Assembly (NCBI GenBank): GCA_000503875.1
Contig: CP006913.1
Span: forward strand, 270,001 to 302,000
Length of the DNA: 32,000 nt
Direction: 5' to 3'
DNA from: Candidatus Saccharimonadota bacterium
Lineage (GTDB): Bacteria > Patescibacteriota > Gracilibacteria > Absconditabacterales > Absconditicoccaceae
Shown: in pieces, positions 1 through 32,000 of the stretch
Position numbering within the stretch: position 1 is the stretch's first letter
Layout of the letters: each line of letters starts with the position of its first letter
Notes under the pieces: generated by a model
What the model saw: only the letters and a program-made list of their open reading frames with translations
Told to the model about the DNA's origin: nothing
Databases searched by the model: none
Program-made: the position numbers and the translations under genes

Positions 1-46
1 TAAAAGAAAATGTAGATAAGACTACGGTTAATAAAATGGAGTACAT
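1..46 (-). CDS. 5' end of an ORF that runs off the window (MYSILLTVVLSTFSF..., hydrophobic/signal-like)
   Basis: ATG at 44-46 (minus strand), 11 nt downstream of the preceding minus-strand stop. Only 15 codons are visible. Confidence 0.25.
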   Translation of the reverse strand, partial: MYSILLTVVLSTFSF

Positions 47-57
47 AAAGCGTTTCA

Positions 58-1065
58 TTATGATTTTTTTGAAGTAAAAGGTTTGATAATGGTAGTAATA
101 AGAAGTACAAGTTCTCTCATTAATGGCAATGCAGGACTACGTCCCCATATCCAAAGCATAACACTATATCTTACCAAAACAAGAAGTACAGTAAGAATAG
201 CTAGTCATGAAATATGTCAGAGGTCTACTTGCCAAAGAAGGATAATAATACAAATCAATAATAATCAATATTGTCGCTGAATGCTTCCAAATTTTTTGAT
301 ATCATAGAGATATTGATATTCGTTTTTTATATTTTCAACTAAGAGTTTCCAATATGGACGATTGTAATTTCCGTGAAAAAGAAACACAATACTTCACCAT
401 ACATATCACCAAATTTCTTCTGGATTTTTGTAAAATAAAGAAGAAACAAATTCTGATATAGATTTGGGTATAATATCGATATTTCCAAGTAAAGTTACTA
501 TTCTTACGAGTATTACTATTCCTATAAATACAGCAAAAAATGGTGTTGGAGCAAGACATGATATACCAAATAAGATCCATAGAATAAGAGATTCTTTTAT
601 TAAGATATCAGGTGTATCAAAACTATGTTTCATATATCGAAGATAAACAGAATATCCAGGTAAATATGCTAAAAAAGAATGTGCTTTATCAAGATTAGTA
701 TATTCAGTGAATTCACTTTTGTTCGACAATGATGTTTTCTTTATTATTTTGATTTCTGTTATTGCTCAAATACATCCAATACCCAAAAGAGCAACCAAAA
801 TACCAACAATAACTTGATAAATTATAGTAAGAATATCTATTGTATAAAAATAAGAAAACAGACCACTCAATAATGCTAATCCTACCAAAATAAGATTGAT
901 CCATCCCAAAGAAATATATCCTTGAACAAAAAGACGATCTTGTTCGTTTAATTCGAGACTGTCTCCCTTAAGTAAATGGGTAATAAACGGAGAAAAAAAC
1001 ATCAAAGAAGCCAGACTTAATTGAATTTTTAATGATTGATTATTTGCTTTTTCCTCAATATTCAT
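58..1065 (-). CDS. polytopic integral membrane protein (~335 aa), immediately downstream of the VirB4-like ATPase
   Basis: Track ORFs 766..1065 and 406..729 are in the same frame and are joined by in-frame TGA codons (766-768, 406-408, 394-396, 265-267 and others). Hand translation continues to TAA at 58-60. It contains several long hydrophobic segments. Confidence 0.6.
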
Positions 1066-1100
1066 AAGATATATATATTCTAAGTGCTAAAAGCTAAGAG

Positions 1101-3140
1101 CTATTTTACATCAGTAGTAATAAATTCTTTCTCTGTTGGAGAAGCCAATACTTTGACCCCTACGTGCTGTTGCCCCGCAAAAATGAGCCCTTCTCCAACT
1201 CCACAAGATACCAACCTTCTTTGCTCTGCCTCAGAGAGTCCAAGCAGATCATTGAGCGCTTTGATAGAAGTGGTAGATTGTTTAAGCAATATTTGAAGAG
1301 ACGAGTTAGAAAGAATAGGTTTTCCATACTTACTTCTTACGAAGTCTTCAATATCTTGAGAGATGGTAGTAATTCCAAGTCCATATTTTCTGGCTCTTTT
1401 GATAAGTCCAAATAAGAATTCTGCAGAAGTTTCATGTTGAAGCATAATCCAGGCTTCATCACAGATAAGTAATCTTTTCTTTTTCTGTGATCTTACTTTG
1501 GTCCAGATAAAGTTCAAAACGTTAAACATCGCAGGTGTTTTTAATACTTCTTCAAGATCTCTAATACTAAAAACGGTCATTGCATTGTTGATATCTACGT
1601 TAGTATAGTTATTGAAAAGTTTTCCAAAGGTTCCAGTAACATATTTACTAAGTTTAAGCGCTATTTTTTCTCCACCATCCATACCATCCAAAACATTCAT
1701 CAAATCTTCCATCAATGGTGGTTGTTTGCCTTCATATGACATAGCTTCCAAAGAAAATCCTTTTAAGCTATAGGTACTTTGAATTGCTTTATCCAGAAGA
1801 GCTTCTTCTTCAGTACTTAAATCTCCAATCAATAATTTCACTAATCCAATAAGTGCCATAATCTGACTTCTCAAAAGATCTCCTTTCCCGTAATCAACAT
1901 CACTAATTTGTGGAGGAATATCAAATGGATTAATAAATTGTTGTGAACTTGTAGCAATATTTACATAGGTACCACCTACTTTTTGAGCAAGCGTTTTGTA
2001 TTCATTTTCAGGATCGATAATGATAATATCAATTCCATTGAGCAAATATCTAAGTACTTCAAGTTTAACAGTAAATGATTTTCCGGCTCCAGATGTCGCT
2101 AGTACACAACTGTTCATATTTGGAAGTTTGGAATTGAATCTATCGAAAATCACTAATCATCCTGTATGTTGATTAACTCCATATAGGATTCCTGTTTCAC
2201 TAATCATATCATTGGAAATAAAGGGAAAACTTCCCGCCAATGACGAAGTAACACTACTTCTCGTAATCCCTAGATCATCGATACACAAAGGAAGTGTACT
2301 GGTAAATCCTTCATCCATTCTTTGAGTAGCATTTTTCATTCTGATTCCATATCAAGAAATTTTTTGTTCAAGTTTCTTACCTTCTTCCTTGAGTTTATCT
2401 TCACTTTCTTCGTAAACATTCATATAATATCCTGTTTCAAAATATCTTTCTTCACGAGTTGTTAACTTTTCTCTAATCATTTCTACATCCTTGTATTGTT
2501 GTTCAACTTCAGTATCCAACGTGATTCCTTTTGACATAGCATCTTTAATTTCTGCTTTAAGTTGAGTTGCTCTAGTTTTGAGCATAGATTGGATTGCGGC
2601 ATCATCTTCTGGATAAATAAACCAGCTCATATCCCATTTTGCATGAAAACTCAAAATATCTCTTGTCCATAGAGCATCTATGTATGAAGGATAACTTTGA
2701 ACATAATAACTTTTTCCCAAAAGCCCAGAAGTATTGAAATGATTTGGCTTATGTTCCCAAAATGAAGGTGCTATGTGTGATTTATAATCATTGATGACAG
2801 AAATATATTGTTTTTCTACTTCAACGATATATTGTCTAAGTTTGCTAGTAAGCTTGCTATCGCTATATTGATCATCAGGTAATTCCAAAAGATATTTGAT
2901 TTGTTCTTTGAGATCTTTGTCTTTGATCATACTATTTTCTGGTATAACAGCTCATGGAGTACCATCTTTCTTTGGGGTTGCAGCACTAGGAAAAAGTGTT
3001 CAGAACAAACTATCAAAAATTCATCAAACACCTCCAGTTTTTTTTGGAGCATCTATTTGAAGAATATAGTTTGGCTTTCCTCAATTGGGAAGCTGTTGGC
3101 TATAATTAGTATCAAAAATAACGTCTTGAATAGTATTCAT
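1101..3140 (-). CDS. VirB4/TraC-like type IV secretion or conjugation AAA ATPase (~679 aa)
   Basis: Track ORFs 1101..2153, 2157..2339 and 2352..2930 share one frame and are joined by TGA at 2157-2159 and 2352-2354. The frame continues upstream through further TGAs to ATG at 3138-3140. Walker A is 'ATSGAGKSF', followed by 'IIIIDPENEY' and the Walker B-like 'RLLICDEAW', a layout typical of VirB4/DUF87 ATPases. Stop is TAG at 1101-1103. Confidence 0.75.
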
Positions 3141-3286
3141 AGTAGTACAAAAGGATATATAAAAGTACTCCTTTTAAGTATATCCAAAAACACAAAAGAA
3201 CAAAACTGTTGAGGCTTTTCTTATAACTTTGGTTTGACTTTGTTGTGTATTTATATATAAAATAGGAAACCTAAAAAAAACAATAT

Positions 3287-3616
3287 ATGAACGTATACGT
3301 AATTGAAGGTGGAATACCTATTTCACCACTATGTTGGAAACCAGCAACAGCTTCATGTTTAGATCTTCATTATTCAGATATCAAAGAAAATGAACTTCTC
3401 AAGCTTGGAAGGATCGTTGTAGAGTCAACAGAAAAAAAAGTGAAGTTTTTTAAAGTTATTGATGGGAAAATAAAAAGTTTTCTCATAGAAAAGGTGTTCT
3501 TTTCAGCCGAAAGTTGTATTGAATGCTATATTAGCAAAGCTTTGGAAAACTATGGAAAAATTGATTGTGTTACCGTTCCTGTTCGTATTCCGGAACAGGC
3601 AGCCGCTATGTCCTAA
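3287..3616 (+). CDS. hypothetical protein (109 aa)
   Basis: Intact ATG..TAA ORF with no internal TGA, followed by a hairpin and T-run. No recognisable motif. Confidence 0.45.
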   Translation: MNVYVIEGGIPISPLCWKPATASCLDLHYSDIKENELLKLGRIVVESTEKKVKFFKVIDGKIKSFLIEKVFFSAESCIECYISKALENYGKIDCVTVPVRIPEQAAAMS

Positions 3617-3632
3617 TTACTAACTATTATTG

Positions 3633-3670
3633 CCCAGATCACCGTTTTCGGTAGGTCTGGGATTTTTTTT
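3633..3670 (+). terminator. rho-independent terminator-like hairpin
   Basis: 'cccaga' (3633-3638) pairs with 'tctggg' (3656-3661), with partial extension of the stem. It is followed by an 8-T run at 3663-3670. Confidence 0.55.
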
Positions 3671-4733
3671 ATACAATACTATCAGCTTTCCAATCTACTT
3701 TAAAATTTTTTCCGGTGAGATTGAGCTTGGTAAAAACTATATCCATAAAATTTTTCAAATCTTTGCCTTTGAGGATAATATTATATCTATATTTCCCAAA
3801 AATTTTATAAATCAATGGAGGCGTAGAATAAATTTCCAAATCATGAAATTGATATTTTTCTTTGAGGTAGAGGAGTTCCTTGTGGAGTTTATCTACCTTG
3901 GTGAACACCTTTTCCTCTACCTCGTTTTTGTAAAGAAGGACACAGAGGTCAGCGAATGGTGGATAATTATGGGCTTTTCTAAATTCATTTTCTTCTTTCC
4001 AAAAACCCTCTTCATCGAGTTTACAGGCTTGACGAATACTATATTGTTCAGGATTAAACGTTTGTACGACAAACTGAGCGTTGTCATGATGCAAAAACGT
4101 GTGATAAAGCAGATTAAAATTCTTCTCTCCAACATTATAATCAGGGATATTTAGTCCCATATCGGCATTAAAAAATACCACGAGATCAAGTGGATATGAT
4201 GGAATAGCTGTACTGAGAAGCGATGTTCCAATCAAAATAGGATATTCTCATTTATACTGATGAAGCTCTTCCATAATTTTCTTGATCTTATTTGTGGAAT
4301 TAGCTTTTTCTGATTCAATAATCAACGATTTGGCTCCAAATTCTTGTTGCAAATATTCAGCAACTTTTTGAGTTCCCATCCCGTATCATTTAATATTGTG
4401 TCCATGACAGTGAGCACAACTCTCCTGCACATTATATTGGGCCTTGCAAATATGACAGAGTCAAATCTGATCTCCGCTTTCCAGTTTATGATAACTGATG
4501 CTGACAGAACATTTCGTACACTGTGGTACAAATCAGCAATCGCGACAGATCATCCCACTAGAAAATCATTTCTTATCCACAATGATCCCGATTCTTTTGC
4601 CTTGTCTCAGATATTTTCCAATTCCTCTTTGCGCCAAAGTCGAGAAAAAATGCTCAACTTCTTGAGTCATATCTACGAGGAAAATATTTTTTTCCTTATC
4701 ATTGATCGTATGAGAGAATTGTTCGTAGTTCAT
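3669..4733 (-). CDS. priA: PriA-like primosomal protein, C-terminal half only (~354 aa): Cys-rich Zn region, helicase lobe 2 and C-terminal domain
   Basis: Hand translation starts 'MNYEQFSHTINDKEKNIFLVDMTQE...'. It continues with 'ICRDCGFVPQCTKCSVSISYH...LCHICKAQYNVQESCAHCHG...GYGMGTQKV...ILIGTSLL...LVVFFNADMGLNIPDY...YPPFADL...', which matches the PriA architecture downstream of helicase lobe 1. Track ORF 3669..4235 extends upstream through TGA codons to ATG at 4731-4733, and an in-frame TAA lies just upstream at 4755-4757. Confidence 0.7.
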
Positions 4734-4861
4734 AGAATGTATCCTAAGAATTTCTTAGGAGTTTTCAATAAAATAAGACGCCGAAATTTCCCAAGAAATT
4801 TAACGTCGTTTTTATCCAGCTTAGCTGAATAGGAATTTTTGAAATTCCTATATGATAAAGA

Positions 4862-4890
4862 AAAACGCTCAGAGATACAGAGAGCGTTTT
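4862..4890 (-). terminator. rho-independent terminator after the 4906..5316 gene
   Basis: Perfect 9-bp stem: 'aaaacgctc' (4862-4870) pairs with 'gagcgtttt' (4882-4890), with an 11-nt loop. On the minus strand a T-rich tract follows. Confidence 0.7.
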
Positions 4891-4905
4891 AATAGATGCG
4901 TACTT

Positions 4906-5316
4906 TTAGATCAGTCTTAATGTAAAATTTTGTTCCATCGGTTTATACGGCAGGGCATTGCATGTTTTTGTTGTTTCTTCCCAGGTCTGTATAGTTTGTC
5001 TAGGAATAACAACAGGAATTCTTAACTCATTGTTGTTGAGGAGAACATAATAATCTTCTCCTTTTAAAATCAAAAAGGTATTACCAATATTGTCGATGCC
5101 AAATATGGTGTTTTCAACCATAAATGTTTTGGTTTCCAATATCTCTCGTAAGTCTTTAATAAGATAAGAAGTTAATACTCTTAGTTCGGCATTCTTACAA
5201 AAGAATCTGATTTTCTTCTGTTTTTTTGTTATTTGATTAATGTGATTTTTATCACCACAAATAGTTACGACGAATAATTCGTCTTTTAATTTTAGGGTTA
5301 CTTTTTTTGTTTCCAT
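4906..5316 (-). CDS. hypothetical protein (136 aa)
   Basis: Intact ATG..TAA ORF on the minus strand with a terminator downstream. No recognisable motif. Confidence 0.5.
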   Translation of the reverse strand: METKKVTLKLKDELFVVTICGDKNHINQITKKQKKIRFFCKNAELRVLTSYLIKDLREILETKTFMVENTIFGIDNIGNTFLILKGEDYYVLLNNNELRIPVVIPRQTIQTWEETTKTCNALPYKPMEQNFTLRLI

Positions 5317-5424
5317 AATTTTAGGGTTTTTTAGTTTTTTTTGTTTTACGTCGAATAGTTTATAGAAAAGTTAAGAAAAATGTCAAATACATTATCTGAA
5401 ATAAAAGATACACTCGTCAGCGCC

Positions 5425-6486
5425 ATTAAAAAGCTTCTTCTTTCTCCATTCTTTGGGAATTTGTTGTTCGCATTCCTTGTATGACGTGATAAATCAGCCT
5501 CCTATGCTATTTTGGATATGACTGATCAAATGGGTATAAATTTGTCCTAAGTCAATTCCTGTAAGTCTTTTTCCATACGGCGGATTGGAAACGATGGTAA
5601 GTTTTTCAAGGTCATAAGGAAGGAGGGGACTTAGAATATCATATTGGCTAAAAGTTATAGTATCAGCAACACCAGCTTTTTCTGCGTTAGCTGTAGCTAT
5701 TGCGAGCATTTTTTCATCACTATCAGAGCCATAAATCTGGTATGTTTTGGTGGTAAATTGTTTTTTTGTCGCTTCATTTTTTATCTCATCGAACATTGCC
5801 ATATCAATGGTTTTCCACTGTTGGAAGGCAAAACTTCTCCCAAGTCCTGGTGCGATATTTCTCGCAAGCAGGGCAGCTTCTATTGCCAGGGTTCACGAGC
5901 CGCAAAACGGATCCCAAAAGGGATTCCCAAATTTCCAGGTGCTCAGAACCACCAGTGCGGCTGCTAGATTTTCTTTCAAGGGCGCATCACCCGTCTGGAT
6001 TCTATATCCTCTCTGATGCAAAGGAGCTCATGAACTATTGATAAATATTGAGGCACGATTATCGATAATCATCACAAAAATATCTAAGGTCTCTTTTTTA
6101 GGGTCCATAGGCCAGGTTCCTGTGGGTGAAATTTGTTTATAGACGGCTTTATTGGTTATAGCCTGGATCGTTCTAGTACTTTCAAGTTTTGATCATTTGC
6201 TATGTACGGTTACTACAATATTTTGTCCTTCATTGACATAGTTTTTCCAATCCACAGTTTGCACCAAAGCAAACAATGCATCAAAATCAAAACATGGTCA
6301 AAAAGCAGCCTCCAAATAGACTTTATTTGCAATTCTGCTCCAAAGGTTTATACGCATCATATCGCGAAATTCTCCATCGACATAGACTCAAGTTTCAAAT
6401 CCATGATGAGGCGTAAGCCCAAGATATTGGAGTTCATTATTTACTAATTTACTCAGTCCAAAGGGACAACTTACAAGGAAACGCAT
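5425..6486 (-). CDS. THUMP-domain class I SAM-dependent RNA methyltransferase (COG0116, RlmL/YpsC-like), ~353 aa
   Basis: Starts '[20 protein letters not shown]...' and contains 'INLWSRIA', '[12 protein letters not shown]', motif I 'DPFCGS[TGA]TLAIEAA' and motif IV 'SNPPYGKR'. Track ORF 5494..5802 is only the C-terminal piece. The gene reads through TGA at 5494-5496 to TAA at 5425-5427. Confidence 0.8.
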
Positions 6487-6572
6487 AATGTAGTCAAAAG
6501 GTATAAAGTCATAAAATCATGTATGCTGATTTGGTTGTTCTTTTCAATATTAGAATCATATAAAAATAGAGA

Positions 6573-6600
6573 TTGACTTTTTATATTAAATATGTATAAT
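6573..6600 (+). promoter_or_regulatory. sigma-70-like promoter (TTGACT, 16-nt spacer, TATAAT)
   Basis: TTGACT at 6573-6578 and TATAAT at 6595-6600, 17 nt upstream of the ATG at 6618. Confidence 0.5.
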
Positions 6601-6617
6601 AAAAAAACAAAAATATA

Positions 6618-6998
6618 ATGAATAATAATATGGAAAATCAAGAAAACAAAATAAAACAGGGAATCTATGATTCTCTATTGGAAAAAAAGGAAGGTGTGAT
6701 AAGAGGTAAACGTATTAATTATGTTATGGTTGGGGTTGTTATACTAGTAGCTATTGATGCTGTATTATTAAGCTTATCATTACTGTTTCTTGGTATTTTG
6801 TGTCTCATTTTAATTTCATTTATTATCTTTTTTATTAATCGTGTTCCTTTGGGCAAAATCTCCGAACCAACCCAAGAAGAAATTAAGTTGGGAGCTAAAA
6901 ATGTTTTGGAAGTTCGTGTGAAAGAACTTCAAGAACGCAAAAGATTAATTTCTGAATGTGAAGCAGAGATTGAGGCTTTGAAAAAACTTATAAATTAG
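6618..6998 (+). CDS. small membrane protein with a C-terminal coiled-coil (126 aa)
   Basis: Intact ORF ending in TAG. It has a central hydrophobic stretch ('VMVGVVILVAIDAVLLSLSLLFLGILCLILISFIIFFI') and a charged helical tail. A promoter lies upstream and a terminator downstream. Confidence 0.5.
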   Translation: MNNNMENQENKIKQGIYDSLLEKKEGVIRGKRINYVMVGVVILVAIDAVLLSLSLLFLGILCLILISFIIFFINRVPLGKISEPTQEEIKLGAKNVLEVRVKELQERKRLISECEAEIEALKKLIN

Positions 6999-7009
6999 AA
7001 TTTTGGATT

Positions 7010-7046
7010 AAGCCATTGTTGTAACGCAACGATGGCTTTTGTTTTA
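7010..7046 (+). terminator. rho-independent terminator
   Basis: 'aagccattgttg' (7010-7021) pairs with 'caacgatggctt' (7027-7038) with one mismatch. A T-rich tract follows. Confidence 0.65.
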
Positions 7047-7104
7047 TTGAAAAATCATTACATTTCCCTATACACTCTATACAATTTACTGCTATTTCTT
7101 TTTT

Positions 7105-7791
7105 ATGCCACGTAGAAAACTTGTCAGATTCCAAGATAATACCAAAGATTCCCTTGTTATCCAACCAGGAAAATCAGAGTTTGAAACCGTTAGAAAAAAT
7201 TGGTCGACATTTTTTTGAAATAAAAATCCTCTAGTACTTGAATTAGCCTGTGGAAAAGGGGAGTACACGGTTGGGCTAGCCCCTCATTTTCCTGACAGAA
7301 ATTTCGTCGGTGTAGATATCAAAGGAAACAGACTTCGATACGGAGCCCAAGAAGCCAAAGATCTTTGACTGAAGAATGTAGGTTTTATACGCTGAATTAT
7401 TCAGAATATTCATGAGTTCTTTGATCCTCATACCATAGAAGAAATTTGGATTATTCATCCAGATCCAAGACCAAGAAATTCAGATACTCGCAGAAGATTA
7501 ACCTGTCCACGTTTTTTGATGATGTATGAAAAATTGCTTGTTCCATGAGGCTTGCTCAAACTCAAAACAGATGATGTTGATTTATTTACTTATTCTGTAG
7601 AAACGCTCAAAAACGAATGACGAACTATTCTGGACCAAACAGATGATCTCTATAACGACAGTTTATTAGCGGATCATTTCGATATCAAAACGCATTATGA
7701 ACAAAAATTTCATCAGCAATGAAGAACTATTCATTATCTCAAAGCAATAAAAAACAGCTTGACTTTTAATAGCCAAAACAGTATATATTAG
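7105..7791 (+). CDS. trmB: tRNA (guanine-N7)-methyltransferase
   Basis: Sequence reads '[12 protein letters not shown]...WSTFF[TGA][16 protein letters not shown]...GVDIKGNRL[CGA]YGA...IHPDPRPR...RRRLT...LKLKTDD...'. No ORF appears in the track because of repeated in-frame TGA. Stop is TAG at 7789-7791. Confidence 0.8.
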
Positions 7792-7860
7792 CAGTCGCCA
7801 TAATTCTAGTTTTTTTTTCAATAATAGTTACTTTGTTCATAGGCGAAAATTTTAGGGTAA

Positions 7861-7892
7861 AAAGGAGGGTTGTTTTAACCCTCCTTTTTTTG
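7861..7892 (+). terminator. rho-independent terminator after trmB
   Basis: 'aggagggtt' (7863-7871) pairs with 'aaccctcct' (7877-7885), followed by a 7-T run. Confidence 0.75.
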
Positions 7893-7896
7893 AAAT

Positions 7897-7925
7897 AAAA
7901 AAACCACAGATATGTGGCTTTTTTC
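7897..7925 (-). terminator. short hairpin flanked by an A-run and a T-run; terminator of the atp operon (bidirectional design)
   Basis: The sequence is 'aaaaaaaccacagatatgtggctttttt'. 'ccaca' pairs with 'tgtgg'. It lies 20 nt after the atpD stop on the minus strand. Confidence 0.5.
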
Positions 7926-7944
7926 TTATTGTGTGTAGTAAAAA

Positions 7945-9327
<1,383 letters not shown>

Positions 9328-9337
9328 GGGAAGTAAG

Positions 9338-9384
9338 TAATAAATTAAATATTTTTTTATAGTGATCAACTAACAATTTCTGAT
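9338..9384. repeat. 47-bp direct repeat, copy A (non-coding duplicate of the atpG 3' end plus downstream sequence)
   Basis: Identical base for base to 10738-10784: 'taataaattaaatatttttttatagtgatcaactaacaatttctgat'. Flanking bases differ on both sides. The offset is exactly 1400 bp. Confidence 0.9.
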
Positions 9385-9398
9385 TATAATTGTTCTGA

Positions 9399-10727
9399 TT
9401 AATATGTTTGCGCACCTCACCATTCAATTGCTGAGAATCATGTTCTTGTGAATGATTGTAATTTTTGTTCTGGTATAGAAATAGGTTTATCTAGTCATTT
9501 GAATACCATAAATATTCTTTGTATACTATCTGGTTTTGGTATTATTGTTAGTTGAGCTTGGTCTGTATAGTCTTTTCCAGCGAATCTAATTGCAGCATAT
9601 GGATGCTGATTCATAAGTGGTAATCGATATACAATAAATTCATTATATTCATTAGGTGTTAAACCTAAATATGTAAGTTTTTCTTTGAGAAATGATGTAT
9701 AGTTCTTTTTTTCAATAACAAATCATTCATTTATACTCCATGGTTTCATTTTTTTTGCTTCCCAAAATATATATGAATATTTATTATCATCAGCTTTATT
9801 TATTAGTTCTCCATCTGGATTTGCAATTACATTTCGTGTATTGTTTTCTCAAATTTCAGGATATGTTGTGGAAAAAATTCATTTAAGATTTATTTTTACA
9901 CTTACTGCTGTAGGTTTTGTTGGATAGAGATATATTACAGGTTTTTCACCATAACCATCAGCTGTTTCGAATGTCGATAATAATGAACTACTTATAGATT
10001 TGATTTTTCAATCAACAATTTGTTTTGTTATTCAATATGTTTCATTATGTACCATATCTCATAAATATGATGTAATAATTACTCCAAAATAGTATGTGTT
10101 ATTTCATTTGTATGTATATTTATATTTCACTTCTCATCTTTCTGTTCATATCCAATTCCAGTATCCTGAATATGTTTTTGAATATCGGTTTGCATCTCTT
10201 TTTGATCCTGTTGTTAAAGAGAGAGCATAATCATATTTTTTATCATTAACTGCTCAATAATATTCATTTATTAGATCAATATTTTTGATATGATTAATTA
10301 CTTCTTGATCACTTAATTTCATATCTTGTAGAACTTTATTCATAAGCTCTGTATTTCCAAAAACACTATTATCATTATTATAATAATGATTTTTATAATC
10401 CCATACATTATAATAATAAATAGAAATTAATCTGGCTACATTTTTACTAACTCATCAGAAAAAGTTATTATAGTCTATACATCCTGCACCATCACATTCC
10501 AAGTTGGTATCAATTGTTGGTTTTGTATCTGTTTCTGCAGGAACAGACTTACTTTCCATAGTTTCTGTTGTATTTATTCCTTCAAGGGGTATTGAAGTAA
10601 TTGCTGGTATACCTACTAATTCTGGAGAATTATTTATTGCTGTATTATCAATTATTGGTTGTTTTTCTTGTACAGAACATCCAGTTAGAACTAACAATGG
10701 TATTATAGCAAATAAAATCTTTTTCAT
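9399..10727 (-). CDS. lipoprotein of unknown function (442 aa), inserted between atpG and atpD
   Basis: Track ORF 10455..10727 gives the signal peptide plus lipobox ('MKKILFAIIPLLVLTGC'). My hand translation continues in frame through about 15 TGA codons to TAA at 9399-9401. No standard-code ORF of 60 aa or more exists there, as expected for a TGA-rich gene. Confidence 0.65.
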
Positions 10728-10737
10728 TTGAGCAGAT

Positions 10738-10784
10738 TAATAAATTAAATATTTTTTTATAGTGATCAACTAACAATTTCTGAT
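10738..10784. repeat. 47-bp direct repeat, copy B (overlaps the last 9 codons and stop of atpG)
   Basis: Identical to 9338-9384. It covers the atpG 3' end (10757-10784) and the 19 nt downstream. Confidence 0.9.
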
Positions 10785-11659
10785 ATTTCTTGGGTAATTT
10801 TTTGTTGACGAGTTTTATTATACACGGTCTGTAATCCACTTACGATTTCACCACAATTATCTTTGGCATTTTTCATAGCGAGCATTCTTGAAGCTTGTTC
10901 TGATGTCTTATTATTCAATACCGCGTAATAAACGATATGATGCACAATATCTTCAATTAATGATTTTGCATATGTTTTTGGATCTGGTTCTAGTAATAGA
11001 TTGTTATTTGGTACCAAAGCAATATTATCTAACTTTTTATCTATATTTTCCAAGAACGCATCGAAACTTTCTTGATCAAGTGGATAGAGTTTAAATCTCA
11101 AAGGCACCTGCATTACTACATTCTTGAAGTAGTTGAAATAGATTTTGATCTTGGCATAACGATTTTCTTTGATTGCTTGTTTGATATAGACGAAGACGCT
11201 ATTCAAATCATTTTCTACAAAGTTGTCTTTGATATGACAGGTTCCTACGACATTCCATCCTGCTCCCACAAAAAAATCTAATCATTTTTTTCCGATAACA
11301 AAGATATCTACGTTTTCTTTTGCTTCTTTGATAGTTCCATATTTCTCTTGAAGATGCTTAATAAGTTTGCTATTGAGTGATCCACATAATCATTTATCCG
11401 TAGTTACCAAAATAATCAATCTTCTTCCAAAACTATTCTTTGTATCTTTGTTTGTTTGGTTATTTTCATCGAAAATATCTATATGATCTTTGATGGCATA
11501 TAAAACCCCCAAAAACTGCTTCATAAACCCTCTAAAATTGAGTGTTCTCTGTTTTAGTTTTTGTAATTTAACGGTAGAAACTATCTCCAAAGCCTTAATG
11601 ATCTTTTGAAGATTATGTACTGATTTTATTTTGGTCTTGATAAGCTTCGTATTAGCCAT
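10757..11659 (-). CDS. atpG: F1 ATP synthase gamma subunit (300 aa)
   Basis: 'MANTKLIKTKIKSVHNLQKIIKALEIVSTVKL...' continues through TGA at 11390-11392 into track ORF 10766..11269. It ends '...YNKTRQQKITQEISEIVS[TGA]SL' with TAA at 10757-10759. Confidence 0.9.
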
Positions 11660-12107
11660 GTCTCATCTTTTTTAGATGTAAATCAGCGGTAATTTTTTGT
11701 AATGACAAATAGGACTTTTCGATACTATCTATATCTCCTTGGAGTTTAATTTCTTTGATATCTCTTTCTAATTGTTCTTTCATTTTTTCTAGTTCTTGTA
11801 TATCAGATATAGGATTTGCAGTTGCTCCCGAGACAAAAACAATAAGATTCTCACCATCTACATAAAGAGATCAGTTGCCTATTGATAGATGAATTTCATC
11901 CTCTTTAAACAAAAAATCCGTACCTTCTATAAAAGTATTTCCTTGTTTATCTTTTGGTAAGAAACTCAAAATTCCTGGTTTCACGATACTTCCCAAAGGA
12001 ATATGATTTGGTAATACGGTAATTACTCCAGCTTCCGTAGGGATGGTCGTTTTTATTACCTCTCAGTGGAAAATTGTTTCTTGCGGTGAAATTAAAGTTA
12101 GCTGCAT
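11652..12107 (-). CDS. atpC: F1 ATP synthase epsilon subunit (151 aa)
   Basis: Hand translation reads 'MQLTLISPQETIFH[TGA]EVIKTTIPTEAGVITVLPNHIPLGSIVKPGILSF...HLSIGN[TGA]SLYVDGENLIVFVSGA...'. This matches the epsilon beta-sandwich plus helical tail. It is absent from the track because of TGA codons. Its 3' end overlaps the atpG start by 8 nt. Confidence 0.8.
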
Positions 12108-12129
12108 GTAGTATATATAAAACTAAAAT

Positions 12130-13638
12130 CTATTTCACTTCTATTTCTTCCACAACAATTGTAATTAATTCTTTGATTCACAATTCTATTTCGTCATCTA
12201 AAGATTGCTTCTTGATAATATTCTGATTTAATTTTTTGTGGGTTGTATCTAGTTTATTATATAAGTTTTTTTCAAATTCCAATATTTTATCCAACGGCAA
12301 GGTATCCATATATCAGTTGATACCAGCATATACTAATACTACTTGCTTATTGAATGGAATAGGGGAGTTATTGCTTTGTTTAAGCATTTCTACAAGCCTC
12401 TTTCCTTTTTCGATTTTATTTTGAGTTGAAATGTCTAGGTCTGAAGCGAATTGTGCGAAACTAGCCAACTCTCTAAAGGTTGCTAATTCTAGTCTAAGTT
12501 TACCAGCAATTTTTTTCATGATTTTGGTCTGGGCAGATCATCCTACACGAGAAACAGAGAGTCCTACATTGATTGCAGGTCTGATTCATGAGTTGAAAAG
12601 ATCAGTTTCTAAGAATATTTGTCCGTCTGTGATAGAAATTACATTGGTTGGAATATATGCGGAAACGTCAGAATCCAAAGTTTCAATAATAGGGAGAGCG
12701 GTCAAACTTCCTCCACCATGTTCATCGCTAAGTCTTGCAGCTCTTTCCAAAAGTTTGGAATGCAAGTAAAATACATCACCAGGATAGGCTTCTCTTCCAG
12801 GAGGTCTTCTCAAAAGGAGGGAAACTTCTCTATAAGCAACGGCATGTTTCGTCAAATCATCATAGATGATCAACGCATCTTTTCCATGTTCCATAAAATA
12901 TTCTCCTAAAGCACATCCTACGTAGGGAGCAATATATTGCAATACGGATGGTGCATTAGCCGGAGCATTAACAACGATGGTGTAATCCATAGCTCATTTC
13001 TCTTTGAGCATTTCTACGATTCTTCTTACTTTACTATCTTTTTGCCCAATCGCAACATAGATACAGATCACATCTTTTCCTTTTTGGTGGATGATAGTAT
13101 CCGTTGCAATAGTGGTTTTACCTGTTTGTCTATTTCAGATAATCAATTCTCTCTGTCCTCTTCCAATTGGCACCATGGTATCAATTGCTTTAATACCAGT
13201 TTCCAAAGGTGTATTTACTGATTTTCTAGCAATAACTCCAGGAGCAATTTTTTCAACGGGAGAAAATGCTGTTGGCGTGATTTTACCTTCATCATCTATA
13301 GGATTACCCAAGGCATCCAAGACTCTACCCAAATATTCTTCTCCTACTCAGACGTCCAAGACTTTTCCCATAGCTTTTACTACACTTCCTTGTCAGAGAC
13401 CTTCTTGGCTTCCCAATACGAGAATTCCGACAGTATCTGGAGAAAGATCGAGCACAAGCCCCTTAACTCCATTTTCAAATTCTACAATTTCAGAAAACAT
13501 CGCATTGTCCAAACCAATCACGGTTGCGACACCATCTTTCAATTCTAGGATTTCTCCTTTTTTGGAAAACTGTTGTTTGAGGTCTTTACCATCCAAGTCT
13601 TTTTCAATTTTTTTGAGAATATCCGATACGAGATCCAT
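12130..13638 (-). CDS. atpA: F1 ATP synthase alpha subunit (502 aa)
   Basis: Track ORFs 13393..13638, 13135..13332, 12586..12990 and 12313..12519 share one frame and are joined by TGA. It contains 'GRGQRELII[TGA]NRQTGKT' and '[28 protein letters not shown]'. Stop is TAG at 12130-12132. Confidence 0.95.
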
Positions 13639-13674
13639 AGGTAATTAAGATAATGATATAAATTTACTATAATA

Positions 13675-14133
13675 TTATTTCAATAAAATATCTAAATCTG
13701 AATCTAAATTTCTTTTGTATTGATAACCATTTCCTTTGATTGTTATCCCTAAGTGGAAACACTCATCATTTTGCAAACTATATGCTTTAAATTCTTTTTT
13801 GAGCACAGCATCTACTTTACTATGAATATCTTTTTGAGCAGAGAGAGGAGCTTGTACGGTAAATTGTATTTCTTTTTCTTGCTTTTGGAGTTCTTTGATC
13901 AAGATGTTCAAATGTTTTTTACTCCAAAACCCATATTTCCCCAAAAATGCAATAAAATCTCGCAATCCCTGATCATTAGTTTTGATACTATTTTTGTAGT
14001 CCGAAAGAAATATATTTCTATTATATTTTTTTACCAAGATATTCGCTATTTTTACATATTCAACAAAATGAGCGTCCTTTTGAAGACTTGGCAAATATTC
14101 TTGTATAAATGTTTTAAATGAGAGATTTGACAT
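13675..14133 (-). CDS. atpH: ATP synthase delta (OSCP) subunit, short form (152 aa)
   Basis: Intact ORF positioned between atpF and atpA. The C-terminal 'GITIKGNGYQYKRNLDSDLDILL' resembles the delta C-terminal motif. Confidence 0.65.
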   Translation of the reverse strand: MSNLSFKTFIQEYLPSLQKDAHFVEYVKIANILVKKYNRNIFLSDYKNSIKTNDQGLRDFIAFLGKYGFWSKKHLNILIKELQKQEKEIQFTVQAPLSAQKDIHSKVDAVLKKEFKAYSLQNDECFHLGITIKGNGYQYKRNLDSDLDILLK

Positions 14134-14141
14134 GAGGGATA

Positions 14142-14633
14142 TTATTTTTTTAAATCACTAATCAATGTATCCAGGTATTTATCTTGCAACTTTTCATCGC
14201 TTCACAAAATCTTTTTAACAAGCATTTTACTAGTTCTTTTTAAAGAATCAGTCCAATTATTGGTTAGTGATTCTTCAAGCTTTTTAGCTTCTTTCTCTGC
14301 TTGTAAAAGAATAGCTTTTGCTTTTTGTTCTCATTCTTTTAAAATAGTTTTACTATGTTCTTTGGCAAGAGTTTCTCCTTCATAAAGAATAGATTCAGAG
14401 TGTTTTTTTGCATGAGAGATGATATCTTCAGCTTCTATTTTTGCTTTATCCAAAATCTCTAGGTATTCAACATCAGCATTTTTTAATTTTTTTACCAAAT
14501 TTCTTCTTTCTTCGATGGAAGTAGATATAGTATCTCATAAAAATCTTTTAAAGATCCAAAAAAGCAATAGAAAATTGAAAATCTGAGCGATTACGGTAAA
14601 CAAATCTAATCCTATTGATTCTAGAAATGACAT
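14142..14633 (-). CDS. atpF: Fo ATP synthase b subunit (163 aa)
   Basis: Hand translation reads 'MSFLESIGLDLFTVIAQIFNFLLLFWIFKRFL[TGA]DTIS...', followed by a long charged helix. This is an N-terminal TM segment plus coiled-coil stalk. Position in the operon supports the call. Confidence 0.75.
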
Positions 14634-14660
14634 AATTTTTTCATAAAACAAAGATAAAAT

Positions 14661-15104
14661 TTATCAAAGTATCTTAAAAGCAACGATAAGTGCATAAATA
14701 GCTGATGATTCAACTAAGGCAACAAACAATACCATAAATGTCATTATTTTATTCTTTGCTTCAGGATTTCTTTGTAGGGCATCAATAGCGGCAGCAACAA
14801 CCCATCATTCTCATAATGATACAGGAAGTCCAGCAATACCCATTACAAGTCCTGCAGAAAGAGCACTTGCTACACTGATAGCAGATCCTAGATCAATAAT
14901 TTTGAACGCAATAATCAATCCATAGATGGCTGCAGATTCAACTAAGGCAATACCCAAAACAGTAAATACCATAAGTGATCAACTAAGTTCTGGATTTTTT
15001 CCAAGAGCTTCAACTGATTTTTTGGATACAACTGCGTGTCCTAAAGAAACTCAGATAGCACATAGTCATAGTGCAATAGCTGCTCATAATACATGTAGTT
15101 CCAT
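14661..15104 (-). CDS. atpE: Fo ATP synthase c subunit, tandem-duplicated (two hairpins fused, 147 aa)
   Basis: Single frame translated by hand. The first half is '...AIALGLCAIGVSLGHAVVSKKSVEALGKNPE...GIALVESAAIYGLIIAFKII'. The second half is '...SAGLVMGIAGLPVSLGEGWVVAAAIDALQRNPE...FVALVESSAIYALIVAFKIL'. Several glycines of the Gly-rich helix 1 are TGA-encoded. Stop is TAA at 14661-14663. Confidence 0.85.
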
Positions 15105-15131
15105 AATTCTATAATTATTATATAAAAGATA

Positions 15132-15944
15132 TTACTCTTGTACTATCTTAACAAAGATAGCGGTAAGAAGGGATATTACAAATGCTTGAACGACAGCAAC
15201 CAATAGTCATTGAACGAGAAGAATTATTGGCAGAAGGAATGGGAAATCTACTTTTGCTATAAGTTGTGATAATCAATTTGTACCAGCCACTAACATTCAC
15301 AAAAGAATAGTTCATGCTAACATATTTCCCCATAATCTATGTGAGAGAGAAATAAGCTTTGCTAGATTTCCAATAATATCCAATATTCAAATAAACAATG
15401 ATATGATTATGTCGAAAAGTTTTACAACAACCTTCATAGGATAGTAAACAAACGGATTCATAGTTCATTTTTCTACGTCAATAATTTTTTTACCCGTTAT
15501 AGGAATATATTCATGAACAAAATGAATGAATCAATGTTTCTTTGCTTGCATAAAAAGTACAAATACAACAGAGAATATTGCTAATGCAACGTCAAAGTTT
15601 TTATCACTAGTAGGTATTGTTATATAATGTTCTAGTGTAGGTCGAGCTAATGCAAATGAATCAACAAACAATCCCATGAAATTTGAAATGAATACAACAA
15701 AAAACAAACTGACTATGGTTGATTTTACTCGTTTCTTTTCATGTTCTCATAAAATTTCTTCAAAAACTTTATATATTTCTTCATAGAGAAGTTCAAAAAT
15801 AATACTGATTTTACTTTTTTTCTTAAAATGAAATAATGCGATAAAAATACCTATAATAAAAATTTCTGCCAGTACTCAAATGTAGCTTGACCTTATAATA
15901 AAATCAAATCAGAAGATATGTAACGTAGGTAATATATGTTCCAT
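15132..15944 (-). CDS. atpB: Fo ATP synthase a subunit (270 aa)
   Basis: Starts 'MEHILPTLHIF...' and contains 'SLSHRLWGNMLA[TGA]TILL...' with the conserved stator Arg motif. It ends '...LLVAVVQAFVISLLTAIFVKIVQE'. It is the first gene of the operon. Stop is TAA at 15132-15134. Confidence 0.85.
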
Positions 15945-16103
15945 TTAAAAACGTATTCATAAAAATAGGCTCAAAGTATATATTATTTTCTATCTTTATT
16001 TCAAGGCTTTTCATCTATTTTCTATCAATTTTTAGAAAAAACTAGTTTTTACTTTATTTTTCATTATTATCAAAAAGTTATATTTTAATTTCAATACAAT
16101 ATC

Positions 16104-16292
16104 ATGGATAAAAAAAATATATTAATTCTCGCAATAATTGTTATCAATATTCCTTTTTTTATAGGAGTGATGATGCTTATTGAGAAAGCTTTTGATAAAA
16201 GCAGAGAATCACAAAATAATTCTATAAAAATTGAAACAGGATCAAATCATACCGGTTTATTTTCGTCTTTTTCGTGAGAAATATTACCATAA
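16104..16292 (+). CDS. possible small membrane protein (62 aa)
   Basis: ATG..TAA with one in-frame TGA and an N-terminal hydrophobic helix ('ILILAIIVINIPFFIGVMMLI'). No homology recognised. Confidence 0.3.
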
Positions 16293-16297
16293 TTTAT

Positions 16298-17659
16298 ATG
16301 TCTTATGATATTATGAAAACGATTTTTCGATTTAGACAAGACCTGAGAATACAAGATAACCATTGACTAACTGTGGCTTTCAAGAATAGCGACCAGATTT
16401 TACCTATTTTTATTATAGATACAAAATTACTTCAAGAATTTCAATGATTACAAGATCCAAGACTTGGCTTTATCAAAGATGCTCTTCTCAATTTACAACA
16501 ACAATTACAAACAATCAATCTGAATCTTTTAGTTATGGTTGGCAATCCACAAGAGCTTATCCCTTCGCTTGTACGTGAGCATTCCATTGGGCAAGTTTAT
16601 ACAAATAAATCATATGATACCTACGGAATAGGGAGAGATTTAAGAGTGCGTCTGGCGCTCAGAGAAATGGGCGTGCACATGCACGTGGAAAATGATTATT
16701 TGCTGGTAGCGCCAGAAGTCTTGAAACCGTATCAGATCTTTTCTCCCTATTCCAAAGCTTGGGAAAAGGTTGTTATCTCAGACACCTACCAGTTACCTCG
16801 CGACAAAGTCGCCCTCCTTTTCCCAAGTCGCGACATTGCTCAACTCACTCAAAAATCACTTGATCAACTACCATCTTCTCATCCTTATCGAAAATTTCAA
16901 GATCCACTAAAAATACTCAAAAAGTTTGATTTCAAAAATTACGATGAAAAGAGAAATATGCTAGGAGCTGGCGGGACCAGTAAAATTTCTCCATATCTCA
17001 GATTCGGCGTTATCTCCTCCCGCCAGCTCTATCACTTCGCACATCAAGCAAACAATCAAACCTTTATCAAAGAACTGGCGCGAAGAGAATTTCGATATCA
17101 ACTTTCTTATCATTTTCCAGAAGTATTAGTACAATCCTTCCAGGCAAAAAGAAGAGGTATTCCGCGAGACAACGACAACAAACTCTTCGAGGCTTTTTGC
17201 CAAGGGAAAACCTGATATCCAATTATAGATGCCGCGATAACTCAACTCAAAACAGAAAACCGAATGCACGGCCGCGCCAGAATGATAGTCGCATCATTTC
17301 TAACTAAAGATCTCCTTATCGATCGAAAGCGATGAGAAGAATTTTTCAAAAAGCACTTGCTAGATTATGACCAAATAGTTAACATCGGAAACCGACAGCG
17401 ATCAGCTTCAGTTGGCGCAGACCCAAGACCACTGAGAATCTTTAGTCCGATTCTTCAAGCTCAAAGATTTGATCCTGAGGCAAAATATATCAAAAAATAT
17501 CTCCCAGAACTCAAAAATATCCCAGCAGAGCAGTTGCACGATCCACTCACATATTCATTGAAATATATTAAACCAATCATCGATCACAGACTAGCTACCA
17601 AAAGAGCCAAATCTGTTTATGATCAAGCCAAAAGTGAATATTATGAAGAAAATTATTAA
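16298..17659 (+). CDS. phr: deoxyribodipyrimidine photolyase (class I CPD photolyase/cryptochrome family, ~453 aa)
   Basis: Track ORFs 16535..17215 and 17357..17659 are in one frame, and the frame extends upstream to ATG at 16298 (alternative start ATG at 16313). Family motifs include 'F[CGA]FRQDLR', 'ELA[CGA]REF', 'TGYPIIDAA', 'N[CGA][20 protein letters not shown][CGA]K[CGA][TGA]EEFF' and 'GN[CGA]Q[CGA]SAS...[28 protein letters not shown]'. Confidence 0.9.
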
Positions 17660-17663
17660 GATA

Positions 17664-17691
17664 TTGACATTTAATAGATAATATTTATAAT
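17664..17691 (+). promoter_or_regulatory. sigma-70-like promoter (TTGACA, 16-nt spacer, TATAAT)
   Basis: TTGACA at 17664-17669 and TATAAT at 17686-17691, 32 nt upstream of the ATG at 17724. Confidence 0.5.
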
Positions 17692-17723
17692 TACAAAAAT
17701 TATTTATATTATTGATTTTTTGT

Positions 17724-19808
17724 ATGCAAAAAATTTTGCTTCAGAATTCTTATTTCAATATTTTGGAAATGCTTGATCAACAGCCATGATCAGAGCAAAT
17801 GCTCAATGCATTAATCCAATTAGAATCAGATATTAAAGCTGGAATTTTTGATATATTACAAAATTACCAAAAGCAAAACAAAGAAATGGAAAATACAAAA
17901 ACATACCAAGCAATACATGGAACAGTACTTGCATTAAGAAATACGTTGGAAGCTAGAATTATGCAAATAGCAACTGGCGATAAAGTAAGTATTCATGATT
18001 TATTGAATCAATGTATTATCAATCTCAATAAAATATTGGAAAATCAAGAAAATATTGAAGATATATTAAAAAATATGAAAATTTATTTTAGAAAAGTAGA
18101 AGAAACTATTCTTCCGCCAGATGAACAACAAGTTCAGACAGGTTCTTGAAATTGATGATTTGAAAAGAAAGAATGATGTAATAAATTTGGTTCATTAATA
18201 ACATTGCTTAGAAAAAATGAAATATATACAGATGATTTGTTTGTGATTACTTGAGTAAATCAATTAAATCAAATGAGAGAAGAAACATATCTTTATATTC
18301 ACATCCCAAGAATAAATAAAACAATTCTGATTAATAATGGTTATGGAGAAAAAACATTCATTTATGATGGCTATATAGAAGTAGAATATTTTTTGAATAC
18401 TACAAAAAAATGAATCAAACAAAATGAAAATATTGTTAGCGTGAATTTTGACTATGAAGACAGTGCAAATTGGGAAACTAAGATGAGATATTATTTGTTT
18501 GAAAAAGGAAAAGAAAATAAAGATGGATGATCGGTTTGAAAAAAAGTAAATATAAAAGATTTTTTAAGAGTGCCAGAATGATGGTATACGAATAAATCAT
18601 TGGCTACTAATTTGAGCGTTGCACCAAATACAATAAAAAATATAGTTAAACTATATAGAGAAACAAATCCAGAATATTTAAAAAAATATTTAGATAATCA
18701 CAGTAATCTACGAGAATATTATGCGCCAGAATTGTGTAAAATTATAGAAGAAGAAATAAAAAATAGGTGAGAAGAATCTCCAGAATGATGGTTTACAAAT
18801 AATGCTTTAGCTGAAAAATTGGAAAAAAACAAAGATGCTATAAAAAAAATAGCAAAAAAATATATCGTAACAAATCCTGAACGATTCAAGGAATATATAA
18901 ATAAATTATGAAGAATAAGAGAATATTATCATCCAGAATTGTGTAAAATTATAGAAGAAGAAATAGAAAATAGATGAGAAAAAGCTCCAGAGTGATGGAA
19001 AAACAATAATAAATTAGCTAGTGATTTATGAGTAGATTTTGATAGTGTGAAAAAAATAGCTGAAAGTTATAGATGAAATAGTCTAGATTGGTTTGTATAT
19101 TACTTAGATAATATAAACAACTTACGCGAATACTATGCACCAGAGTTATGTAAGATTGTAGAAGAAGAAATAGAAATAAAAAATAGATGAGAAAAAGCTC
19201 CAGAGTGATGGAAAAACAATAATAAATTAAGATTAGAATTGACGGAATCTTTTTATGTAGTAAAAGATATTGCAAATAAATATAGAGAAACAAATCTATT
19301 GTGGTTTAAACAATATCTAGATAATCATAATAATTTACGAGAATATTATCATCCAGAGTTATGTGAGATAATAAGAAAGGAAGCGAAGAATAGAGGAGAA
19401 AAGTCACCAAAGTGATGGGAAACAAATAAATGATTAGCCGACAAAATAGGAACATCAGAACAATCTATAAAATTGGTAATAGAAAAATATAGAGAAAAAA
19501 ACACAGAACGATTTAAAGAATATTTAGATAAAAATAATAGATTACGAGAACATTATCATCCAGAATTATGTAAAATAGTAAAAAAAGAAATAGAAAATAG
19601 ATGAGAAAAATCACCAAAATGACGAAACACAAATAAATGATTAGCAAAAGAAATTGGTGTAGATCCCCTTACTATAAAAGGACGTACCGAGAAATATAGA
19701 GAAACAAATCCAGAACGATTTAAGGACTATTTAGATAAGATGAATAGAAAGACAATTCATTATAGTCCAGAATTCTGTGAAATAATTAAAAAAGAACTCC
19801 AAAAATAA
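17724..19808 (+). CDS. large lineage-specific protein (694 aa): ~280-aa N-terminal region plus six tandem ~70-aa repeats
   Basis: Track ORF 17799..18149 is only a fragment. Hand translation from ATG 17724 runs through more than 30 in-frame TGA codons to TAA at 19806-19808. The repeat consensus is 'PEGW.TN..LA..L......IK.I..KYRETNPEWFK.YLD..NNLREYY.PELC.II..EI.NRGEK'. Confidence 0.7.
18570..19808 (+). repeat. six in-frame tandem coding repeats, period about 210-216 nt
   Basis: Example: 'aatagatgagaaaaagctccagagtgatggaaaaacaataataaatta' recurs near 18969 and 19182. The motif 'ccagaattgtgtaaaattatagaagaagaaata' also recurs. Confidence 0.8.
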
Positions 19809-19892
19809 TCAGATTTTAAAAAATATAATGAAAATGGTTTCCGAATTAGTATAGTGACATATGATGTTTCATTTTATGTCGCAGTTTTCCTT

Positions 19893-21638
19893 ATGCAATA
19901 CCTCAAAGTAACCAATCTTACCAAATCATATACGGACAAATCACTAGTTGATCATGTTGATTTTACGATTACCAAAAATCAGAAGATTGCTTTGATTGCC
20001 AAAAATGGAGCGGGGAAAACAACCTTGCTCAAATTATTGATGAAGGAAATCGATCTGACGGATGGGGAAATAGATTGGAGAGAAGATATAAAAATCTGAT
20101 ATTTATGACAAGAGTATAAACTCGACAAACACGTAACGGTTCGTGATTTTCTTTTTGATTTTGATACCAATGCGAATCGGGAACAAGAAGTTGAACTCAA
20201 TATTAGTGTGGATAAATTGAGAATCAAATCGTATCTTGGACAAACGATGGATACGTTATCATGAGGGGAAGCAAAGCGTGTGATGTTGGCGAAGGTGTTG
20301 GCGGGAAATCCTTCAATGTTGGTACTAGATGAGCCAACGAATCATCTTGATCTCGATATGATTGAATGGTTAGAACGATATCTCAAGAAACATCATATTA
20401 CCTTGTTTATGGTGACCCATGATAGATATTTTCTGGAAAGAGTATGTACCGATATTTGGGAGTTGGAAAGAGGAAAAATACATCAATATACAGGAAATTA
20501 TTCTTATTTTTTGGAGAAAAAAGCTATTCGCGAAGAAAACGAAAAAATAGAGATGCACAAACTTCACCAGTTGTTCAAAAAAGAGCTTGCCTGGATTCGT
20601 AGAGCTCCGCAGGGGAGACAAACCAAAGCCACCTTTAGAGAAAAAAGATTCTCCGATATCGAAGAAAAATTTGATACCAAGAGAGATGTTCGTTTTTCGG
20701 AAAGCGCAAAATTAGAACTCGGTGTAGAAGAAAGACGCTTATGAGGCAAAATATTGCATATCAAAAATATACAAAAATCTTTCGACACCAAAAAAATAGT
20801 CAATGATTTTTCTCACGAATGTAGACACGGTGAACGTATAGGAATTATCGGAAAAAACGGAGTCGGAAAATCAACATTTATAAATATGATTATGGGCCAA
20901 GAAACCTTGGACAAAGGAACTATTGAAGCAGGGGAGTCTGTGGTTTTTGGATATTACGAACAAAAACAAATCGATTTTCCAACAGACAAAAGACTTATAG
21001 ACATTGTTCCCGATCCAAAACTTCTCGAAAAATTTCTTTTTTTCCCCAAGCAACAACATCAATTTGCTCATAGCTTAAGCGGTGGAGAAAAAAGAAGATT
21101 ATATATGCTAGCTATCCTGCAAAAGAACCCAAACTTTTTAATTATGGATGAGCCAACCAACGATTTGGACTTAATAACTTTGGGAGTGTTAGAAGATTTT
21201 CTTTCCAATTACAAAGGCTGCTTGATCGTGGTTTCTCATGATAGATTTTTTATGGATAAAATTGTGGACCATATCTTCGTCTTCGAAGGCGAGGGCGTAA
21301 TCAATGACTTCCGATGAACCTATTCCCAGTACAAATCCGCCCAAGAAGAAAAGCTCAAAAAAGGCAAAAAAGAAAATAAACCGCTAGCAAAACAAGTTGA
21401 AGCCCCACTTTCCGACAAACCAAAGAAACTTTCGTATATGGAACAACGTGAACTTGATCAGTTGAGTAAAGATATTCAAACATTAGAAAAGAGAAAAGAT
21501 GAAATTCAGATTCTATTTAATGATCCAAATTGCCCTTTTGATGATATTAAGAAACTTGGAATCGAACTCAGTACCTTGATTAAACACCTCGAAATTAAAG
21601 AAGGAAGATGGTTTGAATTAATAGAAAGAGCTTGATAG
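19893..21638 (+). CDS. ABC-F family ATPase (two ABC domains, linker and C-terminal coiled coil; ~581 aa)
   Basis: Track ORFs 19854..20099, 20280..20744, 20754..21317 and 21438..21635 share one frame across TGA codons. Walker A motifs are 'AKNGAGKTT' and 'GKNGVGKST'. Signature motifs are 'LS[TGA]GE' and 'LSGGE'. It also has 'THDRYFL' and 'SHDRFFM'. Stop is TAG at 21636-21638. Confidence 0.85.
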
Positions 21639-21781
21639 AGAAAATAAAAGCATCTTGTTATCATTTATCCAATCTGTAAAAACTATTATAAATTGATCAA
21701 TAAAAAGAATAAATAAAAAAGAAAATCATCAACAACTAAACGTTAAATTCATAAAAGATATTGTTTTGATGATAGATGAAT

Positions 21782-21838
21782 TTTGTTTGTTTTTTATTGT
21801 AAAATAACTTAGTTTGTTTATTTTTTATTGCGAAATAA
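21782..21838. repeat. imperfect tandem duplication (~26 bp twice, period 31) upstream of engB
   Basis: 'tttgtttgttttttattgtaaaataa' compared with 'tttgtttattttttattgcgaaataa' gives 23/26 identical bases. Confidence 0.5.
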
Positions 21839-21852
21839 TAATATTATAAATC

Positions 21853-22443
21853 ATGATTATAACCTCAGCCGAATTTATAAAAAGTGCCTCCAAACTTTCA
21901 GAATGTCCTCCCGCAGAGTATCCAGAATTTGCCTTGGTGGGAAGATCTAATGTAGGAAAATCTTCACTTATAAATATGATTACCCAACGTAAACAGTTAG
22001 CAAAGTCTTCAGTAACTCCTGGTAAAACCCAATTGCTGAATTATTTTCTCATTAATAAAACTCGATTTCTCGTTGATCTTCCCGGATATGGATATGCAAA
22101 ATATAGCAAAAGCCAAAGAATCGATTGGATGGATACGATGCAAGAATTTCTTACCCAAAGAGAATCATTGAAAACAATTTTCGTCCTTATTGACGGTTCG
22201 ATTGAACCCCAATCTATCGACTTTGAATTTATGCAAGTCCTAAAAGAAGAACAGATTCCTTTTGAAATTGTTGTGACCAAAACAGATAAAGTAAACCAAA
22301 AAGATTTACATAAACATACTACTGCATTGCAAAAACTTTATACAGATCGTTTCGGTCATCCACCAGTGTTGCTTATGACTTCAAGTAGCAAAGGAAGAGG
22401 AAAAGATAAACTATTAGATAAAATAGCAACATTTTTGGAATAA
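21853..22443 (+). CDS. engB: ribosome biogenesis GTP-binding protein EngB/YsxC (196 aa)
   Basis: Intact ORF with G1 'GRSNVGKSSLIN', G3 'DLPGYGYA' and G4 'TKTDK'. Confidence 0.9.
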   Translation: MIITSAEFIKSASKLSECPPAEYPEFALVGRSNVGKSSLINMITQRKQLAKSSVTPGKTQLLNYFLINKTRFLVDLPGYGYAKYSKSQRIDWMDTMQEFLTQRESLKTIFVLIDGSIEPQSIDFEFMQVLKEEQIPFEIVVTKTDKVNQKDLHKHTTALQKLYTDRFGHPPVLLMTSSSKGRGKDKLLDKIATFLE

Positions 22444-23112
22444 CAAAAAAAGACCCTAGAATAAATTCTAAGGCCCTTGGACTTTATATAGAGCAAGGAC
22501 ATATGTTGATAAACTAATGAAATACAATACAAGGAATAAAATACCCAAAGGTAAAATACATCAAGTAAAATATAACAAAGCAAGAAGGCACAAGTCCTAT
22601 GTTGATCTGACGCTATTTTTACTATAATGCAAAGCTGGTTTTATCCAACACTACATTTTACAAAGCAGACAGTTTAATCTTTAATCTTTTGTCTGATATC
22701 TCTTTTGCAAGAAATACAATATTTGTAAGAGAACAGAAATTCTCAAAAGCCTGAATAAACAGAAATATCGCTATACAGATATACGCTATGTCCAGATTCA
22801 AACCAACATCTTATTGCTAAGACATCAATCAAAATAAGAAGATAGATATACGCCATACATGATATAAAAACAGATGCAGGTCAATTTGTTCTATAATAAA
22901 GATCCTCACCATCAGATAATAAGGTTTTAACGCCCTTCATCTTTTGATGACAATATAAGTATATAGGAAAATGTTTGTTTTGTCAAATTTTTAATAACTT
23001 TTTTTAGATACAAGTAAATACGGGTATTAATCTATAAATCAAAGTGTTTACTTGATTTTTTTTAATGAATATATAATCTTATTTTCATATTTTTATTTTT
23101 TTGAAAGAGAAT

Positions 23113-24312
23113 ATGATATTTGCAATAATTCTGCTTATTTTAGGATTGCTTTTGCTTGGTTTTTGAGCTAATTATCTGATTACTTCTAGTGTGAGAATCG
23201 CAAAACATTTTCATGTTTCTAGTTTGCTTATTGGATTAACTATTATAGCGATAGGAACTTCGGCACCAGAATTATTTCTTTCTGGATTGGCTGCAATTCA
23301 ATGAAATTGAGCACTTTCAGTAGGAAATGTAATAGGATCAAATATATTTAATCTGGGGTTTATTCTTGGTCTTAGTGCTATTATTATGCCAATATTCATC
23401 AAGAAAAAAATTATCTATAGAGATGGTTTGGTTTTACTTATTATTACTGCAGCTGTTCTTGCAATGCTATGGGATCAACACGTTGCTCGGCGAGAAGGAG
23501 CAATTTTACTTGCAGGATTAGTCTGATATAATGGATATCTTCGAATCAAAAAAGATGCACCAACAGATGAAGAAGTTGAAATATCAAAACCAAAACTCAA
23601 AAATTTAGCATATGTTGCACTTGGATTAGTAGCTCTTGCATCTGTTCATGCAACAACTATCGATGGTAATTTTACTGTATCATTTGGTATGTCCTTATAT
23701 TCTGGAATATTTCTGGGGATATTAGGATTATCATTTCTCGTAGCAATTTTCAAAAAAGATATTCCAGAATTTCATGATATTGGAAATGGAACTTTGATGA
23801 ATATTATTAAGTTGATAGCAAGTCTTGGTATATTAGTGTTGGCTTCAGAATTAGTAGTGAGTGCTGCTGTATATATTGCACAGACTTTTTGAATTTCAGA
23901 ACGAGCAATAGGTGCAACGATAGTTGCTGCAGGAACCAGTTTGCCAGAAGTAGCTGCAACAGTAGCAGCTATTCTCAAGAAAAATTATGATATGGGAGTA
24001 GGAAATGTCATAGGGTCAGATATTTTCAATATTTTATGAATTATAGGAATAAGTTCAGTTATAGCACCATTAAATCTTACTTCAAAATGTGTTGTTTTGA
24101 CTCAGTGTGATACATGATTTTGGCAGTTGTTATTTAGAGATAATATATTTTCTGTATTGATTTTATTTTTAACTTTGGGAATAACATTTCTTTTTATGAG
24201 AACAGGTTGGAAATTATCAAAAAGAGAATGAATTATATTATTTGTTTTTGCATTACTCAGAATGATTTTTGAAATTAATCCTAATTTTTTTACTAAATGG
24301 TTTGGTGGCTAA
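23113..24312 (+). CDS. CaCA-family cation/Ca2+ exchanger (YrbG-like, 399 aa)
   Basis: Two alpha-repeats are present: 'LLIGLTIIAIGTSAPEL...GNVIGSNIFN' and 'AIGATIVAAGTSLPEV...GNVIGSDIFN'. It reads through several TGA codons; track ORF 23689..23892 is an internal fragment. Confidence 0.8.
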
Positions 24313-24317
24313 TATTA

Positions 24318-25082
24318 TTATTTCAAAGTATTTACAAATAGCCTAGTTTCTTTATCGTTTTTCATTCTTGTGATTCCATAGAGAATTGCATTTCTTCTTC
24401 TTTGTAATACATAAGAACGAAGATGATTTTGATAATATCTAGGATTTGGTAACAAAGCAGCTAATAATGATGCCTGATAATTTGTTAATTTTTTTGCGCT
24501 AGTATGAAAATACTGCTTTGCTGCAGCATCAATACCATAAATTCAATTTCAAAATTCTATACTATTAAGGTATATTTCCATAATTCTTTCTTTGGTCCAC
24601 ATAGATTCGATAAGAAGCGTAAAATATACTTCAAATCATTTTCTAAAAATATCACGACCAGGCCAGAGAAATACATTTTTGGCGGTTTGTTGACTAATAG
24701 TACTTCCACCAATAAGAGATCACTCATGAGAAAAATTATATTTTATAGCCTTTTGAATTGCTTCGATATCAAATCAAAAATGATCTACAAATTTATTGTC
24801 CTCGGCGGCAATAACAGCATAGATAACAGAAGAAGAAATATCTTCGATAGGTACTCGATTATGTTTTCGTAGAGGTGATTCTCGATGAAATATATTGTTT
24901 ACACTTCTAATAGTCATTAATGGAGTGAAAAACGGACGGGCAAAAGCATAATATCATGTCAAAAAAATACTGGCACCAAAAAAGACAAGTAATCAACGTT
25001 TATAATGTTGAAGAAAGAATATTTTTCAGTGACTAAAATAATTATGCAGTCTTGAGAAAAGAATTTTGCAATCAAATATCAT
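24318..25082 (-). CDS. mtgA: monofunctional peptidoglycan glycosyltransferase (GT51, MtgA-like, 254 aa)
   Basis: N-terminal TM segment, then 'HN[CGA][26 protein letters not shown][TGA]FD...[15 protein letters not shown]...RK[TGA][10 protein letters not shown]...[14 protein letters not shown][TGA]N[TGA][12 protein letters not shown]...LLAALLPNP'. It is not in the track. Track ORF 24504..24872 (+) is antisense to it. Confidence 0.85.
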
Positions 25083-25245
25083 TTTCCTCAAAGTCATTTG
25101 ATAAAACACCGTATATATGATGAGTATAGCGATCGAGACATGCGTTTCTAAACGTAGGATGACAATGTTCTTTGCAGTCTTTTGCTTCAGAAATTGGTTT
25201 TAAGCAATATGTTGTTTGTTCTTGATAAGAAGACTTAGAAATCAT
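25042..25245 (-). CDS. small Cys/His-rich protein (67 aa), function unknown
   Basis: 'MISKSSYQEQTTYCLKPISEAKDCKEHCHPTFRNACLDRYTHHIYG...' reads through TGA at 25072-25074 to TAA at 25042-25044. It overlaps the predicted mtgA start by 41 nt in another frame. Confidence 0.4.
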
Positions 25246-25378
25246 GATTTTTTGAAAATATAATAAATAAAACAAGCCAATATCTATATAATCAATTTAT
25301 TTTTTCAATAGATTCTTAATCTGTTGATATAAATGATGAAATATATAAAAGAGAAAAGGTTTATTTTTTGTTATAGAT

Positions 25379-26455
25379 ATGAAAAAAAATCAATATATAA
25401 ACTGAGAATTAAATAATTCAAAGTTATATCACAAATATTATTGGCAAAAAAGTTTAAAAAATTGAATACCTCGTTCATCATTAATTAAAGATACTTTTGA
25501 TCAAGTATCTTATCCTATTGAAGCGGGAATTTTTGATATAGCCAAAGAAACCATCTTTGAAATTTTGGATGCATATAGTCAGGTTGTTCCTTATGATACA
25601 AAAAAATATGAAAATGTGATGGATTCTATTCTCAATACAGCAAAAGACAGCTCGTGTATTGTTCTTTTCAATCACGATAATTTTGCTACAATGAGTATTT
25701 TCATTAGAGAACTATATAAACACGCAAATAAAATAAATAAAGATGAATCGAATAAAAATATAGATTTAAAACAGAATCTCCATACTATTGTATGACCAAC
25801 AATTACTACACAAGCTCAGGTTCGTTCATTAAAAGCTATTTCAAATATTTTGAAAACGGTTCCTTCTAGAGATGATATTCCTGGTATGGAAACCAGCTTA
25901 AAAAGTATTAAATCCAGTTTTATAAAACAACTTATTACTACTACAAAACTTCCAAATCAAATTATTTTGATGGCTCCAACAGGTACAAGAGATGTATTAT
26001 ATCGAAATAGTGATGGAACAATTAATTCTATTCTCTTCCAAAATGATGATGGAATTACCAATACAGCAAGAATGGTGAAAAGCTTAGCAGAGTCTTGAAC
26101 AAGAGTAATTCTTGTCGGTACAAATTGAGTATGACTCAAGAGACCTGGAGCAAAACATCTGAAAGAAACAGATAATAATCGAACTCCTGCTGATGTCTAT
26201 ATAGATGTTCAGGAATTAAGTCCTGAAGAATCGCTTTCCCTTATAGAAGAAAAAAAACTTATGTCTACGATAGCATGACTTGTTAGAGATCATAAAGGAA
26301 ATCCTATAGCCAAAGCTATAGATCCTATCGAATTTGATATTTATAAATGATTACCGCAACAAATAGATATCGAAAAGGACAAATATAAAAATTATTATTT
26401 CAAAGATTCTCTCCATAAAAGAATTGTTAGAAAATTATATACATTGTTGAGATAA
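25379..26455 (+). CDS. hypothetical protein (358 aa); weak resemblance to acyltransferase motifs ('FNHDNF', 'APTGTRD')
   Basis: Track ORFs 25565..25795 and 25850..26098 are in one frame, joined by TGA. The frame extends to ATG at 25379 and TAA at 26453-26455. The functional call is tentative. Confidence 0.55.
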
Positions 26456-26497
26456 ACTCTTCCTTGCTATTTTACTCCGAAATCGTAGCATAAACAA

Positions 26498-26520
26498 ACG
26501 CAATTGTTGCGTATATTTTA
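26498..26520 (+). terminator. weak terminator-like hairpin
   Basis: 'acgcaa' (26498-26503) pairs with 'ttgcgt' (26507-26512), followed by an A/T-rich tail. Confidence 0.35.
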
Positions 26521-26538
26521 TTAGTTACAATTACATGA

Positions 26539-28269
26539 ATGTTATTTAGTGAATGTTGATTAAAACCAGGTTTGTTAAAATCTTTGGCTGCTATGGGATA
26601 TACCCAAGCTACACCAATCCAAGAGAAAGTAATGAAAATAGCGCTCACATGAGCAAATATTGTATGACAATCTCAAACAGGAACAGGAAAAACTGCGGCC
26701 TTTTTGCTTCCTATTCTCAATAAAATAGATACCAATAGAAAATCAGTGCAAGTATTAATTCTTGCTCCAACTAGAGAATTAGTAGTCCAAATTTGAGAAG
26801 AAATCAGAAATCTGACAAAATTTTACGGAGTGAGTTTTGCTTGTCTTTACGGAGGAGCAAGTCCTAACGTTCAAAAAGAAAAACTCAGAAGAAGCCCTGC
26901 AATTGTTATTGCAACTCCAGGAAGATTAATGGATTTTATGAATCAAAAAGTGATAGATGTGAGAACGGTTGATTATTTTATTCTCGACGAAGTTGATAGA
27001 ATGTTGGATATGGGATTTGTCCGCGATATCAAAAAAATTCGAGCTCAACTTCCATCAGTAAAGCAGACACTTACTTTTTCTGCTACTATGAACAATGATA
27101 TGAAGACTATTATCAAAGATCATATTTCTACCTACGAATTTATCAAAATAGGAGAGGAAGTGACGGTTGATAAAATTCATCACAGATATATTCCCATCGA
27201 ACACGAGCAAAAGCTTTTCAACGTGATTAAACTTATCGAAGCTCATCCAGATGATAGAATTATTATTTTTACGCATACCAAAAGAAATACAAAAACTATT
27301 CATCAAATTTTAATCTGAGATGGTTTCAACGCAGGATTGTTAAATGGGGATATGGCTCAAGGAAAAAGACAGTCAACCCTCAACGATTTTAAAATAAACA
27401 AAACACAAATACTGGTTACAACAGATGTTGCTGCCAGAGGACTAAATATGGAAAATGTAGGATTGGTTATCAACTTCGATGTGCCTGCTGATGCTAAGAG
27501 TTATATTCATAGAATTGGAAGAACAGGAAGAGCAGGAGCAGAAGGAAAAGCTATTATGTTAGTTTCTCCGCTTGAAAGACCTTTACTTCAAGATATAGAA
27601 AAAGTTCACAAAATCAGAATACAACAATCCGAACATATTGCACAAATAGATAGACAAGGATGATATGGAAATCTTCGTCTTGATAGATCAACTGACAAAA
27701 AAGGTGGGAAGAAAATGATGCCCAGAAAGCGCCTAAGTCCTACCCAAAAATATGGAAAGCTTCCCACATTCGAAGATCAAAAACCTATAAAAACAGAAAA
27801 TAATTTTCGCAGCAATCCAAACCATAAAAAACACGAACGTAGTTTATGAGCTCCCAACAGAGGAGTAGATTGATATAAATGATCAAAACCGGATAGCAGA
27901 CCAGAAGGAAGATCATTTGGAGCGAGACCAGATAACAGAGGACCACGCCCAGATAGCAGATGACCACGCCCAGAAGGGAAATCATATGGAGCGAGACCAG
28001 ACAGCAGACCATCAACAGGATGATATAAATGATCAAAACCAGATAGCAGATGACCAAGACCAGAAGGGAAATCATACGGAGCAAGACCAGATAGTAGACC
28101 ATCAACAGGATGATATAAATGATCAAAACCGGATAGCAGAGGACCACGCCCAGAAGGGAAATCATATGGAGCAAGACCAGATAGCAGAGGACCAAGATCA
28201 GAAGAAAAATCATACGGGGCAAAGCCACAGTGATCATTTAGAGGTGCAGGAAAACCAAGACACAGATAA
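26539..28269 (+). CDS. DEAD-box ATP-dependent RNA helicase with a repetitive basic Gly/Arg/Pro-rich C-terminal tail (576 aa)
   Basis: Contains 'GYTQATPIQ', motif I '[TGA][12 protein letters not shown]', 'PTRELVVQI', motif II '[11 protein letters not shown]', 'SAT' and motif VI '[10 protein letters not shown]'. Track ORFs 26830..27318 and 27337..27663 are fragments. The frame continues through the repeat region to TAA at 28267-28269. Confidence 0.9.
27868..28200 (+). repeat. in-frame tandem repeats encoding '[30 protein letters not shown]'-type units
   Basis: 'tgatataaatgatcaaaacc(g/a)gatagcaga' occurs at 27870, 28021 and 28111. 'ccagaagggaaatcata(t/c)gga' recurs three times. Confidence 0.85.
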
Positions 28270-28270
28270 C

Positions 28271-28300
28271 AAAAAAGACGGATTACTCCGTCTTTTTTTT
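28271..28300. terminator. bidirectional rho-independent terminator shared by convergent genes
   Basis: In 'aaaaaagacggattactccgtctttttttt', 'agacgga' pairs with 'tccgtct'. It is flanked by an A-run and a T-run, and lies between the helicase stop (28269) and the minus-strand ABC-F stop (28299). Confidence 0.8.
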
Positions 28301-29771
28301 ATTTAACTAATTTTCCCAAATCAATTGTTTCTAAATAATCTAATTGATGTACAAATCCTTCGTCATGACTGACCATAATCATTGCTCCTTGATATTTATT
28401 CAAAGACTCTGCAATCACAGGAAGGTGACGGAAATTTATATGGTTCGTTGGTTCATCAAGAATGAGAAGATGCGGTTTTTGAAGTACAAATCTTGCATAG
28501 CAGAGGAGTCCTTTCTGTCCTTCAGAAAGAGATCCAATAGTGTTTTTAAGTAAACCTCCTGTCAGCAAGAATTGAGAGGCAACACGATAAATATCTTGAT
28601 CTGTTGTATCTCCAGCAACTTCGCGAAGATCATCCCATACGATTTTTTCCATATCCAAAGCATTAAAATCTTGACTATAATATCACACCTTTACATCATT
28701 ATGAATCATTGCATCATGATCATGTGCATTTACAAGCTTCTTAAGAAGTGTTGATTTTCCGATACCATTAGGCCCAGAAAGAATATATCTTTGATTTTTT
28801 TTGATAACAAGCGGTAGTTTATGAGTCACAACTTCATGTGATGAATTCATTAATCCAACTTTATGTATTGATACAATAGGTCCTACATAATTTTCAAATG
28901 GAATAACGAAGGGAGTAATAGTCTTATCATCTTTTCTTACTTCTACAATATTCTCTTCAGCATCTTCTACTTCGTCTCTCATTTTACTTGCTAATTTACG
29001 CATTTTACCTCATTTATTCGAAAAGAAATTTATTTTTTCTTTGGCATCAGCAATCTTTTTTTCGGCTCTCGCATTCTGCATTTGTTCTTTTTCAATTTGC
29101 GCAGCGATTTGTTCTACAACATCATAGTAATCTCCCCAATATTGTTCAACCTGGCAACGAGCTTTATTGAGATATAACACACCATCAGTAAAGAGATTGA
29201 GAAAATCTGCATCATGGCTAATTACCACAACGGTTTTATCGTACTCCATCAAAAAACTAATCAGATCACCAATACCATTTCTATCAAGATTATTTGTTGG
29301 TTCATCAAGAAGAAGAATATCTGGACGTTGAATCATTGCATATGCCAAAAGCAATCTAGCTTGTTGTCCACCAGAAAATTCTTTGATTGGTTTGTTTGTT
29401 GGTGCATTAAAATTAACAGCCTTCAATACTTCAGTTATCTTTCTATCTATTTGATAATCTTTCTCTTCAAAGGCAGTTTCAAAAAATTCTTTAATCGTAA
29501 GATCTAATTGCTCTCTAGGAATTACTTGTCTTGCAATAGCGATAGTATTTCCACTAACAATATTGATTTTTCCAGCTTGTGGTTTGAGTTCTCAAGTAAT
29601 CATTTTGAATATTGTTGATTTTCCAGCTCCATTTTGTCCCATAATTGTTATCTTGGTATTTTGGCGAAGCGAAAAACTACTCTCTATCAAAATAGGGTGT
29701 TTCCCATCATTATAAGCAAAAGACACGTCATCAAAACGAAGAATAACTGGATTATTTTGATTGTTTGACAT
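28299..29771 (-). CDS. ABC-F family ATPase, second paralog (490 aa)
   Basis: Track ORFs 28299..28658, 28683..29003 and 29010..29426 share one frame across TGA codons. The frame extends to ATG at 29769-29771 ('MSNNQNNPVILRFDDVSF...'). Walker A motifs are 'GQNGAGKST' and 'GPNGIGKST'. Signature motifs are 'FSGGQQ' and 'LSEGQK'. Confidence 0.85.
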
Positions 29772-29800
29772 GGTATTCTAAAAAAAATATAAATCAAATT

Positions 29801-31621
29801 CTACTCTAATTTTCCTGATTTTTGAGCAACCTTTCTTGCATTGTCGGTAAGGTATATTTTTCTAATTCTGATATTTTTTGGAGTAATTTCCACATATTCA
29901 TCTTGTCCAATATAGGCAAGACAATCTTCTAAGGTCATAGGTACAATGGGTTCTAATCTCATTGCTTCATCATTTCCACTTTCTCTTACATTTGTTTGTT
30001 GTTTATTCTTTGTAAGATTAACACTCATATCACCAGGTTTTGCACTTTCACCAACAACCATTCCTTCATACATTTCTGAAGCTGGTTGGATAAAAATTAC
30101 CCCTCTTTCTTGAAGCTTCCAAATACTATATTTCATACATTTACCCGTTTCTTGACTAATCATTGATCCTGTTGTTCTTCTAGGAATATCTCCTTTATGA
30201 GCAGTATAATGAGAGAAAGAACTATACATAATTCATTCTCCTTTGGTAAGAAGTACAAACTTAGATCTAAATCCAAGTAATCATCTTGTTGGTACATCAA
30301 ATTGAAGCGTAGTTAGTCCATGATGAGTCATCATATCGGTCATTTGTCCTTTTCTTTTGGCAAGAAGATCGATAATAGTTCAAGACATTGCTTCATTAAC
30401 ACTGATAACTACGTGTTCAATTGGTTCCATTTTTTGTCCGTCTTCCATCTTGAATATTACTTGAGGAGCAGAAACTTGAAGTTCAAATCCTTCTCTTCTC
30501 ATAGTTTCAATCAAAACAGACAGATGAAGTTCTCATCTTCCTGCAACAGTAAATCTATTTCCTCATTTATCAAAATCGATTTCTAGTCCTACATTTGTTT
30601 GAAGTTCTTTTTGAAGTCTTTCCATAATATTTCTAGAAGTTACCATTTTCCCTTCACGTCATGCAAAAGGTGAATCATTAACTAGAAAATCCATTTTTAA
30701 TGTTGGTGCATCTACTTTGATATGAGGAAATGGTTCGCATCATTCGACACCAATTGTTTCTCCTACATAGATATTAGCCAATCATGCAATAGTTGCAATA
30801 TCTCAACATTGAGCAGTTTGTGTTTCTACTCTTGAAAGTCCAAGGGTAGTATAAAGTTTTGAAATTCTTCCTTTTCTTTTGTTACCTGCATTATCAAATA
30901 CGACAACATCTTGTCCTGTACGAACAGTTCATTCATAAATTCTTCAAATACCAAGTCTACCTACAAAATCATCATAACCTAAATTAGCAACTTGCATACG
31001 AAATGGTTTGTCAGAATAATCTGGTGCTTCAGGAACAACTTTTTCTATAAGTTCGAACAAAGGAAAAATATTTCACGTTTTTCTAGCTTCTTCAAGATCT
31101 TTGAGTTCGTTGAATGCATATCCACCTTTTGCACTACAGTAAATAACAGGAAAATCCATTTGTTCATCAGTAGCTCATAGGGTGAAAAACAATTCAAAAA
31201 GCTGATCTACTACCCAATTAGGTCTAGCAGTATCTTTATCAATTTTATTGATAACAACGATTGGATTAATACCAAGTTCCAATGACTTTTTGAGTACAAA
31301 TTTAGTTTGTGGCATAGGTCATTCATAGGCATCAACGATCAAAAGTACGCTATCAACCATTTTGAGAGCTCTTTCTACTTCACTTCCAAAATCTGCATGT
31401 CCTGGAGTATCTATAATATTAATAGTATTTCCATTGTAATGCACAGACGTATTTTTGGAATAAATAGTAATACCTCTTTCTTTTTCTTGGTCATTACTAT
31501 CCATAATTAAAGTCTGATCTTCCATTTGTTTCATGGTTCCTGACTGAGTAAGGAATGCATCAACCAAGGTTGTTTTACCATGATCTACATGGGCAATAAT
31601 TGCTATATTTCTAATAGCCAT
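29801..31621 (-). CDS. typA: translational GTPase BipA/TypA (606 aa)
   Basis: Track ORFs 31319..31621 ('[21 protein letters not shown]...[14 protein letters not shown]') and 29801..30229 are the two ends. Hand translation links them in one frame through many TGA codons, for example 'VGRLGI[TGA]RIYE[TGA]TV'. Stop is TAG at 29801-29803. Confidence 0.9.
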
Positions 31622-31639
31622 AATAATAGTCTATTGAAT

Positions 31640-31661
31640 AAAAAAAACCGCACAAATGCGG
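31640..31661 (-). promoter_or_regulatory. terminator-like hairpin in the bipA leader (minus-strand orientation)
   Basis: 'ccgca' (31648-31652) pairs with 'tgcgg' (31657-31661). On the minus strand an 8-T run follows (31640-31647). It ends 19 nt upstream of the bipA ATG. Confidence 0.35.
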
Positions 31662-31854
31662 ATCTATATAAATAATCTGCGTTTTTTTGATAATATACTT
31701 AGTGCGAGTATAAGGAATTGTAGAACAAAAGCAATAGTGATTCAAAAGCAATAGTATTTCATAAATATTACCAAAAATCTTTGGATATTACCTTGATTAA
31801 AAATCAGAATTATATACAACAATTACCGAAAGTTTTATTTTTTATAGATACGAA

Positions 31855-32000
31855 ATGTATCGTACGCATACGTGTTGACAACTTACTTGAAAAAATGCAT
31901 GAGAGGCTATTGTCCTTTCAGGATGGGTAAATAAAGTAAGAAATTTAGGAGGAATGACCTTTATCGATCTTCGTGATAGATATGGGATAACTCAAGTAAC
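31855..32000 (+). CDS. aspS: aspartyl-tRNA synthetase, N-terminal fragment (continues beyond the window)
   Basis: 'MYRTHTC[TGA]QLT[TGA]KNA[TGA][32 protein letters not shown]' matches the AspRS N-terminal OB-fold signature. Confidence 0.85.

Follow-up and report, generated by a model that had tools for sequence, protein, structure and literature searches.

UGA is read as glycine, and CGA and CGG very probably as tryptophan, in a 32-kb stretch of a putative Absconditabacteria genome

The DNA analysed here (the window, 32,000 nucleotides) corresponds to DPJE01000002.1:31983-63982 (reversed) of the MAG GCA_003543185.1 and has a GC content of 32%. With only TAA and TAG taken as stops, positions 1 to 32000 contained 27 genes at a coding density of about 95%. 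These genes comprised 9,530 codons and had no in-frame TAA or TAG, while 175 in-frame TGAs were spread over 23 of them. All 27 genes ended in TAA (21) or TAG (6), and these ends matched the C-termini of solved homologs. The Pfam domains of full-length housekeeping genes continued uninterrupted over the TGAs. The use of TAA or TAG at gene ends, the full-length genes and the high coding density described in the initial annotation were all recovered. The NCBI record of the MAG carries its own table-11 calls, which consist of fragments only. The features discussed below are listed in Table 1.

Table 1. Coordinates of genes, recoded sites and repeats in the window
Feature	Position	Strand	Remarks
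RlmL/THUMP-type methyltransferase (gene 5392-6549), TGA	5893..5895	-	Gly of SAM-binding motif DPFCGS-G-T
TrmB (gene 7012-7791), TGA	7216..7218	+	Gly of WxTxF-G-N
atpD (F1 beta)	7945..9369	-	6 in-frame TGA
atpD, TGAs on Gly	8566-8568, 8542-8544, 9127-9129, 8074-8076, 8041-8043	-	from alignment
atpA (F1 alpha)	12130..13644	-	8 TGA, 5 on Gly, including 13135-13137 in ELII-G-NRQTGKT
atpE, double-hairpin c subunit	14661..15131	-	7 TGA
Photolyase	16298..17659	+	10 CGA, 1 TGG
Photolyase, CGAs on invariant Trp	16328-16330, 17081-17083, 17165-17167, 17261-17263, 17324-17326, 17393-17395, 17399-17401	+	
Five 69-codon paralogous units of repeat protein 17691-19808	18699..19739	+	
ABC-F protein 1 (gene 19809-21638), CGG	20178..20180	+	relatives: TGG, TGG, CGA
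ABC-F protein 1, TGA	20262..20264	+	Gly of ABC signature LS-G-GE
Na/Ca exchanger, CGG	23488..23490	+	TGG in 3/3 relatives
DEAD-box helicase tail, 30-codon tandem repeats	27949..28222	+	
BipA/TypA	29801..31630	-	14 TGA, 10 on Gly of E. coli BipA; used for lineage placement
AspRS, gene extent	start 31855, past window end to 33648 (contig coordinates)	+	
AspRS, TGA	31876..31878	+	Gly close to N-terminus

AGA was the chief arginine codon of the window (268 of the 341 canonical arginine codons), and the genes contained 40 CGA and 2 CGG codons, or about 42 and 2 per 10,000 codons, respectively. Reading TGA as glycine made it the second commonest glycine codon (27% of the total) and raised the glycine content from 4.9% to 6.8%. 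Reading CGR as tryptophan raised the tryptophan content from 0.69% to 1.13%, with CGA then accounting for 37% of the tryptophan codons.

The initial annotation had taken UGA for a glycine codon on the basis of in-frame TGAs at conserved glycines. The eight coordinates that it quoted were right, with TGA on the strand given at seven of them and GGA at 28141-28143. The motifs it named also held up on alignment with standard-code references, as TGA fell on glycine in FTQA-G-SEVSALL-G-R of atpD, F-G-N of TrmB and at 31876-31878 of AspRS, as well as in DPxCGS-G-T of the THUMP methyltransferase, the ABC signature LS-G-GE and ELII-G-xRQTGKT of atpA. In helix 1 of the c subunit two of the three TGAs aligned to the glycines of the E. 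coli GxxxG motif. The paralogy noted in the helicase tail was real, the TGAs at 27961-27963 and 28051-28053 corresponding to GGA at 28141-28143. In the repeat protein at 17691-19808, column 23 of the five units was occupied by four TGAs and one GGA (19395-19397).

When all tallies against standard-code homologs were pooled, glycine stood opposite 48 of the 73 aligned TGAs, a rate equal to that of the window's own GGN codons, and neither tryptophan nor cysteine stood opposite any of them. Eight proteins compared with standard-code PDB homologs gave 36 of 53 TGAs on glycine (glycine background 8.1%; binomial p = 4.5e-27), with 84/108 for GGA and 34/45 for GGT as controls. The remaining tallies were 5 of 8 for AspRS, 2 of 6 for the THUMP methyltransferase (both against standard-code references) and 5 of 6 for subunits c, gamma and epsilon compared with those of E. 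coli. In a codon-level alignment with the DNA of five relatives, there were 291 cells in which TGA was exchanged with GGN and one in which it was exchanged with TGG; counted per site, a relative had GGN at 61 of the 132 TGA sites and TGG at 1 of 132. The reading of UGA as a glycine sense codon, and of the table-11 ORF track as an artefact, was thus fully supported.

Two other readings of TGA were weighed against these data. If the TGAs were real stops, produced by pseudogenes, programmed readthrough, selenocysteine, or sequencing or assembly error, the fragmentary table-11 calls of the NCBI record would be as expected. However, 175 TGAs against no TAA or TAG in 9,530 codons, the presence of TGA in essential genes (ATP synthase, AspRS, RF1), the retention of TGA positions in relatives or their exchange with GGN, and the absence of any TGA opposite Cys or Sec leave this explanation with a negligible probability. 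The DNA was moreover the same in an independent ENA assembly, and the in-frame TGAs are therefore not an assembly artefact. The second reading, UGA as tryptophan (table 4, as in Mycoplasma), is applied by large protein databases to many such contigs, and database proteins of relatives do show W at TGA columns. These W's were recognised as a translation artefact, since the sum of W and G in BipA was nearly constant (about 53) while W varied from 0 to 35. With tryptophan opposite none of the 73 TGAs in standard-code references, and a single TGA-TGG cell against 291 with GGN even though one transition suffices to turn TGA into TGG, hardly any weight can be given to table 4.

RF1 reads UAA and UAG, and RF2 is the factor that terminates at UGA. 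An RF1 gene was located in the left flank on the same contig, 5.2-6.2 kb upstream of the window. It scored 432 bits with the prfA model (cut-off 400) and 247 with the prfB model (cut-off 370), contained the PAT motif and encoded GGQ as G-TGA-Q. No tRNA genes were present in the window and about 14 kb of flanks (about 46 kb of contig from a MAG that is 50% complete). In sister lineages, 17 CPR MAGs that are named as Gracilibacteria, Peribacteria or plain bacterium had a Gly-type tRNA(UCA) adjoining tRNA-Gly(GCC); the genome collection scanned excludes GCA_003543185.1, which failed GTDB quality control. By analogy with these lineages and with the literature, UGA would be read by a tRNA(UCA) with glycine identity (G1:C72, C2:G71, G3:C70, U73), and RF2 would have been lost.

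The initial annotation had further assigned the window to table 25. This label was right for UGA as glycine and for termination by UAA and UAG only, both of which were found in the window; the standard meaning of CGA and CGG, arginine, was not, as both codons behaved as tryptophan. In the photolyase, seven of the 10 CGA codons occupied invariant tryptophans, in the motifs WxRxDLR, ELAWREF, GWMHNR, IDWR and GGWQWSAS, and tryptophan was the majority residue in 8 of the 10 CGA columns among 114 homologs. Against PDB references ("mini-Codetta"), CGA fell on tryptophan at 7 of 17 codons and on arginine at 2 of 17 (tryptophan background 0.9%; p = 1e-10), all seven tryptophan matches in solved structures coming from the photolyase; the controls were 5 of 12 for TGG on tryptophan and 76 of 121 for AGA on arginine. 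With AspRS included, CGA stood opposite arginine at 3 of 19 codons, and the 12 of these 19 that did not fall on tryptophan lay where the residue varies (L, R, E, Y, Q, V).

In comparison with the DNA of relatives, CGA was paired with TGG at 9 of 29 sites, in eight genes, and with a canonical arginine codon at none of the 29 sites in the window. Conversely, none of the arginine controls (57 CGY and 225 AGR sites) was paired with TGG in relatives. CGG had no counterpart in the mini-Codetta alignment to PDB references. The two aligned CGG sites of the window gave five TGG cells and one CGA cell, a small sample, and CGG, CGA and TGG were intermixed in repeat columns of the flank. Within the repeat protein at 17691-19808, column 30 combined four TGGs with CGA (19623-19625), and column 61 combined CGA (18882-18884, 19509-19511, 19716-19718) with TGG (19089-19091, 19302-19304). 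Column 4 was a contrary case, with three CGAs beside AGA (18918-18920) and CGC (19125-19127); this mixture is compatible with ancestral arginine or residual ambiguity.

Under plain NCBI table 25, CGA and CGG would encode arginine and the photolyase changes would be real substitutions. The 3 of 19 CGAs facing arginine and repeat column 4 fit this reading, and real replacement of tryptophan by arginine does occur, since the conserved tryptophan of DPWP in TrmB is encoded here by an arginine codon other than CGA. It would, however, turn seven catalytically or structurally invariant tryptophans into arginine in a photolyase that is still 75-90% identical in relatives. It also fails to account for the 9 of 29 sites at which CGA is paired with TGG, when a canonical arginine codon is its partner at none of the 29 and CGA to TGG takes two nucleotide changes, or for canonical arginine codons never being paired with TGG. 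Codetta independently gave CGA as tryptophan for GCA_003543185.1, and unmodified table 25 is considered very unlikely.

A transitional stage, in which CGA and perhaps CGG are decoded ambiguously as arginine and tryptophan and each CGA site yields a mixed protein population, appears unlikely too, if somewhat easier to entertain. It would account for column 4 and for the CGAs opposite arginine, and the CGA and CGG reassignments have been called early-stage, with ambiguity not excludable (Shulgina & Eddy 2021, eLife 10:e71402). Against it stand the ten CGAs to one TGG in the photolyase, at invariant sites where arginine would probably be deleterious, and the lack of exchange with canonical arginine codons at all 29 CGA sites. 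If decoding were dual, codon capture would be in progress, and the two repeat proteins would offer a natural system in which to measure it.

The sequence comparisons are best explained, with high confidence, by an Absconditabacteria genome (SR1-type, CPR/Patescibacteria) with a three-codon variant code, in which UGA is glycine, CGA and CGG are tryptophan and only UAA and UAG terminate. For GCA_003543185.1 one tRNA(UCG), one tRNA(CCG), tRNA(CCA) and no tRNA(ACG) have been listed (Shulgina & Eddy 2021, eLife 10:e71402). Judging from the literature and sister lineages, CGA and CGG would be read by tRNA(UCG) and tRNA(CCG) that have exchanged the identity of an arginine tRNA for that of a tryptophan tRNA (G73, no A20), and the low GC content (32%) may have made the codons rare enough for capture. 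As to lineage, the SR1/Gracilibacteria-type affiliation proposed initially was supported, the best named BipA homologs being Ca. Absconditabacterales (72-78% identity) as compared with 64% for Gracilibacteria. The MAG is included in the sheet 'Absconditabacteria CGR->Trp' (Shulgina & Eddy 2021, eLife 10:e71402). Its NCBI label reads only 'Candidatus Gracilibacteria/Altimarinota bacterium'. The additional reassignment of CGA also settles the choice between Absconditabacteria and Gracilibacteria for the former, and membership in Absconditabacteria/Absconditabacterales is indicated by BipA identity and the published listing.

With UGA as glycine and CGA and CGG as tryptophan, standard-code calls such as those of the NCBI record break genes at every TGA, table-4 calls give tryptophan for glycine, and table-25 calls give arginine for tryptophan. 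Re-calling with table 25 would yield correct gene boundaries but place arginine at about 42 tryptophan positions in the window. The recoding is real but already known for GCA_003543185.1 (Shulgina & Eddy 2021); the only new points are the evidence for CGG as tryptophan in this genome and the mistranslation of about 0.4% of codons by table-25 annotation.

Among known systems, selenocysteine recoding did not fit, the 175 TGAs being distributed over 23 genes and none standing opposite Cys. NCBI table 4 (Mycoplasma/Spiroplasma) resembles the code of the window in using UGA as a sense codon in a low-GC reduced genome, but there UGA is tryptophan instead of glycine. Table 4 is the default of gene callers for such contigs, which leads to W-for-G artefacts in protein databases. 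NCBI table 25, reportedly the Candidate Division SR1 and Gracilibacteria code of Campbell et al. and Rinke et al. (both 2013), shares with the window UGA as glycine, UAA and UAG as the only stops, a CPR lineage and a small low-GC genome, but differs in CGA and CGG, which are arginine in the table and behave as tryptophan here. The closest match is the Absconditabacteria code (UGA=Gly, CGA=Trp, CGG=Trp), for which GCA_003543185.1 itself is listed by Codetta as UGA=Gly, CGA=Trp, CGG=? (Shulgina & Eddy 2021, eLife 10:e71402). All three assignments were found in the window, although the CGG sample is small, and low GC (32%) and AGA-dominated arginine were likewise shared. Where the listing has a question mark for CGG, both aligned CGG sites of the window paired with TGG, and CGA supplied 37% of the tryptophan codons of the window and 10 of 11 in the photolyase. 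In Anaerococcus and the RFN20 Bacilli (Shulgina & Eddy 2021) an arginine CGN codon has likewise been captured by tryptophan at low GC; there CGG alone is changed and tRNA(UCG) is lacking, whereas in the genome described here the reassignment chiefly concerns CGA and a tRNA(UCG) has been reported.

With TAA and TAG as the only stops, long ORFs covered about 95% of the window (GC content 32%), and its 27 genes ended with TAA (21 genes) or TAG (6 genes) at positions that coincided with the C-termini of solved homologs. From the first ATG of each gene onward, the 27 genes had 9,530 codons in all; 175 of these were in-frame TGA, and 23 genes had at least one. In-frame TAA or TAG codons did not occur among these 9,530 codons. 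Pfam domains continued uninterrupted over the TGA codons, and the ORFs represented complete housekeeping genes. The initial annotation had read UGA as glycine throughout and had regarded the standard-code ORF track as an artefact. Its eight coordinates were all correct (seven were TGA on the coding strand, and 28141-28143 was GGA), and its examples from atpD, the SAM motif, the ABC signature, TrmB, AspRS, atpA and the c subunit were each verified individually against homologs.

The gene for EngB, the only sizeable gene free of TGA, gave an exact match on contig DPJE01000002.1 (152,556 bp) of the metagenome-assembled genome (MAG) GCA_003543185.1. Identical DNA came from the sediment metagenome SRR944699 (PRJNA167727), on a contig of 91 kb in an assembly that ENA lists independently (ERZ936476). 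As the same DNA was recovered in two independent assemblies, an assembly error was ruled out. The gene calls on this identical DNA differed between the two database records (L001 and L002): the NCBI calls were table-11 fragments, while the ENA calls were full length.

Features of the window and its flanks (relatives' loci: L003, L053, L054, L055)
Feature	Position	Strand	Details
VirB4/TraG-like ATPase, short PriA, RlmL/THUMP methyltransferase, TrmB	in window		Pfam
Full F-type ATP synthase operon	in window		Pfam
Photolyase, two ABC-F proteins, EngB, Na/Ca exchanger, MtgA	in window		Pfam
DEAD-box helicase, BipA, start of AspRS	in window		Pfam
PriA homolog	3669-4754	-	only 354 aa, same length in L053 and L055; Cys-rich zinc-finger region and PriA_C domain, no Pfam match over the rest
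TrmB 'HPDPRPR'	7447-7449 region		Arg in place of the conserved DPWP Trp; its codon is neither CGA nor CGG
ATP synthase operon	7945-15944	-	non-canonical order a, c, b, delta, alpha, epsilon, gamma, lipoprotein, beta
Predicted lipoprotein	9399-10736	-	442 aa, between atpG and atpD; signal peptide with lipobox; 15 TGA; no Pfam domain
End of atpE	14661-14666		TGA-TAA
c subunit	14661-15131	-	147-aa tandem double hairpin, two PF00137 stretches
Repeat protein	17691-19808	+	694 aa, five 69-aa tandem repeats, weak HTH_3 match
Aligned CGG sites	20178, 23488		
End of ABC-F1	21633-21638		TGA-TAG
Stretch between EngB and Na/Ca exchanger	22444-23076		630 bp; no convincing ORF or Rfam match; the two genes abut in L003
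Helicase-tail paralogous sites	27961, 28051, 28141		TGA, TGA, GGA
Second, unrelated repeat protein	37669-39771 (contig-equivalent)		right flank, 5.7 kb past the window; 'WMKTATF' units
Flank repeat units 3 and 7	38413-39442 (contig-equivalent)		right flank; TGA twice in a column otherwise TGG (five) and CGG (one)
RF1 gene	L006 (left flank), about 487-1560	-	5.2-6.2 kb left of the window

The meaning of TGA was determined by a Codetta-style tally of 3,126 positions from atpD, BipA, atpA, the DEAD helicase, ABC-F1, photolyase, MtgA and TrmB, aligned to solved structures of standard-code organisms. To avoid presupposing any assignment, TGA was masked as X, and at a later stage CGA and CGG as well. 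TGA stood opposite glycine at 36 of the 53 sites (glycine background 8.1%, binomial p = 4.5e-27) and opposite tryptophan or cysteine at none of them. The window's own glycine codons stood opposite glycine at 84 of 108 (GGA), 34 of 45 (GGT), 14 of 17 (GGG) and 8 of 13 (GGC) positions of the same tally. TGA also matched glycine at 5 of 8 sites in AspRS, at 2 of 6 in the THUMP methyltransferase, and at 5 of 6 in the c, gamma and epsilon subunits compared with E. coli. Its non-glycine partners were D, N, S, K, P and similar residues in variable or loop positions.

Database proteins of close relatives appeared to offer some support for UGA as tryptophan, the table-4 reading. The large protein collection (P0001-P0240) gave the relatives' TGA as W, by table 4, and their CGA and CGG as R. 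In the BipA family the TGA columns showed G or W; the sum of both stayed nearly constant at about 53 while W varied from 0 to 35, and the NCBI entries annotated with table 25 had G throughout. The W residues are therefore table-4 translation artefacts and no evidence for tryptophan. Because the G/W and W/R mixes arose from database translation, the protein-level columns of close relatives were dropped as independent evidence, and codons were compared directly with the DNA of five relatives' loci (L003, L004, L053, L054 and L055; 48-99% protein identity per gene), with no code assumed. Opposite the window's TGA codons the relatives had TGA in 152 cells, GGN in 76 and TGG in 1, and opposite its GGN codons they had TGA in 215 cells and TGG in none. 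By site, GGN occurred in at least one relative at 61 of 132 TGA sites, and TGG at 1 of 132. Although TGA and TGG differ by a single transition, their exchange was nearly absent, which excludes UGA as tryptophan.

Glycine was also indicated by internal paralogs. In the helicase tail, two TGA codons corresponded to a GGA (table), and column 23 of the repeat protein contained TGA in four copies and GGA in one. The two TGA codons in the flank repeat are in sister copies, so that they probably go back to a single Trp-to-Gly change; this is the kind of site at which UGA/UGG wobble ambiguity could be examined. The TGA codons directly before the real stops of atpE and ABC-F1 may be due to chance or may be relics of former TGA stops.

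The release factor encoded in the left flank was RF1. It scored 432 bits with PRK00591 (cut-off 400) and 425 bits with TIGR00019 (cut-off 423), both NCBIfam prfA models, as compared to 247 bits with the prfB model (cut-off 370), and the 'PAT' tripeptide was present. Its universally conserved GGQ motif was written GGN-TGA-CAA; even the factor for termination relies on a glycine reading of UGA.

No tRNA genes were found in the window, in its flanks (6.7 kb to the left to 7.8 kb to the right) or in the five relatives' loci. A pattern for Gly-type tRNA(UCA), validated on canonical tRNA-Gly backbones, was used for one scan of the GTDB species representatives, a set without GCA_003543185.1, as this MAG had failed GTDB quality control. 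The scan gave 43 matches, 17 of which were a 79-nt tRNA(UCA) from CPR MAGs whose label was Gracilibacteria, Peribacteria or just 'bacterium'. This tRNA was 96% conserved in a 12-sequence alignment, had the acceptor stem GCG...CGCU with an encoded CCA, and was located 11-16 nt from tRNA-Gly(GCC) in 15 of the 17 MAGs. Eight loci labelled 'uncultured Candidatus Peribacteria bacterium' (L011, L031, L033, L035, L037, L038, L040 and L041) had the tRNA(UCA) beside tRNA-Gly(GCC), as in the Gracilibacteria MAGs. The Peribacteria-labelled MAGs with this tRNA probably use UGA as glycine and may be mislabelled.

A pairing of CGA with TGG came up unexpectedly in the first codon comparison with the relatives. 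The photolyase contained ten CGA codons and one TGG, and seven of the ten were located on tryptophans invariant in comparison with the Synechococcus photolyase (WxRxDLR, ELAWREF, FPW, GWMHNR, IDWR and GGWQWSAS). Tryptophan was the majority residue in eight of the ten columns (84-107 of 114 homologs, 42-48% identity), and a minority of R occurred in exactly those columns. This minority is the signature of other Absconditabacteria, in which the databases translate CGA and CGG as arginine. In the structure tally CGA stood opposite tryptophan at 7 of 17 positions and opposite arginine at 2 (tryptophan background 0.9%, p = 1e-10); outside the photolyase it fell on variable positions of the solved homologs. 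With TGG opposite tryptophan at 5 of 12 and AGA opposite arginine at 76 of 121 positions, CGA resembled TGG and not AGA. All 64 codons were checked, and no other reassignment was found among those with at least 10 aligned positions.

In the relatives' DNA, CGA or CGG exchanged with TGG in 30 cells and with canonical arginine codons in 4, compared with 535 Arg-Arg cells. TGG was present in a relative at 9 of 29 CGA sites, in eight different genes, and AGR or CGY at none of the 29; at the control arginine sites (57 CGY and 225 AGR) TGG was never found. A change from CGA to TGG requires two substitutions, and a path through synonymous codons (CGA-CGG-TGG) is open only when CGA and CGG both stand for tryptophan. 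The evidence for CGG as tryptophan comes from very few sites; both aligned CGG sites paired with TGG in relatives. Within the repeat protein of the window, column 30 had TGG in four copies and CGA in one, and column 61 had CGA in three and TGG in two. The second repeat protein had columns with CGA (three), CGG (two) and TGG (two), and with TGG (seven) and CGA (one). A counter-case was one repeat column with three CGA beside AGA and CGC. Reading CGR as tryptophan raised the tryptophan content from 0.69% to 1.13%. The arginine in the TrmB DPWP motif looks like a real Trp-to-Arg replacement without recoding.

Some loci were also of interest for their organization. The position of epsilon between alpha and gamma was shared by two relatives (L053 and L054). 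As atpG and atpD adjoin in the same two loci, the predicted lipoprotein gene seems to have been inserted into the operon in this lineage specifically. The two halves of the c subunit aligned locally with a BLOSUM62 score of 140, both kept the ion-binding Glu of 'ALVES', and the relatives' c subunits had 149-150 aa; such a tandem double hairpin is unusual in an F-type operon. With 24 TGA codons, the repeat protein was denser in TGA than any other in the window; it was located between photolyase and ABC-F1, which adjoin in L053 and L055. An Rfam scan of the whole window gave no matches.

Translations of these genomes with tables 11, 4 and 25 are each wrong, and each in a different way. The public NCBI record of the MAG consists of table-11 fragment calls, and even a correct table-25 annotation puts arginine at each CGA or CGG tryptophan, including the invariant catalytic tryptophans of the photolyase. 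Alignments of the families of these proteins thus contain spurious W and R columns, and the errors are passed on to predicted structures, HMMs and conservation analyses of Absconditabacteria proteins.

The closest named BipA homologs were from Ca. Absconditabacterales (72-78% identity), with Gracilibacteria at 64%; NCBI labels the MAG no further than 'Candidatus Gracilibacteria bacterium', a group whose name there is now Altimarinota. Table 25, with UGA as glycine, is cited as established in 2013 for SR1 and Gracilibacteria. That Absconditabacteria also read CGA and CGG as tryptophan was a prediction of Shulgina & Eddy (2021), whose source table (sheet 'Absconditabacteria CGR->Trp') lists GCA_003543185.1 with UGA as Gly, CGA as Trp and CGG as '?', tRNA(UCG), tRNA(CCG) and tRNA(CCA) present, tRNA(ACG) absent, a GC content of 0.31 and a completeness of 0.50. 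A table-prediction tool of 2026 chooses among tables 4, 11 and 25 only. With UGA as glycine known since 2013 and CGA/CGG as tryptophan in Absconditabacteria predicted in 2021, nothing fundamental is new here. As a small addition, the window gives window-level evidence for CGG as tryptophan in a genome for which Codetta was undecided. It also provides compact, code-independent evidence, from clean internal paralogs and codon exchange, for a predicted sense-codon reassignment. To our knowledge, no NCBI table covers a code with UGA as glycine and CGA/CGG as tryptophan. The placement in an SR1/Gracilibacteria-type lineage was confirmed together with UGA as glycine and the artefactual ORF track, whereas the label table 25 proved incomplete, CGA and CGG being tryptophan. 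The window thus departs from table 25, in which all other codons are standard, and shows those features of the Absconditabacteria code that can be tested on sequence.

What the first reader, a model, noticed from the sequence alone, without database searches (positions are those of the whole stretch)
9338..10784. 1.4-kb lipoprotein insertion splitting atpG from atpD, bounded by perfect 47-bp direct repeats that duplicate the atpG 3' end
9338-9384 and 10738-10784 are identical ('taataaattaaatatttttttatagtgatcaactaacaatttctgat'), exactly 1400 bp apart. The flanks diverge immediately on both sides.

Copy B contains the last 9 codons and stop of atpG plus 19 nt downstream. Copy A is a non-coding relic lying 10 nt upstream of the atpD start. 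Deleting one repeat plus the intervening DNA would recreate a conventional, tightly spaced atpG-atpD junction.

The intervening DNA carries a single gene, a 442-aa lipoprotein (lipobox 'LVLTGC'). It uses about 15 UGA-Gly codons, so it is native to, or long resident in, a table-25 lineage. It has no integrase, no transposase and no inverted repeats.

A 47-bp duplication is far longer than a transposon target-site duplication. It looks more like att-type or homology-mediated cassette integration. As a result, an unrelated surface lipoprotein is co-transcribed inside the ATP synthase operon.
Basis: seen in the sequence. Interest (0 to 1): 0.75.

Follow-up and report, generated by a model that had tools for sequence, protein, structure and literature searches.

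The report
Lipoprotein gene inserted into ATP-synthase operon
One uncultured SR1 bacterium has gained a single surface-lipoprotein gene between two ATP-synthase genes, flanked by a perfect 47-base duplication; the insertion is real and absent from every relative examined, but it is a one-off event with no sign of a dedicated mobile-element mechanism.

Summary
The 47-nt sequences at 9338-9384 and 10738-10784 are identical and 1400 nt apart. They bracket one 442-aa lipoprotein gene between atpG and atpD on the minus strand. The window is candidate division SR1 bacterium RAAC1_SR1_1, and UGA=Gly is confirmed.

The structure is not an assembly artefact. Two other assemblies are 100% identical through both repeats, and a k=31 Logan contig stops exactly at the repeat.

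All 26 related SR1 loci that carry both genes lack the lipoprotein. Eight contigs from the closest relatives (AtpG 84-90% identical) have atpG-TAA, 27-29 nt, then the atpD ATG. Homologues of the lipoprotein in other code-25 bacteria lie outside atp operons.

The 10 nt between repeat copy B and the lipoprotein ATG match the native atpD leader of relative L039 at 9/10 positions. The lipoprotein ORF is therefore grafted onto the original atpD start region at an ATGAAA microhomology. atpD now has a second 47-nt copy plus a different 10-nt leader.

I found no integrase, transposase, inverted repeats, attC-like fold or second occurrence. The best reading is a single illegitimate duplication-insertion; att-type cassette integration is unproven. 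Interest is moderate.

The parts
10757..11659 (-). atpG (F1 gamma subunit, 300 aa). Its last 28 nt (1 nt, SEIVSGSL and TAA) lie inside repeat copy B.
   Evidence: Pfam PF00231, E=1.2e-68. tblastn matches to 24 SR1 loci.
10738..10784 (-). Repeat copy B (47 nt). It is the native 3' end of atpG plus the first 19 nt of the native atpG-atpD spacer.
   Evidence: Identical to 9338-9384. Homologous to the same block in the relatives' empty sites.
10728..10737 (-). 10-nt leader B (gene strand ATCTGCTCAA). This is a native-type atpD leader that now precedes the lipoprotein ATG.
   Evidence: 9/10 identical to the atpD leader of L039 (ATCTGCCCAA), and similar to that of L030. Only 0.06% of window 10-mers score as well.
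9399..10727 (-). Inserted gene: a 442-aa lipoprotein. It has a lipobox (LVLTGC), a disordered linker, a weak NTF2-like middle domain and a conserved C-terminal domain of about 180 aa with unknown function. Its start ATGAAA is shared with the atpD start.
   Evidence: Pfam LPAM_1 is the only family hit. The protein is P148_SR1C00001G0277; the best non-self homologue is 50% identical. AlphaFold gives pLDDT above 94 for residues 260-442. There is no convincing PDB or Pfam match.
9385..9398 (-). 14-nt 3' flank of the lipoprotein gene (gene strand TCAGAACAATTATA), of unknown origin.
   Evidence: Sequence read directly. No match in any fetched locus.
9338..9384 (-). Repeat copy A (47 nt). This is a non-coding duplicate of the atpG 3' end plus 19 nt of spacer, and it now forms part of the atpD upstream region.
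   Evidence: It lies in frame after the lipoprotein stop, but behind two stop codons (TY* SEQL* SEIVSGSL*).
9328..9337 (-). 10-nt leader A (gene strand CTTACTTCCC) directly before the atpD ATG. It is not derived from leader B (3/10 identical), and its origin is unresolved.
   Evidence: Its best match to any relative's leader is 6/10, which is not significant (P about 0.14).
7945..9327 (-). atpD (F1 beta subunit, 460 aa).
   Evidence: Pfam PF00006, PF02874 and PF22919. PDB 6q45_D, E=7e-189.
7945..15944 (-). The whole F1Fo operon, in the order a, c(double), b, delta, alpha, epsilon, gamma, [lipoprotein], beta.

Best explanation
This is a lineage-specific insertion of a single promoter-less, terminator-less gene into the 29-nt atpG-atpD spacer of the F1Fo ATP-synthase operon of SR1 bacterium RAAC1. 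The gene encodes a 442-aa code-25 lipoprotein of unknown function.

Shown:
- The ancestral state was atpG-TAA, 27-29 nt, then atpD.
- The block 'atpG 3' end + 19 nt + 10-nt leader + ATGAAA' upstream of the lipoprotein is that ancestral junction, still intact. The foreign ORF therefore begins at what used to be the atpD start codon, with ATGAAA as a shared microhomology.
- Downstream of the lipoprotein stop come 14 nt of unknown origin, a perfect second copy of the 47 nt, a different 10-nt leader, and then atpD.

Inferred:
- The insertion arose in one illegitimate, recombinase-independent event. A microhomology-mediated or template-switch type duplication-insertion is the likeliest kind. The left join used the ATGAAA microhomology. 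The right join was sealed with a copy templated from the adjacent 47 nt plus short filler.
- Only such an arrangement would be tolerated in this operon, because it keeps the AtpG C-terminus intact and places an AT-rich, unstructured native-like leader in front of both the new gene and atpD.
- The lipoprotein is now transcribed with the operon and translated from the old atpD initiation region.
- The two 47-bp repeats make the insertion precisely reversible by homologous recombination.
For: - Empty sites occur in all 26 related loci with both genes. Sixteen of the 18 species-level loci have gaps of about 150 nt or less. All 8 contigs from the closest relatives (L030-L034, L037-L039; AtpG 84-90% identical under code 25) have 27-29-nt spacers followed by MKGKIISIKG.
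- Leader B is 9/10 identical to the L039 leader, with P about 6e-4 to 2e-3.
- Lipoprotein homologues (about 45-54% identity) on L025, L026, L035 and L036 are not next to atp genes, and they also start with MK.
- No close paralogue from RAAC1 appears among the top 120 hits.
- The insert has GC 0.272 and GC3 0.115, the lowest GC3 in the window, against atpG at 0.310/0.290 and atpD at 0.370/0.246. It still uses UGA for half of its Gly codons.
- The insert holds a single ORF with 10-nt and 14-nt flanks and no terminal inverted repeats.
- No integrase or transposase domains were found in the insert or in the window ORFs scanned.
- The 47-mer does not fold: MFE -0.6 kcal/mol, z=+1.5.
- No terminator-like site lies between atpG and atpD, and promoter-like sites are at background level.
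- Independent assemblies carry the identical structure.
Against: - The mechanism is inferred from a single end product. The donor locus is unknown, so junction microhomologies other than ATGAAA cannot be seen.
- The model does not explain where the 10-nt leader A or the 14-nt flank came from.
- A perfect 47/47 identity with sharp edges is also what recombination across a pre-existing repeat (a Campbell-type event) or gene conversion would leave.
- Transcription and translation of the lipoprotein were not measured.
- The remainder of the 1.18-Mb genome could not be searched for a recombinase, a second copy of the 47-mer or a source copy of the gene.
Confidence: 0.55

Rival explanations
1. Mobile ORF cassette. 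A 1400-bp circle made of the 47-mer, a leader, the lipoprotein ORF and the 14 nt integrated by a single crossover. The crossover was either homologous (47 bp exceeds the minimal processing segment for RecA) or catalysed in trans by a site-specific recombinase whose att site overlaps the atpG 3' end. The element would resemble cis-mobilisable elements that lack an integrase.
For: - The perfect direct repeats with sharp edges include the 3' end of a conserved gene, the classical form of an att site.
- The ORF has tight boundaries and no promoter, as in cassettes.
- The two copies are followed by different leaders. This would follow if the donor and recipient junctions were different alleles.
Against: - There is no integrase in the insert or the 32-kb window.
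- The 47-mer has no structure and no attC core motifs (by eye).
- No second instance of the cassette or of the 47-mer was found anywhere searched: 26 related junctions, two JGI metagenome scans, IMG/VR, PLSDB and INPHARED.
- The circle would already need to carry the 47-mer, so this model does not explain the origin.
- Sampled relatives differ from the 47-mer at one or more positions, yet the two copies here are identical.
Confidence: 0.22
2. An older insertion whose 47-nt repeats are kept identical by gene conversion, or because the 47-mer carries a signal needed upstream of both genes, such as a translation-initiation or coupling context for atpD.
For: - Both copies sit at exactly the same distance (10 nt) from an ATGAAA start.
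- The identity ends exactly where flanking homology ends, as expected for conversion tracts.
- The nearest sampled relative is only about 83% identical in atpG DNA, so the age of the insertion is poorly bounded.
Against: - No promoter, terminator, Rfam family or fold was detected in the 47-mer.
- 28 of the 47 nt are simply atpG coding sequence.
- Leader A differs from leader B at 7 of 10 positions, while leader B differs from the L039 leader at only 1 of 10. Simple divergence of two old copies does not fit this.
Confidence: 0.12
3. Ancient operon member: the lipoprotein belonged to the SR1 atp operon and was lost in the other lineages.
For: None beyond its same-strand, tightly packed position.
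Against: - It is absent from all 26 related junctions across the phylum.
- Its homologues lie in non-atp contexts.
- The duplicated atpG end is a rearrangement scar.
Confidence: 0.02
4. Assembly or curation artefact: a collapsed or chimeric join at a short repeat.
For: The source is a curated genome closed from a metagenome.
Against: - Two further assemblies are 100% identical through both repeats. One has contig names indicating k=127, which is longer than the repeat.
- A k=31 Logan contig from another run breaks exactly at the repeat.
Confidence: 0.02
5. Transposon or IS insertion with a target-site duplication.
For: Direct repeats flank the insert.
Against: - There is no transposase and there are no terminal inverted repeats.
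- 47 bp far exceeds known bacterial target-site duplications (own knowledge).
- The native leader lies on the 'insert' side of copy B.
Confidence: 0.01

Closest known systems
Integrative elements and integrase-less cis-mobilisable elements (CIME-type) flanked by att repeats at the 3' end of a conserved gene (own knowledge)
   Same: Perfect direct repeats bracket the extra DNA. The repeat contains the 3' end of a housekeeping gene, so that gene stays intact. The extra DNA carries no recombination gene.
   Different: The insert is only 1.35 kb and holds one ORF. No integrase was found anywhere in the window. There is no second occurrence of the element or its att site. The native atpD leader lies inside what would be the element, and the repeat shows no recombinase-type inverted core.
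Integron gene cassettes
   Same: A promoter-less single ORF with minimal flanks, expressed from upstream transcription, and a repeat after the ORF.
   Different: The 47-mer is not an attC. It has no RYYYAAC/GTTRRRY cores and no folded bottom-strand structure (MFE -0.6 kcal/mol). No intI or attI is present. Part of the repeat is atpG coding sequence inherited vertically.
Duplication-insertion (join-point) rearrangements and microhomology-mediated template-switch insertions with templated filler (own knowledge of bacterial illegitimate recombination and recombineering 'Dup-In' products)
   Same: Foreign DNA sits at the join point of a short tandem duplication of the target. There is microhomology (ATGAAA) at one junction, and no enzyme is encoded.
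   Different: The 10-nt leader A and the 14-nt flank are not accounted for. No experimental precedent is known to me in candidate-phyla bacteria.
Independent insertion at the same junction in another SR1 genome (L020, SRP284006_co1_571)
   Same: One unrelated same-strand ORF (341 aa, no Pfam hit) lies between atpG and atpD.
   Different: It has no flanking direct repeat of 12 nt or more. It sits in the 5' part of the spacer, with its own 53-nt upstream and 35-nt downstream sequence. The native atpD leader is retained once.

Membership tests
Site-specific integrative element (att-flanked, including integrase-less CIME-like) | Tyrosine or serine recombinase encoded in the element or nearby | tested here: not met
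   The insert holds one ORF whose only Pfam hit is LPAM_1. Gene calls and Pfam hits 10 kb either side of atpH, plus Pfam scans of five of the remaining large window ORFs, show no integrase or transposase. The rest of the genome was not searchable.
Site-specific integrative element (att-flanked, including integrase-less CIME-like) | Identical direct repeats (attL/attR) at both ends that overlap the 3' end of the target gene | tested here: met
   A 47/47-nt repeat contains the last 28 nt of atpG.
Site-specific integrative element (att-flanked, including integrase-less CIME-like) | Recurrence: the same element or att site in other genomes or sites, or a detectable excised form | tested here: not met
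   0 of 26 related junctions are occupied. There were 0 hits for 26-29-nt repeat patterns in JGI metagenomes and IMG/VR. There were no matches in plasmids or phages. The excised form is not testable without reads.
Integron gene cassette | attC site: imperfect palindrome with inverse-core and core motifs that folds as a single strand | tested here: not met
   The 47-mer has MFE -0.6 kcal/mol and z=+1.5, and 194 of 200 shuffles fold at least as well. I saw no RYYYAAC...GTTRRRY pair in the sequence.
Integron gene cassette | intI integrase and attI/Pc platform upstream | tested here: not met
   Upstream lies the atp operon.
Transposon / insertion sequence | Transposase gene, terminal inverted repeats and a short target-site duplication | tested here: not met
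   There is no transposase. The best inverted-repeat pairs involving the ends are 73-78% complementary, internal and non-terminal. The repeat is 47 nt.
Bacterial lipoprotein | N-terminal signal peptide ending in a lipobox [LVI][ASTVI][GAS]C | tested here: met
   The protein starts MKKILFAIIPLLVLTGC. Pfam LPAM_1 scores 22.6 bits against a cut-off of 20.
Bacterial lipoprotein | Lgt/LspA processing machinery present in the organism | not tested
F1Fo ATP-synthase operon (conserved member) | Gene present at this position in related operons | tested here: not met
   It is absent from all 26 SR1 loci that carry both atpG and atpD.

The most novel reading that the evidence does not exclude
The 1.4-kb unit is a minimal, enzyme-less ORF cassette. 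It moves between closely related SR1 populations, and switches on and off within them, by recombination across a 47-bp operon-junction repeat. In doing so it hijacks the translation start of an essential ATP-synthase gene. This would be a previously undescribed way for reduced-genome candidate-phyla bacteria to vary surface lipoproteins without transposases or integrases.
Probability: 0.1. Interest if true: 0.7.

Novelty: new member of a known kind. Interest (0 to 1): 0.4.

Why it matters
This is an unusually clean case in which both the 'before' and 'after' states of a gene gain can be read base by base in a candidate-phyla bacterium with a recoded genetic code. A foreign surface-protein ORF was spliced onto the start codon of an essential operon gene, and that gene was re-equipped with a duplicated upstream region.

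The case shows how a 1.2-Mb genome with little evident mobile-element machinery near this locus can still acquire and express new surface proteins. It also marks the atpG-atpD spacer as a tolerant insertion point in SR1, because a second, independent insertion is present in L020.

If filled and empty alleles or circular forms were found in the Rifle read sets, it would become a tractable model for recombinase-independent cassette gain and loss. As it stands it is a single event, the protein's function is unknown and the mechanism is unproven.

Tried and rejected
- **Table 11 or table 4 reading.** Rejected. Treating UGA as a sense codon more than doubles the ORF content, and UGA aligns with conserved Gly.
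- **Assembly artefact.** Rejected.
- **RNA element, terminator or promoter in the 47-mer.** Nothing was found. There are no tRNA genes in the window.
- **Other repeat-ORF-repeat structures.** None occur in the window or in 290 kb of SR1 loci.
- **Cassette on a phage or plasmid.** No hits in IMG/VR, INPHARED or PLSDB.
- **Near-identical strains in JGI metagenomes, sought for empty or filled alleles.** Two pattern scans returned 0 hits.
- **Function of the lipoprotein.** Pfam, NCBIfam and a PDB sequence profile gave nothing useful. The only PHROGs hit is the signal peptide. Foldseek against the PDB gave only weak NTF2-like matches to the middle domain (E about 0.01-0.05) and nothing for the confident C-terminal domain.
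- **Mosaic (recombinant) signal in atpG/atpD against six relatives.** There was no clear breakpoint.
- **Origin of leader A and the 14-nt flank.** No significant match was found in the window or in any locus.
- **Literature.** Kantor et al. 2013 (PMC3812714) describe the genome and its code but not this insertion. No paper links Absconditabacteria, ATP synthase and lipoprotein.
Full report
**1.

The 47-mer TAATAAATTAAATATTTTTTTATAGTGATCAACTAACAATTTCTGAT occurs at 9338-9384 and at 10738-10784. The two copies are exactly 1400 nt apart. Neither extends by a base, and no further copy exists in the window even at 8 mismatches. By my own arithmetic a chance pair of this length in 32 kb is expected about 1e-16 times. 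All other long repeats in the window are tandem repeats inside genes.

**2. Organism and genetic code**

The lipoprotein is 100% identical to P148_SR1C00001G0277 of candidate division SR1 bacterium RAAC1_SR1_1. That genome is a closed 1,177,760-bp genome from Rifle sediment columns, reported to read UGA as glycine (PMC3812714). I checked the code independently. Treating UGA as a sense codon raises the ORF content from 7,314 to 17,146 aa. Five of the six UGA codons in atpD align with Gly in the beta subunit of PDB 6q45, for example in FTQAGSEVSALLGR, and none aligns with Trp.

**3. Anatomy on the minus strand**

The operon runs atpB, a double-hairpin atpE, atpF, atpH, atpA, an epsilon-like gene, atpG, the lipoprotein and atpD. 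Read on the gene strand, the junction region is:

- atpG ... GAAAT
- [ATCAGAAATTGTTAGTTGATCACTA TAA AAAAATATTTAATTTATTA] (repeat copy B)
- ATCTGCTCAA (leader B)
- ATG AAA AAG ... lipoprotein ... TAT TAA
- TCAGAACAATTATA (14-nt flank)
- [the same 47 nt] (repeat copy A)
- CTTACTTCCC (leader A)
- ATG AAA GGA ... atpD

The repeat therefore holds 1 nt, 8 sense codons (SEIVSGSL), the atpG stop and 19 spacer nt. Both copies are followed by exactly 10 nt and then ATGAAA. The insert contains one ORF of 442 aa with 15 UGA codons. It has a lipobox (LVLTGC; Pfam LPAM_1) and no other family match.

**4. Not an artefact**

A look-up of the UGA-free AtpH protein returned three further contigs. L027 comes from GenBank assembly GCA_003543185. 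L028 comes from an ENA assembly of run SRR944699 whose contig names indicate k=127. Both are 100% identical to the window over 20,459 nt and contain both repeat copies. Logan contig L029, from run SRR6485897, is identical and ends 30 nt into copy B. That is what a k=31 graph does when a sequence has two left contexts.

**5. It is an insertion**

- A scan of one genome per species gave 24 SR1/Absconditabacterales loci.
- In the 18 of those loci that carry both genes, atpD follows atpG. Sixteen have gaps of about 150 nt or less. L008 has a 314-nt GC-rich insert. L020 has an unrelated 341-aa ORF without flanking repeats.
- A protein search with AtpG found closer relatives. Under code 25 their AtpG is 84-90% identical and their AtpD N-terminal part 94-96% identical.
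- Eight such contigs, representing five lineages (L030; L031; L032-L034; L037-L038; L039), all show atpG-TAA, 27-29 nt, then ATGAAAGGAAAA (MKGKIISIKG).
- None of these 26 loci contains the lipoprotein.
- The four closest lipoprotein homologues are about 45-54% identical under code 25 translation. In the database three of them show Trp where the RAAC1 protein has UGA-encoded Gly, as expected for a table-4 translation of code-25 genes. They lie on contigs without atp genes.
- Deleting one repeat plus the intervening DNA would give a 29-nt spacer, the same as in the relatives.

**6. The new point: the left junction is at the start codon**

The empty site of L039 reads TAA AATTATTTAATTTATTA ATCTGCCCAA ATGAAAGGA. 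The 10 nt in front of the RAAC1 lipoprotein (ATCTGCTCAA) match that native atpD leader at 9 of 10 positions. They also resemble the leader of L030 (TCTATCCCAA). Only 0.06% of all window 10-mers, and 0.18% of 10-mers upstream of any ATG, match one of the relatives' leaders that well.

The whole block 'atpG end + 19 nt + leader B + ATGAAA' is about as similar to L039 as the surrounding genes are. It is therefore the vertically inherited junction. The foreign ORF starts at the former atpD start codon, and ATGAAA is shared by atpD (ATGAAAGGA) and by the lipoprotein (ATGAAAAAG). Its homologues start with MK as well.

The leader now in front of atpD (CTTACTTCCC) matches leader B at only 3 of 10 positions. 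Its best match to any relative is 6 of 10, which is not significant. Neither it nor the 14-nt flank occurs elsewhere in the fetched data.

It follows that a simple 47-bp target duplication around a foreign fragment, or a simple attL/attR pair, does not describe the structure.

**7. Mechanism**

What the data exclude or fail to support:

- The insert has no transposase and no terminal inverted repeats.
- Neither the insert nor the window ORFs scanned carry an integrase domain.
- The 47-mer is unstructured (MFE -0.6 kcal/mol, z=+1.5). It has no Rfam match and no promoter- or terminator-like site above background.
- It is not found in JGI metagenomes, IMG/VR, plasmids or phages.
- A sliding-window comparison of atpG and atpD with six relatives gave no clear recombination breakpoint.

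My best inference is one illegitimate, enzyme-independent duplication-insertion.

- The left join used the ATGAAA microhomology.
- The right join was sealed with a templated copy of the neighbouring 47 nt and a few filler bases.
- Selection in this operon would allow only products that keep the AtpG C-terminus and give atpD an AT-rich, unstructured, native-like upstream region.

The main rival is integration of a 1.4-kb circle across the repeat, by homologous recombination or by a trans-acting recombinase. That fits the sharp, perfect repeats and the two different leaders. It presupposes, however, that the circle already carried the repeat, and it has no positive support. Gene conversion of an older duplication is a third possibility.

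Whatever the origin, two 47-bp direct repeats 1.4 kb apart are a substrate for precise deletion (own knowledge of RecA-dependent recombination). The insertion is therefore potentially reversible.

**8. Expression and function (inferred)**

The lipoprotein ATG lies 29 nt after the atpG stop, and the atpD ATG lies 71 nt after the lipoprotein stop. All three genes are on the same strand, with no terminator-like site between them. Co-transcription with the operon is therefore likely but unmeasured.

The gene has the lowest GC3 in the window (0.115). It still falls within the range of other resident genes and uses UGA for half of its Gly codons. It therefore comes from a code-25 genome, either this one or a related one.

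AlphaFold with 69 homologues gave the following picture:

- a disordered N-terminal linker;
- a helical plus beta-sheet middle part, with only weak NTF2-like Foldseek matches (E about 0.01-0.05);
- a very confident C-terminal domain (residues 260-442, pLDDT above 94).

The C-terminal domain is widespread in Patescibacteria and Firmicutes, where it is often fused to dockerin, SH3 or other extracellular modules. It has no Pfam, NCBIfam or PDB relative. Beyond being a probable cell-surface lipoprotein, its function is unknown.

**9. Comparison with known systems and verdict**

In form it resembles an att-flanked, integrase-less element or an integron cassette, but it fails the defining tests for both (see the membership table). 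It fits the generic class of duplication-insertion rearrangements.

It has not been described in the genome paper or elsewhere in the searched literature. I rate it as a new, well-documented member of a known kind of event. It is real, clean and instructive, but it is a single occurrence with an unresolved mechanism. Interest: 0.4.

Noticed in passing
window 11652-12107 (-), and L001-L020, L030-L032: The epsilon subunit gene lies between atpA and atpG and overlaps the atpG start. The SR1 operon order is therefore a-c-b-delta-alpha-epsilon-gamma-beta, instead of the usual order ending gamma-beta-epsilon. This is conserved in every related locus that carries these genes.
   Followed up: partly
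window 14661-15104 (-); halves at 14671-14744 and 14899-14972: The c subunit is a tandem double hairpin of 147 aa, and its two halves are 73% identical in DNA. Relatives differ. L006, L010, L013, L016, L018, L031 and L032 also have the double form. L001, L002, L004, L007 and L030 have a single unit of about 71 aa.
   Followed up: partly
L020 6883-8027: Another SR1 genome (SRP284006_co1_571) has an unrelated 341-aa ORF with no Pfam hit inserted in the same atpG-atpD spacer, without flanking repeats. L008 has a 314-nt GC-rich insert there, and L004 has a hairpin-like element. The spacer appears to tolerate insertions.
   Followed up: partly
L017, L021, L022, L023, L024: These Absconditabacterales contigs carry an atpG homologue (37-48% identical) with no other atp gene detectable within 3-6 kb on either side.
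   Followed up: no
window 1101-3173 (-): A 679-aa protein with a TraG/VirB4-type P-loop domain (PF19044, E=5.6e-27). It is a type-IV-secretion or DNA-transfer-like ATPase, about 5 kb beyond the end of the atp operon.
   Followed up: no
window 18634-19803 (+) and 27871-28266 (+): There are long in-frame tandem repeats inside two genes. A 705-aa ORF has units of 207-213 nt. A 591-aa ORF with DEAD-box-helicase-like motifs (by eye) has 90-nt units in its C-terminal tail (repeat [16 protein letters not shown]...).
   Followed up: no
window 9338-9401 (-): After the lipoprotein stop, the relic of the AtpG C-terminus is in the same reading frame (TY* SEQL* SEIVSGSL*). The motif ATCAGAA occurs twice, 16 nt apart, at the right-hand junction. 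Its significance is unknown.
   Followed up: partly
window 9399-9947 (-), lipoprotein residues 260-442: A confidently folded extracellular domain of about 180 aa, with invariant motifs KPVIYLYP, EYNEF and EWGG. It is found in hundreds of Patescibacteria and Firmicutes proteins and has no Pfam, NCBIfam or PDB counterpart. It is a candidate for a new domain family.
   Followed up: partly

What the first reader, a model, noticed from the sequence alone, without database searches (positions are those of the whole stretch)
14661..15104. Fused double-hairpin c subunit (147 aa, four predicted TM helices) with the carboxylate retained in both halves
F-type c subunits are normally single hairpins of about 70-90 aa. 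This single ORF encodes two consecutive hairpins.
- Each has the loop motif: 'ALGKNPE' and 'ALQRNPE'.
- Each has the ion-binding helix: 'ALVESAAIYGLIIAFKI' and 'ALVESSAIYALIVAFKI'.

Both Glu residues are kept. This differs from known duplicated V/A-type proteolipids and the Acetobacterium c1 subunit, which lost one site. A covalent c2 unit constrains ring stoichiometry to an even number of hairpins, and so affects the ion/ATP ratio.
Basis: partly seen in the sequence, partly recalled or inferred. Interest (0 to 1): 0.65.

Follow-up and report, generated by a model that had tools for sequence, protein, structure and literature searches.

The report
Fused two-hairpin ATP synthase c subunit
The rotor subunit of this bacterium's ATP synthase really is two hairpins fused into one protein, both keeping the ion-binding glutamate; this is the normal state of its whole lineage (bacteria that read TGA as glycine), and relatives carry 4 to 13 hairpins in one chain.

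Summary
The ORF at 14661..15104 is on the minus strand and has seven in-frame TGA codons, so it is intact only where TGA means glycine (genetic code 25). TGA codons in the F1 beta gene align with glycine, which supports code 25.

- **Architecture:** the 147-aa protein has two ATP-synt_C hairpins, about 48% identical to each other, both with the glutamate. It lies between subunits a and b of an F-type operon, which holds no other c gene.
- **Not an artefact:** more than 100 database clusters share the architecture. One homolog recurs on at least 24 independent contigs. The junction between the halves contains no TGA or stop codon.
- **Conservation:** both glutamates are invariant in 113 of 113 homologs.
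- **Relatives:** other code-25 bacteria encode 4, 5, 6, 7, 8, 9, 10, 12 or 13 hairpins in one chain, all with glutamate. Candidatus Vampirococcus lugosii has 10.
- **Closest solved structure:** Acetobacterium woodii c1, which has glutamine where this protein has the second glutamate.
- **Overstated claim:** Sulfate-reducing Desulfobacterota carry 160-aa double-hairpin c subunits with both glutamates, next to a single-hairpin c gene.

Ring size, coupling ion and direction of operation were not tested. The paper search failed throughout, so I could not check whether this is published.

The parts
14661..15104 (-). atpE-like gene for a fused double-hairpin c subunit (c2): 147 aa under code 25, followed by TAA at 14661-14663
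   Evidence: translation, seven TGA codons; Pfam ATP-synt_C matched twice, E = 7e-26; TIGR01260 and NF005363 above their cut-offs, two stretches each
14895..15104 (-). Hairpin A (residues 1-70): helix 1 with the Gly-rich motif (three of its Gly encoded by TGA), loop GKNPE, helix 2 with Glu56
   Evidence: scores 103 with the A-type profile, 70 with the B-type; the homolog model has helices 2-36 and 38-70
14865..14894 (-). Ten-residue linker (residues 71-80, DLGSAISVAS) joining helix 2 to helix 3; contains no TGA, stop or start codon
   Evidence: the standard-code ORF 14811..14972 spans it; non-helical stretch 71-80 in the homolog model
14664..14864 (-). Hairpin B (residues 81-147): helix 3 with GEG (Glu99), loop QRNPE, helix 4 with Glu132; the C-terminal Gly147 is encoded by TGA
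   Evidence: scores 106 with the B-type profile, 68 with the A-type; aligns with F. nucleatum c so that E32/E65/S66/T67/Y70 correspond to E99/E132/S133/S134/Y137
14937..14939 (-). Codon for Glu56, the ion-binding carboxylate of hairpin A
   Evidence: Glu at this position in 113 of 113 c2 homologs
14709..14711 (-). Codon for Glu132, the ion-binding carboxylate of hairpin B; A. woodii c1 has Gln here
   Evidence: Glu at this position in 113 of 113 c2 homologs
15036..15038 (-). Codon for His23 in helix 1 of hairpin A. This is the position of Q32 in I. tartaricus c and E32 in F. nucleatum c. No other of the 113 homologs has His here.
   Evidence: A hairpins: E 99, Q 13, I 1; window: H
15132..15944 (-). 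Fo subunit a (270 aa), directly upstream; the stator Arg is present (LSHRLWGN)
   Evidence: (PF00119, E = 4.5e-30)
14142..14633 (-). Fo subunit b (163 aa), directly downstream
   Evidence: PF00430, E = 1e-5, below Pfam's cut-off; matches b in related loci
13675..14133 (-). 152-aa ORF in the position of subunit delta; it matches no delta family in Pfam
   Evidence: assigned by position only
12130..13638 (-). F1 alpha
   Evidence: RELIIGNRQTGKT with Gly from TGA; 57-65% identity to alpha in related loci
11652..12107 (-). F1 epsilon, unusually placed between alpha and gamma
   Evidence: PF02823, E = 1.1e-11
10757..11659 (-). F1 gamma
   Evidence: 31-33% identity to gamma in related loci
7945..9327 (-). 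F1 beta, separated from gamma by a 442-aa lipoprotein gene at 9399-10727
   Evidence: E = 7e-189 to F. nucleatum beta, PDB 6q45

Best explanation
The gene encodes the c subunit of the F1Fo ATP synthase of a bacterium that reads TGA as glycine (genetic code 25: Gracilibacteria/Absconditabacteria, formerly SR1). It is the only c gene in the operon.

The protein is an old fusion of two diverged hairpins, type A followed by type B. That gives four transmembrane helices and a ten-residue linker on the side of the membrane opposite the two polar loops. Each hairpin keeps the full F-type signature:
- a Gly-rich inner helix;
- a polar loop, G-K-N-P-E in hairpin A and Q-R-N-P-E in hairpin B;
- an outer helix with Glu-Ser-x-x-x-Tyr.

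Inferred mechanism: n copies assemble into a rotor ring of 2n hairpins in which A and B alternate. Every hairpin's Glu carries one coupling ion past the Arg of subunit a. The number of ions per turn is therefore 2n, an even number, and ions per ATP is 2n/3. No site is lost, so the fusion does not lower the gear ratio as V-type proteolipids do.

Each site in an F-type ring is built from two neighbouring hairpins (own knowledge of F-type ring structures). The ring should therefore hold two alternating, chemically different kinds of site. In this organism one kind includes His23 and the other Glu99.

Relatives encode 10, 12 or 13 hairpins in a single chain, so a ring of 10 or 12 hairpins (5 or 6 copies) is the most likely size.

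Shown here: the genetic code, the gene structure, the conservation and the operon context. Inferred: ring assembly from this protein alone, ring size, coupling ion and direction of operation. ATP-driven pumping is likely, because the lineage is reported to lack a respiratory chain.
For: - **Genetic code 25:** five of six TGA codons in beta align with Gly. TGA positions in the c gene align with Gly in homologs. Long ORFs appear across the window only when TGA is sense.
- **Two F-type hairpins:** Pfam ATP-synt_C matches twice. NCBIfam single-hairpin F-type models match twice and score above V-type K models.
- **Age of the duplication:** the halves are 48% identical in protein and 55% in DNA. In 992 hairpins from 225 proteins, the nearest neighbour in another protein is of the same A or B type in 987 cases.
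- **Clade-wide and independent of any one assembly:** 211 hits, mostly 146-151 aa, named ATP synthase F0 subunit C of Candidatus Absconditabacterales or Gracilibacteria. One homolog lies on at least 24 contigs from JGI, Logan, ENA and NCBI in the same gene context. Another cluster has a member on 375 contigs.
- **Both sites under selection:** Glu 113/113 and Tyr 113/113 in each hairpin.
- **Fold:** AlphaFold2 model of a 57%-identical homolog, pLDDT 95.7, four helices. The best PDB match is A. woodii c1, TM-score 0.87.
- **Operon:** a, c2, b, a delta-position ORF, alpha, epsilon, gamma, beta, with the stator Arg in a. No second c-like motif occurs in the 32 kb.
- **Ring-size hint:** single-chain forms with 10, 12 and 13 hairpins, all with Glu, in relatives.
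- **Physiology:** Absconditabacteria have an F1Fo enzyme but no electron transport chain (PMC8080830).
Against: - No experimental or multimer-model evidence for ring composition or size was obtainable here.
- Only 32 kb of the genome was seen, so an unlinked single-hairpin c gene cannot be excluded. In Desulfobacterota a similar double-hairpin gene sits beside a single-hairpin c gene.
- His23 replaces the Glu or Gln found in every other homolog, so one of the two kinds of site may be altered or weakened in this organism.
- The position matching Thr67 of Na+-binding c subunits is Ala in hairpin A and Ser in hairpin B. The Vampirococcus authors judged the motif closer to H+ types. The coupling ion is therefore open.
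Confidence: 0.85

Rival explanations
1. Artefact: two tandem single-hairpin c genes were merged by an assembly or frame error, or the ORF is a pseudogene broken by stop codons.
For: Under the standard code the ORF has six internal TGA codons and the longest piece is 53 aa.
Against: All of these codons are TGA, and TGA is Gly in this genome. The junction (residues 45-97) is a continuous ORF even under the standard code. The same 146-151 aa architecture occurs in more than 100 clusters and in many independent assemblies. The halves are only 55% identical in DNA, so repeat collapse or expansion during assembly is unlikely.
Confidence: 0.02
2. Mixed ring: the double-hairpin protein is one component of a hetero-oligomeric ring that also contains a single-hairpin c encoded elsewhere. 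This is the arrangement in A. woodii (c1 with c2/c3) and, judging by gene order, in Desulfobacterota. The even-number constraint would then not apply.
For: In a Desulfobacterota genome the 160-aa double-hairpin gene follows an 82-aa c gene in the same Fo operon. Only 32 kb of this genome was seen.
Against: The window operon holds a single c gene between a and b, and there is no other c-like motif in the 32 kb. The related c2 locus L015 and the multi-hairpin loci also show one c gene between a and b.
Confidence: 0.1
3. Functional halving: both Glu are present, yet only one of the two kinds of site transports ions in this organism, because His23 disturbs the site it belongs to. The ring would then behave like a V-type rotor with half the ions per turn, which favours pumping.
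For: His23 is unique among 113 homologs at a position that contributes to the ion site in I. tartaricus and F. nucleatum c. The lineage probably uses the enzyme as an ATPase.
Against: Glu56, Ser57 and Tyr61 are intact. The clade keeps Glu in every hairpin, including proteins with 10-13 hairpins, which argues that all sites are used. His can also act as a ligand or hydrogen-bond partner.
Confidence: 0.08

Closest known systems
Acetobacterium woodii F-type c1 subunit (PDB 4bem chain J)
   Same: A four-helix double hairpin of F-type sequence encoded in an F-type operon. It is the best PDB match by sequence (E = 1.4e-13 over both hairpins) and by fold (TM-score 0.87, 36% identity, for the homolog model).
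   Different: c1 has Gln in hairpin 2 where this protein has Glu132, so c1 has one site per four helices. From my own knowledge, c1 is a single copy in a ring otherwise made of single-hairpin c2/c3. Here the double hairpin is the only c gene in the operon.
160-aa double-hairpin F0 c subunits of Desulfobacterota (for example Desulforhabdus sp. P0210, and P0452 on CP070689.1)
   Same: F-type double hairpins with Glu in both halves and a GEG ... ES..IY motif. They are annotated 'ATP synthase F0 subunit C' and account for 45 of the top 120 clusters.
   Different: They use the standard code. They carry the full ESTGIY motif. They sit next to an 82-aa single-hairpin c gene in the same operon, which suggests a mixed ring. 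They were found only as weaker hits in the profile search (P0210, E about 1e-22). Whether their duplication is independent of the one studied here was not tested.
Multi-hairpin c subunits of other code-25 bacteria (Gracilibacteria; Candidatus Vampirococcus lugosii, 750 aa)
   Same: The same alternating A and B hairpin types, Glu in every hairpin, and the same position between a and b.
   Different: They have 4, 5, 6, 7, 8, 9, 10, 12 or 13 hairpins in one chain instead of 2. Those with 10-13 hairpins may form a whole ring from one polypeptide. The window alpha subunit is closer to that of a c2-bearing relative (65% identity) than to those of multi-hairpin relatives (57-60%).
V-type and A-type proteolipids with four helices (Enterococcus hirae NtpK, PDB 2bl2; eukaryotic V-ATPase c)
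   Same: A four-helix double-hairpin fold (TM-score about 0.8).
   Different: By sequence the window protein matches NtpK only weakly (2bl2 E = 7.8e-7), and the homolog model shares 24-29% identity with these proteolipids. V-type NCBIfam models score far below their cut-offs. From my own knowledge these proteolipids have one carboxylate per four helices. The operon here is F-type (alpha, beta, gamma, epsilon).
Archaeal multi-hairpin c subunits (Methanopyrus, about 1020 aa; Promethearchaeota, 1139 aa with 15 hairpins)
   Same: Hairpin multiplication with the carboxylate kept in nearly all hairpins. They turned up in the same searches.
   Different: They have the A-type sequence signature (PETQAIYG or AEALGIYG). 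They are about 30% identical to the bacterial 10-hairpin c subunit of L004 used as the query, and they are archaeal proteins.
Engineered E. coli c-c and c-c-c fusions (Jones and Fillingame 1998; recalled from memory, not checked here)
   Same: Covalently linked F-type hairpins that all keep the carboxylate and are reported to work.
   Different: They are artificial, made of identical hairpins joined by a designed linker. Here the fusion is natural and old, and its two halves have diverged.

Membership tests
F-type ATP synthase subunit c (Pfam PF00137, TIGR01260) | Helical hairpin with a conserved carboxylate in the middle of the C-terminal helix | tested here: met
   Glu56 and Glu132, one in each hairpin; Pfam matches twice; TIGR01260 scores 64.7 bits against a cut-off of 43.95
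F-type ATP synthase subunit c (Pfam PF00137, TIGR01260) | Gly-rich N-terminal helix and a polar loop of the R/K-Q/N-P type | tested here: met
   LGAAIALGLCAIGVSLG and GKNPE in hairpin A; SAGLVMGIAGLPVSLGEG and QRNPE in hairpin B. Several of the Gly are encoded by TGA.
F-type ATP synthase subunit c (Pfam PF00137, TIGR01260) | Encoded between subunits a and b of an operon with F1 alpha, beta, gamma and epsilon | tested here: met
F-type ATP synthase subunit c (Pfam PF00137, TIGR01260) | A single hairpin of about 70-90 aa | tested here: not met
   147 aa with two hairpins
V-type/A-type four-helix proteolipid (NtpK / subunit K / V-ATPase c) | Only one carboxylate per four helices | tested here: not met
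   Both Glu are present and invariant in 113 of 113 homologs
V-type/A-type four-helix proteolipid (NtpK / subunit K / V-ATPase c) | V/A-type sequence signature and V/A-type operon | tested here: not met
   V-type K models score 21-48 bits against cut-offs of 101-211; the operon is F-type
A. woodii c1-type F/V hybrid subunit | Double hairpin of F-type sequence in an F-type operon | tested here: met
A. woodii c1-type F/V hybrid subunit | Second hairpin lacks the carboxylate (Gln) | tested here: not met
   The alignment to 4bem_J places Glu132 opposite the Gln of c1
A. woodii c1-type F/V hybrid subunit | Encoded together with single-hairpin c genes in the same operon | tested here: not met
   One c gene between a and b, and no other c-like motif in the 32 kb; the rest of the genome was not seen
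A-B hairpin c subunits of code-25 bacteria (c2 to c13 series, defined here) | Alternating A-type and B-type hairpins, each with Glu-(Ser/Val)-x-x-Ile-Tyr | tested here: met
   The window types as A then B (scores 103/70 and 68/106). Nearest neighbours share the type in 987 of 992 hairpins.
A-B hairpin c subunits of code-25 bacteria (c2 to c13 series, defined here) | Glu or Gln in helix 1 at the position of E32 in F. nucleatum c | tested here: inconclusive
   Hairpin B has Glu99, but hairpin A has His23, which no other of the 113 homologs has
Homo-oligomeric ring with an even number of hairpins | The ring contains only this protein, so the hairpin count is 2n | not testable with these tools
   Needs a multimer model, a ring structure or mass spectrometry

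The most novel reading that the evidence does not exclude
The window's two-hairpin protein is the basic A-B module of a clade-wide series in code-25 bacteria. In that series the rotor's hairpin number is written into a single gene, with 2, 4, 5, 6, 7, 8, 9, 10, 12 or 13 hairpins and a carboxylate in every one. The 10-, 12- and 13-hairpin proteins would be single-chain F-type rotor rings, a bacterial counterpart of the Methanopyrus rotor. If so, c-ring stoichiometry, and with it the ion/ATP ratio, could be read from sequence. It would be seen to vary between close relatives that lack respiratory chains. The alternating A and B hairpins would give two kinds of ion site in one ring.
Probability: 0.45. 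Interest if true: 0.8.

Novelty: new variant of a known kind. Interest (0 to 1): 0.6.

Why it matters
The number of c hairpins sets how many ions an ATP synthase moves per ATP. It is normally fixed by how identical small subunits pack, and it cannot be read from a gene.

Here a whole bacterial lineage encodes its rotor in covalent blocks with every ion site kept. The blocks range from two hairpins in this window to thirteen in relatives. That offers natural test cases for three questions:
- how ring size is determined;
- whether alternating non-identical sites work;
- what gear ratio suits tiny, non-respiring, host-dependent bacteria that probably run the enzyme backwards.

There is also a practical point. 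These genes look like broken pseudogenes unless TGA is read as glycine. In databases they are often mistranslated with tryptophan or labelled hypothetical, as the Vampirococcus 750-aa protein is.

Tried and rejected
- **Literature search failed.** Every paper search failed. So did paper reading for the A. woodii ring paper, the F. nucleatum two-carboxylate paper, the Pyrococcus c-subunit paper, the Absconditicoccus paper and the Vampirococcus supplement. Only the main text of PMC8080830 could be read. I could not establish whether the architecture is already published. I used a profile of 15 database c2 sequences for that search, headed by the Trp-mistranslated database copy of the window protein (P0001). 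I used a 57%-identical homolog for the structure prediction.\n- **Code 4 (TGA = Trp) rejected.** TGA aligns with conserved Gly in beta and in the Gly-rich helix of c.\n- **Single-chain ring not confirmed.** The AlphaFold2 model of the 10-hairpin relative (pLDDT 69.7, pTM 0.76, 20 helices) could not be checked for ring closure, because coordinates are not exposed. Foldseek gave no significant whole-chain match.\n- **V-type assignment rejected** on sequence scores and operon type.\n- **Recent tandem duplication or assembly repeat rejected**, because the halves are only 55% identical in DNA.

Full report
**1. What is in the sequence**

The feature lies on the minus strand. Read from 15104 down to 14661 there are 148 codons. 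They start with ATG, include seven TGA codons (codons 7, 13, 18, 42, 98, 100 and 147) and end in TAA. Under the standard bacterial code the ORF is cut into pieces, and the longest listed is 53 aa at 14811..14972.

One point in its favour is that the standard-code ORF 14811..14972 covers residues 45-97. That stretch runs from helix 2 of the first hairpin, through the linker, into helix 3 of the second. The fusion junction therefore does not depend on any recoding.

**2. Genetic code**

The whole window yields long ORFs only when TGA is a sense codon. In the F1 beta gene, five of the six TGA codons align with Gly of Fusobacterium nucleatum beta (PDB 6q45), including the two in FRFTQA-G-SEVSALL-G-R. 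In alpha, TGA falls where the conserved motifs RELIIGDRQTGKT and VSRVGG have Gly (the motifs are from my own knowledge).

In the c gene itself, the TGA positions align with Gly in homologs that were translated with Gly at these positions. The database copy of this protein, P0001, carries Trp at exactly those seven positions, so it was translated with code 4. The organism therefore uses code 25. The named homologs are from Candidatus Absconditabacterales and Candidatus Gracilibacteria.

**3. Is it a real double hairpin?**

- Pfam ATP-synt_C matches twice (E = 7e-26).
- NCBIfam single-hairpin F-type models each match in two stretches. TIGR01260 and NF005363 are above their cut-offs, while V-type K models are far below theirs.
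- The halves align with a score of 155, against 31 +/- 6 for shuffled sequence. They are 48% identical in protein and 55% in DNA. This is an old duplication, not an assembly repeat.
- An AlphaFold2 model of a 57%-identical homolog has pLDDT 95.7 and four helices: 2-36, 38-70, 81-113 and 115-147.
- The best PDB match of that model is the Acetobacterium woodii c1 subunit (4bem_J, TM-score 0.87), followed by V-type proteolipids.

**4. Context**

The gene sits in an F-type operon on the minus strand, in this order:

| Gene | Coordinates |
|---|---|
| subunit a | 15132-15944 |
| c2 | 14661-15104 |
| subunit b | 14142-14633 |
| ORF in the delta position | 13675-14133 |
| alpha | 12130-13638 |
| epsilon | 11652-12107 |
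| gamma | 10757-11659 |
| 442-aa lipoprotein gene | 9399-10727 |
| beta | 7945-9327 |

Subunit a keeps the stator Arg (LSHRLWGN). No other c-like motif occurs in the 32 kb.

**5. Is the fusion an error? Orthologs**

A search of 5.8 billion proteins returned 211 hits, almost all 146-151 aa with two hairpins. One homolog, P0042, lies on at least 24 contigs from JGI, Logan, ENA and NCBI assemblies, always as a-c2-b-delta-alpha. Another cluster has a member on 375 contigs of up to 977 kb.

Across 113 double-hairpin homologs, the Glu and the Tyr five residues after it are invariant in both hairpins. The Ser after Glu is present in 88-96%. The helix-1 position that corresponds to E32 of F. nucleatum c is Glu (about 87%) or Gln (about 13%).

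**6. The wider pattern**

The genome-collection scan and the two further protein searches showed that other code-25 bacteria encode their c subunit as much longer single ORFs. All of these sit between a and b.

A census of the clusters found gives the following:

| Hairpins per chain | Clusters |
|---|---|
| 2 | 118 |
| 4 | 3 |
| 5 | 1 |
| 6 | 67 |
| 7 | 12 |
| 8 | 1 |
| 9 | 1 |
| 10 | 2 |
| 12 | 10 |
| 13 | 8 |

Glu is present in every hairpin. The 10-hairpin form occurs in a 971-kb Gracilibacteria contig (L004, 751 aa). It also occurs in Candidatus Vampirococcus lugosii (P0282, 750 aa), where NCBI labels it 'hypothetical protein'.

Profiles built from the first and second hairpins of the two-hairpin proteins classify the window as A then B. 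They classify the long forms as strictly alternating ABAB..., and odd-numbered forms carry one extra A. In 992 hairpins, the nearest neighbour in a different protein has the same type in 987 cases. The A/B split is therefore older than the divergence of the two-hairpin and many-hairpin forms. Within L004, internal A-B units are 86-93% identical in DNA, which indicates later expansion by A-B units. Six two-hairpin clusters have the order B-A.

The window's alpha subunit is 65% identical to that of a two-hairpin relative and 57-60% identical to those of many-hairpin relatives.

**7. Ion site**

The alignments to solved c subunits give these equivalences:

| F. nucleatum c | E32 | E65 | S66 | T67 | Y70 |
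|---|---|---|---|---|---|
| Hairpin B | E99 | E132 | S133 | S134 | Y137 |
| Hairpin A | H23 | E56 | S57 | A58 | Y61 |

The clade as a whole has a two-carboxylate motif (E...ES.xIY), with Ala most often at the Thr67 position. His23 is unique to this window among the 113 homologs.

In F-type rings each site is formed by two neighbouring hairpins (own knowledge of the I. tartaricus and F. nucleatum structures). An alternating A-B ring should therefore have two kinds of site.

Moreira et al. compared the Vampirococcus c subunit with Na+ types and judged it closer to H+ types. They also report that the lineage has an F1Fo enzyme but no electron transport chain, and they discuss reverse operation. 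Their main text says nothing about hairpin number (PMC8080830). The coupling ion remains open. A Na+/Ca2+ exchanger gene lies 8 kb away, but this is only a hint.

**8. Comparison with what is known**

- **A. woodii c1.** This is the closest solved relative, but it has Gln where this protein has Glu132.
- **V-type proteolipids.** They share the fold only.
The statement that known duplicated proteolipids lost one site holds for those two, but it is too broad.
- **Desulfobacterota.** They carry a well-populated family of 160-aa F0 c subunits with Glu in both hairpins (45 of the top 120 clusters; Desulforhabdus sp. and many assembled genomes). They also carry three-hairpin forms that have partly lost Glu, for example in Desulfonema magnum and Desulfacinum hydrothermale. 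In one complete genome the 160-aa gene follows an 82-aa c gene in the same Fo operon, so a mixed ring is likely there.
- **Archaea.** Many-hairpin forms from Methanopyrus and Promethearchaeota appeared in the same searches.
- **What sets the code-25 clade apart.** The fused protein is the only c gene in the operon, its two halves are old and different, and the hairpin number per gene varies widely with no loss of sites.

**9. Mechanism and confidence**

I am confident (about 0.85) that this is a genuine, functional, fused two-hairpin c subunit. I am also confident that it is the main, and probably the only, building block of the rotor ring.

It follows by inference that the ring has an even number of hairpins. 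The fusion itself does not alter the ions-per-ATP ratio, because no site is lost. A ring of 10 or 12 hairpins is the best guess, based on the single-chain relatives. Ring size, ion and direction of operation were not tested.

The AlphaFold2 model of the 10-hairpin relative has 20 helices and pTM 0.76. I could not inspect it for ring closure, and Foldseek gave no significant whole-chain match.

**10. Novelty and limits**

The protein family is present in public databases, usually named F0 subunit C, sometimes 'hypothetical', and often mistranslated with Trp. I could not find out whether the architecture has been described, because the literature tools failed throughout.

I rate it a new variant of a known kind: hairpin-multiplied rotary-ATPase c subunits. 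The window's gene alone is of moderate interest. The clade-wide series from 2 to 13 hairpins is more interesting.

Noticed in passing
window 1-32000: The whole window is translated with TGA as glycine (genetic code 25). Under the standard code nearly every gene is fragmented. The database copy of the c subunit (P0001) carries Trp at the seven TGA positions, so it was translated with code 4.
   Followed up: yes
L004 5929-8196; L011 1219-3030; L002, L003, L009, L010, L012; L001, L006; proteins P0121, P0269-P0288, P0282: Relatives with code 25 encode the F-type c subunit as one ORF of 4, 5, 6, 7, 8, 9, 10, 12 or 13 hairpins, alternating A and B types, with Glu in every hairpin. The Candidatus Vampirococcus lugosii protein (750 aa, 10 hairpins) is labelled 'hypothetical protein' at NCBI. 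These may be single-chain rotor rings.
   Followed up: partly
window 7945-13638: The F1 gene order is unusual. Epsilon (11652-12107) lies between alpha and gamma and overlaps the start of gamma by 8 bases. A 442-aa predicted lipoprotein with no other family match (9399-10727) lies between gamma and beta. In the related locus L015 the operon stops after alpha and is followed by ndk.
   Followed up: partly
window 15036-15038 (His23 of the c subunit): His occupies the helix-1 position that is Glu (99) or Gln (13) in the A hairpin of 113 homologs. No other homolog has His there. It may change the ion affinity of every second site in the ring.
   Followed up: partly
proteins P0090, P0107, P0117, P0118: Six two-hairpin clusters have the hairpins in the order B-A, and their first hairpin reads LDES (Asp-Glu). 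One such cluster has a member on 375 contigs. This could be a different cut of an ABAB array or a circular permutation.
   Followed up: no
L018 7735-8483 (CP070689.1); proteins P0210, P0452, P0473, P0424, P0426: Desulfobacterota carry 160-aa double-hairpin F0 c subunits with Glu in both halves and a full GEG...ESTGIY motif, next to an 82-aa c gene. They also carry forms of about 242 aa with three hairpins and patterns such as E-Q-E or E-Q-Q, including in the cultured Desulfonema magnum and Desulfacinum hydrothermale.
   Followed up: partly
proteins P0136, P0137, P0152 and many others of about 316-320 aa: A large set of F-type-like proteins with four or five hairpins, from unnamed sources, keeps Glu only in the first hairpin and has Gln in the others. 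That would mean one ion site per eight to ten helices.
   Followed up: no
proteins P0139, P0369 (Promethearchaeota), P0366, P0374 (Methanopyrus): Archaeal A-type c subunits of 1018-1146 aa were found. P0139, the one whose hairpins were counted, has 15. Some come from Asgard archaea, not only from Methanopyrus.
   Followed up: no
window 17691-19808 (+): A protein of about 700 aa whose C-terminal half holds about seven tandem repeats of roughly 55 aa (…YRETNPE.FK.YLD….LREYY.PELC.II..E…NRGEK.P.GW). The only family hit is a weak helix-turn-helix match (E = 8.7e-6).
   Followed up: partly
window 23077-24312 (+): A Na+/Ca2+ exchanger family protein (Pfam Na_Ca_ex, E = 5.6e-57) lies 8 kb from the atp operon. 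It may bear on whether the cell keeps a sodium gradient.
   Followed up: partly
window about 27800-28269 (+): The DEAD-box helicase (26494-28269) ends in a low-complexity tail of repeated [29 protein letters not shown] units.
   Followed up: no
window 1101-3173 (-): A VirB4/TraG-like P-loop ATPase (Pfam P-loop_TraG, E = 5.6e-27), possibly part of a conjugation or secretion system.
   Followed up: no

Follow-up and report, generated by a model that had tools for sequence, protein, structure and literature searches.

CGA codons at conserved tryptophan positions of a photolyase gene support CGA = Trp in a probable Absconditabacteria genome fragment

Introduction

Bacterial sense-to-sense codon reassignments are very rare, and to our knowledge all those reported are still computational predictions. 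The closest described system is that of Absconditabacteria, for which a change of CGA and CGG from Arg to Trp was predicted with Codetta by Shulgina & Eddy (eLife 2021; PMC8629427) and restated in NAR 2026 (PMC13092985). In the table of PMC8629427, assembly GCA_003543185.1 stands under the heading "Absconditabacteria CGR->Trp", where UGA is entered as Gly, CGA as Trp and CGG as '?'; its tRNA genes are counted as one each with anticodons UCG, CCG, CCA and GCG, and none with ACG. The same assembly is named 'Candidatus Gracilibacteria bacterium' at NCBI and 'Likely Absconditabacteria' in PMC8629427; it did not pass the quality control of GTDB and is not placed there.

According to the literature, two tRNAs, with anticodons UCG and CCG, would decode CGA and CGG in this lineage. 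The decoding tRNA would lack the Arg identity element A20, carry G73 and be charged by TrpRS, and tRNA-Arg(ACG/ICG), the usual reader of CGA, would be missing. The route may have led from low GC to rare CGA and CGG, from there to a change of tRNA identity, and finally to a drift of TGG codons to CGA via synonymous CGG.

A CGN codon of Arg has likewise been taken for Trp in the low-GC Anaerococcus and Onthovivens/RFN20 Bacilli, whose tRNA has G73 and no A20 (PMC8629427). There CGG alone changed, and CGA stays Arg because tRNA-Arg(ICG) reads it; in the DNA described here, by contrast, most of the reassigned codons are CGA, as would suit a lineage without tRNA(ACG) whose tRNA(UCG) reads both CGA and CGG (PMC8629427). 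Another parallel is the UGA-to-Trp change of Mycoplasmatales and insect endosymbionts (translation table 4), likewise a second Trp codon in an AT-rich, reduced genome. That change, however, is stop-to-sense and runs via tRNA-Trp(UCA), whereas the present one would be sense-to-sense, with UGA already assigned to Gly. NCBI translation table 25 (SR1/Gracilibacteria) agrees with our data in its sense TGA, which pairs with GGN, but it reads CGA and CGG as Arg and so places R at ten positions of the photolyase gene discussed below, as in database entries.

Results

The stretch of DNA that we analysed, called here the window, is 32,000 nucleotides long and was matched in this analysis to assembly GCA_003543185.1. 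Its GC content is 0.26-0.36 in 2-kb windows, and the gene for RF1 adjoins it. Long ORFs tile the window only with TGA as sense; 177 in-frame TGA occur in 28 ORFs. We aligned 19 genes codon by codon with their orthologues in three syntenic relatives (L014, L016 and L018). Window TGA stands opposite TGA (68), GGA (24), GGT (17) and GGG (6), and the relatives' TGA stands opposite window GGA 101 times.

The gene at the centre of this work, phr, occupies positions 16298..17659 of the forward strand and encodes a class I CPD photolyase of 453 aa if read from 16298, with the stop TAA at 17657-17659. The true start is probably the second ATG at 16313 (448 aa), since all close homologues begin there, with MKT. 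The frame is open only with TGA as sense, and four in-frame TGA lie in the gene. Both domains of a class I CPD photolyase are present: DNA_photolyase (PF00875, 4.6e-33, residues 9-159) and FAD_binding_7 (PF03441, 4.9e-59, residues 256-442). The protein aligns over its full length with 1owl (Anacystis nidulans photolyase; phmmer E=3.5e-80), 1tez and 2e0i. In a collection of genome contigs that does not contain GCA_003543185.1, the search with phr gave homologues of 31-48% identity only, from WOR-3, Thermodesulfobacteria and others.

The codons CGA, CGG and TGG occur in frame ten, zero and one times in phr, respectively. A sequence-only reading of the gene had counted nine CGA; its nine coordinates are all right, and the one at 16889 was missed. 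We masked the CGA codons as X for a phmmer search against the PDB, and collected 114 homologues of 43-50% identity for column statistics. Seven masked residues (11, 262, 290, 322, 343, 366 and 368) fall on Trp of 1owl, in agreement with the earlier claim that at least seven CGA lie on invariant tryptophans.

Along the forward strand, the first CGA is residue 11 ('IF[CGA]FRQDLR', 16328..16330), whose column is W in 104/114 homologues; L016 and L018 have TGG here and L014 has CGA. Residue 198 ('HPY[CGA]KF', 16889..16891) lies in a mixed column (F 59, W 51) and is CGA in 3/3 orthologues. Residue 262 ('ELA[CGA]REF', 17081..17083; W 110/114) falls on W of 1owl, 2e0i, 4u63 and 2j4d, and we take it to be the counterpart of the substrate-binding W277 of E. 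coli photolyase. At residue 266 ('REF[CGA]YQ', 17093..17095) the homologues have W in 113/114 cases and the PDB chains Y, F or C. Residue 322 ('EN[CGA]MHGRARM', 17261..17263; W 101/114) falls on W346 of 1owl.

The three members of the Trp triad are all spelled CGA. The distal one, residue 290 ('IP[CGA]DND', 17165..17167; W 111/114), falls on A. nidulans W314, presumably W306 of E. coli. The middle one, residue 343 ('LLID[CGA]K', 17324..17326; W 110/114), falls on W367, which we assume to be E. coli W359, and the FAD-proximal one, residue 366 ('GN[CGA]Q', 17393..17395; W 110/114), on W390, taken here as E. coli W382. The 23-residue spacing of X343 and X366, remarked on from the sequence alone, equals that of W367 and W390 in 1owl. 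Residue 368 ('Q[CGA]SAS', 17399..17401; W 107/114) falls on the substrate-binding W392 of A. nidulans, presumably E. coli W384. The triad and the dimer-clamping Trp pair are thus complete only if CGA is Trp. Residue 345 ('D[CGA]K[CGA]GE', 17330..17332) is a variable hydrophobic position: its column holds L 53, W 33, I 11, M 5, E 4 and R 3, and it is CGA in 3/3 orthologues.

Taken over the gene, 8/10 CGA lie in columns of at least 88% W, the remaining two (residues 198 and 345) being in F/W and L/W columns. A profile alignment had been named as a possible refutation; with 114 homologues it places the CGA codons of phr on Trp columns, not off them. The gene has ten columns of at least 80% W, which it fills with eight CGA, one TGG and one TTT; for ten random residues, the probability that at least eight fall in these columns is 5e-14. 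Pooled over all CGA sites, the columns consist of W 83%, F 5%, L 5% and R 4%, and those at AGA/AGG of R 64% and K 21%. The 13 columns of at least 80% R contain eight AGA, two CGC and no CGA, which bears out the remark that conserved arginines avoid CGA; those of 'MHGRARM' are indeed CGC and AGA. Columns at TGA are 65% G, with a further 18% W that comes from homologues translated with table 4.

The sole TGG of phr, at residue 155 ('SKAWEK', 16760..16762, forward strand), lies in a column with W in 113/114 homologues and faces CGA (R152:CGA) in a distant recoded photolyase, L139. Judged by this column, TGG is still a Trp codon in the gene, as had been proposed. L139 and L140, two recoded photolyases of ~50% identity, have CGA on the same W columns as phr, and L140 has in addition four CGG on W columns.

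Comparison of codons between orthologues points the same way. In the 19 genes and three relatives, window CGA stands opposite CGA (43), TGG (7), TTT (2) and GTA (1), with no Arg codon. Window TGG stands opposite TGG (38), CGA (10) and CGG (1), and window AGA opposite AGA (226), AAA (23), AGG (21), CGT (2), CGC (1) and CGA (1). AGA, CGT and CGC interchange with one another. Exchanges of CGA or CGG with TGG total 21, spread over 12 genes besides phr, and those with Arg codons are almost absent; counted in both directions, CGA exchanges with TGG 17 times, with TTT twice and with AGA once. Nine CGA codons of phr are retained as CGA in all relatives despite a dS of 0.75-1.4, and none has become AGA, the preferred Arg codon.

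These data leave almost no room for standard decoding, under which CGA would be Arg and phr a decayed or neofunctionalised gene with its Trp replaced by Arg. Such a reading is the default expectation, and database translations do show R at these columns. Each site would nonetheless have required two base changes from TGG to CGA, and this at 8/10 conserved Trp columns (P ~5e-14), in a gene whose conserved Arg positions lack CGA and whose dN/dS is ~0.10 against three orthologues. In the 12 other genes, moreover, window CGA swaps with TGG and never with an Arg codon, a single window AGA standing opposite CGA. We regard standard decoding as effectively refuted.

That CGA should mean Phe, Leu or Tyr, which are likewise bulky and hydrophobic or aromatic, is hardly credible either. 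The F/W and L/W columns of phr, the two exchanges with TTT and the L, M, Y, F or V found opposite CGA in distant homologues of other genes would suit it, but F, L and Y are almost absent from the eight columns of 88-99% W, and the main non-identical partner of CGA among orthologues is TGG (17, versus 2 for TTT).

With CGA taken as Trp, phr shares both domains with the class I CPD photolyases of E. coli (Phr, 1dnp) and A. nidulans (1owl/1tez), is 43-48% identical to bacterial homologues and has Trp at every column of the triad and of substrate binding; the spelling of Trp is the one difference. The gene is under purifying selection and probably encodes an unremarkable, working enzyme of this class, for which light-dependent repair is predicted.

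In-frame CGG occurs twice in the window, both times on the forward strand. Residue 96 of an ABC-F gene (20178..20180) has TGG in L014 and L018 and CGA in L016; residue 126 of a Na/Ca-exchanger gene (23488..23490), followed directly by CGA, aligns with TGG then CGA in L014. Altogether, window CGG stands opposite TGG three times and CGA once, and a CGG of one relative faces the conserved W159 of ABC-F. Where the Codetta table has '?' for GCA_003543185.1, the orthologues here thus show TGG or CGA opposite the two CGG codons, which supports CGG = Trp on a small sample.

The gene downstream of phr (17724..19808, forward strand) encodes six repeats of ~69 aa with seven CGA, so that what CGA stands for can be checked within a single protein. 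Repeat column 3 has five TGG and one CGA, and column 34 has one TAT, two TGG and three CGA. Column 46 is of another kind, with three CGA alongside AGA, CGC and ACA. Residue 162 of the ABC-F protein is CGA in all relatives and faces the R of 'WLERFL' in EttA. The reassignment, presented as clean in the sequence-only reading, must therefore be qualified: a few window CGA sit in Arg-like columns.

Such sites would be expected if CGA were ambiguous, mostly Trp with a fraction of Arg owing to near-cognate reading, a tRNA(UCG) charged by two synthetases or an incomplete reassignment. Single orthologue exchanges of CGA with AGA and with AAA agree with this, and according to the authors of PMC8629427 only experiment could exclude dual reading. 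Yet AGA and CGC are each one base change away from CGA, so a few R-to-W substitutions are expected at tolerant sites, and the three CGA of column 46 may go back to one event copied by repeat duplication. Conserved Arg columns of phr contain no CGA, and an enzyme with ten part-Arg sites would be largely inactive, at odds with the strong purifying selection on phr. We therefore consider ambiguity quite improbable, and an unambiguous Trp the preferred reading of CGA.

Other CGA outside phr lie mostly at weakly conserved sites, where distant homologues are compatible with Trp without being decisive. We also considered whether critical Trp prefer CGA outside phr and rejected the idea: the conserved Trp at ABC-F 159 and 234, TrmB 33 and EngB 92 are TGG, and CGA lies at variable sites. 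In atpA, atpD and typA (1568 codons together) CGA is absent.

CGA (and CGG) as Trp on top of UGA as Gly is thus strongly supported at the sequence level, because profile columns, orthologue codons and the internal repeats of the neighbouring gene agree, as the earlier reading of phr had anticipated for CGA. Sequence features of the SR1 code occur together: UGA at glycine positions, CGA on Trp columns, and low GC with rare CGA and CGG. Arg is written with AGA, AGG, CGU and CGC only, with exceptions at non-conserved positions (repeat protein, ABC-F). With a probability of about 0.93, we read the window as a piece of an Absconditabacteria (SR1) genome in which UGA would be Gly, CGA and CGG would be Trp, and Arg would be specified by AGA, AGG, CGU and CGC alone.

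The published Absconditabacteria code (PMC8629427) matches the window in UGA = Gly, in CGA and CGG at Trp columns, in Arg as AGR/CGY, in low GC and in a CGA rarer than UGG; nothing categorical differs. Per 10,000 codons, the window uses CGA 41.5, CGG 2.1, TGG 69.5 and AGA 282 times. The value for CGA, from one 32-kb sample, exceeds the ceiling of PMC8629427 (<37 per 10,000), which refers to Pfam-aligned regions.

We searched for the decoding tRNA as well. ARAGORN detected no tRNA gene in the window, at contig positions 24980-72882 (48 kb) or in the loci of the relatives, and Rfam gave no match in the window; the tRNAs of L139 are Pro, Ile, Phe and Ser only. Metagenomes were scanned for a Trp-like tRNA(UCG) with the pattern GGTAGARC-N5-7-CTTCGAA-N12-15-GTTCRA (Trp-like D arm, UCG anticodon and T arm), which hit at least 120 loci; among the matches listed, there were organellar or unrelated tRNAs only. 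Low-GC candidates for a G73 tRNA(UCG) were discarded, as they lay on mitochondrial-type contigs (nad1, nad2, nad4L, nad11) with CGG on Arg, or in unrelated contexts.

Discussion

The code change described here is already known. A screen cited in the sequence-only reading as having found CGA/CGG-to-Trp in Absconditabacterales is PMC8629427, which lists GCA_003543185.1 with CGA = Trp; the change was thus predicted in 2021 for this very assembly. Since both the change and the membership of the assembly were published then, the case of phr leaves existing knowledge unchanged. The supplementary files of NAR 2026 (PMC13092985) have no entry for GCA_003543185.1 or its order, and we found no experimental confirmation of CGA = Trp in the literature. 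What is added here is support for CGG = Trp, a few CGA in Arg-like columns and an unexplained enrichment of CGA in phr.

Photolyase is not known to be among the genes illustrated in PMC8629427. It makes a compact exhibit, in which the three triad Trp and both substrate-clamping Trp are spelled with an Arg codon. Whether made with table 11, 4 or 25, public translations of phr and of genes related to it have Arg at ten functional Trp positions; SR1 annotation, structure prediction and homology searches are consequently wrong at Trp in a systematic way. The gene would also lend itself to a simple test of function, in which photoreactivation is compared between versions that have TGG or AGA in place of CGA.

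The use of CGA is uneven. The ratio of CGA to TGG is 10:1 in phr and 32:66 in its neighbours, as might be seen if the signal were local, with phr stemming from a donor with another code or from a chimeric or contaminated contig while the host reads CGA as Arg. This is almost certainly not so: CGA or CGG exchanges with TGG in 12 further genes of the window, the synteny around phr is kept in three relatives, TGA is sense throughout, and the Codetta call of CGA = Trp covers the whole assembly GCA_003543185.1 (PMC8629427).

The enrichment extends to other photolyases. Trp is written as CGA or CGG in 75-91% of cases in those of the window, its close relatives and the two recoded lineages of ~50% identity, and in 34-50% of cases in neighbouring genes. 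All pairwise identities among the CGA-rich photolyases are 43-57%, values that would fit a single clade or several. In a cell with UGA as Gly, tRNA-Gly(UCA) could wobble onto UGG, and CGA/CGG may have been selected as a 'safe' Trp codon in a protein with a Trp chain. We think this unlikely; weaker still is the reading that CGA is in part decoded as Arg, which would explain the CGA in Arg-like columns. If selection for it were real, the need for a 'safe' Trp codon might explain why the capture of Arg codons for Trp arose in a clade with UGA = Gly.

Tryptophan columns of the photolyase

The photolyase gene phr (16298..17659, + strand) stays open from end to end only with TGA as a sense codon. 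It contains four in-frame TGA, ten CGA, one TGG and no CGG codons. Its product carries the Pfam domains DNA_photolyase (4.6e-33) and FAD_binding_7 (4.9e-59) and matches solved class I CPD photolyases over its full length, e.g. that of Anacystis nidulans (PDB 1owl, E=3.5e-80). All close homologues begin at the second ATG (16313; 'MKT/MQT'), which is therefore the probable true start; the five extra codons from 16298 onwards are probably untranslated.

The CGA codons lie at 16328, 16889, 17081, 17093, 17165, 17261, 17324, 17330, 17393 and 17399. A reading made from the sequence alone had counted nine; those nine are present, but the one at 16889 was overlooked. This tenth codon (16889-16891, 'HPY[CGA]KF') faces a homologue column of F 59 / W 51 and is CGA in 3/3 orthologues.

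To keep the alignment unbiased, each CGA was masked as X before comparison with PDB chains by phmmer. Tryptophans of 1owl stand opposite residues X11, X262, X290, X322, X343, X366 and X368. In the numbering printed in the phmmer alignment, X290, X343, X366 and X368 correspond to W314, W367, W390 and W392. In this well-studied enzyme, electrons pass along the triad W390, W367 and W314 (E. coli W382, W359 and W306), and W392 with the 'ELAW' tryptophan forms the pyrimidine-dimer clamp (E. coli W384 and W277).

Against 114 homologues of 43-50% identity, drawn from a search of 5.8 billion proteins, eight of the ten CGA codons fall in columns that are 88-99% tryptophan, a slightly stronger result than the earlier claim of at least seven on invariant tryptophans. 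X266 belongs to these eight: it faces W in 113/114 homologues, and Y or F appear there only among the PDB chains, which are more distant. X198 (F59/W51) and X345 (L53/W33/I11) lie in mixed columns. The family has ten columns with at least 80% Trp, where phr has CGA eight times and TGG and TTT once each; the chance that at least 8 of 10 random residues would land there is ~5e-14. At the 13 columns with at least 80% Arg, phr uses AGA (8), CGC (2) and otherwise non-Arg codons, with no CGA. Photolyases from two distant recoded lineages (L139 and L140, ~50% identity to phr) use CGA in those same Trp columns, to which one of them adds four CGG.

Codon exchange with relatives

The window is tiled by 28 long ORFs with TAA and TAG as sole stops, containing 177 in-frame TGA; a gene for the release factor RF1 with its 'PAT' motif lies directly outside. 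A protein search found five full-length relatives (75-90% identity) on contigs L014/L015, L016/L017 and L018, whose gene order is syntenic with the window. Codon alignments of 19 orthologues were made between the window and three independent relatives.

Opposite CGA in the window, the relatives have CGA (43), TGG (7), TTT (2) or GTA (1), and in no case an Arg codon. TGG is met by TGG (38), CGA (10) and CGG (1), while AGA is met by AGA (226), AAA (23), AGG (21), AAG (8), CGT (2), CGC (1) and CGA (1). CGT and CGC exchange mutually, and TGA exchanges with GGN; the comparison shows UGA to be a glycine codon in the window. CGA differs from TGG by two bases, and from AGA, CGT or CGC by one. Given these distances, the pattern can be understood only with CGA and CGG as synonyms of TGG. 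Such exchanges are scattered across the window, in 12 genes besides phr.

CGG occurs in frame just twice in the window (20178-20180 and 23488-23490), with TGG (3) or CGA (1) as its orthologue partners. This pairing supports a tryptophan reading of CGG as well, for which the Codetta call in assembly GCA_003543185.1 is '?'.

Within phr, nine codons are kept as CGA in 3/3 relatives; at residue 11, two of the relatives have TGG. Selection on the gene is purifying (dN/dS ~0.10). Over its synonymous divergence from the three relatives, 0.75-1.4, an arginine-coding CGA would often have shifted to the strongly preferred AGA. The proposal that CGA means tryptophan thus proves correct on the column match, the synonymy with TGG and the lack of CGA at conserved arginines; we put the probability that CGA is decoded predominantly as Trp at about 0.93.

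CGA at arginine-like positions

A few CGA codons occupy Arg-like places. Among them is a site in a repeat-protein gene (17724..19808, + strand; 694 aa), which has no Pfam family beyond a weak HTH_3 match and comprises six tandem repeats of ~69 aa ('PEGW..NK.LA...YRE.NPEWFK.YLD...L.EYY.PELC..I..EI.NRGEK'). CGA alternates with TGG in two repeat columns; a third column has CGA three times along with AGA, CGC and ACA. The gene has no orthologue in the three relatives, which carry other insertions at that place. In the ABC-F protein, one CGA stands opposite the Arg of EttA 'WLERFL', and across the 19 genes and three relatives CGA exchanges once with AGA and once with AAA. Most simply, these are R-to-W substitutions at tolerant sites, because AGA to CGA and CGC to CGA each need one base change; a minor residual reading of CGA as arginine is conceivable, though of low probability.

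Uneven usage of CGA

The photolyase is unusual, because deeply conserved tryptophans of ABC-F, TrmB and EngB are TGG, and CGA codons outside phr lie on positions that are variable and mostly hydrophobic in distant homologues (V/S, L/M/Y, Y/L/K, L/L/L/F, Q, Y/H). The ratio of CGA plus CGG (CGR) to TGG is 10:1 in phr versus 32:66 in the other 27 ORFs of the window (p=2.7e-4). The excess recurs in every relative and is weaker in L139 and L140 (pooled p=0.016); CGA and CGG make up 75-91% of Trp codons in the photolyase of every recoded lineage examined, against 34-50% in neighbouring genes. The sequence-only reading, borne out on CGA itself, had included neither this excess nor the variable sites and Arg-like codons.

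CGR:TGG also differs by strand, 30:23 in + genes and 12:44 in - genes (p=1.9e-4; p=0.009 with phr removed), an effect confounded with expression level and gene type, since the - strand carries typA and the operon for ATP synthase. The idea of CGA as a 'safe Trp codon' in phr, escaping UGG misreading by tRNA-Gly(UCA), finds no support in the other genes.

The published prediction and the decoding tRNA

The sequence-only reading was right about a published CGA/CGG-to-Trp screen in Absconditabacterales. Shulgina & Eddy (eLife 2021, PMC8629427), who applied Codetta to >250,000 genomes, predict for Absconditabacteria (candidate division SR1) an Arg-to-Trp switch of CGA and CGG besides UGA=Gly. In their proposed mechanism, tRNA-Arg(ACG/ICG) is absent, tRNA-Arg(GCG) decodes CGU and CGC, and tRNA(UCG) and tRNA(CCG) with Trp-type identity (G73, no A20) decode CGA and CGG; the authors state that decoding can be established by experiment only. 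The reassignment is restated as accepted in a 2026 NAR paper (PMC13092985), and the literature searched contained no later experimental confirmation of the decoding.

A 226-aa table-11 fragment of phr occurs in one record only, GCA_003543185.1, contig DPJE01000002.1 (152,556 bp). In the 2021 screen (Figure 4 source data 1, sheet 'Absconditabacteria CGR->Trp'), the assembly stands under 'Likely Absconditabacteria', with calls UGA=Gly, CGA=Trp and CGG='?', tRNA genes ACG 0, GCG 1, UCG 1, CCG 1 and CCA 1, usage per 10,000 codons of AGA 289, CGA 25.4, CGG 1.7 and UGG 56.3, GC 0.31, completeness 0.50 and failed GTDB quality control (PMC8629427). The window (GC 0.26-0.36; CGA 41.5, CGG 2.1, TGG 69.5 and AGA 282 per 10,000 codons) fits these figures. 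Its name at NCBI is 'Candidatus Gracilibacteria bacterium', versus likely Absconditabacteria in the 2021 screen, and the collection of species-representative genomes does not include it.

CGA = Trp is thus already known, down to this assembly, and all the code evidence here (columns, exchanges, repeats) matches the SR1 prediction (PMC8629427). Our increments are the support for CGG=Trp where Codetta gave '?', the Arg-column exceptions and the phr-specific CGA excess; phr otherwise illustrates a known code change.

No tRNA gene occurs in the window, in 48 kb of contig DPJE01000002.1 or in the relatives' loci, so the mechanism, in which a tRNA would have switched identity and be charged by TrpRS, rests on the table and text of PMC8629427. 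A pattern scan of metagenomes for a Trp-like tRNA(UCG) gave only organellar and unrelated tRNAs among the matches listed. These include protist-type mitochondrial contigs (L082, L048, L044, L019 and L027; nad1, nad2, nad4L, nad11) that have a tRNA(UCG) with G73 and U20, use TGA as a sense codon and place CGG opposite Arg ('MASMQ[CGG]RKGPN'). As this mitochondrial case illustrates, 'G73 and no A20' is by itself no proof of Trp identity.

Public photolyase records (P0001-P0005, P0060, P0070 and P0080) were translated with table 4 (TGA=W) or with the standard CGA=R, so that glycines appear as W and up to nine tryptophans as R, a systematic annotation error across the clade.

Other genes of the window

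The ATP synthase operon (7945-15944, - strand) has the order a-c-b-delta-alpha-(epsilon-like)-gamma-beta. Its c subunit (14661-15104, - strand) is double-length (147 aa) and internally duplicated: each half can be aligned to the other, and both to the c subunits of the relatives, which measure 149-150 aa. A VirB4/TraG-like ATPase (1101-3140, - strand; DUF87, AAA_10, P-loop_TraG) is encoded near the window start, directly outside which (L002, on contig DPJE01000002.1) lie a gene with a T4SS_pilin domain and others for large proteins that are secreted or membrane-bound. Such gene content points to a type IV secretion or competence-like apparatus beside housekeeping genes, conserved in the relative locus L016.

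Follow-up and report, generated by a model that had tools for sequence, protein, structure and literature searches.

CGA is very probably read as tryptophan throughout a tandem-repeat protein of an Absconditabacterales-type genome, including where it aligns with arginine codons

The window, that is, the whole stretch of 32,000 nucleotides analyzed here, carries a gene for a protein of 694 amino acids, a length that requires TGA to be read as a sense codon. The protein has an N-terminal domain and, behind it, six tandem repeats that are predicted to be winged-helix-like (Table 1), and its gene was also called on the ENA contig ERZ936476 k127_980329 (P0001). Tandem Repeats Finder detected a period of 207 nt in this gene; pairwise identities among the six repeats range from 57 to 73% at the nucleotide level and from 36 to 64% at the amino acid level. 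A codon-by-codon check confirmed the architecture described in the original prediction, namely, six tandem repeats in a 694-aa protein, and found all seven CGA codons where they had been placed. One codon required correction: the AAG assigned to column 47 of repeat 6 is ACA (Thr, 19752), and AAG (19749) is the preceding codon, which aligns with Leu.

Table 1. Features of the repeat-protein locus; columns are numbered along the aligned repeat unit.
Feature	Coordinates	Strand	Evidence or remark
Class I CPD photolyase gene, neighbor	16298..17659	+	CGA 10, TGG 1; PDB alignments
Repeat-protein gene	17724..19808	+	ORF call and translation with TGA=Gly, CGA=Trp: 694 aa
N-terminal domain	17724..18572	+	~283 aa; in-frame TGA n=11, CGA n=0
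Six tandem repeats, 69-71 aa each	18573..19805	+	Tandem Repeats Finder, unit alignment; units 18573-18779, 18780-18986, 18987-19199, 19200-19406, 19407-19613, 19614-19805
Column 29, Arg of 'YR' motif, six repeats	18657..19700	+	AGA, ATC, AGA, AGA, AGA, AGA
CGA, column 4, repeat 6	19623..19625	+	TGG in other five repeats
CGA, column 35, repeat 2	18882..18884	+	Codon alignment of repeats
CGA, column 35, repeat 5	19509..19511	+	Codon alignment of repeats
CGA, column 35, repeat 6	19716..19718	+	Codon alignment of repeats
CGA, column 47, repeat 1	18711..18713	+	Codon alignment of repeats
AGA (Arg), column 47, repeat 2	18918..18920	+	One nucleotide from CGA
CGC (Arg), column 47, repeat 3	19125..19127	+	One nucleotide from CGA
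CGA, column 47, repeat 4	19338..19340	+	Codon alignment of repeats
CGA, column 47, repeat 5	19545..19547	+	Codon alignment of repeats
ACA (Thr), column 47, repeat 6	19752..19754	+	Ungapped repeat alignment

A Pfam search of the repeat protein returned no family above threshold (HTH_3 scored 17.5 bits, with a cut-off of 23). With a homologous unit from the protein P0012 standing in for the window repeats, AlphaFold2 produced a model with a pLDDT of 95.8, in which the predicted elements (H7-14, H18-26, E36-40, E46-50, H52-61) follow one another in the order strand, helix, helix, hairpin, helix. The modeled unit resembles a winged helix-turn-helix, with a predicted helix-turn-helix, a beta-hairpin wing and a C-terminal helix. 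The best Foldseek matches were all proteins of this class, namely, MarR-family regulators, the MerR-like BldC and the excisionase Pukovnik Xis; these matches were weak, with a best E-value of 0.025 and none at or below 1e-3, and with TM-scores of 0.4-0.6 that reached 0.62. Unlike these named proteins, the repeat proteins join 6 to 8 such units in a row, preceded by a conserved N-terminal domain.

The reading of TGA as Gly is apparent from the repeats themselves. At column 3, the Gly of the 'PEGW' motif, all six window repeats have TGA, and 77 of the 86 homologous units have G; at column 66, the window repeats contain four TGA and one GGA. TGA and GGA likewise alternate in a helicase tail, and across the window we counted 175 in-frame TGA codons in 27 open reading frames (ORFs). 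In-frame UGA at conserved Gly columns is a feature of the Absconditabacterales code.

The meaning of CGA was assessed in the columns that it shares with TGG. Column 4 ('PEG-W') has TGG in five repeats and CGA in the sixth, and all 91 repeat units of the 16 standard-code homologs have W at this column. At column 35 ('NPE-W-F'), the three CGA codons of repeats 2, 5 and 6 align with TAT (18675) in repeat 1 and TGG in repeats 3 (19089) and 4 (19302), and among 93 homologous units, 49 have W and 34 have Y. The chance that at least 4 of 7 codons placed at random among 409 would land in columns 4 and 35, which together have 12 cells, is 1.4e-5. When the column frequencies of the homologs were used to calculate a likelihood over all seven CGA sites, W ranked first (log10 of -6.67) and Y second (-7.92), whereas R remained below -13. 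These data support the earlier proposal that CGA is equivalent to TGG, and at columns 4 and 35 CGA would act as a synonym of TGG at structurally conserved Trp or aromatic sites. That CGA retains its standard meaning, with the supposed Trp columns merely tolerating Arg, is hardly credible. Database gene calls do translate it in this way, and P0001 reads PKWR and NPERF at these motifs, but Arg is found in 0 of 91 units at column 4 and in 0 of 93 at column 35, its log-likelihood trails that of W by over 6 orders of magnitude, and the neighboring photolyase would be left with one Trp, no W-x-W and no triad. The photolyase alignments together with the column likelihood refute a standard Arg meaning of CGA.

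The conserved Arg positions of the same repeats served as an internal control. Among 93 homologous units, 66 have R at column 29, and column 65 has one AGG and four AGA in the window repeats. All 10 Arg codons of the conserved-Arg columns 29 and 65 taken together are AGA or AGG, and none is CGA (Fisher test, 3/5 versus 0/10, p=0.022). In standard-code homologs CGA does occur at column 29, and it was never observed at columns 4 or 35. Similarly, no CGA aligned with a universally conserved Arg in the alignments of photolyase, TrmB, MtgA, EngB, ABC-F and CaCA proteins. The sole match of CGA to Arg was found at WLE-R in the alignments to EttA chains only, at a position that presumably varies among other ABC-F proteins.

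The photolyase is independent evidence on the meaning of CGA. Ten of its 11 Trp positions are written CGA, including the electron-transfer Trp triad, and 7-8 of the 10 CGA codons lie opposite conserved Trp or aromatic residues. Matches to Trp of solved photolyases were observed at elaWref, ipW, gWmh, idW and gnWqW, and among them are W314, W367 and W390 of the A. nidulans enzyme in the PDB alignment; by a constant numbering offset of 8, these residues should correspond to the E. coli triad W306/W359/W382.

In the window as a whole, which has a GC content between 0.26 and 0.36, AGA is the dominant Arg codon (268 occurrences), and there are 66 TGG, 40 CGA and 2 CGG codons. One CGG is aligned with a W of NCX_Mj, whereas no residue aligns with the other. 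The proportion of CGA to other Arg codons is heterogeneous between the window genes (chi-square p=1e-4). As a lead only, we also note that a set of eight conserved genes, chosen post hoc, contains 123 Arg codons and no CGA (p=1e-6). ARAGORN detected no tRNA gene, either in the window or in the eight loci scanned besides it.

The tabulation of ortholog codons is a small one, based on L034 and L002, the only two other orthologs from UGA=Gly genomes that were recovered, which are 38-44% identical. At column 4, L034 carries two CGA codons; L002 carries CGG both there and at column 35, and a CGG of L034 corresponds to a TGG of L002 in the N-terminal 'LSEWL' motif. CGA and CGG are absent from columns 47, 29 and 65 of both genes, in which column 47 reads AGA, AAA, TAT, AAT, AGT, AAC, CTC, TCA and AGT. 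When the three genes were pooled, CGA or CGG accounted for 8 of 29 codons in Trp columns and 0 of 19 codons for conserved Arg (p=0.015). The ortholog comparison that had been suggested as a test did not reveal Arg codons at all three columns in L034 and L002, a pattern that would have undermined the Trp reading. The N-terminal domain is also common to P0015 and P0022. Its closest homologs, with 66% identity, are the N-terminal parts of P0019/P0020, members of a cluster annotated as Candidatus Absconditabacterales; P0019/P0020 were left out of the column tabulation because their C-terminal repeat differs. A search with the junction pattern 'HY.PEL ... PEgW' (TGA=Gly), which is found at three junctions of the window, yielded only chance matches in genome and metagenome contigs. 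The repeat HMM gave no match to any of the 14 metagenome loci, whereas the 5 genome loci were called chance matches solely from their organism titles and the rate of hits expected by chance.

Two further candidate explanations were rejected. C-to-U editing of CGA would yield UGA, which is Gly and not Trp, and Gly never occurs at column 4. An assembly artifact is at odds with the intact ORF and with a pattern that is consistent across three independent orthologs.

Considering that CGA shares column 47 ('NL-x-EYY') with AGA and CGC, the original prediction had seen a real internal conflict at this site and had offered three explanations for it, namely, tolerance of R and W, ambiguous or context-dependent decoding, and a recent reassignment. 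Taken as independent, the column-47 sites alone do favor Arg, about 20-fold each, and outside the window gene W is rare at this column (1 of 90 units) and R is modal (21 of 90). The other residues among these 90 units include A (12), F (7), Y (7) and H (4). In total, 17 residue types occur, 23% of the residues being Arg and 21% aromatic, and the entropy of 3.64 bits makes column 47 the third most variable of 62 columns in the homologous units. Arg and aromatic residues alternate even within single standard-code homologs, which read HYRRRF (P0008), YRRFH (P0009) and RSRFY (P0011) along their repeats. In the AlphaFold2 model, column 47 falls within E46-50, the second of the two hairpin strands, and it is predicted to be a highly variable surface position on the hairpin 'wing' of the winged-helix-like domain.

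Column 47 accepts Arg and Trp alike, and the conflict is illusory; of the three explanations, the first one is borne out. Because the site tolerates both residues, neither ambiguous decoding nor a recent reassignment is needed to account for it. We envisage that column 47 belongs to the least constrained positions of the domain and that in this lineage it would hold Trp (CGA) three times, Arg (AGA, CGC) twice and Thr (ACA) once. Since one nucleotide change converts CGA, read as Trp, into either AGA or CGC, Trp and Arg would interchange easily at such a site, in a direction of substitution that we infer, and this interchange would produce the apparent association of CGA with Arg codons.

Ambiguous or context-dependent decoding, in which CGA would be mainly Trp with a substantial fraction of Arg and would persist where either residue works, appears very unlikely to us. 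It would fit the mixture of CGA with AGA and CGC at column 47, where Arg is modal in the homologs. It would also fit the lack of CGA in several genes that use TGG and are highly conserved and probably strongly expressed, a post hoc set in which this absence could mean avoidance of an error-prone codon. Yet such decoding should purge CGA from invariant Trp positions, and CGA is found at column 4 and, in the photolyase, at 7-8 conserved Trp sites that include the triad, and never in the conserved-Arg columns. With an error e per site, only (1-e)^8 of the photolyase molecules would be correct. Moreover, no shared context sets the column-47 CGA codons (TTA/CTA CGA GAA) apart mechanistically from those in the Trp columns, and according to the literature CPR bacteria have no tRNA-Arg(ACG) and decode CGU/CGC with a GCG anticodon that is unable to pair with CGA. 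The Ascoidea and Saccharomycopsis yeasts, in which CUG is ambiguous (Ser/Leu), provide a model for the decoding of one codon by two tRNA identities. In these yeasts CUG is depleted at conserved sites and obtains no clear Codetta call; in contrast, CGA in the window occurs at invariant Trp sites with a clear Trp signal, and this hallmark of an ambiguous codon was not observed. The exclusion of ambiguity requires experiments according to Shulgina and Eddy, and the sequence alone would still accommodate it at a low level.

We consider it similarly improbable that the CGA codons of column 47 are relics, that is, ancestral Arg codons that were kept at a tolerant site, are now read as Trp, and record, like a fossil, a codon capture that is incomplete or recent. 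Standard-code homologs often use CGN for Arg at this column (CGA three times, CGG and CGT twice each, AGA once), and CGC is retained in repeat 3. On the other hand, L034 and L002 already use CGA/CGG as Trp and have no CGN at column 47, and at the distance of the standard-code homologs synonymous sites are saturated. The closest match of each window repeat is a sister repeat (57-63% identity, compared to 45-55% for foreign units), which suggests that the repeats were amplified or homogenized inside the window lineage later than the shared reassignment. Nor does the reassignment itself appear to be recent, as CGA already makes up about 37% of the Trp codons of the window and the two orthologs share the code.

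Little probability remains for a CGA that is mainly Trp with a meaningful Arg fraction, or for column-47 codons that survive from ancestral Arg. If either were true, the repeat protein would show the 'ambiguous intermediate' in a bacterial sense-codon reassignment while it is under way, and selection would have left its footprint in the most conserved genes, which avoid CGA. The reading that we favor, and hold to be very probable, is that the window belongs to a genome of Absconditabacterales type (candidate division SR1) and that every CGA of the repeat protein encodes Trp.

This code is not new. In their Codetta screen, Shulgina and Eddy (eLife 2021) predicted CGA/CGG=Trp and UGA=Gly for Absconditabacteria, with a matching tRNA: the decoder is a tRNA(UCG) with Trp identity elements (G73, no A20), and the published code has no tRNA of Arg type that could read CGA. 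They also state that computation cannot exclude ambiguous translation. A 2026 paper in NAR takes the same code as given, and no experimental confirmation of CGA=Trp was found in the literature searched. By analogy with this published decoder, CGA in the window would be read by a tRNA(UCG) with Trp identity. The window shares with the Absconditabacteria (SR1) code a low GC content, TGA at conserved Gly, CGA at conserved Trp and a dominance of AGA among Arg codons, and we found no essential difference. The frequency of CGA is about 42 per 10,000 codons in the window, over all called codons, versus <37 in the paper, over Pfam-aligned columns, so that the two values are not like-for-like. NCBI translation table 25 (SR1 and Gracilibacteria; Campbell 2013, Rinke 2013) has TGA=Gly as in the window; unlike the window, it keeps CGA/CGG as Arg, which results in 7 wrong residues in the repeat protein and 10 in the photolyase.

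The window is a clean illustration of the known change of CGA/CGG to Trp and UGA to Gly and adds nothing new to the code. The change of CGA/CGG to Trp in Absconditabacteria is among the first bacterial sense-codon reassignments reported, and its support in the literature searched is computational inference alone. The repeat protein offers a compact illustration that is independent of homologs, in which paralogous repeats alternate between TGG and CGA and between TGA and GGA, and in the photolyase next to it the essential Trp residues are nearly all written CGA. Tryptic peptides that span column 47 would be suitable targets for measuring decoding fidelity: with CGA=Trp, the expected products are YLDNHSNLWEYYAPELCK, QYLDNHNNLWEYYHPELCEIIR and LWEHYHPELCK, and with CGA=Arg, they are NHSNLR / EYYAPELCK, NHNNLR / EYYHPELCEIIR and LR / EHYHPELCK. 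Public gene calls for the contig, in the style of table 4 or table 25, mistranslate the repeat protein, and table 25 alone is insufficient for annotating Absconditabacterales-type genomes. More generally, a seeming conflict between columns should be judged by how variable each of them is before it is called ambiguous decoding.

The window has a GC content of ~32% and is contained in the 91-kb sediment-metagenome contig ENA ERZ936476 k127_980329 (PRJNA167727). Its 27 long ORFs contain 175 in-frame TGA codons, indicating that TGA is a sense codon. In the repeat-protein gene, Tandem Repeats Finder detected a period of 207 nt, and a codon-by-codon check of the six repeats confirmed the position of each CGA, TGG, AGA and CGC codon in the original prediction. 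The exception was AAG, assigned to column 47 of repeat 6; the ungapped alignment places ACA (Thr) there, and AAG (19749) is the preceding codon. Of the seven CGA codons, among 409 codons in all, four were located in the 12 cells that make up columns 4 and 35 (chance probability, 1.4e-5). At the conserved-Arg columns 29 ('YR') and 65 ('NR-G-E'), Arg was encoded by AGA or AGG in 10 of 10 cases and never by CGA, which distinguishes them from column 47 (Fisher p=0.022). The public gene call of this protein (P0001) renders TGA as Trp and CGA as Arg, as in 'PEWW', 'NPERF' and 'PKWR', resulting in 24 + 7 = 31 wrong residues in one protein.

Positions and codons of features in the window and codons of its UGA=Gly orthologs
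Feature	Position	Strand	Details
F-type ATP synthase operon	7945-15944	-	a, c, b, delta, alpha, epsilon, gamma, 442-aa ORF, beta
442-aa ORF	9399-10736		between gamma and beta
CGA-free genes (ATP synthase subunits, BipA, ABC-F)	7945-9369, 10757-13644, 14142-15131, 28299-31630	-
Photolyase gene	16298-17659	+	adjoins repeat-protein gene; 10 CGA, 1 TGG
Repeat-protein gene	17724-19808	+	694 aa: N-terminal domain ~283 aa, then six tandem repeats of 69-71 aa
Repeat unit starts	18573, 18780, 18987, 19200, 19407, 19614	+
Column 4 ('PEG-W')		+	TGG x5, CGA 19623
Column 35 ('NPE-W-F'), repeat order		+	TAT, CGA 18882, TGG 19089, TGG 19302, CGA 19509, CGA 19716
Column 47 ('NL-x-EYY'), repeat order		+	CGA 18711, AGA 18918, CGC 19125, CGA 19338, CGA 19545, ACA 19752
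CGG in ABC-F gene	20178
CaCA exchanger gene	23113-24312
CGG-CGA pair in CaCA gene	23488-23493	+	'HVA-z-x-EGA'
DEAD-box helicase gene	26494-28269
Helicase C-terminal tail	27949-28188	+	2.7 copies of 90-bp repeat, 92% identical
TGA/GGA position in tail repeat	27961, 28051, 28141		TGA, TGA, GGA
Ortholog L002 (P0015)			column 4: TGG, TGG, TGG, CGG; column 35: TGG x3, CGG; column 47: AGA, AAA, TAT, AAT
Ortholog L034 (P0022)			column 4: TGG, TGG, CGA, TGG, CGA; column 35: TGG x5; column 47: AGT, AAC, CTC, TCA, AGT

Two protein searches retrieved 19 further proteins with the same repeat. Column statistics were based on 16 of them, none showing the pattern of table-4 mistranslation that marks P0001 and P0015, and the standard table fits the genes of all four proteins in this set whose DNA was examined. 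An HMM of the window repeats extracted 95 units from the 16 proteins. Column 4 was invariant (W in 91/91 units), column 35 contained W (49/93) or Y (34/93), and column 29 contained R in 66/93. In the standard-code homologous loci L003, L005 and L007, CGA was present at columns 29 and 47, and columns 4 and 35 were always free of it. A likelihood over the seven CGA sites, calculated with outgroup column frequencies, ranked W first (log10 of -6.67), followed by Y (-7.92) and R (below -13), an order that survives counting the three column-47 sites as independent. Judged from these column patterns, every CGA in the repeat protein is read as Trp.

The conflict originally seen at column 47, where CGA occurs among Arg codons, disappears once the variability of this column is considered. 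It ranked third in variability among 62 columns (3.64 bits), with 17 residue types in the homologous units, including R (21), A (12), F (7), Y (7), E (6), V (5), S (5), L (5), C (4), H (4) and W (1); Arg accounted for 23% and aromatic residues for 21%. Both classes alternate between repeats of single standard-code proteins, namely, P0008 (H-Y-R-R-R-F), P0009 (Y-R-R-F-H), P0011 (R-S-R-F-Y) and P0013 (F-G-R-Y-E-R). Since this alternation occurs where the code is unquestioned, a Trp/Arg mixture is normal behavior of this column, which, to judge from the homologs, tolerates Arg and large aromatic residues. With CGA read as Trp, a single substitution separates it from both AGA and CGC (Arg), so that Trp and Arg are easily exchanged here. 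Furthermore, the best match of every window repeat lies within the protein itself (57-63% identity, versus 45-55% for foreign units), and all three column-47 CGAs share the context N-L-CGA-E-Y/H-Y; they thus probably trace back to one event, or a few, multiplied by repeat amplification and not to three independent signals.

Only two orthologs with UGA=Gly were recovered, L002 and L034; scans of genome and metagenome contig collections with a custom DNA pattern for further orthologs gave chance matches only. Arg codons at all three columns, the pattern held to undermine the Trp reading, were found in neither. All Arg codons at columns 29 and 65 of L034 were AGA, and a CGG in its N-terminal domain ('LSE-z-L') corresponds to TGG in L002 ('LSEWL'). 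Pooling the three genes, CGA or CGG accounted for 8 of 29 Trp-column codons versus 0 of 19 conserved-Arg codons (p=0.015). A recent reassignment, which had been offered as an explanation for column 47, is unlikely, because CGA already represents ~37% of the Trp codons in the window and the code is common to orthologs that are just 38-44% identical. In the standard-code relatives L003, L004 and L005, a large SNF2-family helicase gene (~1000 aa) is located directly downstream of the repeat-protein gene; this linkage is absent from the window, where the genes next to it encode the photolyase and an ABC-F protein.

In the photolyase gene, CGA aligned with Trp of solved photolyases at 'elaWref', 'ipW', 'gWmh', 'idW' and 'gnWqW', and with aromatic residues at two further sites; of the remaining sites, one was variable (R/R/W/K) and one unaligned. 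In A. nidulans numbering, obtained by counting along the aligned chain, three of these sites are W314, W367 and W390. From a constant numbering offset of 8, they would correspond to the electron-transfer triad W306/W359/W382 of the E. coli enzyme. The proposed equivalence of CGA and TGG is borne out by the invariant column 4, the W/Y column 35, the seven-site likelihood and the photolyase. As CGA occupies invariant and functionally essential Trp sites, the alternative of substantially ambiguous decoding is unlikely, although the sequences are compatible with low-level ambiguity, which may occur. Of the three explanations initially offered, an R/W-tolerant column 47 is thus retained.

Alignable CGA sites in TrmB, MtgA, EngB, ABC-F and CaCA were at variable or aromatic positions, and none was on a universally conserved Arg. 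The CGA share relative to other Arg codons differed between window genes (chi-square p=1e-4). In a set of eight conserved genes, picked post hoc, there were 0 CGA, 19 TGG and 123 other Arg codons; it joins a VirB4-like ATPase and an RlmL-like methyltransferase to the CGA-free, TGG-using genes for ATP synthase alpha, beta, gamma, epsilon, b and c, BipA and one ABC-F protein. To judge from this post hoc set, CGA may serve as a minor Trp codon that conserved or highly expressed genes avoid. In the photolyase, 10 of 11 Trp positions were CGA, versus 30 CGA to 64 TGG in other window genes (Fisher p=2e-4); low expression, acquisition from a CGA-richer lineage and rare-tRNA regulation are among the possible causes.

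Several other features of the window were noted. Only two CGG codons were present, and the one adjacent to CGA in the CaCA exchanger gene aligns with a Trp of NCX_Mj ('FSWIDG'). The helicase tail repeat encodes an Arg/Pro/Gly-rich motif, and the alternation of TGA with GGA at one of its positions is a second homolog-free demonstration of TGA=Gly. The ATP synthase operon has an unusual gene order, its 442-aa ORF has no Pfam match, and the 147-aa c subunit resembles a fused double hairpin, each half of which bears the carboxylate motif (VESAAIY, VESSAIY).

No Pfam family scored above threshold for the repeat protein. A homologous unit was modeled with AlphaFold (55-sequence alignment; pLDDT 95.8); in the model, a short strand and two helices precede a beta-hairpin (E36-40, E46-50), which is followed by a C-terminal helix. 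The best PDB matches of this model were winged-helix DNA-binding proteins (MarR-family regulators, BldC and Xis), at weak scores (E-value of at least 0.025, TM-score of 0.4-0.6). Column 47 maps to strand two of the modeled hairpin (the 'wing'); wings would usually be exposed and variable. On the basis of the model, the protein is best described as a conserved N-terminal domain followed by winged-helix-like modules in tandem; a role in DNA binding is plausible but conjectural. The N-terminal domain has its closest homolog (66% identity) in a cluster annotated as Candidatus Absconditabacterales. In Absconditabacterales relatives (L028, 10001-11299, and L029-L033), the same domain (66% identity) precedes a wholly different repeat, present in two copies of ~75 aa and rich in TGA and CGA/CGG-type codons. 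Being fused to unlike repeats, this domain seems to serve as a platform on which repeat arrays are interchangeable.

The code read from the window, with CGA as Trp atop UGA as Gly, exactly matches that predicted for Absconditabacteria, in which CGG would encode Trp as well (Shulgina & Eddy, eLife 2021). The same study reported matching tRNAs, low GC and, for CPR bacteria, the lack of tRNA-Arg(ACG), and stated that experiments are still needed and that computation cannot exclude ambiguity. We found no experimental confirmation of CGA=Trp in the literature searched; a NAR paper of 2026 takes the Absconditabacteria code as established. Since this code was predicted in 2021 and the nearest homolog of the N-terminal domain is annotated as Candidatus Absconditabacterales, the use of CGA in the window is a member of a known phenomenon.
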